Shown here: in pieces, positions 1 through 64,000 of the stretch | How the letters are laid out: each line of letters begins with the position of its first letter | Position numbering within the stretch: position 1 is the stretch's first letter | NCBI GenBank assembly: GCA_964518215.1 | Contig: CAZFFP010000007.1 | Location: forward strand, 1,121 to 65,120 | Direction: 5' to 3' | Source of the DNA: an uncultured Chitinophagaceae bacterium | Lineage (GTDB): Bacteria; Bacteroidota; Bacteroidia; Chitinophagales; CAIOSU01 | Length of the DNA stretch: 64,000 nt | The notes under the pieces: generated by a model | The model's input: only the letters and a program-made list of their open reading frames with translations | Database searches by the model: none | Told to the model about the DNA's origin: nothing | Program-made: the position numbers and the translations under genes

Positions 1-456
1 ACCATTTAAGATTGCATCTATTTTGGTCTTTGTAAATTCGTCAAGCGTAACGGGTTGTATGCCCAATGCTTTGCTGTTAGTCCAACGTCTGAAGAACGGT
101 CCAATTTGTCGGTTAGTTTCTTTGGGTTCGCTACAACGCTCAAAAATTTTATCTAAACCCATTTCATAAAGTCGTCCGCAAATTCTGTTGATGGTTTTGG
201 GATTACGTTCAATTGACGATGCGTCTCGTTTTAAATATGCGATGTAGCTGTCCTTGATTGGGAAAAGGTCGAGTTTTAAAAGTTCTTTAATTAACGCTTC
301 GTTATTTTGTTTTTTAAATGCTTTTTCAATATTTGCCCAACGGTCGGTATTTAATTCTCTAATTCCTTCTGGAATAGTGGGATATACGTGGAACAAGTCG
401 TCCAAGTAACTTCTTTGATTAGCATATTCTATACTTAATTCTGTCCAATAATTCAT
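1..456 (-). CDS. hypothetical protein, N-terminal 152 codons only (gene runs off the left edge); tentatively XamI-like type II restriction endonuclease
   Basis: The minus-strand frame is open from ATG (456-454) to position 1. It is absent from the ORF track because it is truncated. Own translation: MNYWTELSIEYANQRSYLDDLFHVYPTIPEGIRELNTDRW...CSEPKETNRQIGPFFRRWTNSKALGIQPVTLDEF. The family guess rests only on recollection of a KETNRQ-G-x-F-x-x-W segment. Confidence 0.45.
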   Translation of the reverse strand, partial: MNYWTELSIEYANQRSYLDDLFHVYPTIPEGIRELNTDRWANIEKAFKKQNNEALIKELLKLDLFPIKDSYIAYLKRDASSIERNPKTINRICGRLYEMGLDKIFERCSEPKETNRQIGPFFRRWTNSKALGIQPVTLDEFTKTKIDAILNG

Positions 457-621
457 AGTTTCAAATGTAAGGAAAATTTCGTTTGGGTTATTCTGTTTTA
501 TGTCCAAAATGTCGGGTCGTAGCGGTCACCGATCATTGCACACAACTCCCAAATATACGAACTTTTACATCTTTTTATAATTCGTTTTCAATGTTATATA
601 TAGCAAGTGTTGGGGTTGAAA

Positions 622-674
622 AAATATCCAAAATGCGAAGGGGCTTTGTATGAAATAAATATCCAAAATGCGAA
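622..674. repeat. two perfect 18-bp direct repeats AAATATCCAAAATGCGAA (622-639 and 657-674) immediately 3' of the integrase gene
   Basis: Read directly from the sequence. A degenerate third copy TGTCCAAAATGTCG lies at 501-514. Confidence 0.8.
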
Positions 675-682
675 TTCGGTAT

Positions 683-1744
683 TTACAACATGTCCAATGG
701 GCTTTTAACCTTCTTCAAATCTTTTTTGCCTACTTGAGCATATATAAGTGTGGTTTTTATATCGTTGTGTCCCAGTAGCTTTTGAATATGGCTAATATCG
801 GTTCCATTTTCCAATAAATGGGTAGCAAAGCTATGCCGAAGGCTGTGTATCCCTACCGGCTTATTGATACGCGCTTTCTTCATGGCATCCTTAAATACTT
901 TTTGAATGCTGCGCAGGCTGTATGGTCCGCCATGTTGTCCTTCAAACAAATACTCTTTAGGCTTGTAGGTTTTGAAATATGATCGCAGTTGTTCCAGCAC
1001 CGATTCGGGCAGATTTACATATCTGTCTTTTTTTCCTTTTGCCCGCTCCACCAACACCTGCATGTTTTTGCTGTCAATATCGGTCAATTTTAAGTTTGCC
1101 ACTTCCGACACTCTCAGGCCCATGCCATAACAAAGTTTCAGCATGGTGTTGTGTTTCAGGTTAGTGGTTACTTCAAGCATTTTCTTAATGTCGTTAGCAT
1201 TTATAACCTTGGGGAGTTGAGATGGTTTTTTAGGTCGGGGAATTTCAATAAATATTTTCTGTCTTTTCAAAACCTGTTCGAAGTAAAACTTAATAGCATT
1301 AAACCGGCTGTTCAGTTGGTTTTCAGTAATTTTTAAATCTCTGATACAATAGAGCATATAACCTTTAATGTCGTCTACATTTAGGTCGTTCACATTTTTG
1401 TCCTCAATAGCATATAACAACTGCGCAAATTCATTGCGGTAAGTTTTTAATGTGTTGAGACTGTATTTTTTAAGTTCAAGGTGGTCAATTAATTGCTGTA
1501 AAGCTTGTTGATTTGCCGGATGAATTTTCATCAGCATTCGCTTGCCGGTTTGTCGGGGAGGCAAGTTAAATTTTGTTCTGAAATAATCATTGTCGGTTAC
1601 ATACCAAGCATTGTTTTGCCGACTCCATTTGGCACCCGGTAGTTGTTTCACGCGCTCAATCAGATGCTTATCGTAATCGAACTTTATGAAAATGACATCT
1701 TTATTATTGTGAACACCCGGAACGAAAGAAATTTTTTGATTCAT
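683..1744 (-). CDS. tyrosine-type site-specific recombinase/integrase
   Basis: 353-aa ORF. The C-terminal catalytic region is typical of tyrosine recombinases: GLRVSEVANL (Arg I), HSLRHSFATHLLENG (H-x-x-R) and LLGHNDIKTTLIYAQV (His plus nucleophilic Tyr). Confidence 0.9.
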   Translation of the reverse strand: MNQKISFVPGVHNNKDVIFIKFDYDKHLIERVKQLPGAKWSRQNNAWYVTDNDYFRTKFNLPPRQTGKRMLMKIHPANQQALQQLIDHLELKKYSLNTLKTYRNEFAQLLYAIEDKNVNDLNVDDIKGYMLYCIRDLKITENQLNSRFNAIKFYFEQVLKRQKIFIEIPRPKKPSQLPKVINANDIKKMLEVTTNLKHNTMLKLCYGMGLRVSEVANLKLTDIDSKNMQVLVERAKGKKDRYVNLPESVLEQLRSYFKTYKPKEYLFEGQHGGPYSLRSIQKVFKDAMKKARINKPVGIHSLRHSFATHLLENGTDISHIQKLLGHNDIKTTLIYAQVGKKDLKKVKSPLDML

Positions 1745-1898
1745 ATCAAGCTGTTTTAAACTGCCATACTTTTTTCACACACAATAAAATTAAAGCGAAA
1801 TATTTCTTTTTCCCATCTGTTAAATATTCCTTTTCCCTTGCTCCCTCTGCACAAAATCTTGGTTTCGTTCGTTAATAGGTTGTAATTTAGGGCTTCGT

Positions 1899-4800
1899 AT
1901 GATGAGGGCAGAAGAAAACTATAGTCAGTTAATCAAAAAATTAGACCACTTCATTCGTAAATACTACCTCAACCGCTTGGTGAGAGGGGTCATCTACGGA
2001 GGCGCTATTATCGTGTCTTATTTCATCATCATCAATCTGTTAGAATACTTTTTCTTTCTTTCTACTACCGGAAGAAAAATTCTGTTTTACAGTTTTGTGG
2101 GCGCAGGCGCATTGGTGTTTTACAATTTTATTTTGTTGCCCGTTTTACATTTTGCCCGCATCGGCAAAGTAATTTCTTATGAGCAGGCGGCAAAAATTTT
2201 AGGCACACACTTCAAAGAAGTTAGCGACCGCCTCACCAATATTCTGCAATTGAAACAACAGGCTTCCGGCTCACGAGAACACTTGTTGCTCATGGCGAGC
2301 ATAGACCAAAAGATTCAGCAAGTAAGCCCCGTTTCGTTTGTGTCGGCAATTGATTTGAGCGAAAACCGAAAGTATCTCAAATACCTGTTGCTGCCATTGT
2401 TCGTGTTGCTTGCCATTTATTTTTATTCTTCCGACATCATTAAAGAAAGCTCCAAACGATTGCTTTACAACAATACTGTGTTTGAAAAACCCGCACCCTT
2501 CAAATTTCATCTGACCAACGAAAAGCTTACTGCCGTTCAGTTTGAAGATTATGTGCTCGAGCTGAACATTAAGGGCGATATACTTCCGCAGGAAGTGCAT
2601 TTGAATATTGACGGCTACGCCTACAAAATGACTAAGGATGCGCCTTCGGTTTTTAAATACACCATCAGCAATGTGCAGAAAGACCATCAGTTTTATTTCA
2701 CAGCCGGAGGATTCAATTCCAAAGGCTACCACTTGCACGTTATTCCCAAACCTTTGATTTCGGGCTTCAGTGTGGCGCTCAGCTATCCTAAATACACCGG
2801 CAAGCAAAACGAAACATTGCAAAACATTGGCGACCTCACTATTCCTGCCGGCACCGAAGCGCAGTGGGTTTTCAATACCAAAAACACCGAGCAGGTGCGC
2901 ATGAAATTTGGCGAAAATGAGCCGCAGTGGTTAAGCAAGCAAAAGAATGAATTTTCGTTTGCCGATAGATTTTTAGAAAGCAGCAATTATCAGATTAAAG
3001 TTTCGGGCGCAGAACTTCCCGAAGGCGATTCTGTGTTCTATTCCGTCAATGTCATCCCCGACCAGTATCCGTCTATTTTTGTTCAGGAATTTCGCGACAG
3101 CGCACTCAATCAATACATCTACTTTTCGGGCGATGTTTCTGACGATTACGGGTTGTCGAAACTGTTGCTGAAATATAAAATTATTCCCGAAGGCGCTAAC
3201 GACAACGATGAAGGATATATGTTTGAAAACGTAACGTTGAATCGCGGCAGCCGTCAATCCACCTTTAACCATTATTGGAATTTGAGTAAAGTGGATGCTC
3301 CTGCGGGTGCGCGCCTGGTCTATTTCCTCGAAGTGTGGGACAACGATGGCGTGAACGGCAGCAAGTCCACGCGCTCCACCCACATGTTGCTCGAAAAGCC
3401 CAGCGAAAACGAATTGCAAAAACTTGCCGACAAAAGCAGCGAGCAAGTGAAAGATCAGATGGCTTCTTCGCTTCAGAAAGCCAACGAACTGAAAAAAGAA
3501 CTGGAAAACATTAAGCAAAAAACCATCGAGAAAAAACAATTGGAATGGGAAGACAAGAAAGCCATTGAAAAAGTAATTGAAAAACAGAAGTCGCTCGAAA
3601 ACGATTTGGAACAACTGCAAAAAGAGATGAATAAAAACATGTCTATGCAGAACGAAAATAAAAACCGCTCTGAAGACGTGATGAAGAAGCAGCAACAATT
3701 GCAGAAAATGATGAACGACATTATGAGCGATGAAATGAAACAGTTGTTTGAAAAACTCGAATCTCTTTTAGACCAGTTAAACAAAAAAGATTTGTTGGAA
3801 AGCCTCGATGATTTCAAATTTTCGGAAGAGCAATTGGAAAAAGAATTAGACCGAATGTTGGCGCTGTTTAAAGCATTGGAATTTGAACAGAAAATGCGCG
3901 ACATGGCAGACAAAATGCAAAAGCTTGCCGAAGAGCAAAAACAACTGAGCGAGCAAACCAAAGACGCCAAAGCCGAACAGAAAGACGACCTGCTGAAACA
4001 GCAACAAGAAATCAACGAAAAATTTGAGCAGGCGAAAAAAGATATGGAGCAAATAAAAGAGTTGGGCAAAGAAGCCGAAATGCCTGCCGACTTTTCAAAA
4101 TCCGACCAACAACAACAAGACATCAGCAAAGACTTGAATCAGAGCGAACAAAGTCTGCAACAAAACCAAAACAAAAAAGCTTCTGAAAAACAAAAGGATG
4201 CTTCAGATAAAATGCAGGAAATGGCCGAACAACTTTCGGCTATGATGGACGACATGGAGATGGAAATGATGGAAGAAGACATGAAGGCGTTGCGCCAGTT
4301 GTTGAAGAATCTTATAACGCTTTCTTTAGAGCAGGAAGCCCTCATGGCTGAAGTGTTGAAAGTGAATACCAACGACCCTAAGTATATCACACAGATTCAA
4401 CAACAAAAAAGAATTAAAGACGACACCAAAATGGTGGAAGACAGTTTGTTCGCCTTAAGCAAGCGGGTGTTAGAGTTGCAGTCTTTCGTCAATAAGGAAA
4501 TTTCCGAATTGAATAAGCACATGGCAAAATCGCTCGAAAATTTGGAAGAGCGCAGAAAGCAATTAGCCGGTAAAGACCAGCAGTATATAATGACCGGATT
4601 CAACAATCTGGCATTAATGCTGAGTGAAGTAATGGAGCAAATGCAACAGCAAATGGCAAGCAAAATGGACGGCAACCAGATGTGTCAGAAAAAAGGCGGT
4701 GGTGGCGGCAAACCCAAGCCCAGCCTCGGACAGATGCAGCAGCAACTCAACGACAAAATGGACGAGTTGCAGCAACAAATGAAAAGCGGCAAGATGCCCG

Positions 4801-5249
4801 GCAAAGGAGAAATGAGTAAAGAAATGGCAGAGATGGCAGCCAAACAAGCCGCTATTCGCGATGCGGTGCGGAAACTGATGGAAGAAGAGGGCAAAAAAGA
4901 TAAAGACGGTGGCAAAGGCTTGGGTGGCGAATTGCAAAAACTCATGGACCAGATGGATAAAACCGAAACTGAGCTTGCCAACAAAAAATTTACCGAAGAA
5001 CTTATCAACAGGCAAAAAGATATTTTCACCAAACTTTTGGAGGCTGAGGAGTCAATCAGAAAGCGCGAGTGGGACGACAAAAGAGAGTCGCATTCCGCGC
5101 AGGACATACAGAATCAGTTGCCTCCATCGTTAGAAGAATACCTTAAAAGGCGCGATTCGGAGATTCAAAATTACAAGACCGTTCCGCCCTCTTTAAAACC
5201 TTATTATAAACAACTCGTAGAATCTTATTTTAAGAACATGAGTTTTTAA
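1899..5249 (+). CDS. DUF4175-like membrane protein with very long E/K/Q-rich coiled-coil region
   Basis: 1116-aa ORF. It has N-terminal TM helices (GVIYGGAIIVSYFIIINLLEYFFF, ILFYSFVGAGALVFYNFILLPVL). A charged low-complexity coiled coil of about 550 aa spans roughly 3400-5100. Size and architecture match the Bacteroidota DUF4175 family as I recall it. Confidence 0.8.
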   Translation: MMRAEENYSQLIKKLDHFIRKYYLNRLVRGVIYGGAIIVSYFIIINLLEYFFFLSTTGRKILFYSFVGAGALVFYNFILLPVLHFARIGKVISYEQAAKILGTHFKEVSDRLTNILQLKQQASGSREHLLLMASIDQKIQQVSPVSFVSAIDLSENRKYLKYLLLPLFVLLAIYFYSSDIIKESSKRLLYNNTVFEKPAPFKFHLTNEKLTAVQFEDYVLELNIKGDILPQEVHLNIDGYAYKMTKDAPSVFKYTISNVQKDHQFYFTAGGFNSKGYHLHVIPKPLISGFSVALSYPKYTGKQNETLQNIGDLTIPAGTEAQWVFNTKNTEQVRMKFGENEPQWLSKQKNEFSFADRFLESSNYQIKVSGAELPEGDSVFYSVNVIPDQYPSIFVQEFRDSALNQYIYFSGDVSDDYGLSKLLLKYKIIPEGANDNDEGYMFENVTLNRGSRQSTFNHYWNLSKVDAPAGARLVYFLEVWDNDGVNGSKSTRSTHMLLEKPSENELQKLADKSSEQVKDQMASSLQKANELKKELENIKQKTIEKKQLEWEDKKAIEKVIEKQKSLENDLEQLQKEMNKNMSMQNENKNRSEDVMKKQQQLQKMMNDIMSDEMKQLFEKLESLLDQLNKKDLLESLDDFKFSEEQLEKELDRMLALFKALEFEQKMRDMADKMQKLAEEQKQLSEQTKDAKAEQKDDLLKQQQEINEKFEQAKKDMEQIKELGKEAEMPADFSKSDQQQQDISKDLNQSEQSLQQNQNKKASEKQKDASDKMQEMAEQLSAMMDDMEMEMMEEDMKALRQLLKNLITLSLEQEALMAEVLKVNTNDPKYITQIQQQKRIKDDTKMVEDSLFALSKRVLELQSFVNKEISELNKHMAKSLENLEERRKQLAGKDQQYIMTGFNNLALMLSEVMEQMQQQMASKMDGNQMCQKKGGGGGKPKPSLGQMQQQLNDKMDELQQQMKSGKMPGKGEMSKEMAEMAAKQAAIRDAVRKLMEEEGKKDKDGGKGLGGELQKLMDQMDKTETELANKKFTEELINRQKDIFTKLLEAEESIRKREWDDKRESHSAQDIQNQLPPSLEEYLKRRDSEIQNYKTVPPSLKPYYKQLVESYFKNMSF

Positions 5250-5280
5250 TCAGAAAATTTTATATTAGCACACTTTTTCT

Positions 5281-5694
5281 ATGACGGGCGTAGCACAACA
5301 AAGTTTTAAAATCGAAATCTCATCCAGACCTGAGAACATCACACTGGTGGAGCAGTTCGTTGATGACCTGAAAGAAAGCCTTCAGATTTCTGACGACTTG
5401 TATGGTCATTTGCTCATTTGCCTCACCGAAGCGGTGAACAATTCCATCATTCACGGAAACGAGTCGGACCCTAACAAGAAGGTTTTGATTTCCGCAAGCA
5501 AGGAAGATAACCGTTTCTCGTTTGTTGTAAAAGACGAAGGCAATGGTTTCGACTACAACTCCCTCCCCGACCCAACCGACCCGGCAAATCTGCACAAGCT
5601 CACCGGAAGAGGCGTGTTTCTTATGAAACAACTTTCCGACTTGCTCATTTTTTCACAAGGCGGCAGCCAGGTGGAAATGCAGTTTAAGGCTTGA
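5281..5694 (+). CDS. RsbW-like anti-sigma regulatory factor / GHKL ATPase (HATPase_c_2)
   Basis: 137 aa. N-box-like LTEAVNNSIIHGN, G-boxes DEGNGF and TGRGVFLMKQLSD. Confidence 0.75.
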   Translation: MTGVAQQSFKIEISSRPENITLVEQFVDDLKESLQISDDLYGHLLICLTEAVNNSIIHGNESDPNKKVLISASKEDNRFSFVVKDEGNGFDYNSLPDPTDPANLHKLTGRGVFLMKQLSDLLIFSQGGSQVEMQFKA

Positions 5695-5755
5695 GGTGTT
5701 GTCGCTAAGTGCAGCGTTTCTTTTTCGCTAATTTTGTTCAGCATAAATTTTTATC

Positions 5756-5983
5756 ATGAACAATTATGAACAATACATTTCCATTACTCCCGAAGTTCGT
5801 TTTGGCAAGCCCTGTATAAAAGGATCCCGAATCGCTGTAGTTGATATTTTACAATGGCTGGCATCAGGCATGAGCCACGAAGAAATACTTTCTGATTTCC
5901 CTTCTTTGAAAGATGAGCATATTTGGGCAGCTCTTATTTTTGCAGCACACAGAGAAATGCTCACTAAAGTGTCTGCCGCGTAA
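5756..5983 (+). CDS. DUF433 domain protein (antitoxin-like)
   Basis: 75 aa. RFGKPCIKGSRIAVVDILQWLASGMSHEEILSDFPSLKDEHIWAAL is the typical DUF433 pattern. Confidence 0.8.
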   Translation: MNNYEQYISITPEVRFGKPCIKGSRIAVVDILQWLASGMSHEEILSDFPSLKDEHIWAALIFAAHREMLTKVSAA

Positions 5984-5984
5984 A

Positions 5985-6335
5985 ATGGATTTGCCTAAAC
6001 TTTTTTTTCACGCAAATATCTCGTGGACAATTACATCAGAGGTTCAAATATTTTTCCCAGACTGTGAGCATGTTTCAAAAACTGATTTGCCCGAGAATGC
6101 AAGCGATATTTCTATTTGGAATAATTCTCTAACAAACAATTATTGTATCGTAACCGTAACCAACGATGAATATTTTTATTTGCTTTCCATGCAAAAGGGC
6201 TTTCCTCCGAAAATAATATTATTGAGAACCGGAAACCAAAGCACTACATTTATTGCTGATACTTTTTTATCAAGACAAAATCAAATCATCAGTTTTCTTG
6301 GTAACACTGAGTTTGGAATATTTGAAATATACTAA
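5985..6335 (+). CDS. DUF5615-like PIN/Mut7-C-type putative toxin
   Basis: I take the in-frame ATG at 5985, 1 nt after the DUF433 stop, rather than the track start at 5913. MDLPKLFFHANISW...FPDCEHVSK...IVTVTNDEYF...GFPPKIILLRTGNQS resembles DUF5615 proteins, which pair with DUF433. Confidence 0.65.
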   Translation: MDLPKLFFHANISWTITSEVQIFFPDCEHVSKTDLPENASDISIWNNSLTNNYCIVTVTNDEYFYLLSMQKGFPPKIILLRTGNQSTTFIADTFLSRQNQIISFLGNTEFGIFEIY

Positions 6336-6358
6336 GAGAATATCTAATTGTTTATCAC

Positions 6359-6790
6359 ATGGTTTCTTTTGTTTGTCAGAATAGTGCCGCTTTCAAATTT
6401 AGAAACAAGAGAAAAATTTCTTCTTGGCTTCGCTCTGTCGCCCAGTCAGAAAACAAAAGCCTTGCAAATATTCAATACACTTTTTGCGATGACGAAGAAA
6501 TTCTTCGCCTCAATAAGCAATACCTTAATCACGATTATTATACAGATATTATAACATTTGATTATTCACAAGAGCATGATTTACACGGAGAAATGTTTAT
6601 TTCCACAGATACAGTAGCTACTAATGCCTCCAAACTTAAAGTTTCTTTTGAAGCAGAATTGCACCGCGTTATTGTTCACGGGCTGCTTCATTTAATAGGA
6701 TATAACGATAAAACTAAAAAGCTACAATTGGAGATGAGAGCAAAGGAAGATTTTTATCTGAATGAATTATCGAAACAGCTTAATGTCTAA
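6359..6790 (+). CDS. ybeY: rRNA maturation RNase YbeY
   Basis: 143 aa with the zinc-binding signature HGLLHLIGYND. Confidence 0.9.
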   Translation: MVSFVCQNSAAFKFRNKRKISSWLRSVAQSENKSLANIQYTFCDDEEILRLNKQYLNHDYYTDIITFDYSQEHDLHGEMFISTDTVATNASKLKVSFEAELHRVIVHGLLHLIGYNDKTKKLQLEMRAKEDFYLNELSKQLNV

Positions 6791-6802
6791 AATTTCTTTT
6801 CT

Positions 6803-6816
6803 GTTTCACGTGAAAC
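6803..6816. promoter_or_regulatory. perfect 14-bp palindrome GTTTCACGTGAAAC in the ybeY-mnmG spacer
   Basis: Read directly from the sequence. The same palindrome recurs at 10267-10280. Confidence 0.4.
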
Positions 6817-6916
6817 GCAACAGCCCCAAATCAATCATTAACTTTGCACGAGGGAGAGGACGAATAAAAAGTTTATTGTCTCACTACTCAATTCTCACTA
6901 CTCTATACTTAACACA

Positions 6917-8782
6917 ATGTTTAAAGAATACGATGTCATAGTGGTTGGTGCCGGACATGCCGGATGTGAGGCTGCTGCCGCTGCTGCCAATATGGGCGCG
7001 TCTGTGCTGTTAATTACCATGAATATGCAAACCATCGCTCAGATGTCGTGCAACCCCGCTATGGGAGGCGTGGCAAAAGGGCAGATTGTGCGCGAAATTG
7101 ACGCCATGGGCGGCTATTCTGGCATTGTCAGCGACAAGTCCGCTATTCAATTCCGCATGTTGAACCGCTCTAAAGGTCCCGCCATGTGGAGCCCACGCAC
7201 CCAAAACGACCGCATGTTGTTTGCTGCCGAATGGCGACAATTATTAGAAGAAACTCCAAACGTGGATTTTTGGCAGGAAATGGTGAGCGGGATTGTGGTA
7301 AAAGACGGCAAGGTTTGCGGGGTGAAAACCGGAATGGGATTAGAAATTCGAGCTAAAGCCGTTGTTCTGACTAACGGGACTTTCCTCAATGGAATCATTC
7401 ATATCGGAGAGAAGAATTTTGGCGGTGGCAGGGCTGGAGAAAAAGCCGCTCACGGCATTACTGAACAACTCATGGAAATAGGTTTCGAATCGGGAAGAAT
7501 GAAAACCGGAACCCCTCCTCGGGTGGATGGCAGAAGCCTGGATTATTCGAAAATGGATGAACAAATGGGTGATGAAAACCCCGGAAAGTTTTCTTTTCTG
7601 CCAGAATCGGCTTCTGTAAAAAACCAAAGAAGTTGTTTTATTACCTATACCAACGAAGAGGTTCATGATATTTTAAGGGAAGGTTTTGATAAATCGCCCA
7701 TGTTTAGTGGGCGTATCAAAGGCATTGGTCCGCGCTATTGCCCTTCTGTAGAAGACAAAATTGACCGATTTAGCGATAAAGACCGCCATCAGTTGTTTGT
7801 AGAGCCGGAAGGTTGGAATACGGTAGAAATATATGTCAACGGATTTTCTACTTCGTTGCCGGAAGATGTTCAATTTCGTGCTTTAAGTAAAGTGGCGGGT
7901 TTTGAAAATGTGAAGTTTTTCCGTCCCGGCTACGCCATTGAGTATGATTATTTTCCCCCTACTCAATTAACTCCTACGCTCGAAACAAAGTTGGTGAAAA
8001 ACCTCTTTTTTGCCGGACAAATCAATGGCACTACCGGATACGAAGAGGCGGCAGGACAGGGCTTGATGGCGGGCATTAATGCTTGTTTGGCGGTTCGCGA
8101 ACAAGAACCGTTTATTTTGAAAAGGTCTGATGCCTATATTGGTGTATTGATTGACGACCTGATTAATAAAGGCACCGAAGAGCCTTACCGTATGTTTACT
8201 TCCCGTGCCGAATACCGGGTTTTACTGCGTCAGGACAATGCCGATTTGAGGCTAACTCCCGTGGCGCACCAATTGGGCTTGGCAAATAAAAGCCGCATGA
8301 ATCGTGTAGAAGAGAAAATCAGCGCTATTGAAGCTATCAAAAAGCACTTTTTTCAGGAAAGTATCAGCCCCGTTGCCATTAATGGTTTTCTAGCGGGCAA
8401 GGAATCGGCTCCTATTGCTCAGAAAATGAAACTATACAATATTCTTTCGCGCCCGAATATTGAAATTCATGAATTAAGAACCGCTTTGCCCGAATTAGAC
8501 CGTTTTTTGTCCGTTTTCGACACAGAATTTATAGAAGAGGCTTCTATTCAGATGAAATATGATGGATATATTGCTAAGGAGCAGGTATTTGTAGATAAAA
8601 TGAAAAAAGTGGAAGAGGTATTGATTAAGCCTGATTTTGATTATGACCGGGTAAATTCGCTCTCCATGGAAGCCCGGCAGAAGCTGGCAAAAGTTCGTCC
8701 CCGCACGCTAGGTCAGGCAAGTCGCATCAGCGGGGTTACACCTTCAGATATTTCGGTTTTAATGGTCTATATGGGAAGATGA
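6917..8782 (+). CDS. mnmG: tRNA uridine 5-carboxymethylaminomethyl modification enzyme MnmG (GidA)
   Basis: 621 aa. FAD-binding VIVVGAGHAGCEAA, conserved GPRYCPS, and full-length GidA-like sequence throughout. Confidence 0.97.
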   Translation: MFKEYDVIVVGAGHAGCEAAAAAANMGASVLLITMNMQTIAQMSCNPAMGGVAKGQIVREIDAMGGYSGIVSDKSAIQFRMLNRSKGPAMWSPRTQNDRMLFAAEWRQLLEETPNVDFWQEMVSGIVVKDGKVCGVKTGMGLEIRAKAVVLTNGTFLNGIIHIGEKNFGGGRAGEKAAHGITEQLMEIGFESGRMKTGTPPRVDGRSLDYSKMDEQMGDENPGKFSFLPESASVKNQRSCFITYTNEEVHDILREGFDKSPMFSGRIKGIGPRYCPSVEDKIDRFSDKDRHQLFVEPEGWNTVEIYVNGFSTSLPEDVQFRALSKVAGFENVKFFRPGYAIEYDYFPPTQLTPTLETKLVKNLFFAGQINGTTGYEEAAGQGLMAGINACLAVREQEPFILKRSDAYIGVLIDDLINKGTEEPYRMFTSRAEYRVLLRQDNADLRLTPVAHQLGLANKSRMNRVEEKISAIEAIKKHFFQESISPVAINGFLAGKESAPIAQKMKLYNILSRPNIEIHELRTALPELDRFLSVFDTEFIEEASIQMKYDGYIAKEQVFVDKMKKVEEVLIKPDFDYDRVNSLSMEARQKLAKVRPRTLGQASRISGVTPSDISVLMVYMGR

Positions 8783-10575
8783 TGGGGCTGCTCCGTAATA
8801 CATATTTTCTTTTGGGTCTTCTTGCAGTAGCATTTTGTCTTTCCTGCGCACAAGTTAAAATGCCCGGGGGCGGACCAAGAGACGAAGAGCCACCAAAAAT
8901 TTTAGCCACTTCGCCCAAAAACCTAAGCATCAATACTAAGCCCGAAAAAATTACTATTCAGTTAGATGAATATTTTCAGTTAGACAATCCCACTCAAAAC
9001 ATCACCTTTTCACCTCCATTAGACAAGACTCCCGAGTTTATCACTAAAGGAAAATCTCTGGTGATTAAGATGCCCAAAGATACTCTTGAAGAAAACACTA
9101 CCTATACCATCAATTTTGGCGCTGCCATCAAAGACAATAATGAAGGTAATATTCAGGACAGCTTTACTTTTGTTTTTTCTACCGGACCGTATATAGATTC
9201 TTTGTTTTTTGCAGGAAAAGTAATTCAGGCAGAAACATGCGAGCCGGAAGAAGGAATGGTGGTCGGTTTGTATAAGTCTCTGGAAGACTCTATAGTGTTC
9301 GAGAAAAAGCCCTTCTATTATGTGAAAACCAGGAAAGACGGCTCTTTTATGCTGAAAAACCTGAAGGGGGGAACCTATAAGCTGTTTGCTTTTAAAGACG
9401 AAAACAGCAATTTTATCAAAGATATGATTGGCGAGCGGATTGCGTTTTTCCCGGAGCCTATCACCATCAGTCCCGATACAAGCATCAGTTATTTGCTGCA
9501 CTCATTCCTCGAAGAGCAGCCCTTCAAAATAAAAGAATTTGACAATAAAGAGCCGGGCAGAATACTCCTCGTGTTCAGCGACCCGCTTCAAAGCATCAAA
9601 ATCAGCTCCGATACTTCTGTTTTTCCGATTGCCGACACCATTCATTATCTGAGCGAGTCTAAGGATTCGTTGTTTCTTTATTATTCGTTTCCGGTTGTAA
9701 AATCATCCAAACTTATTATTGAAGCCAATGGCGCAGAACCCGATAGCCAGTCGTTAAGCTTCAAAACTGTTGATAAAGATTCGTTTTTTGTCGGTATCCC
9801 CACTATTTCCACATATTCGGGCGAGATATCCAGAACAAAAGGCAAGGGGATGTCGGGCGTGTCTGTGGATAAAAAACCAGTATCCACCACTTTATCAATA
9901 GATTTTTTCAGCCCTTTGATTTTCAGACTGAACCGTCCGATTCAATCATTTACCACTCAAAAACTTATCGTAGAGCTAGATTCTGTTGGTATTTCCGATA
10001 CCGGATTTTTATTGGTGCAGACATCACCGGTAGAATTTTCATTATTTCCTCCCGGAAGCAATGCACATTGGGAGCAGGGAAAAGTGTTTAAGCTCAGTTT
10101 TGCCGATAGCTCTTTTGTGGATATTTCGGGAAAAAATAGTCCCGCTATTGAAATCGTGTTGAACATCACTAATCAGGAAGATTACGGAGAGGTCATTATC
10201 CAGATAGATTCTTTAAAAGCCGAAAAGAGCTACTTTACAGAGCTTTTAGGCCCAAAAGGCACCATCGTTTCACGTGAAACGATTGCCGGAAAAACCACCG
10301 CAACCTATAAATACAACAACCTGCTTCCCGGAAGCTATAAGCTGAAAATTATTCAGGATGAAAACCAAAATAATGAGTGGGACACCGGAAATTATCTTCA
10401 AAGCATTCAGCCAGAACCAATTATATATTTTCCTGAAAACATAGATGTTCGTGCTAAGTGGGAAAATGAGGTGAAGTTCAGTTTGAAGAAGCCTAAAAAG
10501 ATAGAAGTGGAAGAGAACGATGTCGAAGAAGACTCCTCAAAAATAATGGATACTGATTCTGACACAGACGAGTAA
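8779..10575 (+). CDS. Ig-like domain lipoprotein with acidic C-terminal tail, function unknown
   Basis: 598 aa. Lipoprotein-type signal LLGLLAVAFCLSCAQ. The start overlaps the mnmG stop (ATGA). The C-terminus is acidic: EVEENDVEEDSSKIMDTDSDTDE. Confidence 0.7.
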   Translation: MMGLLRNTYFLLGLLAVAFCLSCAQVKMPGGGPRDEEPPKILATSPKNLSINTKPEKITIQLDEYFQLDNPTQNITFSPPLDKTPEFITKGKSLVIKMPKDTLEENTTYTINFGAAIKDNNEGNIQDSFTFVFSTGPYIDSLFFAGKVIQAETCEPEEGMVVGLYKSLEDSIVFEKKPFYYVKTRKDGSFMLKNLKGGTYKLFAFKDENSNFIKDMIGERIAFFPEPITISPDTSISYLLHSFLEEQPFKIKEFDNKEPGRILLVFSDPLQSIKISSDTSVFPIADTIHYLSESKDSLFLYYSFPVVKSSKLIIEANGAEPDSQSLSFKTVDKDSFFVGIPTISTYSGEISRTKGKGMSGVSVDKKPVSTTLSIDFFSPLIFRLNRPIQSFTTQKLIVELDSVGISDTGFLLVQTSPVEFSLFPPGSNAHWEQGKVFKLSFADSSFVDISGKNSPAIEIVLNITNQEDYGEVIIQIDSLKAEKSYFTELLGPKGTIVSRETIAGKTTATYKYNNLLPGSYKLKIIQDENQNNEWDTGNYLQSIQPEPIIYFPENIDVRAKWENEVKFSLKKPKKIEVEENDVEEDSSKIMDTDSDTDE

Positions 10576-10653
10576 ATTTCTTAGCGTTGGTAACTGCACA
10601 AGCATTATTTTTATCCCTGTTCAAATTTACTCCCAAGAACATCTTTTCTCTTC

Positions 10654-12564
10654 ATGTGCGGAATAGCCGGAACTATTGTGTTTAATGCCAATGCCGAAAA
10701 GTACTCGGAACAGCTTCATAATGCCACTCGCGCACTCTCCAAAAGAGGTCCCGATGCGCAAAATGTTTTTATTGACAGATGCGCAGCGTTGGGTCATGCA
10801 CGGCTTTCTATTATAGATACTTCCGAAGCGGGCACACAACCCATGAACGACCACACCGGCAGATATGTGATTGTGTTCAACGGAGAAATTTACAACTACC
10901 CCGCACTGAAAAAAGATTTATTGCAAAAAGGCTATGTATTTCACAACAATACAGACACCGAAGTGCTGTTGAATTTATATGCCGAATACGGAACTGATAG
11001 TCTGCAACACCTCAACGGATTTTTCGCTTTTGCCATTTATGACAAAACCAACGAAACGGTTTTTATGGCGCGCGACCGCATGGGCATCAAACCGTTTTTG
11101 TATTACAAAGACGAAACACGATTGGTGTTTGCTTCAGAAATGAAAGCCATTGTTCCCTTCCTCGAAAACAAACAATTGCACACCGAAGCGCTTTATACTT
11201 ATTTACAACTAAACTATACGCCTGCTCCATTCACCATGTTTAAAGGCGTTGAAAAACTATCGCCCGGGCATTATATCACGGCAGATAAAACAGGCTCTTT
11301 TGAAATCAAAAAATATTACAGCGCACAGGAGCCGAAAGAAAAAGAGGCTTCAAAAAACAATATCGGTTACGAAAATGCTCAAGCTCAGTTTGAATTATTG
11401 CTGCGCCAATCGGTTGAAAAAAGATTGATTGCCGATGTGCCTTTAGGCTCATTTCTGAGCGGAGGCATGGACTCATCGGTGATTGCCATGCTGGCAGCAC
11501 AATATTCGCCTAATATCAATACTTTTTCGATTGGTTTTAAAGACGAGCCGTACTTCGATGAAACCTATTTCGCCAATTTGGTTGCCAAAAAAATAAAAAC
11601 AAATCATACGGTTTTTTCATTGTCGAACAATGATTTGTTGCAGCACCTCTTTGACATACTCGATTATCTCGATGACCCTTTTGCCGATTCGTCAGCCATA
11701 GCCGTGTATATATTGTGTAAGGAAACGCGCAACAAAATCACCGTAGCGCTTTCGGGCGATGGAGCAGATGAATTGTTGGGCGGCTACAATAAGCACTATG
11801 CCGAATGGAATGCGCGCAACAGAAAGATACTGAATGCTTTTCTGAAAATTTCATCTCCCGTTTTCGGTTGGTTTCCTCAATCAAGAAATTCATTTTTTTC
11901 GAACAAAGCAAGGCAGCTTTCGCGCTATGCCGGTGGATTGAAAATGACTGCCGCTGAACGCTATTGGCGGTGGTGCGCTTTCACCGATGAAAAAGGCGCG
12001 GGAAATTTTCTTTCAAAAAAAATCAATCAAAATTTAGACTGCGGAAGCTATATGAATTTGAAGCGCAGCTACACCTGTTATATTGACGAACGAAAGGCGA
12101 TGAACGATGTTTTTTATGCCGACCTGCATTTGGTTTTGCCCAACGATATGCTCACGAAAGTGGATTTAATGTCAATGGCAAACAGTCTCGAAGTGCGGGT
12201 GCCTTTCCTCGACCATGAGTTGGTAGATTTTGTTTTCTCTTTGCCTTCGGAATATAAAATCACTTCTAAAGAGCGCAAGAAAATTTTAGCCGACACTTTC
12301 AGAAAACAATTGCCCGAAGAAATTTTCACAAGGGCAAAACATGGATTTGAAGTGCCTTTGCTCAAGTGGTTCAGAAACGAGTTGCGCTCATTAATAGAAG
12401 ACGATTTGCTGAACGACAGATTTGTTTCCGAACAAAATATTTTCAATACTGAAGCCATCAAAAATTTGAAACAAAAACTTTTCTCTTCCAGCCCGGGCGA
12501 TGCGCACGCGCACGTGTGGGCGCTCCTCGTGTTTCAATATTGGTGGAAAAAACATTTCAACTGA
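10654..12564 (+). CDS. asnB: asparagine synthase (glutamine-hydrolysing)
   Basis: 636 aa. N-terminal nucleophile MCGIAG and PP-loop FLSGGMDSSVIA. Confidence 0.92.
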   Translation: MCGIAGTIVFNANAEKYSEQLHNATRALSKRGPDAQNVFIDRCAALGHARLSIIDTSEAGTQPMNDHTGRYVIVFNGEIYNYPALKKDLLQKGYVFHNNTDTEVLLNLYAEYGTDSLQHLNGFFAFAIYDKTNETVFMARDRMGIKPFLYYKDETRLVFASEMKAIVPFLENKQLHTEALYTYLQLNYTPAPFTMFKGVEKLSPGHYITADKTGSFEIKKYYSAQEPKEKEASKNNIGYENAQAQFELLLRQSVEKRLIADVPLGSFLSGGMDSSVIAMLAAQYSPNINTFSIGFKDEPYFDETYFANLVAKKIKTNHTVFSLSNNDLLQHLFDILDYLDDPFADSSAIAVYILCKETRNKITVALSGDGADELLGGYNKHYAEWNARNRKILNAFLKISSPVFGWFPQSRNSFFSNKARQLSRYAGGLKMTAAERYWRWCAFTDEKGAGNFLSKKINQNLDCGSYMNLKRSYTCYIDERKAMNDVFYADLHLVLPNDMLTKVDLMSMANSLEVRVPFLDHELVDFVFSLPSEYKITSKERKKILADTFRKQLPEEIFTRAKHGFEVPLLKWFRNELRSLIEDDLLNDRFVSEQNIFNTEAIKNLKQKLFSSSPGDAHAHVWALLVFQYWWKKHFN

Positions 12565-13781
12565 TGCCGAAAATTCTGAGGATAATCAACAGACTGAATC
12601 TGGGAGGACCGACCTTCAATGCGGCATATTTGACGAAGCATTTAGCGCCCGAATACGAAACGCTTTTATTGGCGGGAATGAAAGACGATTCGGAAGCATC
12701 TTCAGAATTTATTTTGCAAGACATGGGTTTGCAGCCGCGCTATATTTCTGATATGCACCGCAGCATCAATCCGCTCAACGATGTGAAAGCTTTACAGGAA
12801 ATCAAAAAAATAATCCGGGAATTTCGTCCCGACATTGTGCACACACATGCGGCAAAAGCGGGTGCACTGGGACGGCTGGCTGCCAAACAATGCGGGGTTC
12901 CGGTCATTGTGCATACGTTTCACGGGCATGTGTTTCATTCCTATTTCAATCCGCTGAAAACAAAAGTTTTTATTCAAATAGAAAGGTATTTGGCAGGCAT
13001 CAGCACCGGCATTATTGCCATCAGCGAATTGCAAAAAAAAGAACTTTCCGAAACATTTAAAATTTGTGCCGCAGAAAAAATTAAAGTCATTCCATTGGGT
13101 TTCGATTTAGATAAATTTCGAACCAACATGCAAGAGAAGCGTGTGCGGTTTCGCAAAGCATACAATATTACCGATGATGAAATTGCAGTGGGTATTGTAG
13201 GCAGATTGGTTCCCGTAAAAAATCATTCGTTGTTTTTGGAAGCCATTCAGAAAGTTCGCTCTGCAACTAATAAGAGAGTCAGATTTTTTATTGTAGGCGA
13301 TGGCGAGGAGCGTCAGAAAATTGAGGCAAAAGCCACTGCGCTCGGTATAGATTTTATTTCAGAAAATTTTGAACAACAAAGTGCCACACTTACTTTCACT
13401 TCATGGCTCAAAGACATTGACCGCGTGAATGCAGGTGTGGATATCATTGCGCTGACCTCCATGAACGAGGGCACTCCCGTGAGCATAATTGAGGCACAGG
13501 CAGCCGACAAGCCTATTGTATCCACAAGAGTGGGCGGCATGAAAGATATTGTTTCGGAAGGCGAAACCGCACTATTGTCGGAGCCAACAAATAGCGATGC
13601 GTTTTCAAACAATTTGCTCAAAATGATAGAAGACGATGACTTTAGATTTTCGTGCGGCAGTCGTGGCAGCGAAATGGTGATGCAGAAATTCAGCTATCAG
13701 AGATTGGTGAGCGATATGCGGGAGTATTATGATATGCTGTTGATGCAGAAAAAGAAATACCCTCATGCTAACGCTAAATGA
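12564..13781 (+). CDS. glycosyltransferase family 4
   Basis: I use the ATG at 12564, which overlaps the asnB stop (MPKILRIINRLNLGGP...). E-x7-E motif EGTPVSIIEAQ, followed by PIVSTRVGG. Confidence 0.85.
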   Translation: MPKILRIINRLNLGGPTFNAAYLTKHLAPEYETLLLAGMKDDSEASSEFILQDMGLQPRYISDMHRSINPLNDVKALQEIKKIIREFRPDIVHTHAAKAGALGRLAAKQCGVPVIVHTFHGHVFHSYFNPLKTKVFIQIERYLAGISTGIIAISELQKKELSETFKICAAEKIKVIPLGFDLDKFRTNMQEKRVRFRKAYNITDDEIAVGIVGRLVPVKNHSLFLEAIQKVRSATNKRVRFFIVGDGEERQKIEAKATALGIDFISENFEQQSATLTFTSWLKDIDRVNAGVDIIALTSMNEGTPVSIIEAQAADKPIVSTRVGGMKDIVSEGETALLSEPTNSDAFSNNLLKMIEDDDFRFSCGSRGSEMVMQKFSYQRLVSDMREYYDMLLMQKKKYPHANAK

Positions 13782-13787
13782 TTATTT

Positions 13788-14579
13788 TTGCCATATATGA
13801 CAATGAAGTTCATGAAACGCCTGCTTCCAATCTTTTTGCTGCTTTTTTTAATGAGTTCGTGCAAAGTGTTTTTTCCCAACTACCTTTTAAGAGAAACCAA
13901 AGATTTCATGTATTTCGACATGGTCGAGCAGGCGGAAGCTTTTCACACCGTGATGCCGGGCGATTATATTTCGTTTTTTGTAACGCCCATGAGCGGCATG
14001 AGGCTGATTGACCCCTTTGGAGCGGAAGACGGTGCGGGCGGGGGGGCAGGAGCTCAAAGAATGATGATGCAAGGAGCAAATTATTTTGTAAGAGATGACG
14101 GAATTGTTGATTTGCCGGTGCTGGGAGAAGTTTATGTAAAAGGCAAAAATCGCCTCGACCTTGAAAAAGAGCTGCGGGAAAAATTTTCGGTGATTTTTGT
14201 GGATCCATACCTAATTGTTAATGTATCGAACAGAAGAGCTTTTTTAATGGCAGGATTAGGCAACGCGAAAGTAATTCCATTGCCCAGAGAAAATACCACA
14301 TTAGTGGAACTGCTCGCTCTTTCGGGTGGCATTGGCGGGGGGGCAAAATCGCATAAAATCAGAATTATCAGGGGCGATTACAACAACCCAACAATTAAAA
14401 AAATAGACCTTTCTACTATTAAAGGGTTAACAGATGCCAGCACCATCATTTATGCAAATGATTTGATTATTATAGACCCTGTAACCCGAGCAGTGCCTGC
14501 TGTATTGAGAGAAATAACGCCCATACTTACATTGTTAACTACATTAGTCACCTTATCGCTGTTTTACAGGAGGTTTTAG
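13788..14579 (+). CDS. wza: polysaccharide export protein (Wza-like, Poly_export + SLBB)
   Basis: 263 aa. Lipoprotein signal LLLFLMSSCKV, then PGDYISFFV and DGIVDLPVLGEVYVKGKN, typical of Wza/KpsD-type export proteins. Confidence 0.8.
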   Translation: MPYMTMKFMKRLLPIFLLLFLMSSCKVFFPNYLLRETKDFMYFDMVEQAEAFHTVMPGDYISFFVTPMSGMRLIDPFGAEDGAGGGAGAQRMMMQGANYFVRDDGIVDLPVLGEVYVKGKNRLDLEKELREKFSVIFVDPYLIVNVSNRRAFLMAGLGNAKVIPLPRENTTLVELLALSGGIGGGAKSHKIRIIRGDYNNPTIKKIDLSTIKGLTDASTIIYANDLIIIDPVTRAVPAVLREITPILTLLTTLVTLSLFYRRF

Positions 14580-17015
14580 ATGAATTCCAGACCATCATTA
14601 TTAAATGCACTTCAGGAGCTATTGGGGCAGGACATCAATGTTAGTCTGATTGTTTCCAGTTTTAAAAAGAGCATTCTTTGGATTTTATTCTTGCTCATTA
14701 TTGCTATTGTTTCTATTAGTCTCTATTTGCGATACACTTTACCGGTTTACGAATCAACCTTCTCCATTATTTATAAACCGGGAGCCAGCACTGAAGCCTC
14801 TATCATGGGATTTAAAGATGTGCTTTCTACTGCAGAAGAAGATATTGTGCGCGAACTTCAGTTTTTTAAATCAAGAACGTTGTCTGAAGTTGTAGCAGCC
14901 AAGCTTAATTTGCAAGTAAGTTATTTTTTAGAAGGGAAAAGCCGCTTTATTTCCTCCGAAATTTATCGTTCCTCTCCTTTTTTGGTCAATTCAGTAAAAG
15001 TAAAAGACTCTAAAATTTTAGATGTTCCCATTAGTTTCAAGCATGTTGATAACAGAAAGTATGAATTACAATATCAGGTTTCGGGAAAAAATTATTCCGA
15101 AACATTCCCTTACAATTCATCGTTTGAAAATAATTTTTTTGAAATAGAGATTATTCGTTCTCCGACCAATTTTTCAAAAGAAGCCTTTCAAGACAGAAAA
15201 CATTTTTTTGTTATTAACAACATGGAGCGCGTTTACAAGGAAATTAATTCTGGATTAACCGTAACCATGAAAGACAGGAAGACCGCCATCATCAGCTATC
15301 AAAACAACAACCCCAATATTGCCAAAGATATTTTGGAAAATTCTGTGGCAACTTTTCTGGAATTAAATAAAAAAAGAAAATCGGAAAGTGCCGACCAGAT
15401 AATTGCATTTCTCGAAACCAAAATAGATTCTTTCCGAAACGATTTAATGTTGTTTCAGGATTCGCTTCGGCTGTTTAGGATTGAAAATAAATTTATCAAT
15501 CCGGAAAACATGAGCAAGATAGTTTCAGACAACCTGTCGAAACTGGAGTCTCAAAAAATGGATATCGAGTATCGCTTGAAAGTAATTAAATGGTTTGAAG
15601 ATTATATTGATGAAACCAAAGACATCCGCATGCTTTCGGCAATATTGCTGGAAGGAGAAATGCAAAGCCTTAGTTCTGTTATTTCTTCTATTAAAGAATT
15701 GGAATTTCAGCGCGAGAATTTAAGTATGAGCAATACCCGCGAACACCCGCGAATGATTCGTTTGGATAATAAAGCAAACGAATTGCTCAACGAAGTGAAA
15801 ATAAATATTGATAATGCACGAGATAAAATTGCTTTCAAAAGCAGCATACTTGAAGAGCAATACCAAAAAAACATTGCTGAAATGTTTTTGCTGCCGGAAA
15901 AAGAAGCAGAGTATGTTCGCCTCATGAAGAAGCTGAACATGATAGAGGGATATTACAACTTGCTGTTAGATAAGCTTTCTACTTACACCATTTCGAAGCA
16001 GGGCATCGTATCGGATTATATTACGCTCGAAAAAGCCTCCACCGCAATAGAGCCGGTTTCGCCTAAAAAAATTCAGATTTGGCTAATTGGCATCGTTTCG
16101 GTATTTGTGGTGGGGCTGATTATGATTTTGGCAAGATATATATTGCACACTACCATTATCTCTGTTGATGAAATCAGAAGAAGTACCAAGGCTGCTTTTC
16201 TTGGAGTTATACCCACTTATCAAGAAGACATGAAAAACCGTCAAATTGTAGTGAGTGCCACTTCAAAAACCATGATGTCTGAAGCCTTTAGAACCATTCG
16301 GTCTAACATGCAATTCATTGATAATTCGCCCGGACCCAAAGTGATTGCCATTACGTCCTCCATATCGGGCGAAGGAAAAACCTTTTCAGCACTGAATATT
16401 GCTGCCATATTATCGCTTCTGGAAAAGAAAGTAGTGCTTTTGGACTTTGACATGAGAAGACCCCGCCTAAATCAGAGCTTCGATGTTGATAACGATAAGG
16501 GCGTCAGCACCATTCTTATTGGCAGAGACACCTATCAAGAATGTTTGCGAAAAACAGAACTTGAAAATCTGCAATTCATCACTTCCGGACCGATTCCTCC
16601 CAATCCTGCCGAATTAATTTTATCTGCTAACGCCAAAAAATTGATTCAGGATTTGAAACAAAAGTTCGATTATGTAATTGTGGACACGCCCCCCATTGGC
16701 CTGGTTACTGACGGGCTTGAAATGATACAAGGAGCCGACTTCCCGATATATGTGTTTAGAGCAGATTATTCCGACAGGGCATTTATTAATAATCTCGACA
16801 AGCTTATAGACGAAAACAAAGTAAACCATCTTTCATTCATTTTGAACGATGTGGGACGTGGAGTTTCGGGATATTACTATGATAAAAGTTATACTTACAG
16901 TTATTCTTATGGCTATGGTTATGGCGCAGGATATTATGTAGAAGAACCTGCTGCGGGAAAAAAATCAACACTAAGAAAGTTAATTGATATTTTTTCGGGA
17001 GAAAAGAATAAATAG
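14580..17015 (+). CDS. wzc: chain-length determinant / BY-kinase (Wzc-like)
   Basis: 811 aa. Two TM segments flank a large coiled periplasmic domain. Walker A SSISGEGKTFSALN, Walker B-like VIVDTPP, and a C-terminal Tyr cluster YYYDKSYTYSYSYGYGYGAGYY. Confidence 0.88.
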   Translation: MNSRPSLLNALQELLGQDINVSLIVSSFKKSILWILFLLIIAIVSISLYLRYTLPVYESTFSIIYKPGASTEASIMGFKDVLSTAEEDIVRELQFFKSRTLSEVVAAKLNLQVSYFLEGKSRFISSEIYRSSPFLVNSVKVKDSKILDVPISFKHVDNRKYELQYQVSGKNYSETFPYNSSFENNFFEIEIIRSPTNFSKEAFQDRKHFFVINNMERVYKEINSGLTVTMKDRKTAIISYQNNNPNIAKDILENSVATFLELNKKRKSESADQIIAFLETKIDSFRNDLMLFQDSLRLFRIENKFINPENMSKIVSDNLSKLESQKMDIEYRLKVIKWFEDYIDETKDIRMLSAILLEGEMQSLSSVISSIKELEFQRENLSMSNTREHPRMIRLDNKANELLNEVKINIDNARDKIAFKSSILEEQYQKNIAEMFLLPEKEAEYVRLMKKLNMIEGYYNLLLDKLSTYTISKQGIVSDYITLEKASTAIEPVSPKKIQIWLIGIVSVFVVGLIMILARYILHTTIISVDEIRRSTKAAFLGVIPTYQEDMKNRQIVVSATSKTMMSEAFRTIRSNMQFIDNSPGPKVIAITSSISGEGKTFSALNIAAILSLLEKKVVLLDFDMRRPRLNQSFDVDNDKGVSTILIGRDTYQECLRKTELENLQFITSGPIPPNPAELILSANAKKLIQDLKQKFDYVIVDTPPIGLVTDGLEMIQGADFPIYVFRADYSDRAFINNLDKLIDENKVNHLSFILNDVGRGVSGYYYDKSYTYSYSYGYGYGAGYYVEEPAAGKKSTLRKLIDIFSGEKNK

Positions 17016-17025
17016 CAAGAAAACC

Positions 17026-18135
17026 ATGGATACATTTTCCTACAATAGCATATTTTATCTTATATTTTTTGGTGTAGCAATCATCTTTTCACTGCTCATC
17101 AATTTCCTGATATTGCGTTTTTCCACAAATCTCGGTGTGAGAAATATGCCCGATACCGGGCAAATCAGATGGGGCTCTGCTTCAAAGCCTTCGTTGGGTG
17201 GCTTTTCTTTTTATATCGTTTTTCTAATGTCTATTTCAACGCTAGGAATTTTTCCCGATGAAGACAGTAATTTTTTCAACAAACAATTGGTAGGGCTGAT
17301 GTCAGCATCGAGCCTTGGTTTTCTTCTGGGCTTGGCAGACGATGCGTTTAATACGAATCCTTTAGTAAAATTCATCGGACAATTTACTTGCGCCAGCTTA
17401 CTCATACTTACCGGTTTTTTAATTAAAGCAACGCCCATGCCCGAATTGAACTATCTAATTACCATTATATGGGTCATTGGGTTAATGAATTCCATTAATA
17501 TGCTCGACAATATGGATGGAATTACAGCAGGTACTTCTGCAAGTATTATTATTGGAGGTATTGTATTGATTCTTTCCGACCATGGAGTAAACAATGTTTT
17601 TCTGATTGTTATGTTGGGCGTGCTGGGAGCGCTGGTGGGCTTTTTGTTTTTCAACTGGCACCCTTCAAAAATGTATATGGGCGACACCGGAAGCCAGTTT
17701 CTCGGAGTTTTTTTGGCGGGCATTTCTATTTTGTTTTTTTGGAACTACCGTCAGGATGAAATTTCTGTAATAGATTTCAGACAGTTTTTATTTCCCGCGT
17801 TGTTGTTTATAGTTCCATTGGTTGATACCGGAACAGTATTTATCAGAAGGCTTATGAGAAGGCAATCTCCGTTTGTTGGCGGCAAAGATCATACCACACA
17901 CCACTTAGCTTATTTGGGATTGTCCGATAGTATAGTTGCTTTGGTCTTTATTTTTCTTTCATTGCTTTCGGTGGCTTTTGTTTATTTCTTGTATAATAAG
18001 TTTGAAGTTTGGGACAACACCTATACTTTAATGGGTTTTGCCTATTTCTTTTTTATTTTCATAATCATGCAGGTGTTGTATAATATAGGTAAGAAAAAGA
18101 ACGAAATTTCATTGAAACAAACGGGTTTAAATTAA
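17026..18135 (+). CDS. polyprenyl-phosphate N-acetylhexosamine-1-phosphate transferase (WecA/MraY family, initiating transferase)
   Basis: I use the ATG at 17026 (MDTFSYNS), after the wzc stop at 17013-17015. Motifs NMLDNMDGI and FNWHPSKMYMGDTGSQFLG. About 10 TM helices. Confidence 0.85.
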   Translation: MDTFSYNSIFYLIFFGVAIIFSLLINFLILRFSTNLGVRNMPDTGQIRWGSASKPSLGGFSFYIVFLMSISTLGIFPDEDSNFFNKQLVGLMSASSLGFLLGLADDAFNTNPLVKFIGQFTCASLLILTGFLIKATPMPELNYLITIIWVIGLMNSINMLDNMDGITAGTSASIIIGGIVLILSDHGVNNVFLIVMLGVLGALVGFLFFNWHPSKMYMGDTGSQFLGVFLAGISILFFWNYRQDEISVIDFRQFLFPALLFIVPLVDTGTVFIRRLMRRQSPFVGGKDHTTHHLAYLGLSDSIVALVFIFLSLLSVAFVYFLYNKFEVWDNTYTLMGFAYFFFIFIIMQVLYNIGKKKNEISLKQTGLN

Positions 18136-18192
18136 ACCTTCATCAGCATTTTATTTTTATTGCAAGCATTGATTGCTAAAGCGGGCCGTTTT

Positions 18193-18208
18193 AATGATAA
18201 ATATCATT
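18193..18208. promoter_or_regulatory. palindrome AATGATA-AA-TATCATT upstream of the first dioxygenase gene
   Basis: Read directly from the sequence. Candidate operator. Confidence 0.25.
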
Positions 18209-18225
18209 GAATTAATCAGTTCTCA

Positions 18226-18253
18226 TTTTGTAACTTAGATGTTAGTTACAAAA
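18226..18253 (+). promoter_or_regulatory. inverted repeat TTTTGTAACT-(8 nt)-AGTTACAAAA ending 8 nt before the ATG at 18262
   Basis: Perfect 10-bp arms (18226-18235 and 18244-18253), read directly. It could be an operator or an mRNA hairpin at the translation start. Confidence 0.35.
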
Positions 18254-18261
18254 TTTTAAAA

Positions 18262-19188
18262 ATGCCACACAGAAGAGTTCTCCATGACGATACGCTTGAA
18301 GCCCAATTTCAAAAAGACGGTTATGTGCGTGCGCCTTTCATAACGACCGAGGAGGTAGAGGCTCTAAAACAAAAGTTTTTTGATACCCTACCCCAAAGCG
18401 GTGGACAAATTACGGCTGATGAAACGGGCGTGGATGGCGGCAATCTGATTACCTACGACTTTACTTTTATTGATAAGAACCCCAACTACAAAAGGTTAGT
18501 GTTCGATATTATTACTGATTATTTCAAGCCGCATGTGGAGAGGCTTTTGGTAAACTATAAGCCAATTATTGCCAACTACATTCATAAGCGCCCTGAAGGA
18601 GGCGAAGTGCCCTTGCATCAAAATTGGGCTTTTGTAGATGAAAGGAAGTGCACTTCTGTTTCGATTTGGTGCCCGCTTGTGGACTCAACAGTTGACAATG
18701 GCACCCTTCAGGTAGTGCCCGGAAGTCACAAGCGTTTTGGTGAGTTTCGTGGCCCTATGGTCTCTTGGGAATTGGATAACATCAAGAAGGAATTAATCAA
18801 CAAATATCTTGTTCCGCTCGAAACCAAAGCCGGTGATTGTGTTATTTTAGATGACAGTATTATTCATTATTCTGCCATCAACAAAACTCCCGGGCTGCGC
18901 CTGACTATTCAGCTTATTTTAATTCCTTCTGAAGAGCCATCTATACACTATCACATGGATCCGCAACAACCCGAAATAATTCAGGTGCTTGAGGTCGACA
19001 AGGATTTTTACATGGAGTTCAACCCTTGGGCAAAACCAAAAAACGCGAAGCAGTTGCGCTCTTTCAGATTAAATCAACCGTTAATTAACGAGCAAGAATA
19101 TTTGCAAAGAATGAAATTGCCTAAGATTGATGAGCCACAGAAAAATTCACCGCGATTTTTTGAAAGATTAAAGGCGGTGTTTTCATAA
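18262..19188 (+). CDS. PhyH-family Fe(II)/2OG dioxygenase paralog, variant H-Q-N motif
   Basis: 308 aa. LHQNWAFVDE (CAT CAA AAT at 18616-18624), VVPGSH, IIHYSAIN. Same subfamily pattern as the other paralogs, but Asn replaces the facial-triad Asp. Confidence 0.8.
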   Translation: MPHRRVLHDDTLEAQFQKDGYVRAPFITTEEVEALKQKFFDTLPQSGGQITADETGVDGGNLITYDFTFIDKNPNYKRLVFDIITDYFKPHVERLLVNYKPIIANYIHKRPEGGEVPLHQNWAFVDERKCTSVSIWCPLVDSTVDNGTLQVVPGSHKRFGEFRGPMVSWELDNIKKELINKYLVPLETKAGDCVILDDSIIHYSAINKTPGLRLTIQLILIPSEEPSIHYHMDPQQPEIIQVLEVDKDFYMEFNPWAKPKNAKQLRSFRLNQPLINEQEYLQRMKLPKIDEPQKNSPRFFERLKAVFS

Positions 19189-19189
19189 A

Positions 19190-20023
19190 ATGGATATTGT
19201 CATCGAACCAAAACCGCTTAAAGTTATCACCCCCGATTCGCCCGGCATTGCCGAATATTGGCGAGAAATGGTGAAATATCGCTCTCTTATTGTTGTGTTT
19301 GCGCAACAGGAAATAAAAGCCATGTATGCACAAACATACTTTGGTTTATTATGGAGTGTTATTCGCCCATTGATTACTTTGGCAATTTTTTCTGTTATTT
19401 TCAATTACTTTCTAAAAGTACCCACCGAAAAACCTTATTACGTTTTTGCTTTTGCAGGAATGATTGCATGGAATTTTTTCTCTCTCATATCAAACAGTGC
19501 TTCAACTGCTATTCTTGCCAAGCAAAATCTTATTCGCAAAATGTATTTCCCAAAGCTTATTTTACCATTATCAAAAGTTTTGGTGGCAAGTGTAGATTTT
19601 GCCGTTTCATTAGTAATTATTTTTTCAATGATGGTGTATGAAGGGGGAATGTTTGGCATTCAAACATTATCGCTTCCATTTTTTGTTTTATTAAATGTGT
19701 TATGCGGGTTAGCCGTTGCTCTTTGGATGAATTCGCTCAACATCCGATTTCGCGATTTGCACCAAATTATTCCTGCTATTATCGGCATTGCCATTTGGGT
19801 AACTCCCGTTTTTTATCCCACAACTATTATTCCTGCGGGCTACGATTTTTTTGTTTATGCCAATCCGATGGCAGGAGTTATAAAAGGATTTCGCTTTGCA
19901 TTATTAGGGGAAGCTTTTCCTGAATGGCAATATTGGATTGCCATGGGAATAACTTCGCTGCTGGCAGTTGTTGGGGCATGGTATTTATCGCAAACCGAAG
20001 ATAAAATGGTGGATTATGCATAG
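19190..20023 (+). CDS. wzm: ABC-2 type polysaccharide/teichoic-acid-type export permease (Wzm/TagG-like)
   Basis: 277 aa, 6 predicted TM helices. The N-terminal YRSLIVVFAQQEIKAMYAQTYFGLLWSVIRPL is typical of ABC-2 permeases. Confidence 0.85.
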   Translation: MDIVIEPKPLKVITPDSPGIAEYWREMVKYRSLIVVFAQQEIKAMYAQTYFGLLWSVIRPLITLAIFSVIFNYFLKVPTEKPYYVFAFAGMIAWNFFSLISNSASTAILAKQNLIRKMYFPKLILPLSKVLVASVDFAVSLVIIFSMMVYEGGMFGIQTLSLPFFVLLNVLCGLAVALWMNSLNIRFRDLHQIIPAIIGIAIWVTPVFYPTTIIPAGYDFFVYANPMAGVIKGFRFALLGEAFPEWQYWIAMGITSLLAVVGAWYLSQTEDKMVDYA

Positions 20024-21953
20024 CCTCTACACCACATCTCGAATCTTTAGAAATGTCGGATTACAAAAACAATTTGAGCTGTACGGTTATGTTGTTGTGC
20101 CATTTCTAAGTGAAGGCGAAGTGAAAGCCCTGCGCGATTTTTTCTTTGAAAAACATCCGAACATTCCCGATGGTTTTTACAGCAGCAGTTTTAATACCGA
20201 TGACGCGCACAAGAAAAGTGTGAACCAAAAAATTGAAAGTGTGTTGAGCGGAAGGGTAGAGGAACATTTCAATTCAATTAAAAAACTCGGCAGTTGTTTT
20301 TTGAACAAGCAGCCGGGAGCGCAAAGCGAAATGCCCATTCATCAGGATTGGACGGTAGTTGATGAGCCAAACTTCGACAGCATAACTATATGGATTCCCT
20401 TGCAAGATGTAAACAAAACCAATGGAGCGATTCAGGTGATAGATGGCAGCCATCGCCTCACTAAAGCATTACGATCGCCTTCTTTGGAAGACCCTTTTAA
20501 AAATGTGCAAAGCGAAATGCGCAAAGATTTAAAGTTGTTGCCCATGAAAGCGGGAGAGGCATTTATTTTTTCACAGGCATTACTTCATGCTTCGCCACCA
20601 AATTTGAGCAACGAGCCACGCATTGCTGTTACTTATGGTTTAATAGATGCCCAGGCACAACTGATGTTTTATCATCATGAAGCAGGTAAGGTGGAGCAAT
20701 ACTTTGTGGACGAAAGTTTCTTTCAGCAATACAACACACAAATAGGGCAGCGACCAAATTTTGGTAGCGTGCAAAAAACTTTCGATTATCAACAGCACTT
20801 TGTTTCAGCTCTTGAATACCAAAAGATGAAGCAAAATTTTCAGCATATTAAAGCAGCGCAGATGTATAAAATGATTCCAATTTTTAAGGACGATAGCAAA
20901 CAGCAATTTTTTGAGAAAGAAGGCTATGCGGTTTTCCCTTTATTGAATGAAAGTGAGGTGGCTGATTTGAAGGCCTACTACGAAAACCTGAATCTGAAAG
21001 ATGAAAAGGGTTTTGGCTTTCATGTAAGTATGGACAACAGCGATAAAGATTTGTGTCGCAAAGTCAGAGAAAAAGTTTGGGGCGTTGCTTTGCCAAGATT
21101 AGGTGAGCACCTGAAAGATTTCAAGCCGTTTGTTTCGAGTTATGTGGTTAAAGAAATAAACCCTAAAGGAGTGGTGCCTGCACATCAGGATTGGAGTTTT
21201 GTAGATAGAGAAGAAGATGGTTATTCCTCGATTACTTGCTGGATTGCACTGGTGGATACCAATATGGATAATGGAGGTATGGGTGTGATTCGCGGCAGCC
21301 ATAAGTTTATGCAAAACCATCGACCATCGCCATCGCCACAATGCCCCGTGCCTTTGAGCGAACACATGTTCAGCATCTTTCCTTATCTGCACACAGTGGA
21401 TGTAAAAGCAGGCGAGGTGCTGATGTTTGACAACCGAACCTTCCATGCTTCGCCACCAAACACCTCTAATTTTTTACGATTAGCTGCAGGAGTTGGTGTA
21501 ACACAAAAAGATGCGCAGTTGGTGCACTATTATTTAAAGCCCGATGGTACTTTTAAAACTATGTTGCGCTATAATGTAGATGAAGATTTTTACCTGAAAT
21601 ATGAAAATGCAACTTTATCAAAAATGTACGATGAAGGCAAAGTGATTGAAGGCTATGGCGAGCCGGTGGAAGTGCCTTATGAATACAATAAGTACACAAC
21701 AGATGAGTTGGTAGAAATTATCAAAGCAGCGGGTAATGAATACAATATTCCCATGACAGAAAAATTGGCGAAGTTGTTTGGTTACTTAAATGCGGAGCAA
21801 AAGAAAGAGGAAGCAAAAGAAGGAGTATTTGAAACGCCACAACCAATAGAAGTGCAGGAAGAATGGAAGTGGGTGGACGATAGACCCTTTTTTGCAAAAT
21901 ACACTCCTTTAAATATTGCACGAGAAATTAAAAAGCGATTAGTGGGCGCATAA
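20016..21953 (+). CDS. tandem di-domain PhyH-family Fe(II)/2OG dioxygenase
   Basis: I use the ATG at 20016 (MHSLYTTS), an 8-nt overlap with wzm. N-domain: PIHQDWTVVDE, VIDGSH, LLHASPPN. C-domain: PAHQDWSFVDRE, VIRGSH, TFHASPPN. Confidence 0.85.
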   Translation: MHSLYTTSRIFRNVGLQKQFELYGYVVVPFLSEGEVKALRDFFFEKHPNIPDGFYSSSFNTDDAHKKSVNQKIESVLSGRVEEHFNSIKKLGSCFLNKQPGAQSEMPIHQDWTVVDEPNFDSITIWIPLQDVNKTNGAIQVIDGSHRLTKALRSPSLEDPFKNVQSEMRKDLKLLPMKAGEAFIFSQALLHASPPNLSNEPRIAVTYGLIDAQAQLMFYHHEAGKVEQYFVDESFFQQYNTQIGQRPNFGSVQKTFDYQQHFVSALEYQKMKQNFQHIKAAQMYKMIPIFKDDSKQQFFEKEGYAVFPLLNESEVADLKAYYENLNLKDEKGFGFHVSMDNSDKDLCRKVREKVWGVALPRLGEHLKDFKPFVSSYVVKEINPKGVVPAHQDWSFVDREEDGYSSITCWIALVDTNMDNGGMGVIRGSHKFMQNHRPSPSPQCPVPLSEHMFSIFPYLHTVDVKAGEVLMFDNRTFHASPPNTSNFLRLAAGVGVTQKDAQLVHYYLKPDGTFKTMLRYNVDEDFYLKYENATLSKMYDEGKVIEGYGEPVEVPYEYNKYTTDELVEIIKAAGNEYNIPMTEKLAKLFGYLNAEQKKEEAKEGVFETPQPIEVQEEWKWVDDRPFFAKYTPLNIAREIKKRLVGA

Positions 21954-21965
21954 ATCAAAAAAATC

Positions 21966-22934
21966 ATGTTCCAGTTTCCAGATAAAATGTTGCAGGTGTT
22001 TCGCGATGAAAAACACCAAAGTGATTTTGAGAAAAATGGCTTTGTGATTCTTCCTTTTTATACTCCTGAAGAAATCAAAGAATTGGAAGCCACCTATCAT
22101 CGCTTGCATCCGCAAGATGAAAAAGGATTTTTCCCCAGCACCTTTTCAAAAGATAAAAACTATCGTCATGAAGCCGATGAAGAAATTAAACGCATAGGCA
22201 ATCGTAGCATTGAAATGTATTGTCAGGACATTAAAGTGGTGTGCGGCTCATTTATTGTAAAAAGCCCCGGCCCTGAAAGCGGCATGTGTGTGCATCAGGA
22301 TATGAGCCTGATTGATGAAAGTCGCTTTACCGGCATCAACATTTGGGTGCCGTTGATAGACCTAACTATTGAAAATGGTGCATTGTTTGTATTGCCCGGC
22401 AGCCACAGAATTTTCCCTACGTATCGTGGCAGCAGCATCCCCGAATTTTTTGCACCGGTGATGAATGATATGATTGACTACCTGCAACCTGTTTTGATAA
22501 AAGCAGGCGAAGCAGTGTTTTTCGACCAAAGCATTATTCACTTTTCTCCCCCTAACTACTCTGATAAAATCAGGATTGTAACCAACACTTATTTTACACA
22601 CAAAACAACTGAATACAGAACTTACTATTGGAACAAAGAGCAACATGGGAGCAATAAATTAGAAGCCTTTGCCCAGGACGATGATTTCATGACCAACTTT
22701 GAGCAGTTTGGCGAGAACATTCGCGATAGACCAAAAGTAGGCAAGTCGCTTGGGCTGGTGGAATATGACTTTCCAACAATTAATAAGGCATTTTTAGATA
22801 GTCGCTTTCAGCGCACCAATGCCAGAAAGTTAATTGAAGATGCCAAGCCTGAATTGTTAAATGTTCAAGCTCCGGTTCAGGCCGAAATTAAAAGCAAAAG
22901 CATTTTTCAACGCTTAAAAGAATTGGTGAGTTAA
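21966..22934 (+). CDS. PhyH-family Fe(II)/2OG dioxygenase paralog
   Basis: 322 aa. CVHQDMSLIDE, VLPGSH, IIHFSPPN. Confidence 0.85.
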   Translation: MFQFPDKMLQVFRDEKHQSDFEKNGFVILPFYTPEEIKELEATYHRLHPQDEKGFFPSTFSKDKNYRHEADEEIKRIGNRSIEMYCQDIKVVCGSFIVKSPGPESGMCVHQDMSLIDESRFTGINIWVPLIDLTIENGALFVLPGSHRIFPTYRGSSIPEFFAPVMNDMIDYLQPVLIKAGEAVFFDQSIIHFSPPNYSDKIRIVTNTYFTHKTTEYRTYYWNKEQHGSNKLEAFAQDDDFMTNFEQFGENIRDRPKVGKSLGLVEYDFPTINKAFLDSRFQRTNARKLIEDAKPELLNVQAPVQAEIKSKSIFQRLKELVS

Positions 22935-23870
22935 ATGGGCAAGCGCATATTTAAAAGCGATGAGCACCAGCAACTGTTTGAGAAGCAAGGCTTCATTGTA
23001 CTGCCTTTTATTACTACAGATGAAGTGGCACAATTAGAAAAATTGTTTGATGAGTTGCATCCTCAAATTAATGAAGGGGGCTTTTTTAGTGGAAGCTACA
23101 GTAGTGATATTGAATACAAGAAAAAAGCTAGTGAAGAGATTGTCAAAGTTTTTAGTAGAGCTTACAATGAACTATTCATCAATTACACTCCCTTTGGTGC
23201 TGCGTTTCTTTACAAGGTGCCGGGTGTAAACAGCGAGCTTGCTGCGCACCAAGATTGGACGATAGTAGATGAACAGAAAAATGTTGCGCTCAACTGTTGG
23301 GTGCCGCTTTGTGATGTTGCAAAAGAGAACGGAGCATTGAGTATTTTGCCGGGTAGTCATTACAATAACCTGAATGTAGTTCGCGCACCCACGCTTCCGT
23401 TTTTTTTTAGTGGTGATGATGATATGGTATTGAAAGAATTGATACCCATGGAAGTAAATGCGGGAACGGCTGTGATTCTTAATCAAAGCGTGATTCATTA
23501 CTCACCGCCCAACAACAGCAACAAAATTCGCAAGGCAATTACGGCCGGACTGAAGAGCGAAGGCGCACAAATGTATTTTCACTACAAAGTTCCCGATAAA
23601 GATGAACTGGAAGTTTTTGAAATGGATGACGACTTTCTTATCAGTTTCAAAGACTTTATGAATGACATCGGAAAGCGACCCTATCTTGGTAAAAGCATTG
23701 GCTTAATTCCTTACAGGCTACCTCAACTGCACGGGACTGATTTGTACGAAAAGCTGAAAGAAATGAAAACTAAAGCAGGATTTGAGATGAGCAGGAATGA
23801 AAAAGTTGAAGTGGACCATAAGAGTGGCGGAAAACTTCGTAAATTGATTTCACGCCTGTTTGGCAATTGA
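22935..23870 (+). CDS. PhyH-family Fe(II)/2OG dioxygenase paralog
   Basis: 311 aa. AAHQDWTIVDE, ILPGSH, VIHYSPPN. The start abuts the previous stop. Confidence 0.85.
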   Translation: MGKRIFKSDEHQQLFEKQGFIVLPFITTDEVAQLEKLFDELHPQINEGGFFSGSYSSDIEYKKKASEEIVKVFSRAYNELFINYTPFGAAFLYKVPGVNSELAAHQDWTIVDEQKNVALNCWVPLCDVAKENGALSILPGSHYNNLNVVRAPTLPFFFSGDDDMVLKELIPMEVNAGTAVILNQSVIHYSPPNNSNKIRKAITAGLKSEGAQMYFHYKVPDKDELEVFEMDDDFLISFKDFMNDIGKRPYLGKSIGLIPYRLPQLHGTDLYEKLKEMKTKAGFEMSRNEKVEVDHKSGGKLRKLISRLFGN

Positions 23871-25514
23871 CTCTATTTCTTCATTAATTGCTATTCTTTC
23901 GGCTTCAAACTCTATAAAGCCTTGGTGAAAATCTGCACTCGAATCATAAATTTTTGTTGCAGCGCCCGCATTAATACCGGCTTTAAATAACAAAAATTTA
24001 TACACATGATAGATGTTGTGTAGAGCATATGCACTAAACTCCGGGTTCCTTTGCTTAAATCCGGTAATTACATCAGCCATAATTGACATTGGCCTGATGA
24101 GTATTTTTGGTATTTTTTCAACTTTTTCTAGGGTAAGGTTTTCCCTCCATTTTTCCGGAAGCGCAGGCAAAATTCTAAATATTACCTCATATGCTTTGTA
24201 TTTATTCATCAATTCTATGTCTTTCACATTTTCTGTATTCCTGAAAAAATAAAAGTCTTCTCCTTCATTGATTTTTCGTGCCTGTTCGGCTGTTATTACT
24301 CCTCTTTCTTCTGCATCTTTCATCATGTCTGTGCCGGGTAAATAACAAGTCCAGAATGTTTGAATTCTTTTAGGATGATGTGTTGCATAAAGTTTTCTTG
24401 CATTTTCCTGAGCTATTAATGGCTCATCAGGCAAGCCAAACATGTGGTCAACTTTTGCATGCATTCCATATTTATACATTAATTCTAAGGCTTCACTAAT
24501 GTCGTCAGATTTTTCATAACGCATTAAATTGTCTTTTTTGAAGCCCTCGTCCATGCTTTGCACGCCCATTTGAATCCACTCGCATCCGGATTCTTTCAGC
24601 CAACCGGCAACCTCATTACTCATGTATTTTGGATGGGTAAGAATATTGTATGGAATATTAATTTCCTTTTTATACTTATAGGCAAATTCTTGTAGCCATT
24701 TTTTGCTTGTAGCAAACACATCGTCCTGAAAATCAATTTTATGAATCTTATATCTTCTTTTTGCAATTTTCAATTCGGCAATAACATGATCTACACTTCT
24801 TAATCGGACATATTTTCCACTCTTTTCTTCGGGTAATTTTGCCACAAAATTGTTGAAGCAGAAGGTGCATCTGTATGGACAGCCCCTTGATGCCATGGTT
24901 AAATACAAATCGCCTAACCGCACATGCTCTTCCCAAATGGTTTTATCAAAAAAGGGCAAGGAATCTAAATCTTGTATGAAGCCCTTTTGAAGCCCTGTAA
25001 TTACTTTTCCTTCTTTGTTTTTAAATCTTGTATTGTATATAGGGTCTGTATATTTTCCTTCTCTAACCGTATTAATGATTTGTGGAAATGCTACATCGCC
25101 CTCGCCCACTACAACGAAATCTACCTCCGGACGAACGATTACTAAACTTGGAACAGCCGAAGGATGAACACCGCCAAAAACAGTTTTAATATTTGGATTT
25201 ATTTCTTTTGCCGCTCGTGCCACTTCAAGCATCCATTGATAAGTTGATGTTAATGCAGAGAATGCCAATATATCGGGCTGTTGGTCTTTGATAGCCTGAA
25301 TGACTTTATGTGTATCATCAAAATATGGAGCAATTGATGGAAATTCTAAATTAAAACGATCGTGGAAGAGAGATGCACTAAAAGCCATTCCAACACTATG
25401 TCCTTCCCGTTTTGCAATGGCACTTATTTGACTGATTCCGAGCTGTTCTGTTCCTAAACCTACAAATGTGATTTTCATTTCTCTGAAAGGGTTTATATCG
25501 TCTAAATTATACAC
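23850..25514 (-). CDS. B12-binding domain radical SAM enzyme (class B)
   Basis: 554 aa. N-terminal Rossmann-like B12-binding segment (KITFVGLGTEQLGISQISAIAKREGHSV...ILAFSALTS) and radical SAM cluster motif SRGCPYRCTFC. Confidence 0.85.
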   Translation of the reverse strand: MYNLDDINPFREMKITFVGLGTEQLGISQISAIAKREGHSVGMAFSASLFHDRFNLEFPSIAPYFDDTHKVIQAIKDQQPDILAFSALTSTYQWMLEVARAAKEINPNIKTVFGGVHPSAVPSLVIVRPEVDFVVVGEGDVAFPQIINTVREGKYTDPIYNTRFKNKEGKVITGLQKGFIQDLDSLPFFDKTIWEEHVRLGDLYLTMASRGCPYRCTFCFNNFVAKLPEEKSGKYVRLRSVDHVIAELKIAKRRYKIHKIDFQDDVFATSKKWLQEFAYKYKKEINIPYNILTHPKYMSNEVAGWLKESGCEWIQMGVQSMDEGFKKDNLMRYEKSDDISEALELMYKYGMHAKVDHMFGLPDEPLIAQENARKLYATHHPKRIQTFWTCYLPGTDMMKDAEERGVITAEQARKINEGEDFYFFRNTENVKDIELMNKYKAYEVIFRILPALPEKWRENLTLEKVEKIPKILIRPMSIMADVITGFKQRNPEFSAYALHNIYHVYKFLLFKAGINAGAATKIYDSSADFHQGFIEFEAERIAINEEIESIAKQA

Positions 25515-25730
25515 TTTTATTTTATAAAAGCTTTATTTTTCGATAAACAAGCGGCTTAAACATAATGTTTTGCATTTTTTTTAACGACTCTTCCTCTAAA
25601 AGAAACCGATGTCATTGCAAATGTCGAAGGCTTCTACGTATATTTAGCAAATGCTTTGATGCGTCACTTATAAAAATCTGTTGCCGCAAAAAGACATACA
25701 GGTCATCAACTAAAACATTAATCTTTTATT

Positions 25731-26633
25731 ATGAACAGCAGTTTACAAAATGTTCCGGACGCCACCATCAGTGACGAAAATTTTCTCCATTTCCCACATG
25801 TAAAAGTTGAAGAGTTGTCTGCTTACCCGGATGGTCTTAGCGACATACAAACCGGAAAAACCCATGGGTTTCTAATAAGGGGAGTTTTTAGCGCTGATGA
25901 AGCAGATAAGCTTGTTGAAGAGTTTTACAAAGTTGATGACGACAGATTTGAACACAATAAAAACGGAAGAAATATTCCTAAGCCCTTTGCCTCTGTATCG
26001 TTAAACAGTGAGCCGGGAGGAGAGATAGACCCCTATTTTGCTGCTGCGGGAGCCTTTTGGGACAATTTCCCGGAAAAATTTGGTATTGATTTCAGCGACA
26101 GGGTAAAAAAAGTCTTTGAAAAAATAAGCGGAGGCCGTCCGGTGGGCGTTCCGCAGGAACCAAACAAAAACATCAGTTTCAGTCCGGCTCAAATGCGAGA
26201 AATGTATGCAGGAAAAGGGGGCATTTATGTTCATTGCGGTAAATATTTTAGAGATAGGTTTTCCAGTTTTTATACTTATCTTAAAGACGTTTCCATTGTT
26301 GATGAGCAAATTAGCTACTTTGTTATGCTGCAACCGCCCGACAGTGGTGGTGAACTTACGGTTTACGATATTTTGTACAACAATGTGAAGCAAAAGAACG
26401 AAGAGTGGGACAACAAAATTGTAATTGCCGATGATGGAACCGCCATAGACTTGGAAGACCCGAAAGGCGTGAGAAGAAGAAAATTGCGTCCGGGCAAAGG
26501 AGATATGATTGTTTTTGATGGCGGCAATATCTGGCACAGAGTAGAAGATCCGGAAGGCTCTAAAAACAGAGTTACTGCCGGGGGCTTTATGACTTTCTCG
26601 CACGATAACAGCAAGGTGTATTTCTGGGGTTGA
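25731..26633 (+). CDS. WelO5-like Fe(II)/2OG enzyme with H-x-G motif (candidate aliphatic halogenase)
   Basis: 300 aa. IYVHCGKYF: His168-Cys169-Gly170, encoded by CAT TGC GGT at 26232-26240. Also ISYFVMLQPPDSGGELTVYD and PGKGDMIVFDGGNIWHRVEDPEGSKNRVTAGGFMTFSHDNSKVYFWG. From memory this follows the WelO5/AmbO5 layout (H164-x-G166, H259, C-terminal ...GGF-x-x-FS.....IYYWS). Confidence 0.6.
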   Translation: MNSSLQNVPDATISDENFLHFPHVKVEELSAYPDGLSDIQTGKTHGFLIRGVFSADEADKLVEEFYKVDDDRFEHNKNGRNIPKPFASVSLNSEPGGEIDPYFAAAGAFWDNFPEKFGIDFSDRVKKVFEKISGGRPVGVPQEPNKNISFSPAQMREMYAGKGGIYVHCGKYFRDRFSSFYTYLKDVSIVDEQISYFVMLQPPDSGGELTVYDILYNNVKQKNEEWDNKIVIADDGTAIDLEDPKGVRRRKLRPGKGDMIVFDGGNIWHRVEDPEGSKNRVTAGGFMTFSHDNSKVYFWG

Positions 26634-26647
26634 AAAACAGCTTATTA

Positions 26648-27487
26648 ATGCAGACAAACTTGAATTTTATTGATGAAAAACTTCAGAAGGAATATAACGA
26701 TAGGGGTTATTTTATTACACCTCTGCTAGACGATTCTCAAATAAGCAAGCTGCAAGATGTTTTTTATTCCTGTCTAGATGTAAATAAGCTGCCAACGGTC
26801 TATGATACAGTAGCCGAGATTCCTGTTGAGCAGGTATTGCAAATCAGCAAAAAGATAAATGACATTTGTAAAGGTTCTTTCGATTTAATTGTAGAAAATT
26901 ATAAAATAGCCGCATCTATATTTATTTCGAAAAAACCGGGTAATGACGGCTTCAATGGATATCATATTGATGCAACCATGACCCATGAGAAGTATAATAC
27001 TGTCGCTATTTGGATTCCGCTTTGCGATGTTGATGAGAAGGTGGGCAGAATGTGTTTGCTTGAAAACAGTCATTGTTTTTTACCCAGATACAATATTCCT
27101 TCTATGCCTAATGCCTATAAAGATGTCCAGAGTTTTGCATCAAAACATGTGAAGTGTTTTAACATGAAGAAAGGAGAGGCATTATTTTTTGAAGGAAGCA
27201 TGTTGCATGGCACCGAGTTAAATTCCTCCGAATCAATACGCATTGCCGCGGTTATTAAACTTATTGATATTCATGCGCCAAAAATTACCGCTTACTACCA
27301 TGAGCAGGCGCCTGAAGGAGAAAAATTGGCGCTGTATGAACACAATGACGATTTTTTTCTTCCGCAAGCATTTAAGTCATCATTGCCCCCCGAAGATAGC
27401 AGTTTTGTTGGATACGTTCCTTCAATGCCCAAAATATTTACTCAGAGCGAAATAGAGCATTTGCTTGAGAATAGATGCACAAATTGA
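26648..27487 (+). CDS. PhyH-family Fe(II)/2OG dioxygenase, divergent paralog
   Basis: I prefer the ATG at 26648 (MQTNLNFIDEKLQKEYNDRGYFITPL) over the TTG at 26630. NGYHIDATMTHE, LLENSH, MLHGTELN. Confidence 0.75.
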   Translation: MQTNLNFIDEKLQKEYNDRGYFITPLLDDSQISKLQDVFYSCLDVNKLPTVYDTVAEIPVEQVLQISKKINDICKGSFDLIVENYKIAASIFISKKPGNDGFNGYHIDATMTHEKYNTVAIWIPLCDVDEKVGRMCLLENSHCFLPRYNIPSMPNAYKDVQSFASKHVKCFNMKKGEALFFEGSMLHGTELNSSESIRIAAVIKLIDIHAPKITAYYHEQAPEGEKLALYEHNDDFFLPQAFKSSLPPEDSSFVGYVPSMPKIFTQSEIEHLLENRCTN

Positions 27488-27537
27488 AAGCCATTCCTGC
27501 TCGTCTTTCGGTATAAATTGGAAACAAGCATTAATTC

Positions 27538-28959
27538 ATGTCTGAAAAAAATATTATTCTTATAGACCTCCCCACCTTTCCTAAAGGTATTGTTTCCTTA
27601 TCCATACCAATAATTGCTGCCTGTTTTAAAAAATATTTTGAAGTAAAAGCGTTTGACCTGAATATTGACAGCTTTGATGCCACTCAATATGTTGACGACA
27701 ACACGCTGATGGTGGGAATGAAAGTTTCTTCACAAAATGCTTCCATAGCAACGGAACTGACGCAAATGCTTAAGCGCAAATTCCCCTCACTTAAAATTGT
27801 TTGGGGCGGGGAGTATCCCAGTTTATTGCCGGAGGAGTGTTTAAAACATGCTCACTCTGTTGTTGCGGGTTTATTGGAGCCGGTGTCCGATGAACTGTCT
27901 GCCGACTTATTGTCGGGAAACCTTAAAATGAAATATGTCGGGAAAAATGAAAATGTTCCTGAAATGATGCCGGTGCCCGACTTTAGTGTGTTGCCGCCTT
28001 TTCGCAAATATCTTTCATTCATGGGGCTGCCATTAGAAACCTCCAGAGGCTGCACGGAAAATTGTATGTTTTGCATGGTGTTGGTAATGCAGAAAAAAAA
28101 TTACTACCTAAAACCTGTCGAACAATTAAGCAAAGAGATAAAATTATATGACTGCAAGTTTATCAATATTGTTGACTACAATTTTGGGGTTAGCAAAGAA
28201 CATGTTATCAACGTGTCGCGCATCATAAAATCATCCGGTGCTTTGGGCTGGATGGCCGAAATGTGCATTGAGCTGTTGGACGATGATGAATTGCTGCAAG
28301 AAATGAGCAGAAGCCGCTGTCGAATGATATATTGCGGCCTGGAAAGTATAGAAGAAGAAACGCTTAGTTCCTTTAACAAAGACCGAACAAATCATGTTGA
28401 AAATTACGAACGCATTATACGAAAGGCTCAATCGTACGGAATTCAGATTGCTGCAGGGTTAATTTTGGGCGCAGCAAACACCACTCCGCAAACTTTCATC
28501 AAGACATTCGATTTTTTTCAGAAAATGGGAATTATATACACCAAACTAACATTTCTAACCTATAATCCCGGAACCAGAGTGCAGGAATATATGCGCAAAA
28601 AGGGTATTTATCTCACGGATAAACATGAAGAGTATGACGGGGTTCGCTTTTCTTTTCTGTCGGAAGGAGTGGAGAAAGGTGTAGTCTTAAATGGCTTTGA
28701 ATATTATGTGCGCGAATTTTACAGCATAACAAATATCTTGAAAAGAGCTTTAAAAACCAATGTGGATTTACTGGGAAAAGCAGAATTTTTTCTTTTTTCA
28801 TATTGTTATGCAGATGTATATCGAAAGTCAATCGTAAACAATTATCTGCGATTTCCGGAAAATTTCGACAAACTGTTAATAAGCAAACATCAGCCGTCAT
28901 TCACGCTTATTTTAATGCAAAAGCTTCTTTTTATTGTAAGGGTTCTTCGAAAAAAATAA
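27538..28959 (+). CDS. B12-binding domain radical SAM enzyme (class B)
   Basis: 473 aa. N-terminal B12-like segment (NIILIDLPTFPKGIVSLSIPIIAAC...) and cluster motif SRGCTENCMFC. Confidence 0.75.
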   Translation: MSEKNIILIDLPTFPKGIVSLSIPIIAACFKKYFEVKAFDLNIDSFDATQYVDDNTLMVGMKVSSQNASIATELTQMLKRKFPSLKIVWGGEYPSLLPEECLKHAHSVVAGLLEPVSDELSADLLSGNLKMKYVGKNENVPEMMPVPDFSVLPPFRKYLSFMGLPLETSRGCTENCMFCMVLVMQKKNYYLKPVEQLSKEIKLYDCKFINIVDYNFGVSKEHVINVSRIIKSSGALGWMAEMCIELLDDDELLQEMSRSRCRMIYCGLESIEEETLSSFNKDRTNHVENYERIIRKAQSYGIQIAAGLILGAANTTPQTFIKTFDFFQKMGIIYTKLTFLTYNPGTRVQEYMRKKGIYLTDKHEEYDGVRFSFLSEGVEKGVVLNGFEYYVREFYSITNILKRALKTNVDLLGKAEFFLFSYCYADVYRKSIVNNYLRFPENFDKLLISKHQPSFTLILMQKLLFIVRVLRKK

Positions 28960-28977
28960 ATCCGATGTAGAAAAATG

Positions 28978-30177
28978 TCAGGGCAAAATCTCAGACAGAA
29001 TTATTGTTTTTTGAGCCATGAGGTCTCCGGTAGAATCATCTGCCCAATATCTCGATTTATTTAAGGCGGCAACCGTTAATGTTAAAGGGGTTTTGAATTT
29101 TTTAGGAAGCGTAATTAAATGTTTTACAGTATCGGCAAAAGGCTCAAATTTAATACCGTTGATGCCCGGAAGCTGATAGGAGTTGCCAAAATGAGCCACC
29201 ATATCTAACGCGTGCTCTTCTCGTCTGTTTAGACGAATAGTATCGTAAAGAATAGTTCTTCCATTGTTATCAGAAATTGTGATTAAAGTAACAAAATCTC
29301 TGCACTTGCCAATTTTATGAGGCATGCTGTTGTTTGTCCAATCTATAATAACCTTGTCCCCATAGAGGGTGGCATTAAATCCGTTTAATATCATATTATT
29401 GTAGGCAAGATTAATTTTTTCTTTAGGGTCCTTTCTCCAGAATAAATAATGAGTTCCTTTGCCATTTTTATATTCTTGGTGGCAACTGTTGCAGGTTTGT
29501 TTTTCACTTACCAACCCTAATCTCATTAATTCATTAGACTCATTATAATTGTCTTTGTGACAGGCAGAACAAAAAATATCTGAACTTAAAAACATAGATG
29601 CCTTTGGAAAGCAGTAATCTATTAATTTTCTGTCTTCAGGTTTTTCAACAAATGAAGCAGAGGCTATAATGTTGTTTGGAGTATAATGACAAGTGATACA
29701 GTCTATTCCTGTTATCCAGGTTGAGGAATCTATCCTTGCTTGGTTGTTGGCGTAATAAGACGGGTGCGATTCGCTATTGATGTTTTTGAGGTCTGTGATA
29801 AATTCTAGTCCTTTATAATTAGATTCAAACAGGTTTTGAGTTGAATGGCAAGAAACACATTGCGAGCTTATTGATTCATTCACAAAGTGAGTGTAAGTCG
29901 TTTCTTTGTAATCGGTACGGTTAACCTCCTCTTGATGATGCATCAGAGAAAGAAATGCATTTGCATGAGGACCTATTTTTTCGTTTTCATGTGCAGTATT
30001 ATGACAAGAAATGCATTTTTCTAATTTTTCTGCTCTGCTCAGTTCTGCATAAAGCTCGCGAGATTTTTCAGTTTTGTTTGTGAAACTGCAACTACGTAGC
30101 GATACGATTGCCAATAAACATAAGGCAATAACGTAAACAAGTGTAGTGCGCTTAAATAAAAAACCCCCATTATTCAT
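28978..30177 (-). CDS. membrane-anchored pentahaem c-type cytochrome
   Basis: 399 aa. N-terminal anchor LVYVIALCLLAIVSL. Five CxxCH motifs: CISCH, CVSCH, CITCH, CSACH, CNSCH. Confidence 0.8.
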   Translation of the reverse strand: MNNGGFLFKRTTLVYVIALCLLAIVSLRSCSFTNKTEKSRELYAELSRAEKLEKCISCHNTAHENEKIGPHANAFLSLMHHQEEVNRTDYKETTYTHFVNESISSQCVSCHSTQNLFESNYKGLEFITDLKNINSESHPSYYANNQARIDSSTWITGIDCITCHYTPNNIIASASFVEKPEDRKLIDYCFPKASMFLSSDIFCSACHKDNYNESNELMRLGLVSEKQTCNSCHQEYKNGKGTHYLFWRKDPKEKINLAYNNMILNGFNATLYGDKVIIDWTNNSMPHKIGKCRDFVTLITISDNNGRTILYDTIRLNRREEHALDMVAHFGNSYQLPGINGIKFEPFADTVKHLITLPKKFKTPLTLTVAALNKSRYWADDSTGDLMAQKTIILSEILP

Positions 30178-30382
30178 AATCGGTATCTAAATTGAAATGT
30201 AAAGATTTACTCACTACACAAATTAATAATAAAATTGCACTTCTTCAGAGAAACTTGCTTTTCAATATATCATTACTTGCCTCTTTAAATTTACCTTTCC
30301 GCCATATTGTCTAAAGCTTATAAACTGTTTTATCCCTTATACATCGGCTTATAAGTTTATATCAGACAACTTTAGAAAGACA

Positions 30383-32095
30383 TTACTCATTAAAGTGCAA
30401 TTCATATCTAAAAATCTGAAAATCTCCGTTTCGCCCGTCTTGAAGAACAATTTCTTCTACCGGACGAAATTCAACATCTATTTTATGAACAATATTTAAA
30501 AACGGCTCCAATAAAGCCATTCGGTTTTCTGTAGAATAGTAAATTATATTTTCGGATTCCGCTCTCATAAATTCAAAAAACTCTTTTACACTATGTGCGT
30601 TACACTGACAGGTTTCGTTCAAAAACCTTTCGTAATCGGGTAAATAGGCAACTTGAGCCATGTCATAAAAAATCACATTTTCTCTCATTTGAAAAAAACG
30701 AAAAACAAAATCGTCTAAAACTTCACGGCTCGATGTATCGAAGAAAATAAATTTCCCGTTTTGTTTAGAAAATATTTTTTCGGTGGTTGCAGCACGTTCA
30801 CGAATCATTCTCTTATTAATGCCGATTTCTTTTTTCAGGAACCAAACATTCTGAAGTAATAAAGCGCCCAAGCCGAAAAGCAGTATCAATTTTATCTTTT
30901 GAAAATATTCATAATGCTCAATCATAAACAACAAGTTGCCAACTATTGCGAGCTGAATAATCGGCAAAAAATGCCATTGCTCCATTTTTAAGGAGTATGC
31001 CAAAGAGCTTATGATTATCCATATTGAAACATTGAACAGCATAGTTTTAAGAAGAAAAAAATTGTTTTTTAATCTGAAAAACAAGAATAGCAGCCCCGTC
31101 AATGTGAACAAATAGATGGTTAATAGTGGCATGTTTCTTTGCATTGTAGGAAAAGCCGTGTAAGATATTTGCTTATAAATATCCTTCGGTCTTGCAGAAA
31201 ACATTTCTTTTTCAAAGGCAATTTTTTCGTCTGATATTTTCTTAAACAAATCATAATTGAAAGTGGCGCTATCAATTAAAAAAGAAGCTCTAGACATTTT
31301 GCGAATAAGAGCATCAACACTATCGGTTGCAATAACAGGTGGAGAGTTGTGCGAATCGGTTACATAAAACACCATCGGCTCTACATCTCTAAAGAAAGGA
31401 TGTGTATTCATAACATAGTAGAACCTTACAAAAAATAAAATAATGGCTAATGCAGGCAGCCAGTATAATTTCAAAAACCGAAACAAATTGCGGTCGGCAA
31501 TTAAAACAAAAACCGATGCAATCAATGTGCCGCCTAAGCCCGACTCAATACGCATGGAGTAGCCCCAAAAAACAAAAAATGTAAGAAGCAAATATCCGCA
31601 CCATCGGATGATGGGCGTTTTAATTTGATAGTATCCTTTCCAAATGGCTAAAAGCGAAGTTGAGGTGAGCAGCATGCTAATGCCGGTAATTGAAAATTCG
31701 ATAAATGACACGCCAAAAATTAAAAGCATAGTAGCCGCCCAAACAATAAAAATTTTCTTAAAAGAAATGCTTGAGAGGTTTTTATTGGCTAATAACAGGA
31801 AAATCACCAAAGCCTGTATTATAACCCATGCCGAAAAAAGCAATAGTGCAGTCCACGAAAAAGAGGGGAGGTAATAATGAAGAAATGCCTGTACATGAGT
31901 CATGGGACTCATGCCCATGTGGTAATTTTCGGTTATAAACACGCCCGATACGCTGCTGCTAACCATCATCGCCATGAATGACTCATAAAAACCCCAAATA
32001 GGGTCAATTATAATGCAGGCCATTATGGAAAGAACTGTGGTAGTGAAAAATATTTTGCCTAGGCAAACCACTTCTTCTTTGTGTACATTATTCAT
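30383..32095 (-). CDS. polytopic membrane protein with soluble C-terminal domain (paralog of 37570-39246), family unknown
   Basis: 570 aa with 10 or more hydrophobic helices. The C-terminal segment IIYYSTENRMALLEPFLNIVHKIDVEFRP matches IRLYATENRLALIKAYFEIVYSYNFEYEP in the paralog. Confidence 0.7.
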   Translation of the reverse strand: MNNVHKEEVVCLGKIFFTTTVLSIMACIIIDPIWGFYESFMAMMVSSSVSGVFITENYHMGMSPMTHVQAFLHYYLPSFSWTALLLFSAWVIIQALVIFLLLANKNLSSISFKKIFIVWAATMLLIFGVSFIEFSITGISMLLTSTSLLAIWKGYYQIKTPIIRWCGYLLLTFFVFWGYSMRIESGLGGTLIASVFVLIADRNLFRFLKLYWLPALAIILFFVRFYYVMNTHPFFRDVEPMVFYVTDSHNSPPVIATDSVDALIRKMSRASFLIDSATFNYDLFKKISDEKIAFEKEMFSARPKDIYKQISYTAFPTMQRNMPLLTIYLFTLTGLLFLFFRLKNNFFLLKTMLFNVSIWIIISSLAYSLKMEQWHFLPIIQLAIVGNLLFMIEHYEYFQKIKLILLFGLGALLLQNVWFLKKEIGINKRMIRERAATTEKIFSKQNGKFIFFDTSSREVLDDFVFRFFQMRENVIFYDMAQVAYLPDYERFLNETCQCNAHSVKEFFEFMRAESENIIYYSTENRMALLEPFLNIVHKIDVEFRPVEEIVLQDGRNGDFQIFRYELHFNE

Positions 32096-32937
32096 AAACT
32101 ATTTTCAAGACTGCTTTTGGCTATTATATCTTTTGCTGTTGGTAATTCCGGAAGGACTATTTTGGGGTGTCTGAGAATAGCTGTATCGGGGATATTTACG
32201 TTTGGCAATTGCTCTAATAATTTGTTAAAGTCATTAGCCGCCAGCTCATGCCCGTTCACCTCTCCGTTATTATTGTCGTAATAAATTATGGGCGACTCAA
32301 TATGCTTAACGATAAAAGCCAGAATGGGTCTGCTTTCATTGCTTGTATTTGGAAATGAGCCGTGAAAAGCCGCTTGATGAAAGGCTAAGCAACTACCCGC
32401 TTTCAACGCTATGTTTTCTTTTAAATTATCAGGAATTTTTTCGAATTCAATTCGGCTCGAATCAAGAGAAGCAGATCTGTAAGTTTTGAAATACCAATGT
32501 GAATGGGGGATAATGCTCATGCCGCCATTTGCATTATTTGAATCATATAGCGGAATCCAGCAGGTCGCAAAAGCATGTTTGGTTTCATCTGTATAACTCC
32601 AGTCTTGATGATAAACAAAAGTATCAAATGTTTTGGCGGGTTTAGTAATGAATAAGCACCCTAAGATTTCAAATGAATTAAAATGACCGGAAAGCTTTGC
32701 TTTCAACTTTTCTAAAATTAATTCAAACGGCTTCTTGCTTTCAGACAAACTTAAAGCCGACACACTGTAGTTGACTCCGTAAAACTGTCGTTGTTCCAGT
32801 CGCTTTTCTGCTCCATTTAAATCGGCATAAATTTCTCTCACAAAATCTATTTCTGAAGTTTCGAGAAATGGAAATGTAGTAAATCCTTTATTGATGAATT
32901 CACTTTCGGCTTGTTTATTTTTAAAGGGTGTTTGCAT
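32092..32937 (-). CDS. PhyH-family Fe(II)/2OG dioxygenase paralog
   Basis: 281 aa. VYHQDWSYTDE, IIPHSH, AAFHGSFPN. 4-nt overlap with the downstream membrane protein gene. Confidence 0.85.
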   Translation of the reverse strand: MQTPFKNKQAESEFINKGFTTFPFLETSEIDFVREIYADLNGAEKRLEQRQFYGVNYSVSALSLSESKKPFELILEKLKAKLSGHFNSFEILGCLFITKPAKTFDTFVYHQDWSYTDETKHAFATCWIPLYDSNNANGGMSIIPHSHWYFKTYRSASLDSSRIEFEKIPDNLKENIALKAGSCLAFHQAAFHGSFPNTSNESRPILAFIVKHIESPIIYYDNNNGEVNGHELAANDFNKLLEQLPNVNIPDTAILRHPKIVLPELPTAKDIIAKSSLENSL

Positions 32938-33121
32938 TGAAAAATAAATAAGTTGATTGTTGATGCGGCTCTACTAAATTTTTTTATACTTCGATGTTTC
33001 GTAATGCCACAATATAAGTACGGTTGGTGTTAAAAAGATGAAAAACCCCAATAGCATTTTAATTTCTCAAATTTATAAAAAATAGACGGGCGCACATGAG
33101 TGCTTCATCGTTGAAAACATT

Positions 33122-33883
33122 TTAAACGCCAATAATTTTTTTGTATCTGGCAGCAGCCCAACTAAGTGGTATTTGCCAACCTCTCGACCACCAAAAGTTT
33201 ATGGCAATGGAATCTTCTTCGTTTACTACATAATGCCACCACATAGATGGAATGAACAAGGTGTCGCCCGCATTTATTTCTGCCACAAAGGGTTTTGCAT
33301 GGTGCAGTTTTGGAAATTTTTTGTAATCTGGTTTTTCCAGCTTTATTTTAGAAAAGTTGGGGTGTTTAGAAAAAATACTGTTGGGGTAAAGGTGGGTTTT
33401 GGGACTGAATAGTATAATTTTTTTTCTGCCTTTCACCAATACAAGTATATTCTCTGGGATGTCTCTGTGAAGGGCGGTGGATGAATTTTTTGGCGCAATA
33501 AATATTCTTGAATTTAACACCTTGCCGTTGGCACAATACTCAGGCACCCAATAATCTTTTTTTATTTTTTTGTTAAAAAAATCTACAGGACTGGCAACTG
33601 CCTTTTTTTTGTCGATTTCGCGTGCCGGTAAAGTTTTATAAGAATGAAGGTCAGAAGAGCCGTTTACGATGTCCATCATTCCGATTTCAGAGCCGGCAAA
33701 ATTTTCTGTAAAATATTCTGCAGACCATGCTTGCATCGCGGGCCAGTGGTCAACCAGATGTTTGATAATAATGGGGCGACTTTTTTTGACAAATGCTTCG
33801 AAAAATTCAGACTTTGAAATGGCGCTAATACTGTTTATATAGTCGGGAGCCTGCATAGAAAGAGTTTCTCTATCAACCAACAT
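33122..33883 (-). CDS. JmjC / cupin-8 type Fe(II)/2OG oxygenase
   Basis: LHRDIPENILVLVKGRKKIILFSP (H-x-D) and GDTLFIPSMWWHYVVNEEDSIAINFWW (distal His). The start is uncertain. The track gives 33955 (83-nt overlap with the upstream gene). In-frame ATGs also occur at 33883 and 33856. Confidence 0.75.
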   Translation of the reverse strand: MLVDRETLSMQAPDYINSISAISKSEFFEAFVKKSRPIIIKHLVDHWPAMQAWSAEYFTENFAGSEIGMMDIVNGSSDLHSYKTLPAREIDKKKAVASPVDFFNKKIKKDYWVPEYCANGKVLNSRIFIAPKNSSTALHRDIPENILVLVKGRKKIILFSPKTHLYPNSIFSKHPNFSKIKLEKPDYKKFPKLHHAKPFVAEINAGDTLFIPSMWWHYVVNEEDSIAINFWWSRGWQIPLSWAAARYKKIIGV

Positions 33884-34883
33884 TTTTAATAGCGTTGGCA
33901 ACTGTAAGTCCTGGTTTTTGAAATAAAAGATTGAATTCGAGCATGGGACCAACAATGCATTTTGTACAGGGTGTTTCTTTGTTAAATGCTTCAGACCAAT
34001 CTTCTTTCAAGAGGTTTATGCCTTTGACTTTTTCTTTAGTGTAAGCACACGGAAAAGCATTTCCTTCAGTATCAACAAATAAATATCCTCTTCCGGCAGC
34101 ACATTTTTCATCGGGGTCATATAGTGCCGAAACCGCATAATTTTCCCATTGGCTGATATATTTGAGATATGCCAGCGAACTTGCTATAGGAGCGCCTTCT
34201 TGTTTTTTTTCAATTAGATGTGTCCATATTTTTTTTAGTGCATCATTGCCGGAGTTGTGTTGTGGGACTTTATTGGTTACAATTTCAGTATCATAACATT
34301 CCGGCTGAAAATGCACATTAATGTTTTCTTCTTTTGCCAAATTGAGCAGATAGCTGATGTCGTTCATTGATTGTTGATTGACTACGCAAATAGCGGTTAC
34401 CTTTTTCCCCGACTCAACAATATGCCTGATCGCTTTTAGTATTTTTTCGAAACTCTGTTTGCCTCGGTTTTTAATATGGGTTTCGGGCGTGCCATCTAGG
34501 CTGGTAAAGAAATAATCTATTTCCCCAAGAATATTTTTAAATTTTTCATATAGCAGCAGGTTTGAGTTGAGGCTGACAAAAAAATCATGTTGCTTGCCCA
34601 TTTTTATTATTTCTAAAATATCTTTTCTAAAAAGAGGTTCTCCGCCTAATAATCCTAACCTTTTAACGCCAAGTTTTTTTAATCTTTTGAACAAAATATC
34701 TATCTCGCTTAATGATAGTTCAGGAGATTTCATGCTCGGAAAATTACAATAGCTACAATGTATATTGCAATTGTTAGACACAGCAAAAGAGGCAGAGAAA
34801 GGCTTCGGTTTTCCATTAAACGAATACGAAAGATAACTTTGGCTGAATGCCATTCCCATCTGCGCTATTTCATAAACTTTCAT
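33873..34883 (-). CDS. radical SAM enzyme with C-terminal SPASM/twitch-like Cys cluster
   Basis: 336 aa. CNIHCSYC (C-x3-C-x2-C). C-terminal Cys residues: EKCAAGRGYLFVDTEGNAFPCAY and ETPCTKCIVGP. Confidence 0.85.
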   Translation of the reverse strand: MKVYEIAQMGMAFSQSYLSYSFNGKPKPFSASFAVSNNCNIHCSYCNFPSMKSPELSLSEIDILFKRLKKLGVKRLGLLGGEPLFRKDILEIIKMGKQHDFFVSLNSNLLLYEKFKNILGEIDYFFTSLDGTPETHIKNRGKQSFEKILKAIRHIVESGKKVTAICVVNQQSMNDISYLLNLAKEENINVHFQPECYDTEIVTNKVPQHNSGNDALKKIWTHLIEKKQEGAPIASSLAYLKYISQWENYAVSALYDPDEKCAAGRGYLFVDTEGNAFPCAYTKEKVKGINLLKEDWSEAFNKETPCTKCIVGPMLEFNLLFQKPGLTVANAIKNVG

Positions 34884-35670
34884 ATTGTAATTTTAATAAT
34901 TGTGCCCAACAGATTAAAAAGTAAAATCGAGAAACATACCAAGACAAGGATATGTTTCGAGTAATCATGTAAACTGCAAGAGGAATAAGGCAACTAATTG
35001 CCCACATCCAATTGATATAAATATACAATAATGCGCCCAACAGAAAACAATAAAAAAAAATAATAGCTGTATGTAATTGGGGCAATGCCACTACTGTAGT
35101 TCTAATAGCCGCTTTTGAATCGGCATCTTTGTCGGTCATAGTTTGATATATGTGGGCTATTCCAGTCATGATTCCAACGATAAAAAAGAATTGAAGATTA
35201 ATCTCGCCCGCAATGGAAATAAAAAGCCCTCCCCAAATTATAACGGCTATAATGTCTATTCCGGGAATGGCTTTAAACTTATAAGAATAGAGCCAGTTGA
35301 CTATTAAAAGCAATAAAATCAAAACAGATTTTTCGTAAGAAAACCAAACCAGCGAAAGCAGTATGGGTAATATTGAAATAGAAATATTGGCAAAAAGAAA
35401 TAAATTTTTGTGCTGAATAATAGAGGCAACAAATGAAGTGTCTTTTTTGGGGTTTAGCATATCTGCTTGCCGATCTTTGTAATCGTTAAGCCCGTAAAGT
35501 GCGCACATTACTATTGCAGATATGGCGCTATCTAAAAAAAATGCGTTAGAAAAGTTGAATAAAAAATAAGCATGAATAACATTGAACAAAATTAGCCCGC
35601 CTTCGCCTTTTAAGAGTCTATGATACAGCGGAAAAAACAAAAATTTAAATACGACAAAAAGGGTGTTCAA
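34870..35670 (-). CDS. UbiA-family prenyltransferase
   Basis: 266 aa, about 8 TM helices. Asp-rich motifs GLNDYKDRQAD and YQTMTDKDADSKA. Confidence 0.8.
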   Translation of the reverse strand: MNTLFVVFKFLFFPLYHRLLKGEGGLILFNVIHAYFLFNFSNAFFLDSAISAIVMCALYGLNDYKDRQADMLNPKKDTSFVASIIQHKNLFLFANISISILPILLSLVWFSYEKSVLILLLLIVNWLYSYKFKAIPGIDIIAVIIWGGLFISIAGEINLQFFFIVGIMTGIAHIYQTMTDKDADSKAAIRTTVVALPQLHTAIIFFYCFLLGALLYIYINWMWAISCLIPLAVYMITRNISLSWYVSRFYFLICWAQLLKLQYESL

Positions 35671-35676
35671 TATTTG

Positions 35677-36414
35677 TTATTTAGTTATTATCAAATAGAG
35701 GTATAGCAGCACGGCTAAGGGTTTGGTTATTGCGGCTCTCAACCATAGCGGAGTTTTTTCATAAATACCCGCTTTAGATAGCAGCAGCCTCATCGCCTCT
35801 ATGCCAAGACAATGAGCGCATATCCATGTTCTTTTATGGGCAAACTCCGGTCTTATAAAATCAAAAATAAAAACGTAGCGATATTCATTTGTGTCGTTCC
35901 ATGCTTCATGTTGATATGCATCGTTGAAAGCAAACACTTTTCCTTCTTCCCAGGCTACAGCATTGCCCTTAACACTAAGCCCCAACTCGGGCAATTTTCC
36001 GGGTATTTTTAATCCTAAATGACAACGAATAATTGCGTTGGTTTCACCACAGTGTGATTTCAGCTTGCTTTTAGGTGCTAAAGTGGTAATTCCTGCAAGA
36101 GTAATTTCGGGAAATCTGTCTAATATTTCGTGGGTTTTTGGGAAGTGTTTCTTGCCCATTTTGTATTTAAGCAGATAGTTTTTGAAGTAGATATTTTTCC
36201 AACTGTCAGGATATGTCATTTCTGGGGCACCGGGGTTTTTGTATTCTATGTCGAACTTGCCGTCTATATAATCTTTAATCTCCTTTTTAATTTCGGGATA
36301 GTGCTCAAGAATATATTTTACTTCCGGATATTCATCAGGATTATAAAATAACGGCTCATTTTCGGCATACACGGAATAATCTGAGTAAAAGAATTTTATT
36401 TTCGGAGGATTCAT
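35677..36414 (-). CDS. aspartyl/asparaginyl beta-hydroxylase family (AspH/LpxO-like) oxygenase with C-terminal hydrophobic tail
   Basis: 245 aa. LKSHCGETNAIIRCHLGLKIPG...FAFNDAYQHEAWNDT...RYVFIFDF matches the Asp_Arg_Hydrox pattern. Tail: KPLAVLLYLYLIITK. Confidence 0.8.
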   Translation of the reverse strand: MNPPKIKFFYSDYSVYAENEPLFYNPDEYPEVKYILEHYPEIKKEIKDYIDGKFDIEYKNPGAPEMTYPDSWKNIYFKNYLLKYKMGKKHFPKTHEILDRFPEITLAGITTLAPKSKLKSHCGETNAIIRCHLGLKIPGKLPELGLSVKGNAVAWEEGKVFAFNDAYQHEAWNDTNEYRYVFIFDFIRPEFAHKRTWICAHCLGIEAMRLLLSKAGIYEKTPLWLRAAITKPLAVLLYLYLIITK

Positions 36415-36543
36415 CTATTTTTCATTTCAACTTTAAAATACACAATAAAATTAAGGACAGTTCTAAAAATTGTTCTTTTTATTTCCTCATTTCTTTCTTT
36501 TTATAAGGAGCGGGTGTGGTTTACAGAATTTTTTGAACGCCCA

Positions 36544-37560
36544 TTAAACCAACCATTTGTTTTCTTTAAGCAGAACGGCCAAGCCAAGTAAGACTTCGGG
36601 TAGAAAATATGAAAGATGCAGATATACAGAGAAGGCGGCATATTTTTGCAAATCTTCTGGTGTGGTTGTTGCTCCATACATATTTGCAATAACGATTAGC
36701 GCATTGTATATCCCAAAATGAACCACTCCAACATTGCCCGGAGCAGAGGGTATTAAATATATAATAACCATTAGTGTCGAGATAATCATTGCCGAAAAAA
36801 GGCTGAATACAGGAGCGGAGATGCCCGTTGCTTTCATCACCAAATAGTATTGCGCAATGTTTAAAACAAACATTAATGCTGCCAGCACAATAAACCGCAT
36901 CAAATTTGCGGGAGTGAATTTTATTAAAAAACTCTTGGTATAAATGTGGAGTTTATAGAGCCACTTTCCTGCGCCTTTAAACTTTAATAAAATGTATAGC
37001 CCAAGCCGCTCAAGGGTTTTAATTTTAATGTATAACAGGTAAAGCGTAATGATTGCTAAAATAATAGCGGCCAAACCCAAAAGATAGGAAGTGTGATAAT
37101 TATAAAAAGCAGGATTATAAATATAAATAAAAACGATATAAGCGACAAAGGCATAAGCATCTATATATTTTTCGACAATTACTGATGCAACAGATTTTAC
37201 AACAGACATGTGGTTTTTTTTGCTCAAATGCCATATTCTTACCCCTTCGCCAAGATTCCCGGGCAAGATGCAGTTGTAAAAATTGCCCAAAATTATACCG
37301 TTTAATGTGTCAAAATTGCGGTTGTTTTGTATGGATGGTTGCCATATCAATTTTGCTTTTAAAGATTGAACAACAATGGAAACAATAAAAAGGCAGATGG
37401 CTAAAAAAATTATTGCATATTGTTCATAGGTCAGAATTAAGTCTTTCCATCTTATGCCGCTGTTTTTTATTGTAAACCATAATAAGGCAATGCTCAAAAC
37501 AATTACCAGTATGTTCTTTATATATTTAGTATTATTTTTTTCCGGCTTTTCTATAAGCAT
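36544..37560 (-). CDS. UPF0104 / LPG-synthase-TM (flippase-like) membrane protein
   Basis: 338 aa, about 8 TM helices. GNFYNCILPGNLGEGVRIW is typical of this family. Confidence 0.75.
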   Translation of the reverse strand: MLIEKPEKNNTKYIKNILVIVLSIALLWFTIKNSGIRWKDLILTYEQYAIIFLAICLFIVSIVVQSLKAKLIWQPSIQNNRNFDTLNGIILGNFYNCILPGNLGEGVRIWHLSKKNHMSVVKSVASVIVEKYIDAYAFVAYIVFIYIYNPAFYNYHTSYLLGLAAIILAIITLYLLYIKIKTLERLGLYILLKFKGAGKWLYKLHIYTKSFLIKFTPANLMRFIVLAALMFVLNIAQYYLVMKATGISAPVFSLFSAMIISTLMVIIYLIPSAPGNVGVVHFGIYNALIVIANMYGATTTPEDLQKYAAFSVYLHLSYFLPEVLLGLAVLLKENKWLV

Positions 37561-37569
37561 GATAAAGAT

Positions 37570-39246
37570 TTAATACAAGGGTTTTTTAACCTTGTATATT
37601 TTTCCGTTGAGTCCTAAATCGGGTTGGTTATCAATCGGCTCGTATTCAAAGTTATAACTGTAAACTATTTCAAAGTAGGCTTTTATTAAGGCAAGCCGGT
37701 TTTCTGTTGCATATAATCTGATGTTTTCATTGTTTTCAAGCAATTCGATTATTGATTTGTAATCTAACGGGCTGATTTCGAACAAATCATGAAAACGATT
37801 CGAAATATAGCTGAAATAGGTGAGGTAGCCCCCGTCAAAATAACCAATGTTTTTAAAATATGGCTTTGGATTTCTGTTTAGAATATTGCTGTTTAGAGGA
37901 ATGTCTGAATATATGAAGCTTATTAGCGGATATTCTAAGGAATAATTATATAGCGCTTCCGCAGATTTTTTTCGCTCATGATTTAATTGTTTTTCGAAAT
38001 TGGCTTGTTTGTATGTTTCAAAACCGATGCACAGGGAAGCAGAAAAAATAGCCAAGAGCATAGCAATTTTAGACTTTATACCGGCAGTGCCTATTTTCAA
38101 AATTTCTCTCAAAACAAGAAAAGACCATACTGCAAGAAAAGGGGTGAAGAACCTTAATTTCATATCGTCCACCAAAAACAACAACATGGTGTATGGTATA
38201 GCAAAAGCAATCAGGGTTGTTATGAATATATTTTGCAAGGCTTTTCCATCTGGCTTTTCAAATAGTATCATTAACAAAATCAAACCAATCGTGAGTAATA
38301 TCAGCCACTTATTTGCTATAAGCTTTTGCGTAATTTCAATAAATGATGCTTTAAGATTTTCTACGCTCAATATGGATTTAAAATCAGGAGCAATATCAAC
38401 TGTTTTTTGTAAGTATTCAATAGTAAATTCACTGGTATCGGTAATAAAAAATTCCTTTAGCGATTCATACTTAATGCTGTCTTTAACAGACAGATTGTCT
38501 TTTTCGGGCAGTAAAGATTTCTTCTCCAAAATAGCATATTCATAGTTGGCTTCTATATATTTTCCGGTATTTGTGATGAATAGGCCGGGTATCTGATAAA
38601 ACGAAAGAATAATAATTGAAAGCACGATGTGAAATGAAAATTGTTTTATTGGCTTTAGTACATCTTTTTCGGTAAAAATCTTTACAAGAATATAAAATCC
38701 AAGAATGATAACGGGAGTATGCATTCTTGTTATGAGCGACAGTAAAAACAACAGCAATCCGAAATAAAATTGCCTATTGTTGTTTTTCGATATCCCCGAT
38801 TGTGAAATTATAATGCCCACAAAGCTTAATAGCAGGCTAATTCTTATTTGATGGAAGAAAACTATGCTTTGAATAGAATATGTTAATATCAGCAGGGTGA
38901 TTATAAAAACATCAAGCCATCGTGTTTTCAGGCGAACTACCTCTTGTATAGTTATAAAAATAAAAGAAAACAAAAAAAGAAAAGCTATAAAAACATACCA
39001 TAAACCATATACCGGAATTTTCGGAAAGGTTTCGCTTAATTGTGCCAGAAAGGGAATTAAAAAAAGGTGATAATCTGTAATGTATTGGTCGTTGCCAACC
39101 CTCCCGAATTCGCCATATATGACATGAGATAAAATCGCTTCATTATCGTCAAAAAAAACGCCAAATACAAAGCCTATCAAAATCAGAATAGTTGCCGATA
39201 AAAAAAGGGCAACTTTAAAACTTTGATTCATGTTTTCTTTGTTCAC
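37570..39246 (-). CDS. polytopic membrane protein with soluble C-terminal domain (paralog of 30383-32095), family unknown
   Basis: 558 aa, many TM helices. The C-terminal domain is shared with the 570-aa paralog. Confidence 0.7.
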   Translation of the reverse strand: MNKENMNQSFKVALFLSATILILIGFVFGVFFDDNEAILSHVIYGEFGRVGNDQYITDYHLFLIPFLAQLSETFPKIPVYGLWYVFIAFLFLFSFIFITIQEVVRLKTRWLDVFIITLLILTYSIQSIVFFHQIRISLLLSFVGIIISQSGISKNNNRQFYFGLLLFLLSLITRMHTPVIILGFYILVKIFTEKDVLKPIKQFSFHIVLSIIILSFYQIPGLFITNTGKYIEANYEYAILEKKSLLPEKDNLSVKDSIKYESLKEFFITDTSEFTIEYLQKTVDIAPDFKSILSVENLKASFIEITQKLIANKWLILLTIGLILLMILFEKPDGKALQNIFITTLIAFAIPYTMLLFLVDDMKLRFFTPFLAVWSFLVLREILKIGTAGIKSKIAMLLAIFSASLCIGFETYKQANFEKQLNHERKKSAEALYNYSLEYPLISFIYSDIPLNSNILNRNPKPYFKNIGYFDGGYLTYFSYISNRFHDLFEISPLDYKSIIELLENNENIRLYATENRLALIKAYFEIVYSYNFEYEPIDNQPDLGLNGKIYKVKKPLY

Positions 39247-39258
39247 AATAAAAAAACA

Positions 39259-40038
39259 TTACAGGAATTGAAATCTTCTCTGAATAGGCAGATAAATACG
39301 CCAAACCAACGAAAACATCTTGCACATAATATTGTGTATGATTATGGGCATTTTTCGAACAATGGCAAAGTTCTTATAGAAATAAATAAAGCTTTGGCTG
39401 CCGAGAGCATTCGCGCAAATTTCATTGGTTCTATGCACCAATGGTTGAGGTATAAAGTCAAACATTAAAACATATCTGCGCTTGGAAGAGTTGTTCCAAA
39501 CATTGTGCTTCTGAACATTAATAAAGCAAAGCAATTCACCATCCTTCCAACCCTTTTCTTGGTCGCCCACTCTTATACCTATGGTGGGGTAAGGCTCTGG
39601 AACCATTAAGCCCAGATGGGTTCTGACGATGGCATTCGTATCTCCATAGTGTGGGCTTATGTGGGTGTTGGGCGGTAGCGTGCTGATGCCTGCAAACACG
39701 CAATTAGGAATTTGAGAAATAACACTGGTGGTAAACGGAAATTTCTTCATGTTTTCGTGAAACTTCCACCTGAAACTCATCAAATAAATCAGGCTCCACC
39801 TACCCTCCCCTTCAATTTTAGCTGGCGAAAGCGAGTTCATTCCGCTCAGCAAGCCATCTCGTTTTTCTATTTCTACAATTTCATTTCTTATCCCTTCCCA
39901 GTTTTTTTTCAAGGGCTCTAATTCGGGGAATGCATCAGATGAATAATAATAGTCTAATTTGCCGTGATATTCTTCTACCGGGGGCCTCAGATATACTATT
40001 TCTTCTCCATCGGGCCATTTGTATTCTTTACTTTCCAT
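39259..40038 (-). CDS. aspartyl/asparaginyl beta-hydroxylase family (AspH/LpxO-like) oxygenase, second copy
   Basis: 259 aa. ISPHYGDTNAIVRTHLGLMVPEP...INVQKHNVWNNSSKRRYVLMFDF. Hydrophobic C-terminal region. Confidence 0.8.
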   Translation of the reverse strand: MESKEYKWPDGEEIVYLRPPVEEYHGKLDYYYSSDAFPELEPLKKNWEGIRNEIVEIEKRDGLLSGMNSLSPAKIEGEGRWSLIYLMSFRWKFHENMKKFPFTTSVISQIPNCVFAGISTLPPNTHISPHYGDTNAIVRTHLGLMVPEPYPTIGIRVGDQEKGWKDGELLCFINVQKHNVWNNSSKRRYVLMFDFIPQPLVHRTNEICANALGSQSFIYFYKNFAIVRKMPIIIHNIMCKMFSLVWRIYLPIQRRFQFL

Positions 40039-40109
40039 ACCAAAATATGTGATTGTCTAAAGTTATTAACTAATTATCAAAAAAACAGAGGGGACCTTAG
40101 CCGTACCCT

Positions 40110-40838
40110 TCAAAATATATTTGGGTTGAATTTAAAATGAATGTCAAAAAATAGTCTTACTACTTCCGGAGTAAGCTTCACAAGGTTTTTTAGGTTTCCT
40201 CCCTTAGCTTCCCCTTCAATCCGCGGCAAATAGTCGGTTGGAATTTCGATAGGGGTAATTCCGCATTTGTATAATTTGGAGCAAATCTCACTCTCAATGA
40301 GTGAGCTGCAAAGTTTAGGATTAATTTTTTTCAACTGTTCGTTGCGATATACTTTTATCCAATTTACATCTCTTATATAAATCCCAAGCAGGTGTTGGTT
40401 AAACAACCTGTTGAGCCAGGTAAGAGATTTTCTATAAAGGTTATAATCTGTTTTCTTTCTGTAAAAAGAGTAGTATAAATTATTATTGAAGGGTTTTACT
40501 TTTTCCAACTCATTAATGTCAAACTGTCCATCGCCCGGTATAGCACAAATGTATTCCATCTCTGCAGCATTGTAGCCCGTTTTAAGTGCCATACCAATGC
40601 CTTTGTTTTCGGTATGTCTGATAATTTTCACCTTGCTGTTTCTTTGGGAAAGCTCCATAATGATTTGGTGAGTGTTGTCAGTACTTCCGTCATCTACAAT
40701 TATTAGCTCGTGGTTTGTGGTGTTTTTTTCTAAAAATAAAAGTGCAGAATTTATCACATGGCTTAAGTTCTTAGCTTCATTGTAGCAAAATATAATGACA
40801 GAATAATTTATGGAATTTGCAGCCTTGTCAATATGCAT
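40110..40838 (-). CDS. glycosyltransferase family 2 (polyprenyl-phosphate sugar synthase-like size)
   Basis: 242 aa. YSVIIFCYNEAKNL, IIVDDGSTDNT, AIPGDGQFD. Confidence 0.85.
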   Translation of the reverse strand: MHIDKAANSINYSVIIFCYNEAKNLSHVINSALLFLEKNTTNHELIIVDDGSTDNTHQIIMELSQRNSKVKIIRHTENKGIGMALKTGYNAAEMEYICAIPGDGQFDINELEKVKPFNNNLYYSFYRKKTDYNLYRKSLTWLNRLFNQHLLGIYIRDVNWIKVYRNEQLKKINPKLCSSLIESEICSKLYKCGITPIEIPTDYLPRIEGEAKGGNLKNLVKLTPEVVRLFFDIHFKFNPNIF

Positions 40839-42216
40839 AATCTGTAGTAGCCCGTTTAAAAATGTAGTTGATTGCCACCTTTGCGTGTGAAAGGTGAGGT
40901 AACAATTTCATGGGCGATTGAAATACAAATTCCTGAGAGAAATAGAATTTTCTGTAAAAATAGCTTCGTCTTTTCGCTGCAATCTTATTGTGCGCCTCGT
41001 CTGTAAAATAATTAATGTATGGATACAGAGAGAAGTTAACCTGATGTTTTAGTTTTTCAAATAGCGGAGTTCCGGGGTAAACCTTTAGTGTATCTACTAA
41101 AATATAGTCGCAAGTTTTCTTTGCAAAACTGATGCTTTGCTCAATATCTTCATCGGTTTCTCCGGGAATTCCGGTGAGGAAGAAGCCCATAACTTCAATC
41201 CCGATTTTTTTTGCATATTGAAGATTGCTCACGCATTCGCTGATAATTATTTTCTTATTTAAAAAGTCCAGCACTCTTTGGCTGCCACTTTCCACTCCTA
41301 CATTTATTCTTACACACCCGGCTTTCTTCATCCAGAAAAGCATTTCTTCATTAAGAGTGTCTGCCCGACTAAGACATGTCCAGGATATATCTAACTTGTG
41401 CTGCAGCATGAGCTTGCAGATATTTATGACTCTAGAGGGAATTGCCGTAAAAGTGTCATCTATAAATCTCAGCGACTTGATGTTGTGTACTTTCTTAAGC
41501 AGATGAATTTGTTCTAAAACATTTTCGGGAGTGAGCATGGTAAGTTTTGTTCCAAAAGAATGAACACAATAGTTGCATTGGTACGGACAGCCTCGTGCTG
41601 TTTGAATCAATCCGAATGGGGAAGGCATAAGCGGCTCCCCGTAGTACTTGTTCTCGAGAAGCTCATACGGGGGAATGGGTAGTTCGTTGGGGTTGGGTAT
41701 TCTCCTGTCTTCGCCATTGTCTATAATTTCACCCAAACTATTTTTGATTGCTGTTCCGGTAATGTTTTCCGGCAACAAATCAGTCCAGCTAAAAAGCAGG
41801 TTTTTAAACACATCGTCCGGCTCTCCTTTCATTACAAAATCGGCTCCCGATAACCGAATGGTTTCTTCGGAAAAATGAGTTGGATAGTGTCCGAAAACAC
41901 CGTATTTAATATCGGGGAATGTGTTTTTAATTTCGGCAATCATATCTGCGTCTTTGTCAAAAAGTTCGAAACTCAGTATGCTTATAATTAAAGACGGCTG
42001 ATAATTTTGAATGATATTGAGTGCCTCCGGCATATTCTTATTTTCGGCTGTGGCATCAACAAACTTTACATCGTGTCCTAATTCTTTTGCCACTCCTGTT
42101 AAAGAAAGAAGTTCGTGTGGCGGAAAAAGCATTTTGGGAGGAAACGAGCTACACATGTATCTTCGAACAACCGGTATGGCAGAGGGCAGGTTTAAAAACA
42201 GTATTCTCATTTTCAT
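40828..42216 (-). CDS. B12-binding domain radical SAM enzyme (class B)
   Basis: 462 aa. N-terminal B12-like segment (RILFLNLPSA...LIISILS) and cluster motif ARGCPYQCNYC. Confidence 0.85.
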   Translation of the reverse strand: MKMRILFLNLPSAIPVVRRYMCSSFPPKMLFPPHELLSLTGVAKELGHDVKFVDATAENKNMPEALNIIQNYQPSLIISILSFELFDKDADMIAEIKNTFPDIKYGVFGHYPTHFSEETIRLSGADFVMKGEPDDVFKNLLFSWTDLLPENITGTAIKNSLGEIIDNGEDRRIPNPNELPIPPYELLENKYYGEPLMPSPFGLIQTARGCPYQCNYCVHSFGTKLTMLTPENVLEQIHLLKKVHNIKSLRFIDDTFTAIPSRVINICKLMLQHKLDISWTCLSRADTLNEEMLFWMKKAGCVRINVGVESGSQRVLDFLNKKIIISECVSNLQYAKKIGIEVMGFFLTGIPGETDEDIEQSISFAKKTCDYILVDTLKVYPGTPLFEKLKHQVNFSLYPYINYFTDEAHNKIAAKRRSYFYRKFYFSQEFVFQSPMKLLPHLSHAKVAINYIFKRATTDYAY

Positions 42217-42217
42217 G

Positions 42218-43327
42218 CTATTTTTCCTCTTTTATGAGTTCGATAATACAATCGTAAATATGTTTAGCTTTTAATTCTTCGCCTATTTCGTTTACATGAA
42301 TACCATCGTCATTCAAAAATAAATCGGGAGTAAACTCATGTTCGGGTAAGATACATAAATGAGCATCTGTTTCCAAAGATATTTCCGCCAAATACTCTGA
42401 GTTTATGTTCAAACCATTTATTAATACATCTCCCAGACCATCAGGCATTTTAGTTTTATCGGCAACTTCGGGCACAAATAATACTTTGCTGCCTTTGCTT
42501 TGTGCTTCCATTACCAACAACTTATAGTTGTTATAAAAGGCGTTATATTTTTTATTATACATGTCTTCATTTTCTTTTTCAAACCAGTTATTATCGTTGT
42601 TGAAATCAAAAAATACATTTTTCTCCAATGAGTTTTCTAAGAAAATAGAATATCGCCAACGTATCCAAAAGAAAGAAAAGGCATTAGATGTCATGAGTAT
42701 TTTCTCAATTTGTGTGGGTTGCGGAATATTATAAAACACCCTTCTTAAATTGTGGTAATCCGGCTGATACACAGCCCCATTAATTCCCGAATAGGCAAAA
42801 GCATCGTTGAAGCCGGTGTGAATCACAATTAAATCAGGATATAAATATTGATGCTTAAAATGATAATGATTTAATATTTCGGCAGAGGTAAGCCCGTGCA
42901 CGCCTGCATTCAGGCACTCTACCTTTTGGAATGATGGATTTATGGTTTTGATTTTTTCAGATAATCTGTCGTGAATAATTTTAGGAAAAACATTAAACTC
43001 ATCATCTACATCGCCAAAAGTGGTGGAGCCTCCCAAAAAAAGAATTCGCAGGGTATTATTGGATTTTTTCAGGGTTATTTCTTCGTGGTATCGAATTCCC
43101 TTGCTGTTTATCGGGTAATTGCCTTTGCTATCAGTTTGATTCGGATTATTTATGTAATTTAAGTATGGTTGTGAAATATATCCCGATTTTGTGTCAACAC
43201 TTAATATTGCTTTTTTTGTGGGAAGTATATAGGGATGAAAAATGCTCAACGCCACATAGACAATAGCTTCTATTATTACAATCGTTAAAACAAAAACAAT
43301 TAAATAATAGTATGCTTTTTTTCTCAT
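42218..43327 (-). CDS. membrane-anchored SGNH/GDSL-like hydrolase or acyltransferase
   Basis: 369 aa. N-terminal TM YYLIVFVLTIVIIEAIVYVALSIF. Block I LRILFLGGSTTFG and block V DGIHVN. Confidence 0.7.
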   Translation of the reverse strand: MRKKAYYYLIVFVLTIVIIEAIVYVALSIFHPYILPTKKAILSVDTKSGYISQPYLNYINNPNQTDSKGNYPINSKGIRYHEEITLKKSNNTLRILFLGGSTTFGDVDDEFNVFPKIIHDRLSEKIKTINPSFQKVECLNAGVHGLTSAEILNHYHFKHQYLYPDLIVIHTGFNDAFAYSGINGAVYQPDYHNLRRVFYNIPQPTQIEKILMTSNAFSFFWIRWRYSIFLENSLEKNVFFDFNNDNNWFEKENEDMYNKKYNAFYNNYKLLVMEAQSKGSKVLFVPEVADKTKMPDGLGDVLINGLNINSEYLAEISLETDAHLCILPEHEFTPDLFLNDDGIHVNEIGEELKAKHIYDCIIELIKEEK

Positions 43328-43363
43328 CGTCCCTGCGGTTTGTAATTGATTATACGGGTGTCT

Positions 43364-43387
43364 AAAATACTATTTTATTAGTATTTT
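43364..43387. promoter_or_regulatory. inverted repeat AAAATACTA-(6 nt)-TAGTATTTT in the divergent intergenic region
   Basis: Read directly from the sequence. Confidence 0.25.
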
Positions 43388-43514
43388 CATGCGGACAGTT
43401 GCTTGGGCTGAATGAATTTCTACATTGCAGCCCTGTTGCCTGCCCGATAAAGTATTTAGTTTTTGTTCTAAATTTTGTCTTGCTCGCAAATTTTGTTCAA
43501 CTTAAAATCTTTTA

Positions 43515-43533
43515 TACAGAGATTATCTCTGTA
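43515..43533. promoter_or_regulatory. 19-bp palindrome TACAGAGAT-T-ATCTCTGTA, 25 nt upstream of the wzt-like start
   Basis: Read directly from the sequence. Candidate operator in the divergent promoter region. Confidence 0.3.
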
Positions 43534-43557
43534 AAACCAAATAAACAAAAATAATGT

Positions 43558-44772
43558 ATGAGCGGACTCGCTTTCAGAATACAATCTTTGTCGAAACATT
43601 ACGTCCGGGATAACGGAAATATAGTTAAAGCAGTAGACAATATCTCATTTGATGTTGAGCAAGGAAGTTTTGTTGGATTAGTGGGTAAAAATGGTTGCGG
43701 AAAAAGCACGCTGCTAAATATTTTGGGCGGAATAGTGAAGCCAACAAGCGGGAGTGTGGAAATTTATGGGCGCGTTCTTGCGCTAACTGATATAGGTGCC
43801 GGATTTCATCCGGAACTAAACGGCTTAGAAAATATTATGATGGCAGGCGGATTATTTGGCTTAACTAAGCCGGACATTCAAAAGCTTCTTTCAAACATTA
43901 TAGCTTTCAGCGAGCTTAGCGAAGAATTTCTTGAAATGCCTATCAAAAACTACTCTCAGGGCATGTTTTTGAGATTGGCTTTCAGCACATATATACATTT
44001 CCCTGTTGACATACTTTTGTTAGATGAAATATTAGCTGTGGGCGATGCTAATTTTCGGCAAAAATGTTTTACCATCATCAAGCAAAAAGTCGAAAATGGG
44101 CTAACGGTAATTTTGGTTTCTCATACCTACGATGAGGTGCTTTCATATTGCAAAAGGTCTATAGTGCTTAATCTCGGAAAAATAGTTGCTGACGACAAGC
44201 CCGAAAATGCCTTTGATTCATACATGAAATCTATGGGAATAGTTACAACTAATAATGTTTCCGGAGAAAAACAAATACATTCCTACATAAATTTTTACCA
44301 CGAAAATTATCTCAATATTGAAACTGTAAAAATTGGCTCGGTAAATCAAAATGTAGATTTGATAAATTTTAACATGCCCCTTACTATAAGTATAATTTGG
44401 AACAAAATACAGAGCCAATGTTCCATCTTTATGGATATCATTATATCAGACAAGTTTAATAAACCGATTATTGCCACCTCAAATTATTATGGAAAAAAGC
44501 TTGATGTGCAAGAGTTGAATAATTTTGGTGAAAGTGGTAGATTTAAAACAGAATGCGTCATTCCGCCCTGTTTCCTAAATATAGGAATGTATAAAATAGA
44601 CATACTTGGGACGGTTTTTTTAAATGAAAGAGAATATTTTTCTTTATTTAAAACAACAGCCCCTTTTTTATTGGTAGTAACCGAAAATGCCGAGCTTAGT
44701 AGGAATCATTTTTGGACCAAAAGCGATGCCCCGATAAGAACAAAACTCGATTGGGTTGAAACCAGTATATAA
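43558..44772 (+). CDS. wzt: polysaccharide ABC exporter ATP-binding protein (Wzt/TagH-like) with C-terminal extension
   Basis: 404 aa. Walker A GKNGCGKST, signature YSQGMFLRLAFS, Walker B ILLLDEILAVGD. The C-terminal extension of about 170 aa sits where Wzt carbohydrate-binding domains occur. Confidence 0.88.
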   Translation: MSGLAFRIQSLSKHYVRDNGNIVKAVDNISFDVEQGSFVGLVGKNGCGKSTLLNILGGIVKPTSGSVEIYGRVLALTDIGAGFHPELNGLENIMMAGGLFGLTKPDIQKLLSNIIAFSELSEEFLEMPIKNYSQGMFLRLAFSTYIHFPVDILLLDEILAVGDANFRQKCFTIIKQKVENGLTVILVSHTYDEVLSYCKRSIVLNLGKIVADDKPENAFDSYMKSMGIVTTNNVSGEKQIHSYINFYHENYLNIETVKIGSVNQNVDLINFNMPLTISIIWNKIQSQCSIFMDIIISDKFNKPIIATSNYYGKKLDVQELNNFGESGRFKTECVIPPCFLNIGMYKIDILGTVFLNEREYFSLFKTTAPFLLVVTENAELSRNHFWTKSDAPIRTKLDWVETSI

Positions 44773-44797
44773 AATCTTTTTTCAGAAAAATTAAGCA

Positions 44798-45640
44798 ATG
44801 CTGATTAATAAAGAATATCTCTATACTCTTAAACAAAATGGTTTTGTATCCTTTCCTCTATTGAAAGAATCAGATATAAATGAACTAAAGAAATTGTATC
44901 AAAAGTTTGAAACAGAACACCTCGTGCACGAAGAGGGATTTAAAAAAACCAGTTCTTTTGCAGACAAAAACCAGGTTTTAGAAATAAATAAAAGAGTCAG
45001 TGAAATTATTGCTCCAATACTGCCCGAGCATTTTAAAGCCTATCAGATGCTCGGATGCAATTATTTAATCAAATCCAGTAATAGCGACCAAACAAAAGTA
45101 CCTCTTCATCAAGACTGGACGTATGTTGATGAAACAAAATTTTATTCCATGAATGTTTGGATAGCGCTGGAAGATATTGATGAGCGTAATGGCTGCTTGT
45201 TTTTTATTCCCGGCAGTCATCGAATTGGAAATTTTCTGAGATCTGCACCCTCTTATCCGGTTCCATTTTCTCAACACATTGATTTTTTGGAAAAGTTTAA
45301 AGTGCCGGTACCTGTTAAAGCCGGAACGTGTATATGCTTTAATAACAAAACCATACACGGCTCTTTTGCAAATATGGGAAACACCAACCGGCTTGTGGTT
45401 GTAACAACACTTTTTCCTGAAAACGCGAAACTGCTTCATCACTACATTCACGATTTAAAAAAGCCTGAGATTGTAACCGAATATCACATATCAAAGGATA
45501 CATTTTTAACTTTAGAAACAGGAAAACATCCGGCATCATTCTTTGAAAAGCGCATAGTTAAAACTCATTATCCGGGGTTCAGCCCGTTTTATTTTTTTTA
45601 CAAAAAACTCTTTATGTTAACAGAAGATTTTTTTAAATAA
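44798..45640 (+). CDS. PhyH-family Fe(II)/2OG dioxygenase paralog
   Basis: 280 aa. PLHQDWTYVDE, FIPGSH, TIHGSFAN. Confidence 0.85.
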   Translation: MLINKEYLYTLKQNGFVSFPLLKESDINELKKLYQKFETEHLVHEEGFKKTSSFADKNQVLEINKRVSEIIAPILPEHFKAYQMLGCNYLIKSSNSDQTKVPLHQDWTYVDETKFYSMNVWIALEDIDERNGCLFFIPGSHRIGNFLRSAPSYPVPFSQHIDFLEKFKVPVPVKAGTCICFNNKTIHGSFANMGNTNRLVVVTTLFPENAKLLHHYIHDLKKPEIVTEYHISKDTFLTLETGKHPASFFEKRIVKTHYPGFSPFYFFYKKLFMLTEDFFK

Positions 45641-45773
45641 TCAATCAAATATATTTTGTCCAAGTATAAAAGCAGTTTTAAATTTCATGAAACAACATGC
45701 CGTAATAGCTTTTCTGATTTTTATAGACGCGCAAGATTTTATCTGAATGCTACACTCTTAAAATTCAGACACA

Positions 45774-47189
45774 TTGAAAAGAGAAATTAAACTCAGGCAT
45801 ATTAGGCGCATTTTTATCGGTATTGGCTTCATATTTATTCTTGCGTTAGTTTTTAAACCAAAAGCAGGCTCCGATTACTTTGAGGTTTGCGAGCCGTTTC
45901 CAACCGATGCGATTGAATACCATCTTCCTGCGGCAAATCTTGCCCTTCATAATGCCTTCCCGTATTTTGGGTTTATCGGACCAAAAGAAGATTATAAATT
46001 ATGCCAAAACAATAATGAAAACATTTATCATCAAATTTTAGAAGAGGCATCATCAATTGTTTTTCCAAGCAAGCCGCCTTTGTATTCGCTTTTGCTTGGA
46101 TTAGGCTTCAAGATTTTCGGATATTCCCCCGCCACCGCTCTTTTTTTCAATCTGCTTTGTTTTTATCTAATAATATACTTTTTGTTTGTTGCCTGTTATT
46201 TTTTGTTGGGCATGAAGGGCTTATTTGTAGCGCTTATTACATCTATATTATTGTGCGTTATTGAAGTTAATCTTATATCTTTTGATGCAGAGCTGTTAAC
46301 CGCATTGTTGGTATTAATAGCCTTCACTTTTGGAGTCATTGCTTTTAGAAATAAAAATGCAAAATATCATTTGCTATTTGGATGCGCAATGAGTTTGTTG
46401 GTATTATGTAAAGGTTATTTTGTGTTTTCAGTTATGATATTTATCATCATCTACTTGTCTTTTATTCTGAAAAATAAAGTGATGAGCGCTATCTATTCGC
46501 TTATGTTTTTTCTTATGGGATTTTTATTGTTTATTCTTCCTTGGGTGTGTTTTATAAATTTTTCTATTCAAAACAATATCGAGAGCAGAACTGCCTTTCA
46601 TAACAAACTAAAAGAGCATGCCCCAAATTTAATATTGAATAATCATGATGAAATTTATAATGCAAATGGAGCAATAAGGGACGATGTGATTTTCGACCTT
46701 ATGCTCTTTCATCAATACCAACATGCTGCCGAAAACAATTTTGTTTTTATCACTAATCAGTTAGGAGAGTACAATATTTTGAATGTTCATAATGAATATT
46801 GTTCAGACGGAGACTTTCATCCCGAATGGAGAATTATCAAAACTTCTTTTTACAATAAGCATAAGGATAAAGATAAAAACACAAAACTTTTTATGTTTTA
46901 CCGCTATCATTTTCTTTTGGGCATAGAGATTGTTTTGGCGAAAATTAAGAATTCAATTACGGCTAAAACTTTTTGGTATTGGTGCGCTATTATTTTGCTT
47001 TTGTTTTTTGGTTTGAAGCAAAAATATCCCAAAGAATTGCTGACAGCATTAATATTCATGGCGAATGTGTTTCTTGTATTAATAGTGTTTTATGGAGATG
47101 TAAGGTTTGTTCAAACCGTTATCCCGCTTTCAATTTTGAGCATAGGAGTTGTGCTTTATTGTTTCAATAGCAGCGAGTCTGATTTGTAA
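45774..47189 (+). CDS. GT-C fold glycosyltransferase (ArnT / PMT_2-like)
   Basis: 471 aa with a TTG start in the track. Many TM helices. FPSKPPLYSLLLGLGFKIFGYSP resembles the conserved first periplasmic loop/helix of the ArnT/PMT family. Confidence 0.65.
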   Translation: MKREIKLRHIRRIFIGIGFIFILALVFKPKAGSDYFEVCEPFPTDAIEYHLPAANLALHNAFPYFGFIGPKEDYKLCQNNNENIYHQILEEASSIVFPSKPPLYSLLLGLGFKIFGYSPATALFFNLLCFYLIIYFLFVACYFLLGMKGLFVALITSILLCVIEVNLISFDAELLTALLVLIAFTFGVIAFRNKNAKYHLLFGCAMSLLVLCKGYFVFSVMIFIIIYLSFILKNKVMSAIYSLMFFLMGFLLFILPWVCFINFSIQNNIESRTAFHNKLKEHAPNLILNNHDEIYNANGAIRDDVIFDLMLFHQYQHAAENNFVFITNQLGEYNILNVHNEYCSDGDFHPEWRIIKTSFYNKHKDKDKNTKLFMFYRYHFLLGIEIVLAKIKNSITAKTFWYWCAIILLLFFGLKQKYPKELLTALIFMANVFLVLIVFYGDVRFVQTVIPLSILSIGVVLYCFNSSESDL

Positions 47190-47262
47190 ATATGATGTTC
47201 GCTTTTCCAAGCCGCAACCGGATTTTTTGCTCAACTTTGAACGTCAAAATTTCCGATATCCG

Positions 47263-48105
47263 ATGAATGCTTTAGAGATGAAACAATGGTTTATTGACTC
47301 TATTCAACCTGTTTATGATACACGAGAAGCACGAAATATTTTTAAAATTGTACACGAAGATATTTTTGACGGCAAACAAATTTTTTCTGATACAGATAAA
47401 AATGCAGCGGCAACTATTTCTGATCGCCTGAACAATCATGAGCCGATTCAATACATACTTGGAGCGGCAGATTTTTTTGGGTTGAAGATTAAAGTAACAG
47501 AATCGGTTTTAATTCCCCGACCGGAAACCGAAGAACTGGTGAATGAAGTCATCAAGACGATAAAGACTTTGAAAAATGTTATTGAACCAATCCATATTAT
47601 TGATATATGCACGGGCAGCGGCTGTATTGCGATTGTTTTGAAAAAATACATTCCTGATGCAACCGTTACAGCTATAGACATTTCACCAACAGCATTGAAA
47701 GTAGCTAAAGAAAATGCCGTGTTGAATGAAACGGAAATTGATTTCGTTCATAATGATTTTCTCAATGACACATCCTGGAACAAATTCGGTAAATTTCATT
47801 GTATTGTAAGCAATCCACCTTATATCAGCGCAAAAGAATTTGATGCGCTCGACAAGAAAGTGAAATATTTTGAGCCTCATATTGCTTTGAGGGCATTTGA
47901 TGAAGACCCTTTGATATTTTATAGAAAACTGGCAGCATTCGGCAAGTTACATCTTGAAAAAAACGGATTTATATTTTGCGAGATGAATGCTTCATTATCG
48001 AAAGAAATTAAAACCATTTTTGAAACAGCCGGATATGATTGCACTATTGTGCCGGACATTAACAGAAAGGAACGGATGCTGCGGGCAAATCAAAATTTCC
48101 GTTAA
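47263..48105 (+). CDS. prmC: peptide chain release factor N5-glutamine methyltransferase
   Basis: I use the ATG at 47263 (MNALEMKQW). SAM motif DICTGSGCIAI and catalytic NPPY (VSNPPYIS). Confidence 0.88.
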   Translation: MNALEMKQWFIDSIQPVYDTREARNIFKIVHEDIFDGKQIFSDTDKNAAATISDRLNNHEPIQYILGAADFFGLKIKVTESVLIPRPETEELVNEVIKTIKTLKNVIEPIHIIDICTGSGCIAIVLKKYIPDATVTAIDISPTALKVAKENAVLNETEIDFVHNDFLNDTSWNKFGKFHCIVSNPPYISAKEFDALDKKVKYFEPHIALRAFDEDPLIFYRKLAAFGKLHLEKNGFIFCEMNASLSKEIKTIFETAGYDCTIVPDINRKERMLRANQNFR

Positions 48106-48546
48106 AATATATAACGGCTTGCTATTTTTTGAAACGAAATTTTTGCAAAGCCAATGCGCGAATAGTTTTCAGTCCTTTCGATACCTGCCTAACCAATAAA
48201 TAGAATATGCTACTCTGCTTAACATATTTGCTGTTTATTTCATGCTCTTTTCCTTTAAAAAACCTGCCTATCATTTGCTGAAAACAAATGCAATTAAGGG
48301 AAAGAGGCTTTGAGTTAAAGTTAAAGATGTTGCAGCTTCAAGTTGTAATATTGACAAGGAATGGTCTGGAAGAATGAGTTATAAGAGCTATGTTTAATAC
48401 TGCAAAAGTTATACTTACACCTTTTTATTCAGTTCTGCACATCAATTTCTTTGTTAAATTGCCCTATGCTTAATGCTTATTTAATCTTAGCTTAATAAAG
48501 TTCATGTGGAATACAGATTAACTTTACACTGTAAAAAATACTTTTT

Positions 48547-49224
48547 GTGAGCGCATTCATAAAATTATTGCTGGTAGATGACGAGCCTGATATTCTCGAA
48601 TTTATCAGATACAATTTAGAAAAAGAAGGCTATACGGTTTTCACTGCCGAAAACGGGCGCAAAGCCATTGAGCTTGCACAACAGGTGCAGCCACATCTTA
48701 TTTTGTTAGATGTGATGATGCCCGAATTAGACGGCATTGAAACCTGCCGCGAATTGCGCACACTGCCCCAACTGAAAAATACGCTCATAGCTTTTCTCAC
48801 TGCTCGCAACGAAGACTATTCGCAGATTGCCGGGTTCGATGTAGGCGCTGACGATTATATCACCAAGCCTATAAAGCCCCGTGTGTTGATTAGCCGCATC
48901 AAAGGGTTGCTGAGACGCTTTACTAACCAAACCCCCGATGAAAAAGTGAAGTTGGGAAATATAGAAATTGACCCTGAAAAATATATTGTTTACAAAGACG
49001 GCAACGAACTGAATCTGCCCAAAAAAGAGTTTGAACTGCTTTCGTTGCTGGCATCAAAGCCTGGCAAAGTTTTTTCGAGAAAAGAAATTCTGAATAAAAT
49101 ATGGGGTAACGACATTATTGTGGGCGACCGCACCATTGATGTTCATATTAGAAAGCTGCGCGAAAAATTAGGCGACAACTACTTCAAAACAATTAAAGGA
49201 ATAGGTTATAAATTTGAAGTGTAA
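48547..49224 (+). CDS. OmpR/PhoB-family response regulator
   Basis: 225 aa, GTG start. LLLVDDEPD...LILLDVMMPELDG receiver domain. Winged-helix DRTIDVHIRKLREKL...GIGYKF. Confidence 0.9.
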   Translation: MSAFIKLLLVDDEPDILEFIRYNLEKEGYTVFTAENGRKAIELAQQVQPHLILLDVMMPELDGIETCRELRTLPQLKNTLIAFLTARNEDYSQIAGFDVGADDYITKPIKPRVLISRIKGLLRRFTNQTPDEKVKLGNIEIDPEKYIVYKDGNELNLPKKEFELLSLLASKPGKVFSRKEILNKIWGNDIIVGDRTIDVHIRKLREKLGDNYFKTIKGIGYKFEV

Positions 49225-49239
49225 CCCAACCTGCTGCTC

Positions 49240-50289
49240 ATGAAAGACCTCTCGCCACGAGAGATTATTACCTATACTTCGCTCGTTCTTTCTGCCATTC
49301 TCTACGGGTTGATATTGTTTTTCAACTATCTGCTGGCATTGAAATTAGCCTGGTATCTACTGCTCATTATTCCCATAACCATTTTCATCAGTGCGTATAT
49401 CATCTTCGGGTTTTTCATCGAAAATTTTATTTACAAAAAAATAAAAGTCATTTACAAAAACATCAACGACCTGAAAGCCGGCAAAGGCTCGCGCAATATC
49501 AATGTTGATTTCAGCGCAGATATTTTCGGACGAGTAGATTCAGAAGTAAAAGAATGGGCGGCTACCAAAGCGCAGGAAATTGAAGTGTTGAAAAAAGCCG
49601 AGCAATACCGAAAGGAATTTGTAGGCAATGTTTCGCACGAATTGAAAACCCCCATTTTTGCCATTCAGGGCTATATAGAAACGCTGCTCGATGGCGCTCT
49701 GGAAGATGAAAAAATCAACCGCAACTATTTATTCAAAGCAGCGCAAAATGTGGAGCGGCTGCAAACCATCATAGACGACCTCGAAACTATTTCAAAATTA
49801 GAATCGAATGCGTTGCCGATTCATTTTGATAGGTTTGATATTATCGAACTGATTAAAGAAGTTTTTGAGGGCCTGGAAATGCAGGCGGAAATCAGAAATA
49901 TTACCTTGCTTTTCAAGCAGGGGCACGATAAGCCCACATTTGTTTCGGCAGACCGCGAAAGAATCAGGCAGGTGCTCACCAATCTTTTAAGCAACTCGAT
50001 TAAATACGGAAAGGAAGGCGGTAAAACCGCAGTGGGTATTTACGATATGGACGAAAACTTTTTGGTAGAAGTGAGCGATGACGGCATTGGTATCGAAAAA
50101 GAACATCTGCCTCGTTTGTTCGAGCGTTTTTACCGCATTGACAAACACCGCTCGCGCGATATGGGCGGCTCGGGCATCGGGCTGGCAATAGTGAAACACA
50201 TCATAGAAGCCCACCACCAAACCATCAATGTGCGCAGCACCGTTGGTGTAGGCACTACATTCGGGTTTACTATTAAGAAGGCGAAATAG
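49240..50289 (+). CDS. sensor histidine kinase (PhoR-like, two TM helices)
   Basis: 349 aa. H-box VSHELKTP, N-box LLSNSIKY, G-boxes DDGIGI and GGSGIGLAIVKH. Confidence 0.9.
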   Translation: MKDLSPREIITYTSLVLSAILYGLILFFNYLLALKLAWYLLLIIPITIFISAYIIFGFFIENFIYKKIKVIYKNINDLKAGKGSRNINVDFSADIFGRVDSEVKEWAATKAQEIEVLKKAEQYRKEFVGNVSHELKTPIFAIQGYIETLLDGALEDEKINRNYLFKAAQNVERLQTIIDDLETISKLESNALPIHFDRFDIIELIKEVFEGLEMQAEIRNITLLFKQGHDKPTFVSADRERIRQVLTNLLSNSIKYGKEGGKTAVGIYDMDENFLVEVSDDGIGIEKEHLPRLFERFYRIDKHRSRDMGGSGIGLAIVKHIIEAHHQTINVRSTVGVGTTFGFTIKKAK

Positions 50290-50333
50290 CCTCAAAAAAT
50301 CTTTCCTTTATTTTGCGGAACAATCTTCATCAA

Positions 50334-51587
50334 ATGCAGTTCGAAAACTCCCTTGCATTCGCCCGACATCTCGACCAAGAAGATTCTTTGTCGCATTTCA
50401 GAGAGCAGTTTTTTATTCCCGAAAAAAACGGTAAGCCTGTTCATTATTTCTGCGGAAATTCTCTCGGATTGCAACCCAAAACCGCAGGTGCATATATACA
50501 GCAGGAATTAGAAGATTGGAAAAACCTTGCAGTAGAAGGACATTTTCAGGCGAAAAATCCGTGGTTCAAATACCATCATTTTTTTAAAGACGAAAGTAAA
50601 TTAGTGGGGGCGCTTCCCGATGAAGTGGTGGTGATGAATACGCTCACCGTAAATCTGCACCTACTCATGGTTTCGTTTTACCGTCCACAAGGGAAGCGTT
50701 ATAAAATTATGATAGAAGGTGGCGCTTTTCCTTCAGACCAATATGCTGTGGAAAGTCAGTTAAAACACCACGGCTTCAATTATCCCGATGGAATGATAGA
50801 ACTGAAGCCCCGTGCCGGTGAATGCACGCTTCGCACGGAAGATGTTTTGCATACCATAAAACAACATGCCGATGAAATTGCACTAATAATGATTGGCGGA
50901 GTGAATTACTACACAGGGCAGTTTTGCGATTTGAAAACCATTACCGAAGCCGGTCATAAAGTCGGAGCCGTTGTTGGTTTCGATTTGGCACATGCAGCGG
51001 GTAATGTTCCGCTGCAACTTCACGACTGGAATGTGGACTTTGCTGTTTGGTGTACTTATAAATATCTCAACTCCGGTCCGGGTGGTCCGGGTGCTGTGTT
51101 TGTTCATGAAAAAAATGGTAACAATCCTGACATGCCAAGGTTTGCCGGATGGTGGGGTTATGATGAAGCCACTCGCTTTCTCATGCAGCCCGGCTTCAAA
51201 CCGCAGACAGGCGCAGCCGGATGGCAACTCAGCAATGCTCAGATTTTGAGCATGGCGGCACACAAAGCTTCGCTCGATATTTTTTCAAAAACTTCTATGC
51301 AGGAGTTGCGCAAAAAAAGTGTGTTGTTAACGGGCTTTGCCGAATTTTTGTTGCGCGAAAAAATCCGAAACGAAAATCTCGATATTCAAATCATTACTCC
51401 CGAAAATCCGGAAGAAAGAGGCTGTCAACTTTCGTTGCTTACCGACAACAACGGAAAACAACTTTTTGAAAAACTCACAGCTTCGGGCATCGTTGCCGAC
51501 TGGCGTGAACCTAATGTGATTCGTATAGCACCCGTGCCGCTGTATAATACATTTGAAGATGTGTATGTTTTGGCAACAAACCTATAG
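50334..51587 (+). CDS. kynU: kynureninase
   Basis: I prefer the ATG at 50334 (MQFENSLAFARHLD). The PLP-lysine region WCTYKYLNSGPGGPG and the overall sequence are typical of KynU. Confidence 0.88.
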   Translation: MQFENSLAFARHLDQEDSLSHFREQFFIPEKNGKPVHYFCGNSLGLQPKTAGAYIQQELEDWKNLAVEGHFQAKNPWFKYHHFFKDESKLVGALPDEVVVMNTLTVNLHLLMVSFYRPQGKRYKIMIEGGAFPSDQYAVESQLKHHGFNYPDGMIELKPRAGECTLRTEDVLHTIKQHADEIALIMIGGVNYYTGQFCDLKTITEAGHKVGAVVGFDLAHAAGNVPLQLHDWNVDFAVWCTYKYLNSGPGGPGAVFVHEKNGNNPDMPRFAGWWGYDEATRFLMQPGFKPQTGAAGWQLSNAQILSMAAHKASLDIFSKTSMQELRKKSVLLTGFAEFLLREKIRNENLDIQIITPENPEERGCQLSLLTDNNGKQLFEKLTASGIVADWREPNVIRIAPVPLYNTFEDVYVLATNL

Positions 51588-51661
51588 TTGTGTTATGTTT
51601 TTTAAGTGGGCAAATAATCGTACCTGAATAAAACCCCTAACTTTGTTGCATCAAAAAACAA

Positions 51662-52879
51662 ATGGCTATGTCAGCAAATACCACTTCCATCGGACAAAAA
51701 ACTTTTACCGATAAATACCGCCATCATGACCATTATGGCGTAGATGATTTGCTCACCGAAGAGCATAAACTTATTCGCGAAACCGTAAGAAGTTTTGTAA
51801 AAAAAGAACTCACTCCTATTATTGAAAATTATGCGCAGCGTGCCGAATTTCCCTCGCAACTCATCAAGGGTTTGGCAGAAGTGGGTGCTTTTGGTCCTAC
51901 TATTCCTCAGGAATATGGCGGTGCCGGTTTAGATGAAATTGCTTATGGAATTATCATGCAGGAAATCGAAAGAGGCGATTCGGGCATTCGCTCCACAGCT
52001 TCGGTGCAAGGCTCGCTGGTGATGTATCCCATATATAAATTCGGCAGCGAAGAGCAGAAAAGAAAGTATTTACCCAAACTCGCTAAAGGTGAAATGATGG
52101 GTTGTTTTGGCTTAACAGAAGCCAATCACGGCTCGAATCCGGGCGGCATGGAAACCCGCATTAAAAATGATGGCGACCACGTAATCTTAAACGGCTCTAA
52201 AATGTGGATTTCAAACGCTCCGTTTGCCGATATTGCTGTGGTATGGGCAAAAGACGAAAACGAAAAAATCAGAGGGTTGGTGGTAGAGCGTGGCATGGAA
52301 GGTTTTTCTACTCCCGAAATTCACAGTAAGTGGTCGTTGCGCGCTTCGGCTACAGGCGAGTTAGTGTTTGATAATGTACGGGTTCCTAAAAGTCATTTGT
52401 TTCCAACTATCGAAGGATTGAAAGGTCCATTAACCTGTTTGTCGTCTGCGCGTTACGGTATAGCTTGGGGCGCTATTGGTGTAGCACTAGATTGTTACGA
52501 TACAGCACTGAGATATTCTTTGGAAAGAATTCAATTTGACAAACCATTGGCTGCTTTTCAGTTAACGCAGAAAAAATTAGCCGAAATGATTACCGAAATT
52601 ACCAAAGCACAGTTGCTTGCCTGGCGATTAGGTGTTTTGAAAAACGAAGGCAAAGCCACTCCTGCTCAAATTTCGATGGCTAAAAGAAACAATGTAGATA
52701 TGGCGCTCAACATAGCCCGCGAAGCACGACAAATTTTAGGTGCGATGGGTATTATTGGCGAATTCTCGATTATGCGCCACATGGCAAATCTTGAATCGGT
52801 GATTACTTACGAAGGCACGCACGATATTCACCTGCTCATTACCGGAATGGAAGTTACCGGAATCAATGCTTTCAAATAG
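51662..52879 (+). CDS. gcdH: glutaryl-CoA dehydrogenase
   Basis: 405 aa. GCFGLTEANHGSNPGGMETR, KWSLRASATGELVFDNV, ARYGIAWGAIG and YEGTHDIHLLITG closely follow the GCDH sequence as I recall it. Confidence 0.88.
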   Translation: MAMSANTTSIGQKTFTDKYRHHDHYGVDDLLTEEHKLIRETVRSFVKKELTPIIENYAQRAEFPSQLIKGLAEVGAFGPTIPQEYGGAGLDEIAYGIIMQEIERGDSGIRSTASVQGSLVMYPIYKFGSEEQKRKYLPKLAKGEMMGCFGLTEANHGSNPGGMETRIKNDGDHVILNGSKMWISNAPFADIAVVWAKDENEKIRGLVVERGMEGFSTPEIHSKWSLRASATGELVFDNVRVPKSHLFPTIEGLKGPLTCLSSARYGIAWGAIGVALDCYDTALRYSLERIQFDKPLAAFQLTQKKLAEMITEITKAQLLAWRLGVLKNEGKATPAQISMAKRNNVDMALNIAREARQILGAMGIIGEFSIMRHMANLESVITYEGTHDIHLLITGMEVTGINAFK

Positions 52880-52886
52880 CGCTTCT

Positions 52887-52902
52887 GCCTGAAAGTTCAG
52901 GC
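52887..52902. terminator. short hairpin GCCTGAA-AG-TTCAGGC between convergent gcdH and the giant gene
   Basis: Read directly from the sequence. The stem is weak and there is no clear U-tract. Confidence 0.25.
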
Positions 52903-55900
52903 TTATTCATTCACTTTCAGTACTGCATTCGTATGAATCAGCAACTCGCCTCCGTTATCTAAGAGCGCTTTCTTACATTCTGCATCACCATCATAAAGTG
53001 GGGAACTGATGCTTATTTCCGGCATTCTGGGTGCCGTTCCGGGAATGATGGCATAAGTATTATCGCCCGGTACACAATGCGACCAGTTGTATGGGTCGTA
53101 CCAATCGGTGTCTATATCGCCTGTCCATGTGGAAGTAGGCATATTTTGGTCAATGGTAACTGTAGCACAGGAAGAGGTTACAGAATTACAATCGTTTCCG
53201 GTATTGGTAATCAATACACGGTAATAGCGGGTAGCTGTTAACCTATTAGTTGTATAAGTAGTGCTATTGGTTCCAACATTGTTCCATGAGCCACTGCAAC
53301 CCGAAGTGGATTCCTGCCACTGATAAGTGTATGTTCCGGAACCGCCCGACATAGACACGCTCAATGTATAATAAGCATTATAACAAGTGCTTCCGCTTTG
53401 GGGCTGAGTTACAATTGCAGGGTCGGCAACTACCGTCCAGCTTACGTTGTTGATGTTCGAATTACATCCGCTTCCGTTACAGTTGCGTCTGCTCTGAATT
53501 CTGTTGGTTCCAATTACTGCCGCAAATGAAGGAATAGTGTTTGACCATGACGACCATGTAGAGCCATTATCTGTAGTAAAGCGATATTGATTATTGCAGG
53601 TTCCGGTGCCACCTGTGCCTCCGCTTGATGTTACGGTGAGTGTAGCGCCTTCACAAAGCGAAGCTACATTGGGCGATTTAGTGATGGTTGGAGCCACGGG
53701 GTCGGCTACAACATTGGCACTCACAGAGGCGGCAGTTGTTTGACAACCCGATACCGATTGTGCTACAATGACATCATAACTGTAGTTTCCTGCTACAAGA
53801 GTATTGTCGGTAATATAAGTGGCTGAATTAGTGCCAATATTCACTCCGTTTCTTCGCCATTGATATGAAGGAGTTCCCAAGCCACCGCTTACATTGGCGG
53901 TAAGGGTTACGCTTCCGCCTTCACAAACAGTAGCAGTGTCCGAAATGGTAACAACAGGGTCTGCCACAACATTGGCGCTCACCGTTGCCGAAGTGGTTTG
54001 ACATGCAGAAGCTGATTGGGTAACAATGACATCGTAACTGTAATTTCCTGCTGCTAAAGAATTTGCAGTAGTATAGGTGGCTGAGTTAGTTCCTACATTC
54101 GAGCCATTTCTGCGCCATTGATAAGATGCCGTGCCTGCTCCACCACTCGCATTAGCTGTAAGTGTTACCGTTCCACCTACACAAACATCCGCTGCGCCCG
54201 ATATGCTTACATTGGGGTCGGCTACCACTACCCAGTTCACAGAGTTAATATTCGAATTACATCCGATGGCATTACAATCGCGTCTGGTTTCAATGATATA
54301 AGTTCCGGCAGTATTTGCAGAAATAGTAGGCACACTTCCACTCCACGATGTCCATGAAGAGCCTCCATTGGTAGAATATCGCATCTGGTCGTTACAGGTT
54401 CCGGCACCACCGCTTCCAAAAGCAGTAACATTAACTGTAAGCGTTGCTCCAATACATACCGAAGCATCGGCAGGATTTTTTGTGATGGTGGGCGCAATAG
54501 GGTCAGCTTCTACAAACCATAATAAAGCTCCATTTCCTACCGGCATCCAGTCAGTATTGGTGCAGCCGGGTCCTGTAGTAATTCTTCTGGTTCTAAAATA
54601 GTATTCTCCTAAGCCATGCGTAGTAGTGGAAACGGGCGAAGAATAAGTATTCCAAGAACCGGTAGAGCCTTTTCTCCATTCTATTTGGTCAACGGATGCA
54701 ATTCCTCCTGAGCCTCCGGATACTTCGGGAGTAAGCATGGCTCCAATACAAATAAACTGGTCGGTAGGATTGTCTCTGCTCAAAGTTCCTTCATTGGGTT
54801 GCTGAACAATTTCCCATTCAACTACAGGAGTCTCGGGAGATTCATTACAAGCAACGCCATTGCAGTTATAGCGGGCTTTTATTCTTACATACCCCGGAGC
54901 AACTCCGGCTGTAATCACGGGTATGGTAGTTTGCCATGCCGACCAAATATCATCTGTATTCTGATAAGCGTATTCATAATTACAGGTTCCTGCACCCCCG
55001 GTGCTGCCGGTGGCAGCATTTACTGATAATCCTGAAATACCTTCACATGCTTGAGCAAAATTGGAAGCTGTTGTTTTTGTTAAATTATTGGGTTGTGTAG
55101 GTTGCGGAGTGATGGTGAAAGTAGCATAAACCGGTCTGCTCCACCCGCAGCAGATTTCTTGCACCCTGTATCTTACTTTATAGTTTCCTGCGGAAAGAGA
55201 AGAAACATCTATTATCGGGTTGTTAAATGAAGAGGAAATAAGGGCTGTATTAGCGTTGTTTCCGGTTGCGCTGAAAATTACCCAGTCATATTCAACCTGT
55301 GTTTGCCAGGGATTGGTATGAGTCAGTTGAATTTCTGCACCGGCACCTTCGCATAAAGAATTGGGTGTTATGGTAATTACAGGCAGGGGCCTGTTATCAG
55401 AAGCAATTCTGAGAAAGCCAGGAAAATCTGCCGGAGCAGTCAGGTTATAAGTGGCATTAGCGGTAGTAGTATAAACTTTAATATTGGTTGTGGCTGTAGT
55501 ATATGAGGTGCCTCCGGCTGTTTCATTTCTATCATTTACAAAAGTAAGCCCCGATGGTAATATCCATGTGCCTGATGCTTTGTAGAGGTTGATTTCAGAA
55601 TTGATACAGGGTTTGCCTTTGTCGTGAAGCACTCTGATAACAGGAGTAGTTGCAATTGTTCCTGAAGGATTACTTGCTCCAACACCAGCTGTGTACATCT
55701 GATAAGAAACACCATTAGCGCCATCTCTTCCTCTGCCTCCACGTGCCCCGTTACCACCATTACCCCCATATCCTCCACATGCTCTATCTCCAGAGCAATT
55801 GCATTGCCTTGTATGTGTTCCCGACCCACCGACTCCACCGTTCCCTCCTGTTCCGCCATTCCCACCCAATCCTTCTGAGCCGTTATTCAGGATTACATTA

Positions 55901-58900
55901 GTAAAATTAGCTCCTGTATTAGAATTGTTGCGATAAATTGCAAAAGAACCTCCACCGCCCCAACCGCCAAAACCACCCTGACCGCCACCTCCTCCTTGTC
56001 CCCCACCTGTGCCTCCATTTCCTGAATTTCCTGTCCAACATCCAAATCCTCCCGGCTCACCTTTAGAAGCACCACCACCACCACCACCACCGCCACCTCT
56101 TCCATGACCTCCCTGATTTGATTGCCCGCTTGGAATATAGTATGTTGAAAAGCTATGAGTTGCTGCCGGTCTGTCGTTAGCAGTCCAATTAGCACCATTG
56201 GTATTTACAGTTGTTGTTGTATAACTTCCTCCACCAGATCCATTTCCTCCATTTCCTCCGGTAGAATAGCAGCCGCCATTACTACCAGCGGAACCACCGC
56301 CACCACCGGATGCACCAGAACCGCCACCCGTGCTTCCTGTTGCGCCTGCGGTTCCGGAATTATTCCCAGACGAATTACCGCCTACACCACCATTCCCTCC
56401 ATTATTGCCCCAGGTGTTTGAATTTCCTGAACCTCCTGCGCCACCACAAGTAGCCGAAGAAGAATTACAACTTGATTGGGTACAACCAATACTGCCGTTT
56501 GCCCCGGTATGTCCGGTAGTGCCATTAGTCCCTGCCGCTCCAATAGAAGCAGCGCCCGATGTGAATTGACATCTAATGATATTGTAATTCGAAGCTCCAT
56601 TCAACCACAGCGCATAATTTGAGCTTCCTCTGTTGTTATGCGTTCCTGTTACAGCATTTGTTGTAACATTAATATCCTGCAAGGTCCATCCTGAGGTGCC
56701 GTTGGCAGCCATACCAATCAAATGTCTTGAGTCACCACTGGTAGAAATGTTTCCCGCTACGCTTGTAAAAGTTAAGTTGGTGTTGCCGTCAATAGTTTTT
56801 CGCCAACCGTTAACCGCATCATACCTGCCTTCAATAATTACATTCGAGGGAATGTTTACTCTTTGTGTTTCAGTATAGCTGCCTGTTGCCATTCGAACAT
56901 GGGTGCGCCCTCCTAATTGAGTGAGGGCATAAGCTAAAGTGGCATAGGGATTATCCGGTCCGCCTTTGTCAGAAGCATTAATGCCCCCGCTGGCAGCAGG
57001 TCTTACATATACATAATTACAATTTGGCGAACCGACTTCCACATTGCAGGAAGAAGCAAAACTTCCGCAAGCATTATTATATGTAACCGAAAGCGTGTAA
57101 ACTCCGGTTGCTGTGGGAGCTACCCAAGTTACCGAGCTTCCACTACCGGTAATAGTGCCTCCGGTAGCCGACCATGAATAACTTGTAATGTTATTGACTG
57201 CTCCGATTGCAGGCGGTTGCAATGTATTCAGTGTATGTCCGGAGCCAGGCAGCACCAAGCCTCCACAGTTTGAAAACTGTATGGGTGGCGGATTATCGCC
57301 CGCTCCATAAGGAATGGAGGTATTGGTGCTCGAACCATTCATGATATTCACTATTACTCTCGCACAATTAGAAGTAACACTTCTTCCTGAAAGACCTGCC
57401 GGACAATCAGATGCTGTTACAATCACTCTATATAATCTGGTTCCGGCAATTCTTGGTGGAGTATAGGTAGCGGCTGTAGCCCCAGAGATATTAGTCCAAC
57501 TTCCTGCTGTTGCTCCGGCACAGGAGGTGTAGTTAGAAATTTGCCATTGGTATGTGAGTGCCGTGCCCGAAGCAGTAACGCTCAATTGAGGTATTGTTTG
57601 ATTCGTGCAGATATTTATGTTTTGTGGATGTGCAGAAATAGTAGGCTTCACACAATAATCAATTCTTATATAAGGTTTCAGAGTAGAGTGTTGGTATCCA
57701 TACACATGATGATAAGCGCCATCATTTCCGCTGCATATACACACACCAAACGCACATCCGGTGCAACAGTCATCACCACCGTTATACGCCCATCCCATTG
57801 TAATTTGATTGCCCGGCAAAGCGGTAGTAACATCTGCTGTGCTGGCAGCCTGATTTTTCCATCCGTTGGGGTCGTTTTTCCCGGTGCCATTGTAATAGGA
57901 GTTATTGTTTCTGATGCGGTTGCCATCAACATTACAATCGGGTTGATTGGCAAGAAATTCATTGTATTGCACTCTTCCATGTTTCAAACGAATGGGGTCG
58001 CCACAAGTTCTTCCTCCGTAGCGATACCAATATGTAGTGGCTGCATTGATGGTGGCATTGTTCGGAATGCCTGAAATATCGAAAGAGGCATAACCATCCA
58101 TATATGGATTGCTGAAGGGCCACGTATCGTCCACCCACCCATAACTTATATCAAACACATAGGTTCTTCCTGCATAGGTTCCTGCAAAACATTGCCAACT
58201 ACCGGAATTGCCGCTTCTGTTGGCTGTGTAGGTGGGCCAACTGCAAACGCCCGGAGTAGCACACGGATAATAATCGGTTACAGGGTCAATGGTTAAAGGG
58301 AATTTTCTTGTTGAAGACAACAACCAGCTTGCCGGAACCAATGTATAAATCCTGTAATTGTTGCCCCCTGTGTTTTTAACCATAAAACTTCCCTGTATAT
58401 GGCTGTCAAAATTATTCTTAGTGGAATCAAAACCCGGCTCATCGCATGAGCCGGAAGATATTCTGTCATAGTAAACAGGGGTGTGTATTTGTAAAAATGG
58501 ATTTTCAGTTCCCGCTTTGAAAAAAATGTTTTGAAGTATCTGCGAACTATTTGTAGTGGCAAAGGCATGATTCTCCAATTTTTCGCCATCTAATTTCCAA
58601 TTTTTAGGAACAGAAACATTCTCTGCAAATGCCAGATAGGCAGCACCTGCCGGACGGCTGGCAAAAACACTACTGTTATTAACAATGTAATTGAGTTTTT
58701 TAGAAGTAGTAGAATTTAATATTACTGCATCAATCCCAGGAAAAATATTGTTGAAAGTAAGACTGTCTTTTGATGCTGTTCCAATTGATGACACAGAGGC
58801 ATTTATTTCGCTCAAAATGTTTCCGTTAGCATCGAGCCAAACCAATGAAGGCTTTTCCCAGTCGCGGTATTCTCCTTTATTGGTTTTAGTGATAATTGGT

Positions 58901-59289
58901 AATCCGGGTGCCTGCGGAAAATAAATTTTATGTGTATTGTGAGGCGCAGCATAAGCATAATTTGAAAATAAAGAGCTATTGTTTTCAAGAATGTATGAAA
59001 GCATGGTGAACCAAGTTCCATTTTCTTTGTAGTGCATGGGTCCTGCGCCAACTATTGCAGTATATGTGCCATCAGCGTTCTTAAAATGCTTGGAGCTTTC
59101 TGTTCTTAACGAAAGGTCTTCCTGTTCTATTTTAAACGAAACAAACGGACCTCCGCTTTGAAACAGTATTTCCAATGCCTCAATATCCTGATGATTTTTA
59201 TAAGAAGTTATTTTTTCTTTCTGAGCGGTTTGAGAGAAGGCAAGAAATGAAAAGAATATTATAGAGAAAGAGAGTAGAAGTTGTTTCAT
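52903..59289 (-). CDS. giant secreted multi-domain surface protein (beta-helix region, Gly/Asn-rich region, many Ig-like repeats)
   Basis: 2128 aa. Signal peptide MKQLLLSFSIIFFSFLAFSQTAQ. Parallel beta-helix-like segment (NVIIEGRY...NYNIIRCQF). Gly/Asn-rich tract of about 280 aa. Repeated Cys-containing Ig-like modules (C-x-G-x-x-V/LTLTAN-SGG...YQW...). Confidence 0.9.
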   Translation of the reverse strand: MKQLLLSFSIIFFSFLAFSQTAQKEKITSYKNHQDIEALEILFQSGGPFVSFKIEQEDLSLRTESSKHFKNADGTYTAIVGAGPMHYKENGTWFTMLSYILENNSSLFSNYAYAAPHNTHKIYFPQAPGLPIITKTNKGEYRDWEKPSLVWLDANGNILSEINASVSSIGTASKDSLTFNNIFPGIDAVILNSTTSKKLNYIVNNSSVFASRPAGAAYLAFAENVSVPKNWKLDGEKLENHAFATTNSSQILQNIFFKAGTENPFLQIHTPVYYDRISSGSCDEPGFDSTKNNFDSHIQGSFMVKNTGGNNYRIYTLVPASWLLSSTRKFPLTIDPVTDYYPCATPGVCSWPTYTANRSGNSGSWQCFAGTYAGRTYVFDISYGWVDDTWPFSNPYMDGYASFDISGIPNNATINAATTYWYRYGGRTCGDPIRLKHGRVQYNEFLANQPDCNVDGNRIRNNNSYYNGTGKNDPNGWKNQAASTADVTTALPGNQITMGWAYNGGDDCCTGCAFGVCICSGNDGAYHHVYGYQHSTLKPYIRIDYCVKPTISAHPQNINICTNQTIPQLSVTASGTALTYQWQISNYTSCAGATAGSWTNISGATAATYTPPRIAGTRLYRVIVTASDCPAGLSGRSVTSNCARVIVNIMNGSSTNTSIPYGAGDNPPPIQFSNCGGLVLPGSGHTLNTLQPPAIGAVNNITSYSWSATGGTITGSGSSVTWVAPTATGVYTLSVTYNNACGSFASSCNVEVGSPNCNYVYVRPAASGGINASDKGGPDNPYATLAYALTQLGGRTHVRMATGSYTETQRVNIPSNVIIEGRYDAVNGWRKTIDGNTNLTFTSVAGNISTSGDSRHLIGMAANGTSGWTLQDINVTTNAVTGTHNNRGSSNYALWLNGASNYNIIRCQFTSGAASIGAAGTNGTTGHTGANGSIGCTQSSCNSSSATCGGAGGSGNSNTWGNNGGNGGVGGNSSGNNSGTAGATGSTGGGSGASGGGGGSAGSNGGCYSTGGNGGNGSGGGSYTTTTVNTNGANWTANDRPAATHSFSTYYIPSGQSNQGGHGRGGGGGGGGGASKGEPGGFGCWTGNSGNGGTGGGQGGGGGQGGFGGWGGGGSFAIYRNNSNTGANFTNVILNNGSEGLGGNGGTGGNGGVGGSGTHTRQCNCSGDRACGGYGGNGGNGARGGRGRDGANGVSYQMYTAGVGASNPSGTIATTPVIRVLHDKGKPCINSEINLYKASGTWILPSGLTFVNDRNETAGGTSYTTATTNIKVYTTTANATYNLTAPADFPGFLRIASDNRPLPVITITPNSLCEGAGAEIQLTHTNPWQTQVEYDWVIFSATGNNANTALISSSFNNPIIDVSSLSAGNYKVRYRVQEICCGWSRPVYATFTITPQPTQPNNLTKTTASNFAQACEGISGLSVNAATGSTGGAGTCNYEYAYQNTDDIWSAWQTTIPVITAGVAPGYVRIKARYNCNGVACNESPETPVVEWEIVQQPNEGTLSRDNPTDQFICIGAMLTPEVSGGSGGIASVDQIEWRKGSTGSWNTYSSPVSTTTHGLGEYYFRTRRITTGPGCTNTDWMPVGNGALLWFVEADPIAPTITKNPADASVCIGATLTVNVTAFGSGGAGTCNDQMRYSTNGGSSWTSWSGSVPTISANTAGTYIIETRRDCNAIGCNSNINSVNWVVVADPNVSISGAADVCVGGTVTLTANASGGAGTASYQWRRNGSNVGTNSATYTTANSLAAGNYSYDVIVTQSASACQTTSATVSANVVADPVVTISDTATVCEGGSVTLTANVSGGLGTPSYQWRRNGVNIGTNSATYITDNTLVAGNYSYDVIVAQSVSGCQTTAASVSANVVADPVAPTITKSPNVASLCEGATLTVTSSGGTGGTGTCNNQYRFTTDNGSTWSSWSNTIPSFAAVIGTNRIQSRRNCNGSGCNSNINNVSWTVVADPAIVTQPQSGSTCYNAYYTLSVSMSGGSGTYTYQWQESTSGCSGSWNNVGTNSTTYTTNRLTATRYYRVLITNTGNDCNSVTSSCATVTIDQNMPTSTWTGDIDTDWYDPYNWSHCVPGDNTYAIIPGTAPRMPEISISSPLYDGDAECKKALLDNGGELLIHTNAVLKVNE
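53707..54222 (-). repeat. tandem duplication, 2 x 258 nt (86-aa Ig-like module), inside the giant gene
   Basis: Copies at 53707-53964 and 53965-54222. They encode ADPVVTISDTATVCEGGSVTLTANVSGGLGTPSYQWRRNGVNIGTNSATY... and ADPNVSISGAADVCVGGTVTLTANASGGAGTASYQWRRNGSNVGTNSATY... Confidence 0.85.
55700..56540 (-). repeat. Gly/Asn/Ser-rich low-complexity coding tract in the giant gene
   Basis: Encodes GGAGGSGNSNTWGNNGGNGGVGGNSSGNN...GHGRGGGGGGGGGASKG...GGYGGNGGNGARGGRGRDGANG. It generates spurious ORFs in other frames. Confidence 0.85.
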
Positions 59290-59508
59290 ATATAGCCTAT
59301 GGTTTTTTTCGTGAGTAAAATTGGCTGACTATAATCTATTCATTCCCTGAATCACTTTTCTTCTTTTTGCTATAAAATAGAATTAATCAATTTTTTAAAA
59401 AATCCTTACCTGAAAATAATTCTTTTTTTTAAGAAAAATAATACGCTTTTTAACTCAATCAACTGTACGGAAATGAAAGATGTGGAAATCTTAATGATGA
59501 GATTTTTT

Positions 59509-59703
59509 TCAATCCTTCACTTCTTCATAGTCCACATATTCGCCATCGAGAGGCTTATGATTAGGGGCGGAGCCGGAGTTATTATTGTTTCGGATAGTTT
59601 GGGTGGGTTCGTTATTGGTTTTTGGCTTTCCGAAAATTTTCATCAGATAGCGAACGTAACGATATACAAAATACAACAGCAAAAAAGTGAGCAATAATTT
59701 CAT
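59509..59703 (-). CDS. DUF4834-like small membrane protein
   Basis: 64 aa. N-terminal TM MKLLLTFLLLYFVYRYV and C-terminal GEYVDYEEVKD, typical of this Bacteroidota family. Confidence 0.7.
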   Translation of the reverse strand: MKLLLTFLLLYFVYRYVRYLMKIFGKPKTNNEPTQTIRNNNNSGSAPNHKPLDGEYVDYEEVKD

Positions 59704-59778
59704 CGGAATATCTAAAGTATTTTATTTCAAAAAATTGTTTTGTTGAAACACACGCTCCCTGATTTGAGTTTAGAAAAA

Positions 59779-60555
59779 CTACTCCAATGCGTTTCGGATT
59801 TTCAAAAGTTTTTCTAACAAAGGCTCGAGCAAATCCAATGGCAACATATTGCTGCCATCGCTCAAAGCTTCTTTTGGTTGGGGATGTGTTTCGATGAATA
59901 ATCCATCAACACCAACAGCAATTCCCGCTTTACAAATGGTTTCGATAAGTTGTGGCATCCCGCCCGTTACTCCACTGCTTTGATTGGGTTTTTGCAGCGA
60001 ATGTGTGGCATCGAGAATCACCGGCACACCCCACTGTTGCATGAGTGGAATGCTTCTGTAATCCACTACCATATCCTGATATCCGAAAGTAGTGCCGCGC
60101 TCGGTGAGCATAATTTTTTCATTGCCCGTGCTGCGCACTTTCTCCACTGCAAACTGCATGCTTTCGGGCGAAGCAAACTGTCCTTTTTTGATGTTCACCC
60201 ACTTGCCCGTATTGCCGCAGGCAACCAACAAATCGGTTTGGCGGCAAAGGAAAGCGGGTATTTGCAAATAATCGGCAACTGCAGCCACTTCATTTACTTC
60301 ATGTGTTTCGTGCACATCGGTCAGCACCCGAATATCGAATTGTGTTTTGATTTGCTTCAGCATGTTCAATGCTTTTTCATCTCCAATTCCTGTGAAAGAA
60401 TTTACGCTGGTGCGGTTGGCTTTTTTGTAGGAGCTTTTGAAAACATATTGAATACCTAACCCTTTGCAAAGCGCTGAAACTTTTTCGGCAACTACAAAAG
60501 GCGTGGTTTCGTTTTCGATAACACATGGTCCGGCTATGAGAAGAAGAGGTTTCAT
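59779..60555 (-). CDS. kdsA: 3-deoxy-8-phosphooctulonate (Kdo-8-P) synthase
   Basis: 258 aa. SYKKANRTS, DVHE, ILDATHSLQ, FIETHPQP. Confidence 0.93.
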   Translation of the reverse strand: MKPLLLIAGPCVIENETTPFVVAEKVSALCKGLGIQYVFKSSYKKANRTSVNSFTGIGDEKALNMLKQIKTQFDIRVLTDVHETHEVNEVAAVADYLQIPAFLCRQTDLLVACGNTGKWVNIKKGQFASPESMQFAVEKVRSTGNEKIMLTERGTTFGYQDMVVDYRSIPLMQQWGVPVILDATHSLQKPNQSSGVTGGMPQLIETICKAGIAVGVDGLFIETHPQPKEALSDGSNMLPLDLLEPLLEKLLKIRNALE

Positions 60556-60565
60556 TTTCAGTTTT

Positions 60566-61156
60566 TTATTTGTAGCTATTCCCCAAATACCCCCCGTGAT
60601 GGCGTTTCAGAAATTCTTCTTTGGTAAATTTTATTTCTTCCATCACGAGCATACACAACACATCGCCCAACGCCAACATGGCAGTGGTGGAGGTAGTAGG
60701 CGCCATGCCCAATGGACAGACTTCGGTTACGTTTCCAATCGTAAGTGTAAGGTCTGAAATTCGGCTCAACTCGGTGTCGGCATGAGCGGTAATACAAATT
60801 ACATTCAGTCGGTTGGGATACAATTGCTGCGTGAGTTGCACCATCTCTATGGCTTCGCGGGTTTTGCCCGAATTGGAAAACATGAGCAGAATATCGTCTT
60901 TACCCAACATGCCCAAATCGCCATGCTGCGCTTCGCCCGGATGCAAAAACACCGAAGGAGTGCCGGTAGATGAAAAGGTGCTTGCCACTTTTTGAGCAAT
61001 GATGCCCGCCTTGCCCATGCCGCTGGTTACCACCTTGCCTTTGCAGTGCAAAATGGCATCTACGGCTGTGAGCAGATTTTTATCAAGAGGAATATTGGCG
61101 ATGGCGCGGCTTTCTATTTCGAGAATCGCTCGGGCCCTTTCAATTTTTCTATCCAT
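60566..61156 (-). CDS. kdsD: arabinose-5-phosphate isomerase, SIS domain only (no CBS pair)
   Basis: 196 aa. GKVVTSGMGKAGIIAQKVASTFSSTGTPS and FSNSGKT. SIS-only APIs are known from Bacteroides. Sits next to kdsA. Confidence 0.8.
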   Translation of the reverse strand: MDRKIERARAILEIESRAIANIPLDKNLLTAVDAILHCKGKVVTSGMGKAGIIAQKVASTFSSTGTPSVFLHPGEAQHGDLGMLGKDDILLMFSNSGKTREAIEMVQLTQQLYPNRLNVICITAHADTELSRISDLTLTIGNVTEVCPLGMAPTTSTTAMLALGDVLCMLVMEEIKFTKEEFLKRHHGGYLGNSYK

Positions 61157-61452
61157 TGTCCTTGTTCCCAGTCTAAGGTGTTGATGGTTTTGTCGTCAAT
61201 AAAAATATCGTAAGGCGGTTTGTCCAAGCGCAATTCGTGATACTTAGCTCCCCACGATTGCAGTTGCTGCTCGGTGAGTGCGCGCCAATCCAAACCGCTT
61301 TTCATACCGCGAGCAGTCCAATAAACGATGTGGTTGCCGGCATCGTATAAGCGGTTCACTCTTTCGATATTTTCAGGAATCGGTTTGGAGTTGGGGTAAT
61401 CGGTGCCGTGCGTAATGGCAACGGTATTGTCAATGTCAACATATATATCCAT
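61114..61452 (-). CDS. minimal HAD-superfamily phosphatase
   Basis: 112 aa with all four HAD motifs: VDIDNT, WTARG, LDKPPYD, FIDD. 43-nt overlap with the API gene. Confidence 0.65.
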   Translation of the reverse strand: MDIYVDIDNTVAITHGTDYPNSKPIPENIERVNRLYDAGNHIVYWTARGMKSGLDWRALTEQQLQSWGAKYHELRLDKPPYDIFIDDKTINTLDWEQGQWIEKLKGPERFSK

Positions 61453-61524
61453 GAGGTGCGAAGATACAGGGTTTAGGGGAGTATGGATCTTTGATTAATA
61501 AATGCAGAATGCAAAAATTTATCT

Positions 61525-62247
61525 CTAAAACCTAATGATACCCAACCAACTCATCATGACCATAGCGTAATAGGTAGGGTCAATTTCGAACCATTTTTTG
61601 GAGAACTTAGGGCTTTGCGGAAACTTATGATGATTGTTTTGAAACAATTCGCCCAACATGATGAATCCCCACGGCTCGGAGTTTTTGGATTTATCTCCGT
61701 TGTTGAAATTGGCGTAGCCGTATTTGTGCCCACACCAGTTCACCAATGCGCCATGTATAGGCCCCATCAAATAATGAATGGGCAACAACAAAAACATCCA
61801 CCAGTGTGTGGCGAAGAAAATATAAAAGAGGGTATAGGCAATACCAAAACTTACACGAACAGTCATGCTGTCGCCAAAGCGGTCTAAACGTTCCCAAACA
61901 GGATAATTGCCCTTAAACTCAGGTTCGGTATTGACTTGGTTGTTGACAAGTTGGATATAAATGTTTTTGGTATTCCACATCATTTTAAAAACATCTTTGA
62001 AAAAATGTGGCGAATGCGGGTCTTTGTGGGTGTCGCTGTAGGCATGGTGCTGACGGTGCATGATAGCATAAGCGCGGGGCACCAAAAACGATGAGCCCAT
62101 AGTAAAAAACGTGAGCAGATAATGCACTTTTTCCCAAAATTTACTCATCGAAAACATTCGGTGCGATGCATAGCGATGCAGAAAAAAAGTATGAAAGAAC
62201 AGCGAAAGAAACCAATGTGTAACGAAGAAAATAAAAATAATCATCAA
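61525..62247 (-). CDS. membrane fatty-acid (delta-9 type) desaturase
   Basis: 240 aa. Histidine boxes HRYASHR, HRQHHAYSD and NNHHKFP. Confidence 0.85.
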   Translation of the reverse strand: MMIIFIFFVTHWFLSLFFHTFFLHRYASHRMFSMSKFWEKVHYLLTFFTMGSSFLVPRAYAIMHRQHHAYSDTHKDPHSPHFFKDVFKMMWNTKNIYIQLVNNQVNTEPEFKGNYPVWERLDRFGDSMTVRVSFGIAYTLFYIFFATHWWMFLLLPIHYLMGPIHGALVNWCGHKYGYANFNNGDKSKNSEPWGFIMLGELFQNNHHKFPQSPKFSKKWFEIDPTYYAMVMMSWLGIIRF

Positions 62248-62329
62248 TTGAAACTTTGTTACAAATATCGAACATTAATATCGCCTCTCACAGCATCAGC
62301 CATTTATTAACGCATTAGAAACGAGAAAT

Positions 62330-63193
62330 TCAGGTGTAATTATAAAATCCCTGACCGGTTTTTTTCCCTAATTGACCTGCCAAAACTTTTTGCTGTTGCA
62401 GGCGCGAAGGGCGAAATTTTCCATCGAAATGAAACGACTCAAACATGGCTGTAGTAACATTGAAATTAGTATCCACGCCTATAAGGTCCATCAATTTAAA
62501 AGGTCCCATTTTAAATCCTATAGATTCGGTCAGTTCATCAATGGTTTCGAGCGATGCAATGTTCTCTTCTAAAATTTTAAGGCTTTCTACATAGTAATGA
62601 CGGGCTACGCGATTTACAATAAAGCCCGGTGCATCTTTGGCATATACCGGAGTTTTTTCCAATTTTTCGGCTATTTGAAAAAGTGTTTGACTCACATTTT
62701 CGTTGGTTGCTGCACCCGAAATTATCTCTACGAGTTTCATGATGTGTGCAGGATTAAAAAAGTGCATTCCGGCAATTCTTTCAGGATTTTTCAACGGTGC
62801 TGCAATGCGCGTAATGGGAATAGAAGAAGTATTGCTGGCTATTATGGTGTTTTCAGAATTTACCGCAATCAACTTTTTCAGTAAATCGGCTTTAGGTTGA
62901 AATTTTTCTACAATGGCTTCAATAATTAAATCGGCAACTACCGATTCAGTGTCGGTAGTGTAGCCAATGCGCTCAATAATTTTGTTGGCTTCGGTTTCTG
63001 AAATTTTATTTTTTTCGAGCGCATATTTAACGAGTTCGCGTATGTGTTTTTCCGCCCTCGATAATTGTTCGTCTGAAATGTCGAACAGAATAGTAACATA
63101 GCCCGCTTTTGAAAAAAGATAGGCTATGCCCGCGCCCATAGTGCCGGCACCGCAAACGGCTACTGTTTTTATATTTTCTATAGAATATTTCAT
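62330..63193 (-). CDS. 3-hydroxyacyl/3-hydroxybutyryl-CoA dehydrogenase
   Basis: 287 aa. NAD fold VAVCGAGTMGAGIA, NTSS, HFFNPA. Confidence 0.9.
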   Translation of the reverse strand: MKYSIENIKTVAVCGAGTMGAGIAYLFSKAGYVTILFDISDEQLSRAEKHIRELVKYALEKNKISETEANKIIERIGYTTDTESVVADLIIEAIVEKFQPKADLLKKLIAVNSENTIIASNTSSIPITRIAAPLKNPERIAGMHFFNPAHIMKLVEIISGAATNENVSQTLFQIAEKLEKTPVYAKDAPGFIVNRVARHYYVESLKILEENIASLETIDELTESIGFKMGPFKLMDLIGVDTNFNVTTAMFESFHFDGKFRPSRLQQQKVLAGQLGKKTGQGFYNYT

Positions 63194-63242
63194 GTTCCGT
63201 TTTTTTTAGCCGAAAAAATCTTACAGAGATTTCTTCTGTTTT

Positions 63243-64000
63243 TCAATCTGCTCTGCTCAAATCTATTTCAGTATTATCTCCTATGTTCAGGCTTTGGCTC
63301 AAGCCCTTCACCGAAGCATCGCTGCCGATAATGGAGTTGTGTAAAATAACCTGGTCGAGTTTGGTGTAGTTGCCGATGACCGAATTTTTCAGAATGGAAT
63401 AATTCACTTCTGAATTTTCTCCAATGGTTACGTTGGGTCCGATGATTGAATTGGAAATTTTTACTCCTTCAGAAATATAAACCGGATGCACGATGATGGT
63501 ATTGGGAAAATCGGGAAGATTGGTTGAAGCGATGCCGGGCTTTTTGAGCATGATGGCATTGGTTTCGAGCAGAATTTCTTTTTTGCCCAAATCGAACCAG
63601 TTGTTTACCCTGAAGCCCGTAAACTTAATTCCCTGCTCAATCATGAGCATTAATGCATCGGTTAGTTGAATTTCGCGTCCGGCATCTTGCGTGTTTACCA
63701 ACTTATCTAACGACTGAAAAAGGGAGGCAGTTTCTTTGATGTAATAAAACCCTACCAAAGCCAGATTCGATTTTGGAAACTTAGGCTTTTCCACTACTTT
63801 ATCAATGAAGCCTTGTCCGTCAAATTCTGCCACACCGAAGTTGCGCGGGTCATCCACTTTTTTAATGGCAAGGTTAGAGTGTGGCGCTTCGATGGCGCTT
63901 TTAAAATCTGCATCAATAATGGTGTCGCCCAAAAGAATAATCACCGGCTCATCAAGATTCATGAGTTCTTTCGCTGTCCATATGGCGTGCCCTAAGCCTT
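63243..64000 (-). CDS. sugar-phosphate nucleotidyltransferase with C-terminal left-handed beta-helix, 5' end outside the window
   Basis: The frame stays open upstream of the track Met: my translation of 63963-63998 gives GLGHAIWTAKEL. The gene therefore continues past 64000. Hexapeptide repeats: ISNSIIGPNVTIGENSEVNYSILKNSVIG. Confidence 0.8.
   Translation of the reverse strand, partial: GLGHAIWTAKELMNLDEPVIILLGDTIIDADFKSAIEAPHSNLAIKKVDDPRNFGVAEFDGQGFIDKVVEKPKFPKSNLALVGFYYIKETASLFQSLDKLVNTQDAGREIQLTDALMLMIEQGIKFTGFRVNNWFDLGKKEILLETNAIMLKKPGIASTNLPDFPNTIIVHPVYISEGVKISNSIIGPNVTIGENSEVNYSILKNSVIGNYTKLDQVILHNSIIGSDASVKGLSQSLNIGDNTEIDLSRAD

What the first reader, a model, noticed from the sequence alone, without database searches (positions are those of the whole stretch)
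18262..47189. Oxygenase- and radical-SAM-saturated block nested in a Wzm/Wzt plus Wza/Wzc envelope-glycan locus, with no characterised counterpart I know of
Within about 29 kb I count:
- 7 ORFs / 8 domains of one PhyH-type Fe(II)/2OG subfamily, sharing HQDW-x3-DE ... PGSH ... H-x-S-P-P-N;
- one WelO5-like H-x-G protein;
- one JmjC/cupin-8 protein;
- two AspH/LpxO-like hydroxylases;
- three B12-binding radical SAM enzymes and one SPASM radical SAM enzyme;
- a UbiA prenyltransferase, a GT2, a UPF0104 flippase-like protein, a GT-C protein and an SGNH hydrolase;
- a pentahaem cytochrome c and two paralogous ~560-aa polytopic proteins.

I see no PKS/NRPS, no convincing RiPP precursor and no sugar-nucleotide synthesis genes. 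Ordinary polysaccharide loci are dominated by glycosyltransferases, not a dozen oxygenase domains.

Two working hypotheses:
(a) The block makes a multiply hydroxylated, C-methylated and possibly chlorinated polyprenyl- or lipid-anchored glycoconjugate, exported through the ABC transporter and Wza.
(b) It is a protein or peptide hydroxylation/glycosylation system whose substrate is encoded elsewhere. AspH, JmjC and PMT-like families classically modify proteins.
Basis: partly seen in the sequence, partly recalled or inferred. Interest (0 to 1): 0.9.

Follow-up and report, generated by a model that had tools for sequence, protein, structure and literature searches.

The report
Oxygenase-rich envelope glycoconjugate export locus
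This is a real gene cluster, conserved in many uncultured freshwater and wastewater Bacteroidota, that joins a sugar-polymer-type export pump to an unusually large set of oxygen- and radical-using tailoring enzymes; its product is unknown and I found no described counterpart.

Summary
Window 18262-47189 holds 7 PhyH ORFs (8 domains), one WelO5-type protein with the halogenase H-x-G motif and one JMJD5-like cupin. It also holds two AspH/OlsC-like hydroxylases, three B12-radical-SAM enzymes and a fourth radical SAM. The rest are UbiA, a small GT2, a flippase-like protein, a PMT_2 GT-C, an SGNH hydrolase, a pentahaem cytochrome, two polytopic proteins and Wzm/Wzt.

It is not a chance pile-up. The string PhyH1-(Wzm)-2xPhyH-PhyH3-PhyH4 recurs in the same order in about 80 loci at 45-85% identity. 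All 80 genome records listed are Chitinophagales/Flavobacteriales/Saprospiraceae-type MAGs. Around this core the accessory set varies: extra PhyH copies, WelO5-like proteins, B12-rSAMs, AspH, small GT2s, UbiA, GT-C-like proteins and SGNH. Sugar-nucleotide genes are also frequent.

Best reading (about 0.45): a polyprenyl-linked envelope glycan or glycolipid is tailored oxidatively at the inner face of the membrane. Wzm/Wzt then exports it, and Gtr/Arn-type three-component modules decorate it in the periplasm. A purely lipid product, a protein or peptide substrate, or a mosaic of separate modules are not excluded.

No literature or curated-family counterpart was found. I rate it a new variant of a known kind, interest about 0.62.

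The parts
16984..18135 (+). WecA/MraY-family polyprenyl-phosphate sugar-phosphate transferase, the likely initiating enzyme. It lies just upstream of the block, 126 bp before PhyH1.
   Evidence: PF00953 7.9e-27. TIGR02380 WecA 3.4e-19, below its cut-off. 8 hydrophobic segments.
18262..19188 (+). PhyH1, a core PhyH-type protein that carries H-x-N (HQNW) in place of H-x-D.
   Evidence: PF05721 1e-23. The Asn is conserved in at least 95% of 65 orthologues. Basic amphipathic C-terminal tail.
19190..20023 (+). Wzm, the ABC-2 permease, embedded in the PhyH core operon.
   Evidence: PF01061 2.6e-14. Best NCBIfam match is the galactan-export Wzm/RfbD, below its cut-off. Adjacent to the core in at least 46 loci.
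19968..21953 (+). PhyH2x2, a fused double PhyH dioxygenase; both domains carry HQDW...H. The real start is probably about 16 codons downstream of the listed TTG.
   Evidence: PF05721 9.2e-50 with two stretches. Orthologues are 628-650 aa. Motifs.
21966..22934 (+). PhyH3, a core PhyH dioxygenase (HQDM...H).
   Evidence: PF05721 3.2e-23. Orthologues 46-85% identical.
22935..23870 (+). PhyH4, a core PhyH dioxygenase (HQDW...H, invariant R199).
   Evidence: PF05721 5.8e-22. 513 homologues, the best 120 at 63-100% identity. Invariant columns. AF2 model with pLDDT 76.5 matches the PhyH-type tailoring oxygenases SptF, AndA, SnoK, EvdO2 and PHYHD1.
23850..25514 (-). B12-binding radical SAM enzyme 1.
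   Evidence: PF02310 9.6e-22 and PF04055 3.6e-17. All NCBIfam hits are below their cut-offs. Orthologues at 60-80% identity in several loci.
25731..26633 (+). WelO5-type 2OG enzyme with the halogenase-type H-C-G motif.
   Evidence: PF22814 1.3e-64. PDB 8aut and 5iqs at E 1e-32, with H-x-G and the distal His aligned. 10 of 15 homologues in these loci have HxG or HxA and 5 have HxD or HxE.
26630..27487 (+). PhyH5, an accessory PhyH dioxygenase (HID...H).
   Evidence: PF05721 6.3e-12.
27538..28959 (+). B12-binding radical SAM enzyme 2.
   Evidence: PF04055 4.1e-15 and PF02310 7.3e-09. In L004 its orthologue is followed directly by the cytochrome gene.
28978..30177 (-). Pentahaem c-type cytochrome with one N-terminal hydrophobic segment.
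   Evidence: Five CXXCH motifs. MtrC/MtrF-like domain 8e-09. Homologues in 4 related loci.
30383..32095 (-). TM570, a polytopic protein with a likely GT-C fold (ArnT-like).
   Evidence: No Pfam or NCBIfam hit. AF2 model with pLDDT 67.8; best PDB folds are ArnT 5ezm/5f15 at TM 0.47-0.50 and E 6e-3, then Pmt4, AglB and AftA. D31 near the N-terminus is invariant among 5 sequences. Its orthologue directly follows a small GT2 in L086.
32092..32937 (-). PhyH6, an accessory PhyH dioxygenase.
   Evidence: PF05721 4.6e-17.
33122..33955 (-). Cupin_8/JmjC hydroxylase, JMJD5-like. The listed TTG start overlaps the radical SAM gene by 83 nt, so the true start is probably downstream.
   Evidence: PF13621 1.2e-43. 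PDB JMJD5 at 2.5e-33. The order Cupin8-rSAM-UbiA is repeated in L004.
33873..34883 (-). Radical SAM enzyme of the PTO1314/MoaA/NirJ-like type, with a partial SPASM/twitch-like Cys motif.
   Evidence: PF04055 3e-22, with no SPASM hit. TIGR03961 8.9e-31, below its cut-off. Weak PDB matches to SkfB, MoaA and GDGT-MAS.
34870..35670 (-). UbiA-superfamily intramembrane transferase.
   Evidence: PF01040 4.8e-13. Sub-threshold matches to 'prenyltransferase' and to decaprenyl-phosphate phosphoribosyltransferase. No PDB sequence hit.
35677..36414 (-). AspH/OlsC/LpxO-like hydroxylase 1, with a C-terminal hydrophobic segment.
   Evidence: PF05118 2.1e-36. OlsC 3.7e-28 and LpxO 8.7e-20, both below their cut-offs. 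Hydrophobic segment.
36544..37560 (-). LPG_synthase_TM / flippase-like membrane protein.
   Evidence: PF03706 1.4e-25. TIGR00374 at 52.2 bits passes its cut-off of 43.2.
37570..39246 (-). TM558, a polytopic protein whose C-terminal domain is paralogous to that of TM570.
   Evidence: No family hit. 22% identity over 131 aa to TM570, E 4e-7. 9 hydrophobic segments.
39259..40038 (-). AspH/OlsC/LpxO-like hydroxylase 2.
   Evidence: PF05118 1.1e-35. OlsC 2.4e-30, below its cut-off.
40110..40838 (-). Small soluble GT2, a candidate polyprenyl-phosphate sugar synthase.
   Evidence: PF00535 1.2e-24. Sub-threshold hits to ArnC, PpgS and AglJ. No hydrophobic segment.
40828..42216 (-). B12-binding radical SAM enzyme 3.
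   Evidence: PF04055 2.6e-25; PF02310 at 29.1 bits, below its cut-off. HpnJ-like 5.5e-50, below its cut-off.
42218..43327 (-). SGNH/GDSL hydrolase or acyltransferase with an N-terminal membrane anchor.
   Evidence: PF13472 6.7e-07, below its cut-off. One N-terminal hydrophobic segment. SGNH genes recur in related loci.
43558..44772 (+). Wzt, the ABC ATPase, with a C-terminal extension of about 170 aa.
   Evidence: Best PDB match is full-length Aquifex Wzt 8dku/7k2t at 5.7e-53, aligned over residues 27-313, past the nucleotide-binding domain. Wzt/TagH NCBIfam hits are below their cut-offs.
44798..45640 (+). PhyH7, an accessory PhyH dioxygenase.
   Evidence: PF05721 7.1e-25.
45774..47189 (+). 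PMT_2-type GT-C glycosyltransferase.
   Evidence: PF13231 3.3e-06, 27.8 bits against a cut-off of 26.1. 10 hydrophobic segments.
10654..13781 (+). AsnB-like amidotransferase and a GT4 glycosyltransferase. They lie outside the stated block but possibly belong to the same locus.
   Evidence: AsnB-like genes (8 loci) and GT4 genes (4 loci) recur next to the PhyH core in relatives, side by side in L074 and L076.

Best explanation
The block is a biosynthesis-and-export locus for an envelope glycoconjugate (a glycan or glycolipid) assembled on a polyprenyl-phosphate carrier.

**Proposed steps (all inferred)**
1. A WecA-type transferase primes the carrier. Few conventional glycosyltransferases are present to build on it.
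2. At the cytoplasmic face of the membrane, a conserved set of four PhyH proteins (five domains) acts on the lipid-linked intermediate. These proteins are operon-coupled to Wzm and carry basic amphipathic C-terminal tails. Four of the five domains keep the Fe(II)/2-oxoglutarate triad.
3. A variable set of accessory enzymes adds further changes: extra PhyH copies, an H-x-G WelO5-type enzyme, three B12-radical-SAM enzymes, two OlsC/LpxO-like hydroxylases and a JMJD5-like cupin. Expected chemistry is hydroxylation, C-methylation and possibly chlorination.
4. Wzm/Wzt moves the product across the inner membrane.
5. In the periplasm, Gtr/Arn-type 'three-component' modules add side-chain sugars and the SGNH enzyme adds or removes acyl groups. 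Each module has a small GT2 or UbiA enzyme that makes a polyprenyl-phosphate sugar, a flippase-like LPG_synthase_TM protein, and GT-C enzymes (45774, and probably 30383 and 37570).

**Shown:** family assignments, motifs, operon layout and conserved synteny.

**Inferred:** the substrate, the site of action, the order of steps and every chemical outcome.
For: 1. All seven PhyH ORFs, WelO5, Cupin_8, both AspH proteins, UbiA, GT2, LPG_synthase_TM and PMT_2 pass Pfam's cut-offs.
2. The core genes are tightly packed: PhyH1-Wzm-2xPhyH-PhyH3-PhyH4 with gaps of 1, -56, 12 and 0 nt.
3. Of 41 related loci with enough flanking DNA, 37 keep at least three of the four core genes and 26 have Wzm within reach. 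The median is 6 PhyH ORFs per locus and the maximum 11 (maps).
4. The accessory modules recur beside the core in a different order in a MAG labelled Flavobacteriales (L004) and in L009, L071 and L086.
5. Wzt is closest to full-length Aquifex O-antigen Wzt. The alignment runs past the nucleotide-binding domain, and both proteins are 404 aa.
6. Neighbours in related loci are glycan-type:
   - ArnC-like GT2, aligned over its full length at 2e-34;
   - PseC/ArnB-like DegT;
   - PseH-like GNAT;
   - FabH;
   - NAD epimerase;
   - GFO/IDH/MocA;
   - sulfotransferase and carbamoyltransferase.
7. The TM570 model matches ArnT, Pmt4, AglB and AftA, all GT-C folds. Its orthologue directly follows a small GT2 in L086.
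8. The C-termini of the core PhyH proteins are basic and amphipathic across orthologues. The hydrophobic moment is 0.54-0.64, against 0.39 for internal control segments.
9. Three-component periplasmic glycosylation is known to decorate O antigens, including a UbiA-type donor synthase working with a GT-C (PMC11127046).
Against: - No glycan-polymerising glycosyltransferase set and no sugar-nucleotide genes lie inside the block.
- Wzt is much less conserved among the loci (28-45% identity) than the PhyH core (45-85%).
- Wzm and Wzt were found within 10 kb in only 26 and 14 of 41 well-flanked loci.
- Three loci carry a PhyH4 orthologue alone (L006, L007, L010).
- The GT-C assignment of TM570 rests on a medium-confidence model and a weak E-value.
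- UbiA shows no detectable similarity to any solved UbiA-family structure, and so none to the DPPR synthase structure 8j8j cited in PMC11127046. It also lacks a phosphatase partner.
- The sequence and fold neighbours of PhyH4 include terpenoid- and sugar-modifying enzymes alike, so they do not fix the substrate.
- A periplasmic pentahaem cytochrome has no role in this model.
- No enzyme activity or product has been observed.
Confidence: 0.45

Rival explanations
1. The product is essentially a lipid, not a glycan. An isoprenoid or long-chain acyl scaffold, prenylated by UbiA, is hydroxylated many times, C-methylated by B12-radical-SAM enzymes (and by CMAS-like methyltransferases in relatives) and chlorinated. 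It carries at most one or a few sugars and is expelled by the ABC-2 pump. This would be comparable in logic to decorated lipo-oligosaccharides exported by NodIJ, or to hopanoid tailoring.
For: - Almost every tailoring family present is known for chemistry on unactivated aliphatic carbons:
  - PhyH;
  - OlsC/LpxO-like hydroxylases;
  - WelO5;
  - B12-rSAM enzymes whose best sub-threshold hits are hopanoid and 'lipid biosynthesis' families.
- Related loci often carry a CMAS-like methyltransferase (30 loci), a second UbiA (19), FabH (9) and a fatty-acid desaturase.
- The top fold neighbours of PhyH4 are the meroterpenoid oxygenases SptF, AndA and TlxI.
- Glycosyltransferases are few and small.
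Against: - No terpene cyclase, polyprenyl synthase, PKS or fatty-acid synthase set lies in the block.
- Wzt resembles O-antigen/teichoic-acid exporters (5e-46) more than NodI (7e-23).
- DegT, GNAT, epimerase and GFO genes, an ArnC-like GT2 and GT-C enzymes point to sugars.
- The fold hits of PhyH4 are all about equally distant, at TM 0.4-0.5.
Confidence: 0.25
2. The system hydroxylates, methylates and glycosylates a protein or a ribosomal peptide encoded elsewhere. This would be like proteusin-type RiPP maturation or the hydroxylation and O-glycosylation of surface proteins. The ABC-2 pump would then export the peptide or a lipid-linked glycan donor.
For: - The cupin is closest to the human arginyl hydroxylase JMJD5 (2.5e-33).
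- AspH and PMT families classically modify proteins.
- The B12-rSAM enzymes have sub-threshold hits to RiPP C-methyltransferases, and the fourth rSAM to peptide maturases.
- Published comparative genomics linked PhyH plus beta-hydroxylase neighbourhoods to secreted protein substrates (PMC2938197).
Against: - No conserved small ORF lies in any gap of the block; tblastn of 8 gap ORFs against 87 loci found nothing better than E 0.6.
- No protease, leader-recognition or cyclase family appeared in the scans.
- The PhyH core, not the cupin or the AspH proteins, is the conserved part. Cupin_8 occurs in only 2 and AspH in only 4 of 41 well-flanked loci.
- The sequence and fold neighbours of PhyH4 are small-molecule enzymes.
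Confidence: 0.12
3. The block is a mosaic. A conserved PhyH/Wzm/Wzt module sits in a hypervariable, low-G+C surface-structure island next to functionally separate cassettes. These could be a lipid A or aminolipid hydroxylation and glycosylation cassette and stand-alone rSAM/cytochrome genes. There would then be no single product.
For: - The accessory content differs greatly between loci.
- Most accessory families occur in a minority of well-flanked loci.
- G+C drops across 24-48 kb.
- The block has four transcription units on both strands.
- OlsC/LpxO-like enzymes and ArnT-like GT-C enzymes could act on lipid A on their own.
Against: - The same accessory families re-assemble around the core in a MAG labelled Flavobacteriales, in a different order (L004), and in L009, L071 and L086.
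- Accessory PhyH and WelO5 paralogues belong to the same subfamilies as those near the core elsewhere.
- Genes within each unit are tightly packed or overlapping.
Confidence: 0.15

Closest known systems
ABC transporter-dependent O-antigen/capsule assembly (Wzm/Wzt type, e.g. E. coli O9a, Klebsiella O-polysaccharides, Aquifex Wzm-Wzt structures 7k2t/8dku)
   Same: It has an ABC-2 permease and a Wzt ATPase with a C-terminal extension, closest to full-length Aquifex Wzt. A WecA-type initiating transferase lies immediately upstream. The locus sits among surface-polysaccharide genes.
   Different: There is no set of polymerising glycosyltransferases and no recognisable chain terminator. Wzm is embedded in an operon of four PhyH oxygenase genes, which to my knowledge is not a feature of any characterised O-antigen locus. 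PhyH genes have been noted, without a function, in Xanthomonas wzm/wzt LPS cassettes (bioRxiv 10.1101/2022.03.02.482478).
Three-component periplasmic glycosylation systems (GtrA/GtrB/GtrC; ArnC/ArnEF/ArnT; PPPRS-flippase-GT136 of Citrobacter youngae, PMC11127046)
   Same: It has a small GT2 with sub-threshold ArnC/PpgS/AglJ similarity and a UbiA-family membrane enzyme. It also has a flippase-like membrane protein and up to three GT-C-type proteins. In L086 a GT2 gene is directly followed by the TM570 orthologue.
   Different: The flippase candidate belongs to the LPG_synthase_TM family, not to GtrA/SMR/MATE. UbiA has no HAD phosphatase domain or partner and no detectable match to any solved UbiA-family structure, and so none to the DPPR synthase structure cited in the paper. 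AspH-like hydroxylases are interleaved with these genes.
WelO5-family carrier-protein-independent Fe(II)/2OG halogenases (WelO5, AmbO5)
   Same: There is a full-length PF22814 match (1e-64). H-x-G replaces H-x-D at the aligned position and the distal His is kept. The H-x-G or H-x-A form is found in 10 of 15 homologues in these loci.
   Different: The context is an envelope-glycoconjugate locus in Bacteroidota rather than a cyanobacterial indole-alkaloid cluster. Identity to WelO5 is low. Halogenation has not been tested. Sister copies in related loci carry H-x-D or H-x-E.
PhyH-type tailoring dioxygenases of natural-product pathways (EvdO2/AviO orthosomycin oxygenases, SnoK, SptF/AndA, MysH, PHYHD1)
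   Same: They share the fold and metal-binding motif. Sequence hits range from E 3e-10 to 1e-4, and fold hits have probability 1.0 at TM 0.42-0.50 normalised to the query.
   Different: Identity is only 15-20%. This subfamily has its own conserved C-terminal region of about 100 aa and a basic amphipathic tail. It occurs as a fixed four-gene, five-domain set, one member of which has H-x-N.
Lipid hydroxylases LpxO (lipid A) and OlsC (ornithine lipid)
   Same: There are two PF05118 proteins whose best NCBIfam matches are OlsC and LpxO. One has a C-terminal hydrophobic segment.
   Different: Scores of 98-106 bits are far below the equivalog cut-offs of 450-500. These genes are accessory, present in 4 of 41 well-flanked loci.

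Membership tests
ABC transporter-dependent glycan export (Wzm/Wzt) | ABC-2 family permease | tested here: met
   PF01061 at 53.7 bits against a cut-off of 26.9. The NCBIfam Wzm equivalog is not reached: 51.5 bits against 380.
ABC transporter-dependent glycan export (Wzm/Wzt) | Wzt-type nucleotide-binding protein | tested here: met
   Aquifex Wzt 8dku at 5.7e-53; TagH and RfbE structures at 1e-37 to 1e-42.
ABC transporter-dependent glycan export (Wzm/Wzt) | C-terminal carbohydrate-binding domain on Wzt that reads a chain-terminal cap | tested here: inconclusive
   A C-terminal extension of about 170 aa is present. The alignment to full-length Aquifex Wzt runs to residue 313 of 404. No structure model was made.
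ABC transporter-dependent glycan export (Wzm/Wzt) | Cytoplasmic polymerising glycosyltransferases and a chain terminator | tested here: not met
   Only one small GT2 lies in the block and one GT4 upstream. No kinase or methyltransferase terminator is present in the window. A CMAS-like methyltransferase lies directly upstream of Wzt in 11 relatives.
ABC transporter-dependent glycan export (Wzm/Wzt) | Polyprenyl-phosphate priming enzyme | tested here: met
   A PF00953 protein lies 126 bp upstream of PhyH1. No counterpart was seen within 10 kb in the relatives.
Three-component periplasmic glycosylation (Gtr/Arn/PPPRS-GT136) | Polyprenyl-phosphate sugar synthase (GT2 of the GtrB/ArnC/DPM1 type, or UbiA-type PPPRS) | tested here: inconclusive
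   The 242-aa GT2 has only sub-threshold ArnC, PpgS and AglJ hits. UbiA matches DPPR synthase at 34 bits against a cut-off of 234, has no PDB sequence hit and has no phosphatase domain. In relatives, a 308-aa GT2 aligns full-length to ArnC at 2e-34, still below the cut-off.
Three-component periplasmic glycosylation (Gtr/Arn/PPPRS-GT136) | Small flippase of the GtrA/SMR/MATE type | tested here: not met
   No such family was found. Instead there is an LPG_synthase_TM 'flippase-like' protein that passes TIGR00374.
Three-component periplasmic glycosylation (Gtr/Arn/PPPRS-GT136) | GT-C fold glycosyltransferase | tested here: met
   The protein at 45774 passes PF13231 narrowly, 27.8 bits against 26.1. 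The TM570 model matches ArnT at TM 0.47-0.50, probability 1.0 and E 6e-3, which is suggestive only.
WelO5-type halogenase | Family match with Gly or Ala replacing the carboxylate of the H-x-D/E...H triad | tested here: met
   PF22814 at 218.9 bits. H-C-G aligns to the H-V-G of WelO5 and the distal His aligns too.
WelO5-type halogenase | Halide-dependent C-H halogenation activity | not testable with these tools
   Needs an enzyme assay or a product mass spectrum with a chlorine isotope pattern.
PhyH Fe(II)/2-oxoglutarate dioxygenase | PF05721 match above the gathering score | tested here: met
   All seven ORFs score 46.7-170.3 bits against a cut-off of 22.
PhyH Fe(II)/2-oxoglutarate dioxygenase | H-x-D/E...H iron triad | tested here: met
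   Present in 7 of 8 domains. PhyH1 has H-x-N, conserved in at least 95% of 65 orthologues, so that member fails this feature.
RiPP (proteusin-like) biosynthetic cluster | Precursor peptide gene in or next to the cluster | tested here: not met
   No conserved small ORF lies in any gap. A precursor encoded elsewhere cannot be excluded.
LpxO/OlsC lipid hydroxylases | Score at or above the equivalog cut-off | tested here: not met
   OlsC matches score 98.4 and 105.6 bits against a cut-off of 450. LpxO matches score 71.0 and 68.8 bits against 500. Only the domain family PF05118 is met.

The most novel reading that the evidence does not exclude
The PhyH1-Wzm-2xPhyH-PhyH3-PhyH4 plus Wzt core may define a previously unrecognised, export-coupled oxidative tailoring machine. 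It would make a new chemical class of bacterial surface molecule: a polyprenyl-assembled glycan or glycolipid that is polyhydroxylated, C-methylated by B12-radical-SAM enzymes and, in loci with H-x-G WelO5 copies, chlorinated. As far as I know this would be the first halogenated or radical-SAM-methylated envelope glycoconjugate pathway. It would be restricted to uncultured freshwater and wastewater Bacteroidota.
Probability: 0.3. Interest if true: 0.85.

Novelty: new variant of a known kind. Interest (0 to 1): 0.62.

Why it matters
If the model holds, a large group of abundant but uncultured lake and activated-sludge Bacteroidota coat themselves with a surface molecule whose chemistry has no characterised precedent among bacterial envelope glycoconjugates. 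That chemistry would include multiple C-H hydroxylations, radical C-methylation and possibly chlorination.

This would bear on phage and grazer recognition, floc formation and carbon cycling in those habitats.

The locus would also supply new enzymes:
- a five-domain oxygenase set that works at the membrane;
- an H-x-N PhyH variant;
- WelO5-type halogenases outside cyanobacterial alkaloid pathways.

The conserved four-gene core is a simple marker for finding and comparing such loci.

Tried and rejected
- **Source contig.** Exact-sequence look-ups of two window proteins found no record. The organism is therefore inferred only from near relatives: Chitinophagales-type MAGs, plus a 100% identical protein on a 75-kb NCBI contig.
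- **Curated names.** No NCBIfam equivalog cut-off is reached by any protein in the block except the generic flippase-like domain.
- **RiPP precursor.** The search was negative.
- **TM570.** Sequence searches against solved structures and against the large protein set (only 5 hits) gave nothing informative. Only the fold comparison was useful.
- **UbiA.** No match to any solved structure, so I did not file it as a DPPR-type synthase.
- **PhyH4 fold search.** It confirmed the fold but did not discriminate between substrates.
- **Literature.** Searches combining PhyH, WelO5, radical SAM, Wzm/Wzt, Chitinophagales and O-antigen found no description of this gene set.
- **Phosphonate pathway.** Considered because of weak PhnY-like and PhpK-like hits. 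Rejected because the scans of the block showed no PEP mutase or any other phosphonate-pathway family.
- **Hopanoid or tetraether lipid pathway.** Considered because of sub-threshold HpnJ/HpnR/Tes hits. Rejected because no cyclase or glycerol-ether genes are present.
- **Wza/Wzc as part of the system.** Rejected because they are absent near the core in all relatives examined.
- **Not used.** The representative-library search, the metagenome scan and the phage, plasmid and E. coli collections. They would not have added context or annotation.

Full report
**What is in the sequence**

Between 18262 and 47189 the window encodes 25 tightly packed genes in four transcription units:
- Unit A (+), 18262-23870: PhyH1, Wzm, a fused double PhyH, PhyH3, PhyH4. 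Gaps are 1, -56, 12 and 0 nt.
- A lone B12-radical-SAM gene on the minus strand, 23850-25514.
- Unit B (+), 25731-28959: WelO5-like, PhyH5, B12-rSAM.
- Unit C (-), 43327 down to 28978: SGNH, B12-rSAM, GT2, AspH-like, TM558, flippase-like, AspH-like, UbiA, rSAM, cupin, PhyH6, TM570, cytochrome.
- Unit D (+), 43558-47189: Wzt, PhyH7, GT-C, running on into prmC.

- The eight PhyH domains are one subfamily: 20-40% identity to each other, with the shared motifs HQD[WM]-x3-DE, [GNH]SH and H-x-[ST]-x-x-N.
- The WelO5-like protein aligns to the WelO5 crystal structures at E 1e-32. It has H-C-G where WelO5 has H-V-G, and it keeps the distal histidine.
- The cytochrome has five CXXCH motifs.
The fourth radical SAM enzyme has no SPASM hit in Pfam and only a partial cysteine motif. 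The two polytopic proteins are detectably paralogous only in their C-terminal 131 residues.
- No NCBIfam equivalog cut-off is reached by any protein in the block except the generic flippase-like domain.

**Surroundings**

- Upstream lie an AsnB-like amidotransferase, a GT4, Wza, Wzc and a WecA-type priming transferase.
- The wider locus is bracketed by the housekeeping genes mnmG (6917-8782) and prmC (47149-48105).
- G+C dips to 0.34-0.37 across 24-48 kb, as is usual for surface-structure islands.

**Is it more than chance?**

Yes.
- PhyH4 has 513 homologues, and the best 120 are 63-100% identical.
- A scan of one genome per species found 154 loci. All 80 listed are MAGs labelled Chitinophagales, Chitinophagaceae, Saprospiraceae, Flavobacteriales or 'Bacteroidetes'. 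By their isolate names, several come from lakes, a bog and wastewater reactors.
- Gene maps built by BLAST against the window proteins show PhyH1-2xPhyH-PhyH3-PhyH4 in the same order in nearly all loci, at 45-85% identity.
- Among 41 loci with enough flanking DNA:
  - 37 keep at least three core genes;
  - 26 have Wzm and 14 have Wzt within reach;
  - the median is 6 PhyH ORFs per locus and the maximum 11.
- The accessory families of the window recur around the core, but variably: B12-rSAM in 16 of 41, small GT2 in 17, UbiA in 11, GT-C-like in 10, SGNH in 10, WelO5 in 7 and AspH in 4.
- In L004, from a MAG labelled Flavobacteriales, the flippase-like gene, Cupin8-rSAM-UbiA (same internal order), B12-rSAM plus cytochrome, and SGNH all sit next to the core in a different overall arrangement. 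That argues for a functional link rather than an accident of one genome.
- Wza and Wzc were never seen near the core elsewhere, so I do not count them as part of the system. AsnB-like and GT4 genes do recur.

**What the relatives add**

Genes that are frequent near the core but absent from the window were clustered and annotated:
- a CMAS-like SAM methyltransferase (30 loci);
- a 373-aa UbiA (19 loci);
- a DegT aminotransferase of the PseC/ArnB type (12 loci);
- a PseH-like GNAT (10 loci);
- FabH (9 loci);
- an NAD epimerase/dehydratase (7 loci);
- GFO/IDH/MocA (6 loci);
- a 308-aa GT2 that aligns full-length to ArnC (2e-34).

Also present are a sulfotransferase, extra SGNH proteins, SPASM radical SAM enzymes and a fatty-acid desaturase. 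Carbamoyltransferase genes appear in L003 and L086. A recurrent string is FabH-GT2-GNAT-(unknown)-Wzm-PhyH1-2xPhyH-PhyH3-PhyH4-PhyH-methyltransferase-Wzt. These are the usual ingredients of N-acylated amino-sugar synthesis on a polyprenyl-phosphate carrier.

**Clues to mechanism**

1. Wzt is closest to the full-length O-antigen Wzt of Aquifex (5.7e-53). The alignment extends past the nucleotide-binding domain, and both proteins are 404 aa long.
2. The AF2 model of TM570 (pLDDT 67.8) finds ArnT first, then Pmt4, AglB and AftA. All are GT-C enzymes, but the match is modest: TM 0.47-0.50, E 6e-3. An aspartate near the N-terminus is invariant. In L086 the orthologue directly follows a small GT2.
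3. The small GT2 or UbiA, the flippase-like protein and the PMT_2 GT-C together have the layout of Gtr/Arn-type three-component periplasmic glycosylation. That mechanism is known to decorate O antigens and can use a UbiA-type donor synthase (PMC11127046).
4. All four core PhyH proteins end in a basic amphipathic segment, for example SIFQRLKELVS. It is conserved in character across orthologues, with a hydrophobic moment of 0.54-0.64 against 0.39 for internal controls. I take this as a sign of peripheral membrane binding. This is an inference.
5. PhyH4 keeps HQDW, the distal His and an invariant Arg. Its model (pLDDT 76.5) matches PhyH-type small-molecule tailoring oxygenases: SptF, AndA, SnoK, EvdO2, MysH and PHYHD1. 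The sequence search against solved structures returned the same kind of enzymes. This confirms the enzyme class but not the substrate.
6. PhyH1 carries H-x-N in at least 95% of 65 orthologues.
7. WelO5-like proteins in these loci come in both halogenase-type forms (HxG or HxA, 10 of 15) and hydroxylase-type forms (HxD or HxE, 5 of 15). The glycine in the window's copy is therefore a real, recurrent state.

**Best explanation and rivals**

I favour, at about 0.45, a polyprenyl-linked envelope glycan or glycolipid that:
- is oxidatively tailored at the cytoplasmic face of the membrane by the conserved PhyH set and the variable accessory enzymes;
- is exported by Wzm/Wzt;
- is then decorated in the periplasm by the three-component modules and the SGNH enzyme.

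The main weaknesses are these:
- polymerising glycosyltransferases are lacking;
- Wzt is poorly conserved relative to the PhyH core;
- the pentahaem cytochrome has no explained role;
- there are no biochemical data at all.

The rivals are:
- a mainly lipid product (0.25), favoured by the aliphatic C-H chemistry of nearly all the families and by the CMAS-like methyltransferase, UbiA and desaturase genes in relatives;
- a protein or peptide substrate (0.12), favoured by the JMJD5-like cupin but lacking any precursor and resting on accessory rather than core genes;
- a mosaic of separate cassettes in a variable island (0.15).

**Comparison with what is known**

- The transport and periplasmic glycosylation parts resemble known systems: Wzm/Wzt export and Gtr/Arn/PPPRS-GT136 modules.
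- Several defining features are unmet or only weakly met: polymerising glycosyltransferases, a GtrA/SMR/MATE flippase, and a DPPR-type UbiA with a phosphatase.
- The conserved five-domain PhyH operon wrapped around wzm has no described counterpart that I could find. The only related note is the unexplained presence of PhyH genes in Xanthomonas wzm/wzt LPS cassettes.
- I therefore rate it a new variant of a known kind, with a 0.3 chance that it defines a new class of surface molecule.

Noticed in passing
window 18262-19188 (residues 119-121 of PhyH1): PhyH1 has H-Q-N where the other domains have H-Q-D. The Asn is conserved in at least 95% of 65 orthologues. To my knowledge an H-x-N variant of the 2OG-oxygenase iron triad is not a described class. 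It could be a pseudoenzyme, a scaffold or a new ligand set.
   Followed up: partly
C-termini of the proteins at window 18262-19188, 19968-21953, 21966-22934 and 22935-23870: All four core PhyH proteins end in a short basic amphipathic segment (…FFERLKAVFS, …AREIKKRLVGA, …IFQRLKELVS, …LRKLISRLFGN). Its character is conserved across orthologues. It looks like a membrane-targeting helix.
   Followed up: partly
related loci L002, L029, L030, L031, L033, L063, L066, L072, L077, L086: WelO5-like paralogues occur in two states at the metal site: HxG or HxA (10 of 15) and HxD or HxE (5 of 15). Both states sometimes occur in the same locus. This suggests repeated switching between halogenase-type and hydroxylase-type enzymes.
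   Followed up: partly
window 28978-30177; L004 17242-18408: A membrane-anchored pentahaem cytochrome c recurs beside a B12-radical-SAM gene in at least two loci. A periplasmic electron carrier has no obvious role in a biosynthetic locus.
   Followed up: no
L006, L007, L010: Orthologues of PhyH4 at 73-82% identity occur alone, without PhyH1-3 or Wzm, in a different shared gene neighbourhood. PhyH4 can therefore work outside the four-gene core.
   Followed up: no
window 33122-33955 and 19968-21953: The mechanical ORF starts (both TTG) overlap the preceding genes by 83 and 56 nt. Orthologues are shorter: 269 aa for the cupin and 628-650 aa for the double PhyH. The true starts are therefore probably internal ATG codons.
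   Followed up: partly
window 683-1744 (-) and 1899-5249 (+): A tyrosine recombinase/integrase gene and a 1116-aa DUF4175 protein lie at the left end of the window, about 9 kb from the polysaccharide genes.
   Followed up: no
window 52903-59289 (-): A 2128-aa protein has only weak Ig/PKD-like domain hits. It may be a large surface protein and a conceivable glycosylation target. It was not examined further.
   Followed up: no
window 59779-61156 (-) and 63243-63962 (-): A DAHP_synth_1 protein, KdsA-like by its 258-aa length, a SIS-domain protein and a nucleotidyltransferase with hexapeptide repeats lie 12-16 kb downstream. These are sugar-nucleotide or Kdo-type genes outside the block.
   Followed up: no
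related loci such as L014, L023, L026, L084: A recurring trio accompanies the PhyH core in many relatives but is absent from the window: an unannotated 403-aa protein, a 373-aa UbiA and a CMAS-like methyltransferase. The methyltransferase also often sits directly upstream of Wzt.
   Followed up: partly

What the first reader, a model, noticed from the sequence alone, without database searches (positions are those of the whole stretch)
18262..23870. Tandem array of PhyH-type dioxygenase paralogs wrapped around the ABC permease gene
Five consecutive PhyH domains lie in four ORFs (18262, 20016 with two domains, 21966, 22935) on one strand. They are interrupted only by the wzm-like permease. Junctions are tight: an 8-nt overlap at 20016-20023, and abutting stop and start codons at 22934/22935.

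Three more paralogs lie at 26648, 32092(-) and 44798. All keep the same N-terminal pattern (F-E/Q-K-x-G-F/Y-V/I-x-x-P-F/L) and the same motif spacing. This indicates repeated duplication with divergence, as expected for several regio-specific oxidations of one scaffold.
Basis: seen in the sequence. Interest (0 to 1): 0.65.

Follow-up and report, generated by a model that had tools for sequence, protein, structure and literature searches.

The report
Conserved oxygenase array beside glycan exporter
The eight oxygenase copies are real and intact, but they are not recent duplicates: five of them form an ancient, fixed-order gene cassette tied to a cell-surface export pump in well over a hundred uncultured Bacteroidota, and its substrate is unknown.

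Summary
Eight PhyH-type Fe(II)/2-oxoglutarate oxygenase domains lie in seven intact ORFs, and five are consecutive around a wzm-like permease, with the stated junctions.

All eight belong to one distinct PhyH subfamily, but the duplications are ancient. Each of A-E has orthologues at 45-86% identity in other Bacteroidota MAGs, while the window's paralogues share only 20-35%.

The order A, B=C, D, E is kept in about 55 of 80 related loci. B=C is always fused. D=E, E=sixth paralogue and A=B=C fusions also occur. The permease usually sits upstream of A; its position inside the array is limited to close relatives of the window.

F, G and H are rare accessory members. Paralogue A carries His-x-Asn instead of His-x-Asp in every orthologue seen (61 of 61 with that column present in related loci, 120 of 120 in the database), so this is a conserved variant, not decay.

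Family domains are also found fused to a Wzt-type ATPase, a UbiA prenyltransferase, methyltransferases and Asp/Asn hydroxylases. Most core paralogues end in a conserved amphipathic helix.

Best reading: a membrane-associated multi-oxygenase assembly that tailors a lipid-linked envelope precursor before Wzm/Wzt export. The substrate is unknown. I found no paper describing it.

The parts
18225..18254 (+). Perfect 11-nt inverted repeat (ATTTTGTAACT / AGTTACAAAAT, 8-nt spacer) ending 8 nt before the start codon of paralogue A. Possible operator or RNA hairpin.
   Evidence: not followed up
18262..19188 (+). PhyH paralogue A, 308 aa. It has His-x-Asn (H119-Q-N121) in place of His-x-Asp. The distal His, Ser, Asn and Arg are kept. 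It ends in an amphipathic helix (FFERLKAVFS).
   Evidence: Pfam 1e-23. Asn in 61 of 61 locus orthologues with that column present and in 120 of 120 database orthologues. AF2 pLDDT 89.6, pTM 0.88. Foldseek finds PhyH-fold neighbours.
19190..20023 (+). Wzm-like ABC-2 permease, 277 aa.
   Evidence: PF01061, 2.6e-14. Best NCBIfam match is galactan Wzm/RfbD, below its cut-off. A homologue was found by clustering in 43 of 80 related loci.
20016..21953 (+). Two-domain PhyH protein B=C, 645 aa. Both domains have HQD...H...R. A disordered linker leads to a terminal helix (YTPLNIAREIKKRLVGA).
   Evidence: Pfam 9e-50, two stretches. Fused in 56 of 56 loci. AF2 pLDDT 86.7, pTM 0.70.
21966..22934 (+). PhyH paralogue D, 322 aa. 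HQD triad. Tail IFQRLKELVS.
22935..23870 (+). PhyH paralogue E, 311 aa. HQD triad. Fused to D in some other genomes.
23850..25514 (-). B12-binding radical SAM enzyme, convergent with E (21-nt 3' overlap).
   Evidence: (best match HpnJ, below cut-off)
25731..26633 (+). WelO5-like Fe/2OG enzyme with the halogenase-type His-x-Gly motif (VHCG).
   Evidence: PF22814, 1.3e-64. Aligned to HVG of solved WelO5-family structures, E 1e-32. The motif is HCG or HCA in 10 of 13 homologous ORFs in related loci, and HCE or HHD in the other 3.
26648..27487 (+). Accessory PhyH paralogue F, 279 aa. HID triad. No amphipathic tail.
27538..28959 (+). B12-binding radical SAM enzyme.
30383..32095 (-). Polytopic membrane protein (about 8 TM segments plus a C-terminal soluble domain), no Pfam match. 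Appears paralogous to 37570-39246, judged by eye from similar C-terminal stretches.
32092..32937 (-). Accessory PhyH paralogue G, 281 aa. HQD triad.
33122..33955 (-). Cupin_8/JmjC-type oxygenase.
33873..34883 (-). Radical SAM enzyme.
34870..35670 (-). UbiA-family prenyltransferase; subfamily unresolved.
35677..36414 (-). Asp/Asn beta-hydroxylase-type Fe/2OG oxygenase.
36544..37560 (-). Flippase-like membrane protein (LPG_synthase_TM / TIGR00374).
37570..39246 (-). Second polytopic membrane protein without a Pfam match.
39259..40038 (-). Second Asp/Asn beta-hydroxylase-type oxygenase.
40110..40838 (-). Short GT2 glycosyltransferase, 242 aa.
40828..42216 (-). B12-binding radical SAM enzyme.
43558..44772 (+). 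Wzt/TagH-like ABC ATPase with a C-terminal extension of about 170 aa of unknown fold.
44798..45640 (+). Accessory PhyH paralogue H, 280 aa, directly downstream of wzt.
   Evidence: Only 12 database clusters at 43-54% identity.
45774..47189 (+). PMT_2-type (GT-C) membrane glycosyltransferase.

Best explanation
The array is the window's copy of an ancient, conserved cassette of uncultured Bacteroidota. The consensus order is wzm, A, B=C, D, E, usually a sixth paralogue, a SAM methyltransferase, then wzt.

Shown:
- The paralogues form one PhyH subfamily.
- Seven of the eight have the full Fe(II)/2-oxoglutarate ligand set. A has a strictly conserved His-x-Asn variant.
- A-E co-evolve and are repeatedly fused to one another.
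- In other genomes, domains of this family are fused to a Wzt-type ATPase, a UbiA prenyltransferase, methyltransferases and AspH-type hydroxylases.
- Most core paralogues end in a conserved amphipathic helix behind a flexible linker.

Inferred:
- The paralogues form a multi-oxygenase assembly at the cytoplasmic face of the inner membrane.
- They carry out successive, position-specific oxidations of one lipid-linked (polyprenyl- or prenyl-anchored) envelope precursor.
- The Wzm/Wzt transporter then exports the product, and GT-C-type enzymes handle it in the periplasm.
- Lineage-variable accessory enzymes diversify the product. In this window these are F, G, H, a WelO5-like halogenase, B12-radical SAM enzymes, and AspH and JmjC oxygenases.

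Not resolved:
- Whether the oxidised part is a sugar, an acyl substituent or a prenyl chain.
- Whether A is catalytic.
For: - Family identity: Pfam PhyH for all eight. Ligand columns are invariant across orthogroups. DSBH models and Foldseek neighbours SnoN/SnoK, SyrB2, PHYHD1, EctD, HygX/AviO1/EvdO2.
- Ancient cassette: 80 related loci, all labelled MAGs of Bacteroidota, carry 5-14 family domains per 20 kb when the contig is long enough. The A, B=C, D, E order recurs. Orthogroup clades are seen in the tree. Pairwise identities of A-E orthologues correlate across 39 loci, r = 0.54-0.82.
- Physical coupling: B=C fused 56/56, D=E fused 11 of 75. D=E, B=C and E=sixth fusions occur in the database. 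An A=B=C triple fusion and a PhyHx2-ABC ATPase fusion exist. MT-UbiA-PhyHx2, TE-PhyH-UbiA-PhyH-TPR and PhyHx3-AspH fusions exist.
- Membrane tails: helical hydrophobic moment 0.55-0.67, against 0.40 for internal control segments. The models show a low-confidence linker followed by a terminal helix.
- Exporter type: best NCBIfam matches are TagH, Wzt and Wzm.
- Recurrent neighbours: methyltransferase in 33 loci, Wzt 25, B12-rSAM 21, GT2 20, UbiA 20, DegT 12, WelO5 11; also KAS III, GNAT and epimerase.
- Close relatives keep the same accessory set.
Against: - No substrate, product or activity is known. All homologues come from metagenomes or MAGs.
- The ABC components score far below NCBIfam equivalog cut-offs.
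- The Wzt C-terminal extension matches no known carbohydrate-binding module.
- No obvious chain-building glycosyltransferases are conserved with the cassette.
- WelO5-type halogenases and UbiA plus methyltransferase sets are better known from small-molecule pathways (my own knowledge).
- The complex is inferred from fusions, not demonstrated. pTM 0.70 for B=C is only moderate.
- Deep nodes of the tree are unresolved, and family monophyly against four partial PDB outgroups has bootstrap 50.
Confidence: 0.5

Rival explanations
1. The cassette is a secondary-metabolite pathway. A UbiA enzyme prenylates a small acceptor. The PhyH paralogues, methyltransferases, B12-radical SAM enzymes and the WelO5-like halogenase tailor a diffusible, meroterpenoid-like molecule. 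The ABC-2 transporter is simply its efflux pump.
For: - UbiA lies within 10 kb in 20 of 80 loci and is fused to PhyH domains in two database proteins.
- A CMAS-like methyltransferase is present in 33 loci.
- A halogenase-type WelO5 homologue recurs.
- Fungal meroterpenoid clusters carry several PhyH-type paralogues, including TlxI/J heterodimers.
Against: - No PKS, NRPS or terpene cyclase is seen in the window or in the recurrent neighbour families.
- The transporter's best matches are glycan and teichoic-acid exporters.
- Sugar-nucleotide genes (DegT, a UDP-GlcNAc 3-dehydrogenase-like enzyme, epimerase, GNAT), GT2 and GT-C genes recur.
- 60-80% identity of orthologues across orders is unusually high for secondary metabolism (my own judgement).
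Confidence: 0.22
2. The paralogues act on soluble precursors (nucleotide sugars, amino acids or acyl carriers) before assembly, not on a lipid-linked intermediate. Their link to wzm/wzt is only co-regulation.
For: - The proteins have no TM segments.
- Known relatives such as EctD, proline and leucine hydroxylases and PhnY-type enzymes act on small soluble substrates.
- DegT, dehydrogenase and GNAT neighbours make modified nucleotide sugars.
Against: - Fusions to the integral-membrane UbiA and to the Wzt ATPase exist.
- Amphipathic C-terminal helices are conserved.
- Five to six conserved oxygenases is a large number for one monosaccharide precursor (inference).
Confidence: 0.15
3. The oxygenases hydroxylate a peptide or protein (a RiPP-like pathway), together with the radical SAM, AspH and JmjC enzymes.
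For: B12-radical SAM, SPASM radical SAM, Asp/Asn beta-hydroxylase and Cupin_8/JmjC genes occur in the window and in some related loci. PhyH-AspH fusions exist.
Against: - The short intergenic gaps leave little room for a precursor-peptide gene, and no peptidase or RiPP-recognition domain appeared in the Pfam scans. I ran no dedicated small-ORF search.
- These partners are not conserved with the core cassette.
Confidence: 0.06
4. The copies are recent, lineage-specific duplicates, partly redundant or decaying. This is the reading implied by the first reader's proposed test.
For: The copies are adjacent on one strand. One copy (A) lacks the canonical Asp.
Against: - Window paralogues are 20-35% identical to each other but 45-86% identical to orthologues elsewhere.
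- Each falls in an orthogroup clade.
- The Asn of A is invariant in every orthologue examined.
- All ORFs are intact.
Confidence: 0.02

Closest known systems
SnoK / SnoN (nogalamycin; PDB 5EPA, 5EP9)
   Same: They are among the closest solved relatives by sequence (SnoK E 7e-18) and the closest by fold (Foldseek E about 1e-12). They are two PhyH-type enzymes of one pathway that act on the sugar part of a glycoside (the substrate is from the PDB entry titles and my own knowledge).
   Different: TM-scores are only 0.45-0.6 and identity 16-18%. They are actinomycete small-molecule enzymes with no exporter coupling, no C-terminal extension or amphipathic tail, and no multi-domain fusions.
Orthosomycin oxygenases EvdO1/EvdO2/EvdMO1, AviO1, HygX
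   Same: These are PhyH-type enzymes of orthosomycin pathways that oxidise an oligosaccharide. EvdMO1 is a methyltransferase-oxygenase fusion, like the MT-PhyH fusions found here (the biochemistry is my own knowledge).
   Different: The relationship is distant (E 1e-11 to 4e-3). They are antibiotic clusters of actinomycetes, not wzm/wzt operons of Bacteroidota.
Fungal meroterpenoid PhyH-type oxygenases, including the TlxI/TlxJ heterodimer
   Same: They are paralogous PhyH-type enzymes in one cluster that work as heteromers. They offer a precedent for an auxiliary, non-canonical subunit (PMC12141560).
   Different: TlxI lacks the 2OG-binding Arg. Here the Arg is invariant in all paralogues and only the Asp of A is replaced. 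The kingdom and the context are different.
Wzm/Wzt and TagGH ABC-transporter-dependent glycan export
   Same: An ABC-2 permease plus an ATPase with a C-terminal extension, and a methyltransferase next to wzt in many related loci. This recalls terminal capping in O-antigen systems (my own knowledge).
   Different: Scores are far below equivalog cut-offs. No known Wzt carbohydrate-binding domain was detected. I found no description of five or six oxygenase domains lying between wzm and wzt.
KdoO and LpxO, Fe/2OG hydroxylases of lipopolysaccharide
   Same: They are Fe/2OG enzymes that hydroxylate a lipid-anchored envelope precursor at the cytoplasmic face before export (PMC5462993; my own knowledge). 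AspH/LpxO-type genes are present in the window.
   Different: They belong to different Fe/2OG families, are single enzymes, and are not paralogue arrays.
XAC3597, a PhyH-superfamily gene of Xanthomonas citri
   Same: An uncharacterised PhyH-superfamily gene recovered in a biofilm mutant screen (PMC3130047). From my own knowledge it lies in the LPS O-antigen region near wzm/wzt.
   Different: It is a single gene with unknown function. Whether it belongs to this subfamily was not tested.

Membership tests
PhyH family (Pfam PF05721) of Fe(II)/2OG oxygenases | Whole-protein score above Pfam's gathering threshold (22 bits) | tested here: met
   47-170 bits for all seven ORFs.
PhyH family (Pfam PF05721) of Fe(II)/2OG oxygenases | Double-stranded beta-helix fold resembling solved PhyH-type structures | tested here: met
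   AF2 models of A (pLDDT 89.6) and B=C (86.7). Foldseek probability 1.00 to SnoN, SnoK, SyrB2, PHYHD1 and EctD.
PhyH family (Pfam PF05721) of Fe(II)/2OG oxygenases | [quoted passage not shown] H) | tested here: not met
   Met in B, C, D, E, F, G and H. Paralogue A has H-Q-N, conserved in all orthologues examined. A is therefore a PhyH-fold member with a non-canonical site.
PhyH family (Pfam PF05721) of Fe(II)/2OG oxygenases | Conserved Arg that binds the C5 carboxylate of 2OG | tested here: met
   Invariant R (R199 in E numbering) in all eight domains and in all orthogroups.
PhyH family (Pfam PF05721) of Fe(II)/2OG oxygenases | 2OG-dependent oxidation of a substrate | not testable with these tools
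   Needs an enzyme assay.
Fe/2OG halogenases (SyrB2, WelO5, BesD type) | Carboxylate ligand replaced by Ala or Gly (H-x-A/G) | tested here: not met
   None of the eight PhyH domains has A or G; A has Asn. The neighbouring WelO5-like gene (25731-26633) does have H-C-G, aligned to the HVG of solved WelO5-family structures.
Wzm/Wzt polysaccharide ABC exporter | ABC-2 permease and ABC ATPase domains | tested here: met
   PF01061 54 bits; PF00005 64 bits.
Wzm/Wzt polysaccharide ABC exporter | Score above the curated equivalog cut-offs (galactan Wzm/Wzt, TagH, KpsM) | tested here: not met
   Wzm 51.5 bits against a cut-off of 380. Wzt 157 against 400. TagH 146-164 against 320-538.
Wzm/Wzt polysaccharide ABC exporter | Recognisable Wzt C-terminal carbohydrate-binding domain | tested here: inconclusive
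   The 170-aa C-terminal extension has no Pfam or PDB sequence match. Its fold was not predicted.
TlxI/J-type heterodimeric PhyH oxygenases with a dead auxiliary subunit | Auxiliary subunit lacks the 2OG-binding Arg | tested here: not met
   The Arg is invariant in every paralogue, including A. The feature is taken from PMC12141560.
TlxI/J-type heterodimeric PhyH oxygenases with a dead auxiliary subunit | Physical heteromer of paralogues | not testable with these tools
   Only indirect evidence: gene fusions B=C, D=E, E=sixth and A=B=C.

The most novel reading that the evidence does not exclude
A widespread, undescribed envelope pathway of uncultured Bacteroidota. A multi-paralogue Fe/2OG 'oxygenase assembly line' is physically coupled to a Wzm/Wzt exporter and a UbiA enzyme. 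It builds a poly-oxygenated, C-methylated and possibly chlorinated lipid-linked molecule. Paralogue A would represent a new, conserved 2-His-1-Asn class of Fe/2OG protein, with either altered chemistry or a dedicated non-catalytic role.
Probability: 0.3. Interest if true: 0.8.

Novelty: new variant of a known kind. Interest (0 to 1): 0.62.

Why it matters
Fe/2OG oxygenases of the PhyH type are well known as single tailoring enzymes. This case is different in several ways.

- A fixed set of five to six ancient paralogues is embedded in a surface-export operon.
- The set is conserved at 45-86% identity in MAGs labelled Chitinophagales, Flavobacteriales and Saprospiraceae.
- The paralogues are repeatedly fused to each other, to the transporter ATPase and to a prenyltransferase.
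- The family has about 2,150 clusters (at 50% identity) scoring E <= 1e-30, and no curated model or paper that I could find.

If the model holds, three things follow.

- It points to a heavily oxidised, possibly halogenated envelope component in abundant freshwater and wastewater Bacteroidota.
- It gives enzymologists a natural His-x-Asn site to study.
- It offers a set of related C-H oxidation catalysts with presumably different positional specificity.

Tried and rejected
- Exact look-up of paralogue E in the contig index found nothing.
- NCBIfam gave no family above its cut-off for any PhyH paralogue, the WelO5-like gene or the two unknown membrane proteins. There were only weak 'sporadic carbohydrate cluster 2OG-Fe(II) oxygenase' and 'chlorinating enzyme' matches.
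- Four literature searches for PhyH with O-antigen, polysaccharide, radical SAM, Wzm/Wzt or His-x-Asn found no description of this module. They turned up only XAC3597, KdoO, AspH and TlxIJ as context.
- PDB sequence searches with the window UbiA, a related-locus UbiA and the Wzt C-terminal extension found nothing useful.
- A relaxed Pfam scan of the two unknown membrane proteins found nothing.
- Cluster-member names for large fusion proteins gave no taxonomy.
- No tRNA lies in the window. The sigma-70 promoter scan was no better than shuffles, as expected for Bacteroidota.
- Rejected: a halogenase reading for A, because it has Asn rather than Ala or Gly.
- Rejected: recent duplication.
- Rejected: a TlxI-like dead subunit lacking Arg.
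- Not possible: comparing active-site pockets. The tools return no coordinates.

Full report
**1. Observation**

The window has ORFs at 18262-19188, 19190-20023, 20016-21953 (the longest frame starts at TTG 19968), 21966-22934 and 22935-23870, all on the + strand. Pfam assigns PhyH (PF05721) to each except 19190-20023, which is ABC2_membrane. The 645-aa protein has two PhyH stretches. The ORFs at 26648, 32092(-) and 44798 are also PhyH.

- An 8-nt overlap between the wzm stop and the B=C start.
- The D stop abuts the E start.
- One base lies between the A stop and the wzm start.

The only terminator-like site in 17900-28000 lies inside the B=C ORF, not between genes of the array.

I name the domains A (18262), B and C (the halves of 20016-21953), D, E, F (26648), G (32092, minus strand) and H (44798). 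They align end to end at 20-35% identity.

Only G and P are invariant, and SnoK, PHYH and PHYHD1 show a similar motif.

**2. Surroundings**

The array lies in a block of about 36 kb (12.5-48 kb) whose GC content is mostly lower (0.34-0.40 from 14 kb on) than most of the flanks (0.42-0.47). The block contains:
- GT1, Wza, Wzc and a WecA-like transferase upstream.
- Three B12-radical SAM enzymes and one other radical SAM enzyme.
- A WelO5-like protein and a Cupin_8/JmjC protein.
- Two Asp/Asn beta-hydroxylase-type proteins.
- UbiA, a flippase-like protein and a short GT2.
- A GDSL hydrolase and a multihaem cytochrome c.
- A Wzt-type ATPase, a PMT_2 (GT-C) enzyme and a methyltransferase.

Two polytopic membrane proteins have no Pfam match. 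Their C-terminal stretches look alike by eye, so they are probably paralogues. The flanks are housekeeping genes.

**3. One subfamily**

No NCBIfam model reaches its cut-off. The closest solved relatives are PHYHD1, SnoK, MysH, PHYH, EvdO2 and SnoN, with E 2e-18 to 5e-11.

A profile built only from A-E orthologues of other genomes scores F at 166, G at 151 and H at 208 bits. SnoK scores 65 and PHYH 52. All eight share a C-terminal extension after the catalytic core.

In a neighbour-joining tree of 202 sequences (the eight window domains, four outgroups and representatives at 62% identity), the family separates from four partial PDB outgroups. The bootstrap for that split is only 50.

**4. The duplications are ancient**

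- E has many database orthologues at 63-87% identity. A has 120 listed at 63-89%.
- A scan of one genome per species returned 145 relatives. The best 80 are all labelled MAGs of Bacteroidota, named Chitinophagales, Flavobacteriales, Saprospiraceae or Bacteroidia.
- Where the contig is long enough, these loci carry 5-14 family domains per 20 kb.
- Orthologues of A, B, C, D and E appear in that order.
- In the tree, each of A-E sits in its own orthogroup clade. Bootstrap values are A 100, E 94, D 78, C 39 and B 35-41. No two window domains are sisters.
- Orthologue identities co-vary across 39 loci, r = 0.54-0.82.
- F, G and H have no close orthologues in these loci. H has only 12 database clusters at 43-54%.

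So there is a conserved core (A-E, plus a sixth paralogue that this window lacks) and a variable accessory set.

**5. Architecture**

- B=C is fused in 56 of 56 loci.
- D=E is fused in 11 loci and split in 64.
- wzm lies upstream of A in 27 loci. It lies between A and B only in the window and in L005, L040 and L057.
- The consensus operon is wzm, A, B=C, D, E, sixth paralogue, methyltransferase, wzt. KAS III, GT2, GNAT or DegT genes often precede it. A reverse array of extra PhyH genes, WelO5, UbiA and B12-radical SAM genes often follows.
- Close relatives share the window's accessory set.

**6. Metal site**

B-H have H-x-D, a distal His and the 2OG-binding Arg. A has H-Q-N.

The Asn is present in all 61 locus orthologues that have that column, and in 120 of 120 database orthologues. 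The distal His, the Asn of the H-x-S-x-x-N motif and the Arg are invariant, and the Ser is nearly so (Thr in 7 locus orthologues). This is a conserved variant, not decay.

Two precedents show that either an active or an auxiliary role for A is conceivable:
- AspH works with only two protein ligands (abstracts of PMC10915816 and PMC13168262).
- TlxI is a dead auxiliary partner of TlxJ (PMC12141560).

**7. Structure and tails**

- The AF2 model of A has pLDDT 89.6 and pTM 0.88. The model of B=C has pLDDT 86.7 and pTM 0.70.
- Both models show a low-confidence linker followed by a terminal helix.
- The last 22 residues of A, C, D, E and many accessory paralogues carry conserved amphipathic motifs of the type FFQRLKELVS or YTPLNIAREIKKRL. 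Their helical moment is 0.55-0.67, against 0.40 for internal controls.
- Foldseek places A among PhyH-fold enzymes at TM 0.45-0.6.

**8. Fusions elsewhere**

A profile search of 1.84 billion cluster representatives found 2,151 proteins at E <= 1e-30, many with two or three family domains. Examples:
- A=B=C.
- PhyHx2 fused to an ABC ATPase.
- Methyltransferase-UbiA-PhyHx2.
- Thioesterase-PhyH-UbiA-PhyH-TPR.
- PhyHx3-AspH.
- Methyltransferase-PhyHx2.

**9. Interpretation**

The shown facts are a conserved core, co-evolution, fusions among paralogues, fusions with membrane and transport proteins, and amphipathic tails. The best-fitting model is a membrane-associated multi-oxygenase assembly that acts on a lipid-linked precursor before Wzm/Wzt export.

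The transporter's best matches are TagH, Wzt and Wzm, all below their cut-offs. The nature of the oxidised moiety is open. Sugar-nucleotide genes and prenyl or methyl-lipid-type genes both recur.

The rivals are a diffusible prenylated metabolite, action on soluble precursors, and peptide modification. Recent duplication is refuted.

**10. Novelty**

I found no paper or curated model for this module. It is a new variant of a known enzyme kind, in an undescribed and widespread arrangement.

Noticed in passing
window 25731-26633 (+): WelO5-like Fe/2OG protein with the halogenase-type H-C-G motif aligned to the HVG of solved WelO5-family structures (E 1e-32). Homologous ORFs in related loci mostly keep HCG or HCA (10 of 13). 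This raises the possibility of a chlorinated product in an envelope-type cluster.
   Followed up: partly
window 28978-30177 (-): Membrane-anchored multihaem cytochrome c (MtrC/MtrF-like CXXCH motifs) inside the cluster. Homologues recur in four related loci. Its role in such a cluster is unexplained.
   Followed up: no
window 30383-32095 (-) and 37570-39246 (-): Two 8-9 TM proteins with a soluble C-terminal domain and no Pfam, NCBIfam or other family match. Their C-terminal stretches look similar by eye. They may be GT-C-like transferases or polymerases. The first overlaps PhyH G by 4 nt.
   Followed up: partly
window 18225-18254 (+): Perfect 11-nt inverted repeat (ATTTTGTAACT / AGTTACAAAAT) ending 8 nt before the start codon of paralogue A. 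Possible operator or translational hairpin.
   Followed up: no
L078 4095-4934 (+): An accessory member of the same PhyH subfamily has H-Q-G at the carboxylate position (the SyrB2-like halogenase signature). L080 3566-4408 has H-Q-N, like paralogue A.
   Followed up: no
database proteins P0357, P0339, P0387, P0261, P0241: Large fusion proteins carrying domains of this subfamily: PhyHx2-ABC ATPase, MT-UbiA-PhyHx2, TE-PhyH-UbiA-PhyH-TPR, PhyHx3-AspH and A=B=C. Their genomic contexts could not be fetched.
   Followed up: partly
window 14000-48000 versus flanks; 683-1744 (-): GC is 0.34-0.40 across most of the cluster, against 0.42-0.47 in most of the flanks. A tyrosine-recombinase (phage integrase family) gene lies near the window start. 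No tRNA is present. The Wza/Wzc/WecA genes upstream are not linked to the cassette in other genomes.
   Followed up: partly
window 52903-59289 (-): A 2128-aa ORF with only weak Ig/PKD-like matches, probably a large surface protein. Not examined further.
   Followed up: no
window 23850-23870: The 3' ends of paralogue E (+) and the convergent B12-radical SAM gene (-) overlap by 21 nt.
   Followed up: no

What the first reader, a model, noticed from the sequence alone, without database searches (positions are those of the whole stretch)
25731..26633. Candidate free-standing Fe(II)/2OG halogenase (WelO5-like, His168-x-Gly170) in a Bacteroidota envelope locus
The translated ORF reads ...GGIYVHCGKYF..., encoded by CAT TGC GGT at 26232-26240. 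Where the metal-binding carboxylate of 2OG oxygenases is expected there is Gly. The H-x-G/A substitution defines 2OG halogenases (WelO5 H164-x-G166, BesD H-x-G, SyrB2 H-x-A).

A distal His (WHRV, His269) and a following Arg (KNRVTAGGF) are present. Several blocks line up with my recollection of WelO5/AmbO5:
- FLIRGVF;
- ISYF...GGELTVYD;
- PGKGDMIVFDGG..WHRV;
- the C-terminal SKVYFWG.

Known WelO5-type enzymes are cyanobacterial indole-alkaloid tailoring enzymes. A homologue embedded among polysaccharide or lipid export genes would imply a new substrate class.
Basis: partly seen in the sequence, partly recalled or inferred. Interest (0 to 1): 0.85.

Follow-up and report, generated by a model that had tools for sequence, protein, structure and literature searches.

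The report
WelO5-type halogenase in glycan-export cluster
The gene encodes a real relative of the cyanobacterial chlorinating enzyme WelO5 with every known catalytic residue of a chlorinating enzyme, and in many Bacteroidota it sits beside a surface-sugar export pump, so these bacteria may make chlorinated envelope glycans, which has not been tested.

Summary
ORF 25731-26633 (+, 300 aa) carries His168-Cys-Gly170, encoded by CAT TGC GGT at 26232-26240.

It matches Pfam WelO5 (PF22814) over its full length (E=1.3e-64) and WelO5 crystal structures by sequence (E~1e-32). VHCG aligns on WelO5 V-H164-V-G166. An AlphaFold model (pLDDT 88.8) matches WelO5 far better than anything else in the PDB (TM 0.79-0.85, against below 0.5 for the next fold).

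His168, Gly170, Ser195, His269 and Arg280 are invariant in 42 homologues. Other family members, including paralogues in related loci, carry Asp or Glu at position 170, which shows this is the carboxylate position.

New here: the gene belongs to a largely Bacteroidota clade that lacks hapalindole pathway genes. In 38 of 44 related loci it lies among PhyH dioxygenase paralogues (up to 11 per locus). In 24 of 44 it is directly adjacent to a Wzt-type ABC ATPase. The C-terminal domain of these ATPases matches only the O-antigen cap-binding domain of Aquifex Wzt.

Best reading: a cytoplasmic Fe(II)/2OG halogenase that tailors a Wzm/Wzt-exported envelope glycan. Enzyme class about 0.8; substrate class about 0.55. 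Activity and substrate are untested. This is a new variant of a known kind.

The parts
25731..26633 (+). WelO5-family Fe(II)/2OG enzyme, halogenase-type (300 aa). No N-terminal signal peptide or transmembrane segment is evident, so it is presumably cytoplasmic.
26232..26240 (+). Codons CAT TGC GGT = His168-Cys169-Gly170. This is the proximal Fe ligand followed by Gly at the facial-triad carboxylate position.
   Evidence: sequence. (aligned on WelO5 H164-V-G166). (invariant in 42 homologues). (Asp or Glu at this column in other family members, including paralogues in related loci).
26313..26315 (+). Codon AGC = Ser195, equivalent to WelO5 second-sphere Ser189.
26535..26537 (+). Codon for His269, the distal Fe ligand (WelO5 His259).
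26568..26570 (+). Codon for Arg280, the 2OG C5-carboxylate-binding Arg (WelO5 Arg270).
26630..27487 (+). PhyH-type 2OG dioxygenase (H-I-D triad). Its start overlaps the halogenase stop codon. It is a conserved downstream partner, 53-56% identical and in the same position in L049-L052.
27538..28959 (+). B12-binding radical SAM enzyme, last gene of the + strand run.
23850..25514 (-). B12-binding radical SAM enzyme, divergently oriented from the halogenase gene.
18262..19188 (+). PhyH paralogue with H-Q-N instead of H-x-D.
19190..20023 (+). ABC-2 permease, Wzm/KpsM-like.
19968..23870 (+). PhyH array: one tandem double-PhyH protein (19968-21953) followed by two single PhyH genes (21966-22934 and 22935-23870), all H-Q-D.
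28978..30177 (-). Multihaem cytochrome c. It co-occurs with the B12-rSAM gene in relatives.
30383..32937 (-). 570-aa protein with no family match, plus a PhyH dioxygenase. The orthologue of the 570-aa protein lies directly upstream of the halogenase gene in L049.
43558..44772 (+). Wzt-type ABC ATPase (404 aa) with a C-terminal carbohydrate-binding-like domain.
44798..45640 (+). PhyH dioxygenase directly downstream of wzt.
12516..18135 (+). Glycan assembly and export genes: a GT1, a Wza-like Poly_export protein, a Wzc-like protein and a WecA-like initiating phosphoglycosyltransferase.

Best explanation
ORF 25731-26633 encodes a cytoplasmic, free-standing Fe(II)/2-oxoglutarate radical halogenase of the WelO5 structural family.

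Catalytic site (shown by alignment):
- His168 and His269 bind Fe(II).
- Arg280 anchors 2-oxoglutarate.
- Gly170 leaves the coordination site open that a carboxylate fills in hydroxylases, so a halide can bind.

Chemistry (inferred from the established mechanism of WelO5 and SyrB2): O2 activation gives a Cl-Fe(IV)=O species. This abstracts a hydrogen from an unactivated sp3 carbon, and chlorine rebounds to the carbon radical. Ser195 (WelO5 Ser189) helps steer the reaction towards halogenation.

Substrate and pathway (inferred from gene context):
- The substrate is not a hapalindole.
- It is most likely a sugar residue, or an N-acyl or alkyl substituent, of a lipid-linked envelope glycan.
- The glycan is assembled in the cytoplasm and further oxidised by the co-clustered PhyH dioxygenases (and, in this window, methylated by B12-radical-SAM enzymes).
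- It is then exported by a Wzm/Wzt ABC transporter whose ATPase carries a cap-recognising carbohydrate-binding domain.
For: Enzyme class:
- Pfam WelO5 E=1.3e-64, full length.
- PDB WelO5, WelO5* and Wi-WelO15 at E~1e-32, with VHCG aligned on VHVG.
- AF2 model with pLDDT 88.8 and pTM 0.88.
- Foldseek: the top 17 hits are all WelO5-family structures (E 1e-21 to 1e-24, TM up to 0.85). The next fold scores E 4e-7 with TM below 0.5.
- H168, G170, S195, H269 and R280 are invariant in 42 homologues at 31-69% identity.
- Among 231 family members, 192 are HxG/A and 33 are HxD/E at the same column. HxD/E paralogues sit beside HxG copies in L001, L007, L009, L013 and L049. Position 170 is therefore the ligand position, and Gly there is a maintained state.

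Context:
- Of 44 related loci, 38 contain PhyH paralogues (up to 11 per locus) and 32 contain the ABC ATPase. The WelO5-family gene is directly adjacent to that ATPase in 24 and within two genes in 29.
- The window's ATPase matches full-length Aquifex Wzt (7k2t/8dku) at E=6e-53 and has the same length of 404 aa.
- A profile of the C-terminal 180 aa of 28 such ATPases hits only the Aquifex Wzt carbohydrate-binding domain (6o14/8dky, E 6e-5). A faint Pfam Wzt_C hit is recorded in L053.
- Wzt carbohydrate-binding domains recognise the modified elongating terminus of O antigens (PMC9445017 abstract).
- The window also encodes WecA-like, GT1, GT2, Wza/Wzc, PMT_2 and UbiA genes.
- The cyanobacterial gene families that flank true WelO5 (f14, f15) occur only in L038 and L039.
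Against: - No activity, halide dependence or product has been measured for any member of this clade.
- The substrate assignment rests on gene neighbourhood only.
- In the window itself wzm (19190) and wzt (43558) lie 6-18 kb from the halogenase gene rather than adjacent to it.
- The carbohydrate-binding-domain match is weak (E~1e-4). It needs a profile; a single sequence found nothing.
- A CMAS-like lipid methyltransferase, LpxO-like hydroxylases, and KAS III plus ACP genes in some loci would also fit a lipid or acyl substrate.
- Ser195 is also conserved in the HxD/E paralogues, so it does not discriminate between the two types.
- I could not read model coordinates, so I could not measure whether a carboxylate lies near the metal site.
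Confidence: 0.55

Rival explanations
1. It is a genuine halogenase, but its substrate is a lipid or acyl chain or a small diffusible metabolite rather than a glycan residue. Examples would be an ACP- or sugar-bound N-acyl group, a lipid A or aminolipid acyl chain, or a polyprenyl chain. The ABC transporter would then export that lipid or metabolite.
For: - PhyH enzymes classically act on branched acyl-CoA substrates.
- The conserved neighbour f4 is a membrane-anchored CMAS-like methyltransferase.
- The window has two LpxO-like hydroxylases, a UbiA protein and an LPG_synthase_TM protein.
- L053 has KAS III plus an ACP-like ORF, and ACP-like ORFs occur in L012, L018 and L026.
Against: - The ATPase is Wzt-like with a carbohydrate-binding-domain-like C-terminus.
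- Glycosyltransferases, DegT, an epimerase and a WecA-like enzyme dominate the conserved neighbourhood.
- ACP and KAS III genes are present in only a minority of loci and are not found in the window.
Confidence: 0.22
2. Cryptic halogenation: the enzyme chlorinates an intermediate, and the chloride is then displaced to form a ring, ether or unsaturation, as in the CmaB/CmaC, CurA and BesD pathways. The final product would carry no halogen.
For: - This is an established precedent for Fe/2OG halogenases (my own knowledge of the coronatine, curacin and Bes pathways; BesD summarised in PMC8407142).
- The gene is always surrounded by many further tailoring enzymes, including a tightly coupled PhyH partner.
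Against: - No recognisable CmaC-, ECH- or BesC/BesB-type partner was found next to the gene.
- Nothing in the data distinguishes a retained chlorine from a lost one.
Confidence: 0.12
3. It is not a halogenase. Despite HxG, the protein would act as a hydroxylase, desaturase or other oxygenase, or be catalytically dead, with water or a substrate group completing the Fe coordination.
For: - Activity is untested.
- The family contains HxD/E, HxH, HxF and other variants, so the chemistry within it is plastic.
- Ser195 is not specific to the HxG members.
Against: - Gly or Ala at the carboxylate position is the one feature shared by all characterised Fe/2OG halogenases (PMC13489965).
- A WelO5 G166D variant has been crystallised (PDB 5iqu). 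From my own knowledge, that variant loses chlorination.
- Gly170 is invariant across 42 homologues down to 31% identity, which argues for selection on that state.
Confidence: 0.1
4. The locus is a RiPP (proteusin-like) cluster, and the halogenase acts on a ribosomal peptide. B12-rSAM C-methyltransferases, an rSAM enzyme and many hydroxylases would tailor the peptide.
For: The window has three B12-rSAM genes, one rSAM gene, a JmjC/Cupin_8 protein, Asp/Arg beta-hydroxylases, an AsnB-like protein and an ABC transporter.
Against: - No small ORF is conserved across the 53 loci.
- The rSAM genes are absent from most related loci, whereas PhyH, Wzm/Wzt and glycosyltransferases are constant.
- The ATPase is Wzt-type.
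Confidence: 0.03

Closest known systems
WelO5 / AmbO5 / Wi-WelO15 / WelO5* (cyanobacterial hapalindole-type alkaloid chlorinases; Pfam PF22814; PDB 5iqs, 5iqt, 6gem, 8acv)
   Same: - Same Pfam family over the full length, and same fold (TM 0.79-0.85).
- Same 2-His plus Gly metal site (H168/G170/H269 = H164/G166/H259).
- Same 2OG-binding Arg and same second-sphere Ser.
- A single-domain protein of about 290-300 aa with no carrier-protein domain.
   Different: - Only 26-30% identity.
- Different phylum (Bacteroidota, probably Chitinophagales).
- The hapalindole pathway neighbours are absent; families f14 and f15 occur only in L038 and L039.
- It sits in a glycan-export and PhyH-array cluster, so the substrate must be different.
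- The region aligned to the WelO5 substrate lid (about residues 213-250) is divergent and rich in charged residues.
SyrB2 / CmaB / BarB / CurA-Hal (carrier-protein-dependent Fe/2OG halogenases, PhyH-like fold subgroup)
   Same: Same chemistry expected: 2-His with Ala or Gly, and a Cl-Fe(IV)=O intermediate.
   Different: - No detectable sequence similarity to the query (E<=10).
- It is the PhyH paralogues of the locus that belong to that fold group, and they are almost all HxD hydroxylase-type.
BesD/HalA-D, AdaV/AdeV, DAH, AspX and BtnX (other free-standing Fe/2OG halogenase families)
   Same: Free-standing radical halogenases recognised by a 2His-1Gly/Ala site (PMC13489965).
   Different: - Unrelated at sequence level.
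- HalD is only a remote structural match (rank 38, TM 0.41-0.47).
- Their substrates are amino acids, nucleotides, alkaloids and biotin. None lies in a polysaccharide-export cluster.
SadA (N-substituted L-amino acid dioxygenase, PDB 3w20/3w21)
   Same: Closest non-WelO5 structure to the model. Its D157G variant gains chlorination (PMC8407142).
   Different: A hydroxylase with an HxD triad. TM is only 0.44-0.54 and identity 13-14%.
Aquifex aeolicus Wzm/Wzt O-antigen ABC transporter with carbohydrate-binding domain (PDB 7k2t, 8dku, 6o14)
   Same: The cluster's ATPase has the same length, a similar nucleotide-binding domain (E 6e-53) and a C-terminal domain whose profile matches only this carbohydrate-binding domain.
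   Different: - The carbohydrate-binding-domain similarity is weak.
- The ligand (cap) is unknown.
- No known Wzm/Wzt locus has dioxygenase arrays or a halogenase between or beside wzm and wzt.

Membership tests
WelO5 family (Pfam PF22814, carrier-protein-independent Fe/2OG halogenases) | Significant full-length match to the family profile | tested here: met
   E=1.3e-64, 218.9 bits against a cut-off of 27, covering profile positions 3-277 of 277.
WelO5 family (Pfam PF22814, carrier-protein-independent Fe/2OG halogenases) | WelO5-type double-stranded beta-helix fold | tested here: met
   AF2 model with pLDDT 88.8. Foldseek top 17 hits are all WelO5-family structures, with TM up to 0.85.
WelO5 family (Pfam PF22814, carrier-protein-independent Fe/2OG halogenases) | Proximal His followed two residues later by Gly or Ala at the facial-triad carboxylate position (WelO5 H164/G166) | tested here: met
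   H168-C-G170 aligns on H164-V-G166. It is invariant in 42 homologues. Other family members, including paralogues in related loci, have Asp or Glu in this column.
WelO5 family (Pfam PF22814, carrier-protein-independent Fe/2OG halogenases) | Distal His ligand and 2OG-binding Arg (WelO5 H259, R270) | tested here: met
   H269 and R280 are aligned and invariant.
WelO5 family (Pfam PF22814, carrier-protein-independent Fe/2OG halogenases) | Second-sphere Ser189 that favours halogenation. Its role is from my own knowledge of Mitchell et al. 2016; that paper is not held in the library. | tested here: met
   S195 aligns with S189 and is invariant. It is also present in the HxD/E paralogues.
WelO5 family (Pfam PF22814, carrier-protein-independent Fe/2OG halogenases) | No other protein carboxylate within coordination distance of the Fe | tested here: inconclusive
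   E192 aligns with the non-ligand D186 of WelO5.
WelO5 family (Pfam PF22814, carrier-protein-independent Fe/2OG halogenases) | Halide- and 2OG-dependent C-H halogenation activity | not testable with these tools
   Needs enzymology.
WelO5 family (Pfam PF22814, carrier-protein-independent Fe/2OG halogenases) | Acts on a free-standing substrate that is not tethered to a carrier protein | tested here: inconclusive
   No ACP or PCP gene was seen among the window ORFs I scanned. ACP-like ORFs and a KAS III gene occur in a few related loci.
WelO5 orthologues in the strict sense (hapalindole/welwitindolinone chlorinases) | Embedded in a hapalindole-type indole-isonitrile alkaloid pathway | tested here: not met
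   The gene families that flank WelO5 in Westiellopsis and Pelatocladus (f14, f15) occur only in L038 and L039. Identity to WelO5 is 26-30%.
SyrB2/CurA-type and BesD-type halogenases | Sequence membership in those families | tested here: not met
   No such chain appears among PDB hits at E<=10. HalD is only a remote structural hit.
ABC-transporter-dependent (Wzm/Wzt) glycan pathway with cap recognition | Wzm permease, Wzt nucleotide-binding domain and a C-terminal carbohydrate-binding domain on Wzt | tested here: met
   The permease gives Wzm/KpsM-like hits, below the curated cut-offs. The nucleotide-binding domain matches Aquifex Wzt at E 6e-53. The C-terminal profile hits only the Wzt carbohydrate-binding domain, E 6e-5.
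ABC-transporter-dependent (Wzm/Wzt) glycan pathway with cap recognition | An Und-PP-linked polymer carrying a terminal cap that the carbohydrate-binding domain binds | not testable with these tools
   A WecA-like initiating enzyme is present. The polymer and any cap are unknown.

The most novel reading that the evidence does not exclude
Bacteroidota, and a few other phyla, make halogenated and heavily hydroxylated cell-surface glycans. The WelO5-type enzyme would chlorinate a residue or substituent of the Und-PP-linked polymer in the cytoplasm. This could be the non-reducing-end cap that the adjacent Wzt carbohydrate-binding domain reads as the export signal. If so, it would be the first halogenated bacterial envelope polysaccharide and the first Fe/2OG halogenase acting on a glycan.
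Probability: 0.3. Interest if true: 0.88.

Novelty: new variant of a known kind. Interest (0 to 1): 0.7.

Why it matters
- All characterised WelO5-family enzymes chlorinate cyanobacterial indole alkaloids, and they are prized biocatalysts with narrow substrate scope.
- This gene defines a separate clade. The profile search found about 345 clusters (at 50% identity) with E<1e-30. In the two samples where I tabulated the motif, 82-83% of members were HxG/A.
- The clade has a completely different, conserved genomic context: Wzm/Wzt glycan export plus arrays of PhyH dioxygenases.
- If it is active on a glycan or a glycan-borne substituent, it would add a new substrate class for radical halogenases.
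- It would also reveal an unknown chemistry of the bacterial surface, with consequences for phage and immune recognition and for organohalogen cycling.
- It would supply new scaffolds for late-stage C-H halogenation of polar molecules.
- HxG and HxD/E paralogues co-reside in the same clusters, which gives a natural system for studying the hydroxylase-halogenase switch.
- In the library searched, no paper links WelO5 to Bacteroidetes, and the only papers mentioning halogenase, O-antigen and chlorinated together are unrelated.

Tried and rejected
- RiPP or proteusin reading: I searched 53 loci for conserved small ORFs and found no widely shared candidate precursor. Rejected.
- Other halogenase families: no SyrB2, BesD or AdaV similarity at E<=10.
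Taxonomy was inferred from MnmG instead.
- Sigma-70 promoter and terminator scan around the gene: counts were at shuffle level, so it was uninformative, as expected for Bacteroidota.
- PDB search with the partner PhyH (26630): no hit. PhyH 22935 gave only weak hits to PHYHD1, MysH, EvdO2 and SnoK, which is not enough to name a substrate.
- Single-sequence search with the Wzt C-terminal domain: nothing. Only the 28-sequence profile found the carbohydrate-binding domain.
- Literature: the supplement of the 2026 radical-halogenase atlas is not held, so I could not check whether this clade is listed there. Mitchell et al. 2016 is not held.
- Second copy: a second WelO5-family copy in the window was sought by tblastn and none was found.
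- Model coordinates are not exposed, so I could not measure active-site distances.
- The window contains no tRNA genes.
Full report
**1. Observation**

The ORF listing returns a 300-aa ORF at 25731..26633 on the + strand with an ATG start. The raw sequence shows CAT TGC GGT at 26232-26240, which encodes His168-Cys169-Gly170 within GGIYVHCGKYF.

- FLIRGVF
- ISYF...GGELTVYD
- PGKGDMIVFDGGNIWHRV, which contains His269
- KNRVTAGGF, which contains Arg280
- the C-terminal SKVYFWG

The only slip is numbering. The acidic pair is D191/E192, not D190/E192. An identical 300-aa protein is in the public collection, from an NCBI contig of 75,430 bp.

**2. What the protein is**

- *Pfam.* The protein matches PF22814 'Carrier-protein-independent halogenase WelO5' at E=1.3e-64 over the whole profile, positions 3-277 of 277. 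NCBIfam has no model for it.
- *PDB by sequence.* The only significant hits are WelO5 (5iqs, 5j4r), WelO5* (8acv, 8aut) and Wi-WelO15 (6gem), at E 1e-32 to 6e-31 over residues 9-299. No SyrB2, BesD, HalD or AdaV chain appears even at E<=10.
- *Residue alignment.* In the printed alignment, query g-i-y-V-H-C-G-k-y-F lies on WelO5 e-i-a-V-H-V-G-n-d-F. Counting along the 5iqs chain (chain number minus 25 gives native numbering) gives these equivalences:

| Query | WelO5 |
|---|---|
| H168 | H164 |
| G170 | G166 |
| S195 | S189 |
| H269 | H259 |
| R280 | R270 |

PDB 5iqu, the 'G166D variant', confirms the native numbering.
- *Predicted structure.* An AlphaFold2 model built on 42 homologues has mean pLDDT 88.8 and pTM 0.88. 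By Foldseek its 17 best PDB matches are all WelO5-family structures (E 1e-21 to 9e-25, TM 0.73-0.85). The next fold, SadA (3w21), scores E 4e-7 with TM about 0.5.

**3. Is Gly170 really at the carboxylate position?**

Three lines of evidence say yes.
- H168, G170, S195, H269 and R280 are invariant in 42 homologues that are only 31-69% identical to the query.
- The same alignment column holds Asp or Glu in other family members, including paralogues in related loci:
  - L001_10837: HCE
  - L007_12611: HCD
  - L009_14395 and L013_12671: HAD
  - L013_8787: HHD
  - L041 and L042: HCD
  - the second paralogue of the closest relative L049: LHRDGE
  - some members have Ala instead: L013_9884, L023 and L028 read HCA
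- In 181 sequences from the two protein searches (sequences of at least 240 aa), the column reads G 148+1, E 23, D 4, A 2, H 2 and F 1.

When the family has a carboxylate ligand, it sits at position 170. E192 aligns with WelO5's own non-ligand D186. I could not measure distances in the model because coordinates are not exposed.

**4. Organism**

The window has 39% G+C. Its MnmG (6917-8782) is 73-75% identical to MnmG of MAGs named Chitinophagales bacterium.

A scan of one genome per GTDB species found 48 loci with relatives:
- Almost all are Bacteroidota MAGs: Crocinitomicaceae, Fluviicola, Dokdonia, Chitinophagales, Saprospiraceae and Pelobium.
- A few are Acidimicrobiia, Myxococcota, Acidobacteriota and Neomarinimicrobiota.
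- Two are true cyanobacterial WelO5 loci: L038 (Westiellopsis) and L039 (Pelatocladus).

A profile search of 1.84 billion representative proteins found 978 family members at E<1e-3 and 345 at E<1e-30. The family is small.

**5. Context in the window**

The annotated ORFs run in this order:

| Coordinates | Strand | Gene |
|---|---|---|
| 10654 | + | AsnB-like |
| 12516 | + | GT1 |
| 13788 | + | Wza-like |
| 14580 | + | Wzc-like |
| 16984 | + | WecA-like |
| 18262 | + | PhyH |
| 19190 | + | ABC-2 permease (Wzm/KpsM-like) |
| 19968 | + | tandem double PhyH |
| 21966, 22935 | + | PhyH, PhyH |
| 23850-25514 | − | B12-rSAM |
| 25731 | + | the WelO5-type gene |
| 26630 | + | PhyH; its start overlaps the stop codon of the WelO5-type gene |
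| 27538 | + | B12-rSAM |
| 28978 | − | multihaem cytochrome c |
| 30383 | − | 570-aa protein with no family match |
| 32092 | − | PhyH |
| 33122 | − | Cupin_8/JmjC |
| 33873 | − | rSAM |
| 34870 | − | UbiA |
| 35677 | − | LpxO-like hydroxylase |
| 36544 | − | LPG_synthase_TM |
| 37570 | − | 558-aa protein with no family match |
| 39259 | − | LpxO-like hydroxylase |
| 40110 | − | GT2 |
| 40828 | − | B12-rSAM |
| 42218 | − | GDSL |
| 43558 | + | ABC ATPase (TagH/Wzt-like) |
| 44798 | + | PhyH |
| 45774 | + | PMT_2 (ArnT-like) |

All PhyH paralogues have H-x-D except 18262, which reads H-Q-N. G+C falls to 0.34-0.37 between 28 and 48 kb, against 0.40-0.46 in the flanks. That is typical of variable surface-glycan loci.

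**6. Conserved context in relatives**

I called ORFs in the 48 loci and clustered them.
- The families that recur are PhyH (207 genes in 41 loci, up to 11 per locus), the WelO5 family, an ABC ATPase of about 400 aa (33 loci), an ABC-2 permease (23 loci) and a membrane-anchored CMAS-like SAM methyltransferase (22 loci).
- GT2 enzymes, a GNAT, a DegT aminotransferase, an HTTM membrane protein, UbiA-like proteins and an epimerase also recur.
- A typical gene order (L002, L020, L027, L048) is: GT2, wzm, five PhyH genes, methyltransferase, ABC ATPase, WelO5-type gene, two PhyH genes, HTTM protein, GT1, epimerase.
- Of the 44 loci in which a WelO5-family ORF was called, 38 have PhyH genes and 32 have the ATPase. 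The WelO5-type gene is directly adjacent to the ATPase in 24 and within two genes in 29.
- The nearest relatives (63-68% identical; L049-L052) keep the WelO5-PhyH pair followed by the ATPase. They also contain orthologues of the window's B12-rSAMs, GDSL protein, cytochrome and 570-aa protein, in a different order.
- The gene families that surround cyanobacterial WelO5 occur only in L038 and L039.

**7. The transporter**

- The window's ATPase matches the full-length Aquifex aeolicus Wzt (7k2t, 8dku) at E 6e-53. Both are 404 aa, and the alignment runs to residue 313, past the nucleotide-binding domain.
- Its C-terminal 180 aa alone find nothing in the PDB.
- A profile of that region from 28 cluster ATPases (A3) hits only the Aquifex Wzt carbohydrate-binding domain (8dky and 6o14 at E 6e-5 to 8e-5; 8dku and 7k2t at E 2e-4).
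- A precomputed faint Pfam Wzt_C hit is recorded for the ATPase in L053.
- According to PMC9445017, O-antigen secretion often requires chemical modification of the elongating terminus, which the transporter recognises through this domain.

**8. Mechanism proposed**

*Shown:*
- membership of the WelO5 family
- a complete halogenase-type active-site signature
- a conserved physical link to a Wzm/Wzt(CBD) exporter, to PhyH arrays and to glycan assembly genes

*Inferred from the established mechanism of WelO5 and SyrB2:*
- Fe(II) is bound by H168 and H269.
- 2OG is held by R280.
- Chloride occupies the site left open by G170.
- O2 activation gives Cl-Fe(IV)=O, which abstracts a hydrogen; chlorine then rebounds to the carbon radical.

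*Inferred from context:*
- The protein has no evident signal peptide, so it acts in the cytoplasm.
- Its substrate is a residue or substituent of a lipid-linked glycan, or a precursor of one, before Wzm/Wzt export.
- Its adjacency to wzt makes the terminal cap an attractive but unproven target.

I put the enzyme class at about 0.8 and the combined enzyme-plus-glycan statement at 0.55.

**9. Rivals**

- *A lipid, acyl or small-molecule substrate (0.22).* Supported by the CMAS-like methyltransferase, the LpxO-like hydroxylases, and KAS III plus ACP genes in some loci.
- *Cryptic halogenation, with the chlorine later displaced (0.12).* It has precedent in other Fe/2OG halogenase pathways.
- *Not a halogenase despite HxG (0.10).* Activity is untested.
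- *A RiPP cluster (0.03).* No small ORF is conserved across the loci, and the rSAM genes are absent from most related loci.

**10. Known or new?**

- Pfam already groups such proteins with WelO5. JGI auto-annotates some as 'hapalindole-type alkaloid chlorinase'.
- A 2026 structure-mining atlas predicted 946 radical halogenases, counting WelO5 among six known families (PMC13489965). Its text does not mention Bacteroidota or polysaccharide contexts. Its data tables are not held.
- Full-text searches found no paper combining WelO5 with Bacteroidetes. The only papers mentioning halogenase, O-antigen and chlorinated together are unrelated.
- The enzyme is therefore a clear member of a known family. 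What is new is a distinct clade with a conserved, previously undescribed context that implies a new substrate class. I rate it a new variant of a known kind.

**11. Verdict**

Tools added four things:
- structural confirmation
- family-wide conservation of the active-site residues
- natural Asp/Glu paralogues that pinpoint the ligand position
- the conserved PhyH-array and Wzm/Wzt(CBD) cluster

Interest is 0.7.

Noticed in passing
window 18262-19188 (+): This PhyH paralogue reads H-Q-N, with Asn in place of the facial-triad Asp. The same 'VPLHQNWAF' motif occurs in one orthologue per locus in 13 related loci (14 of 188 PhyH genes examined). It appears to be a conserved 2-His plus Asn site of unknown chemistry.
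   Followed up: partly
window 19968-21953 (+): A 661-aa protein made of two tandem PhyH dioxygenase domains, both H-Q-D. Homologous double-domain proteins occur in relatives, for example a 566-aa protein in L049.
   Followed up: partly
L001 10837-11727; L007 12611-13507; L009 14395-15291; L013 8787-9638 and 12671-13567; L049 13895-14710: WelO5-family paralogues with HxD or HxE (hydroxylase-type) sit in the same clusters as HxG copies. A rough NJ tree of 231 family members needs at least 21 switches between G/A and D/E states, so the family may offer a natural hydroxylase-halogenase switch series.
   Followed up: partly
window 27538-28959 (+) and 28978-30177 (-): A B12-binding radical SAM enzyme and a multihaem c-type cytochrome converge here. 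The two genes recur together in L016, L017 and L026 (adjacent) and in L049/L050 (not adjacent). The reason for this pairing in a glycan cluster is unexplained.
   Followed up: no
window 28000-48000: G+C falls to 0.34-0.37, against 0.40-0.46 in the flanks. A tyrosine integrase gene lies at 683-1744 (-). The low G+C fits a variable, possibly horizontally exchanged surface-glycan locus.
   Followed up: no
window 33122-42216 (-): A dense run of further tailoring genes on the minus strand: Cupin_8/JmjC, rSAM, UbiA, two LpxO-like Asp/Arg beta-hydroxylases (35677-36414 and 39259-40038), LPG_synthase_TM, a 558-aa protein with no family match, a GT2 and a third B12-rSAM. With PMT_2 at 45774-47189 this resembles a polyprenyl-phosphate-sugar/ArnT-like module.
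   Followed up: no
L053 (Sphingobacteriaceae bacterium GCA_002319075.1, NVQB01000001.1 883143-904126): The only relative found on a multi-megabase contig. Here the WelO5-type gene lies with KAS III plus an 80-aa ACP-like ORF, DegT, a GNAT, a PMT_2-TPR protein, UbiA and a Wzt with a faint Wzt_C hit. It is a possible experimental organism and hints at an N-acyl substituent as the target.
   Followed up: partly
L043 11796-12716 (-): One PhyH-type paralogue reads H-Q-G. It may be a second, SyrB2-fold halogenase candidate inside the same type of cluster.
   Followed up: no
window 52903-59289 (-): A 2128-aa protein with Ig/PKD-like repeats, probably a surface adhesin. It is unrelated to the finding.
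   Followed up: no
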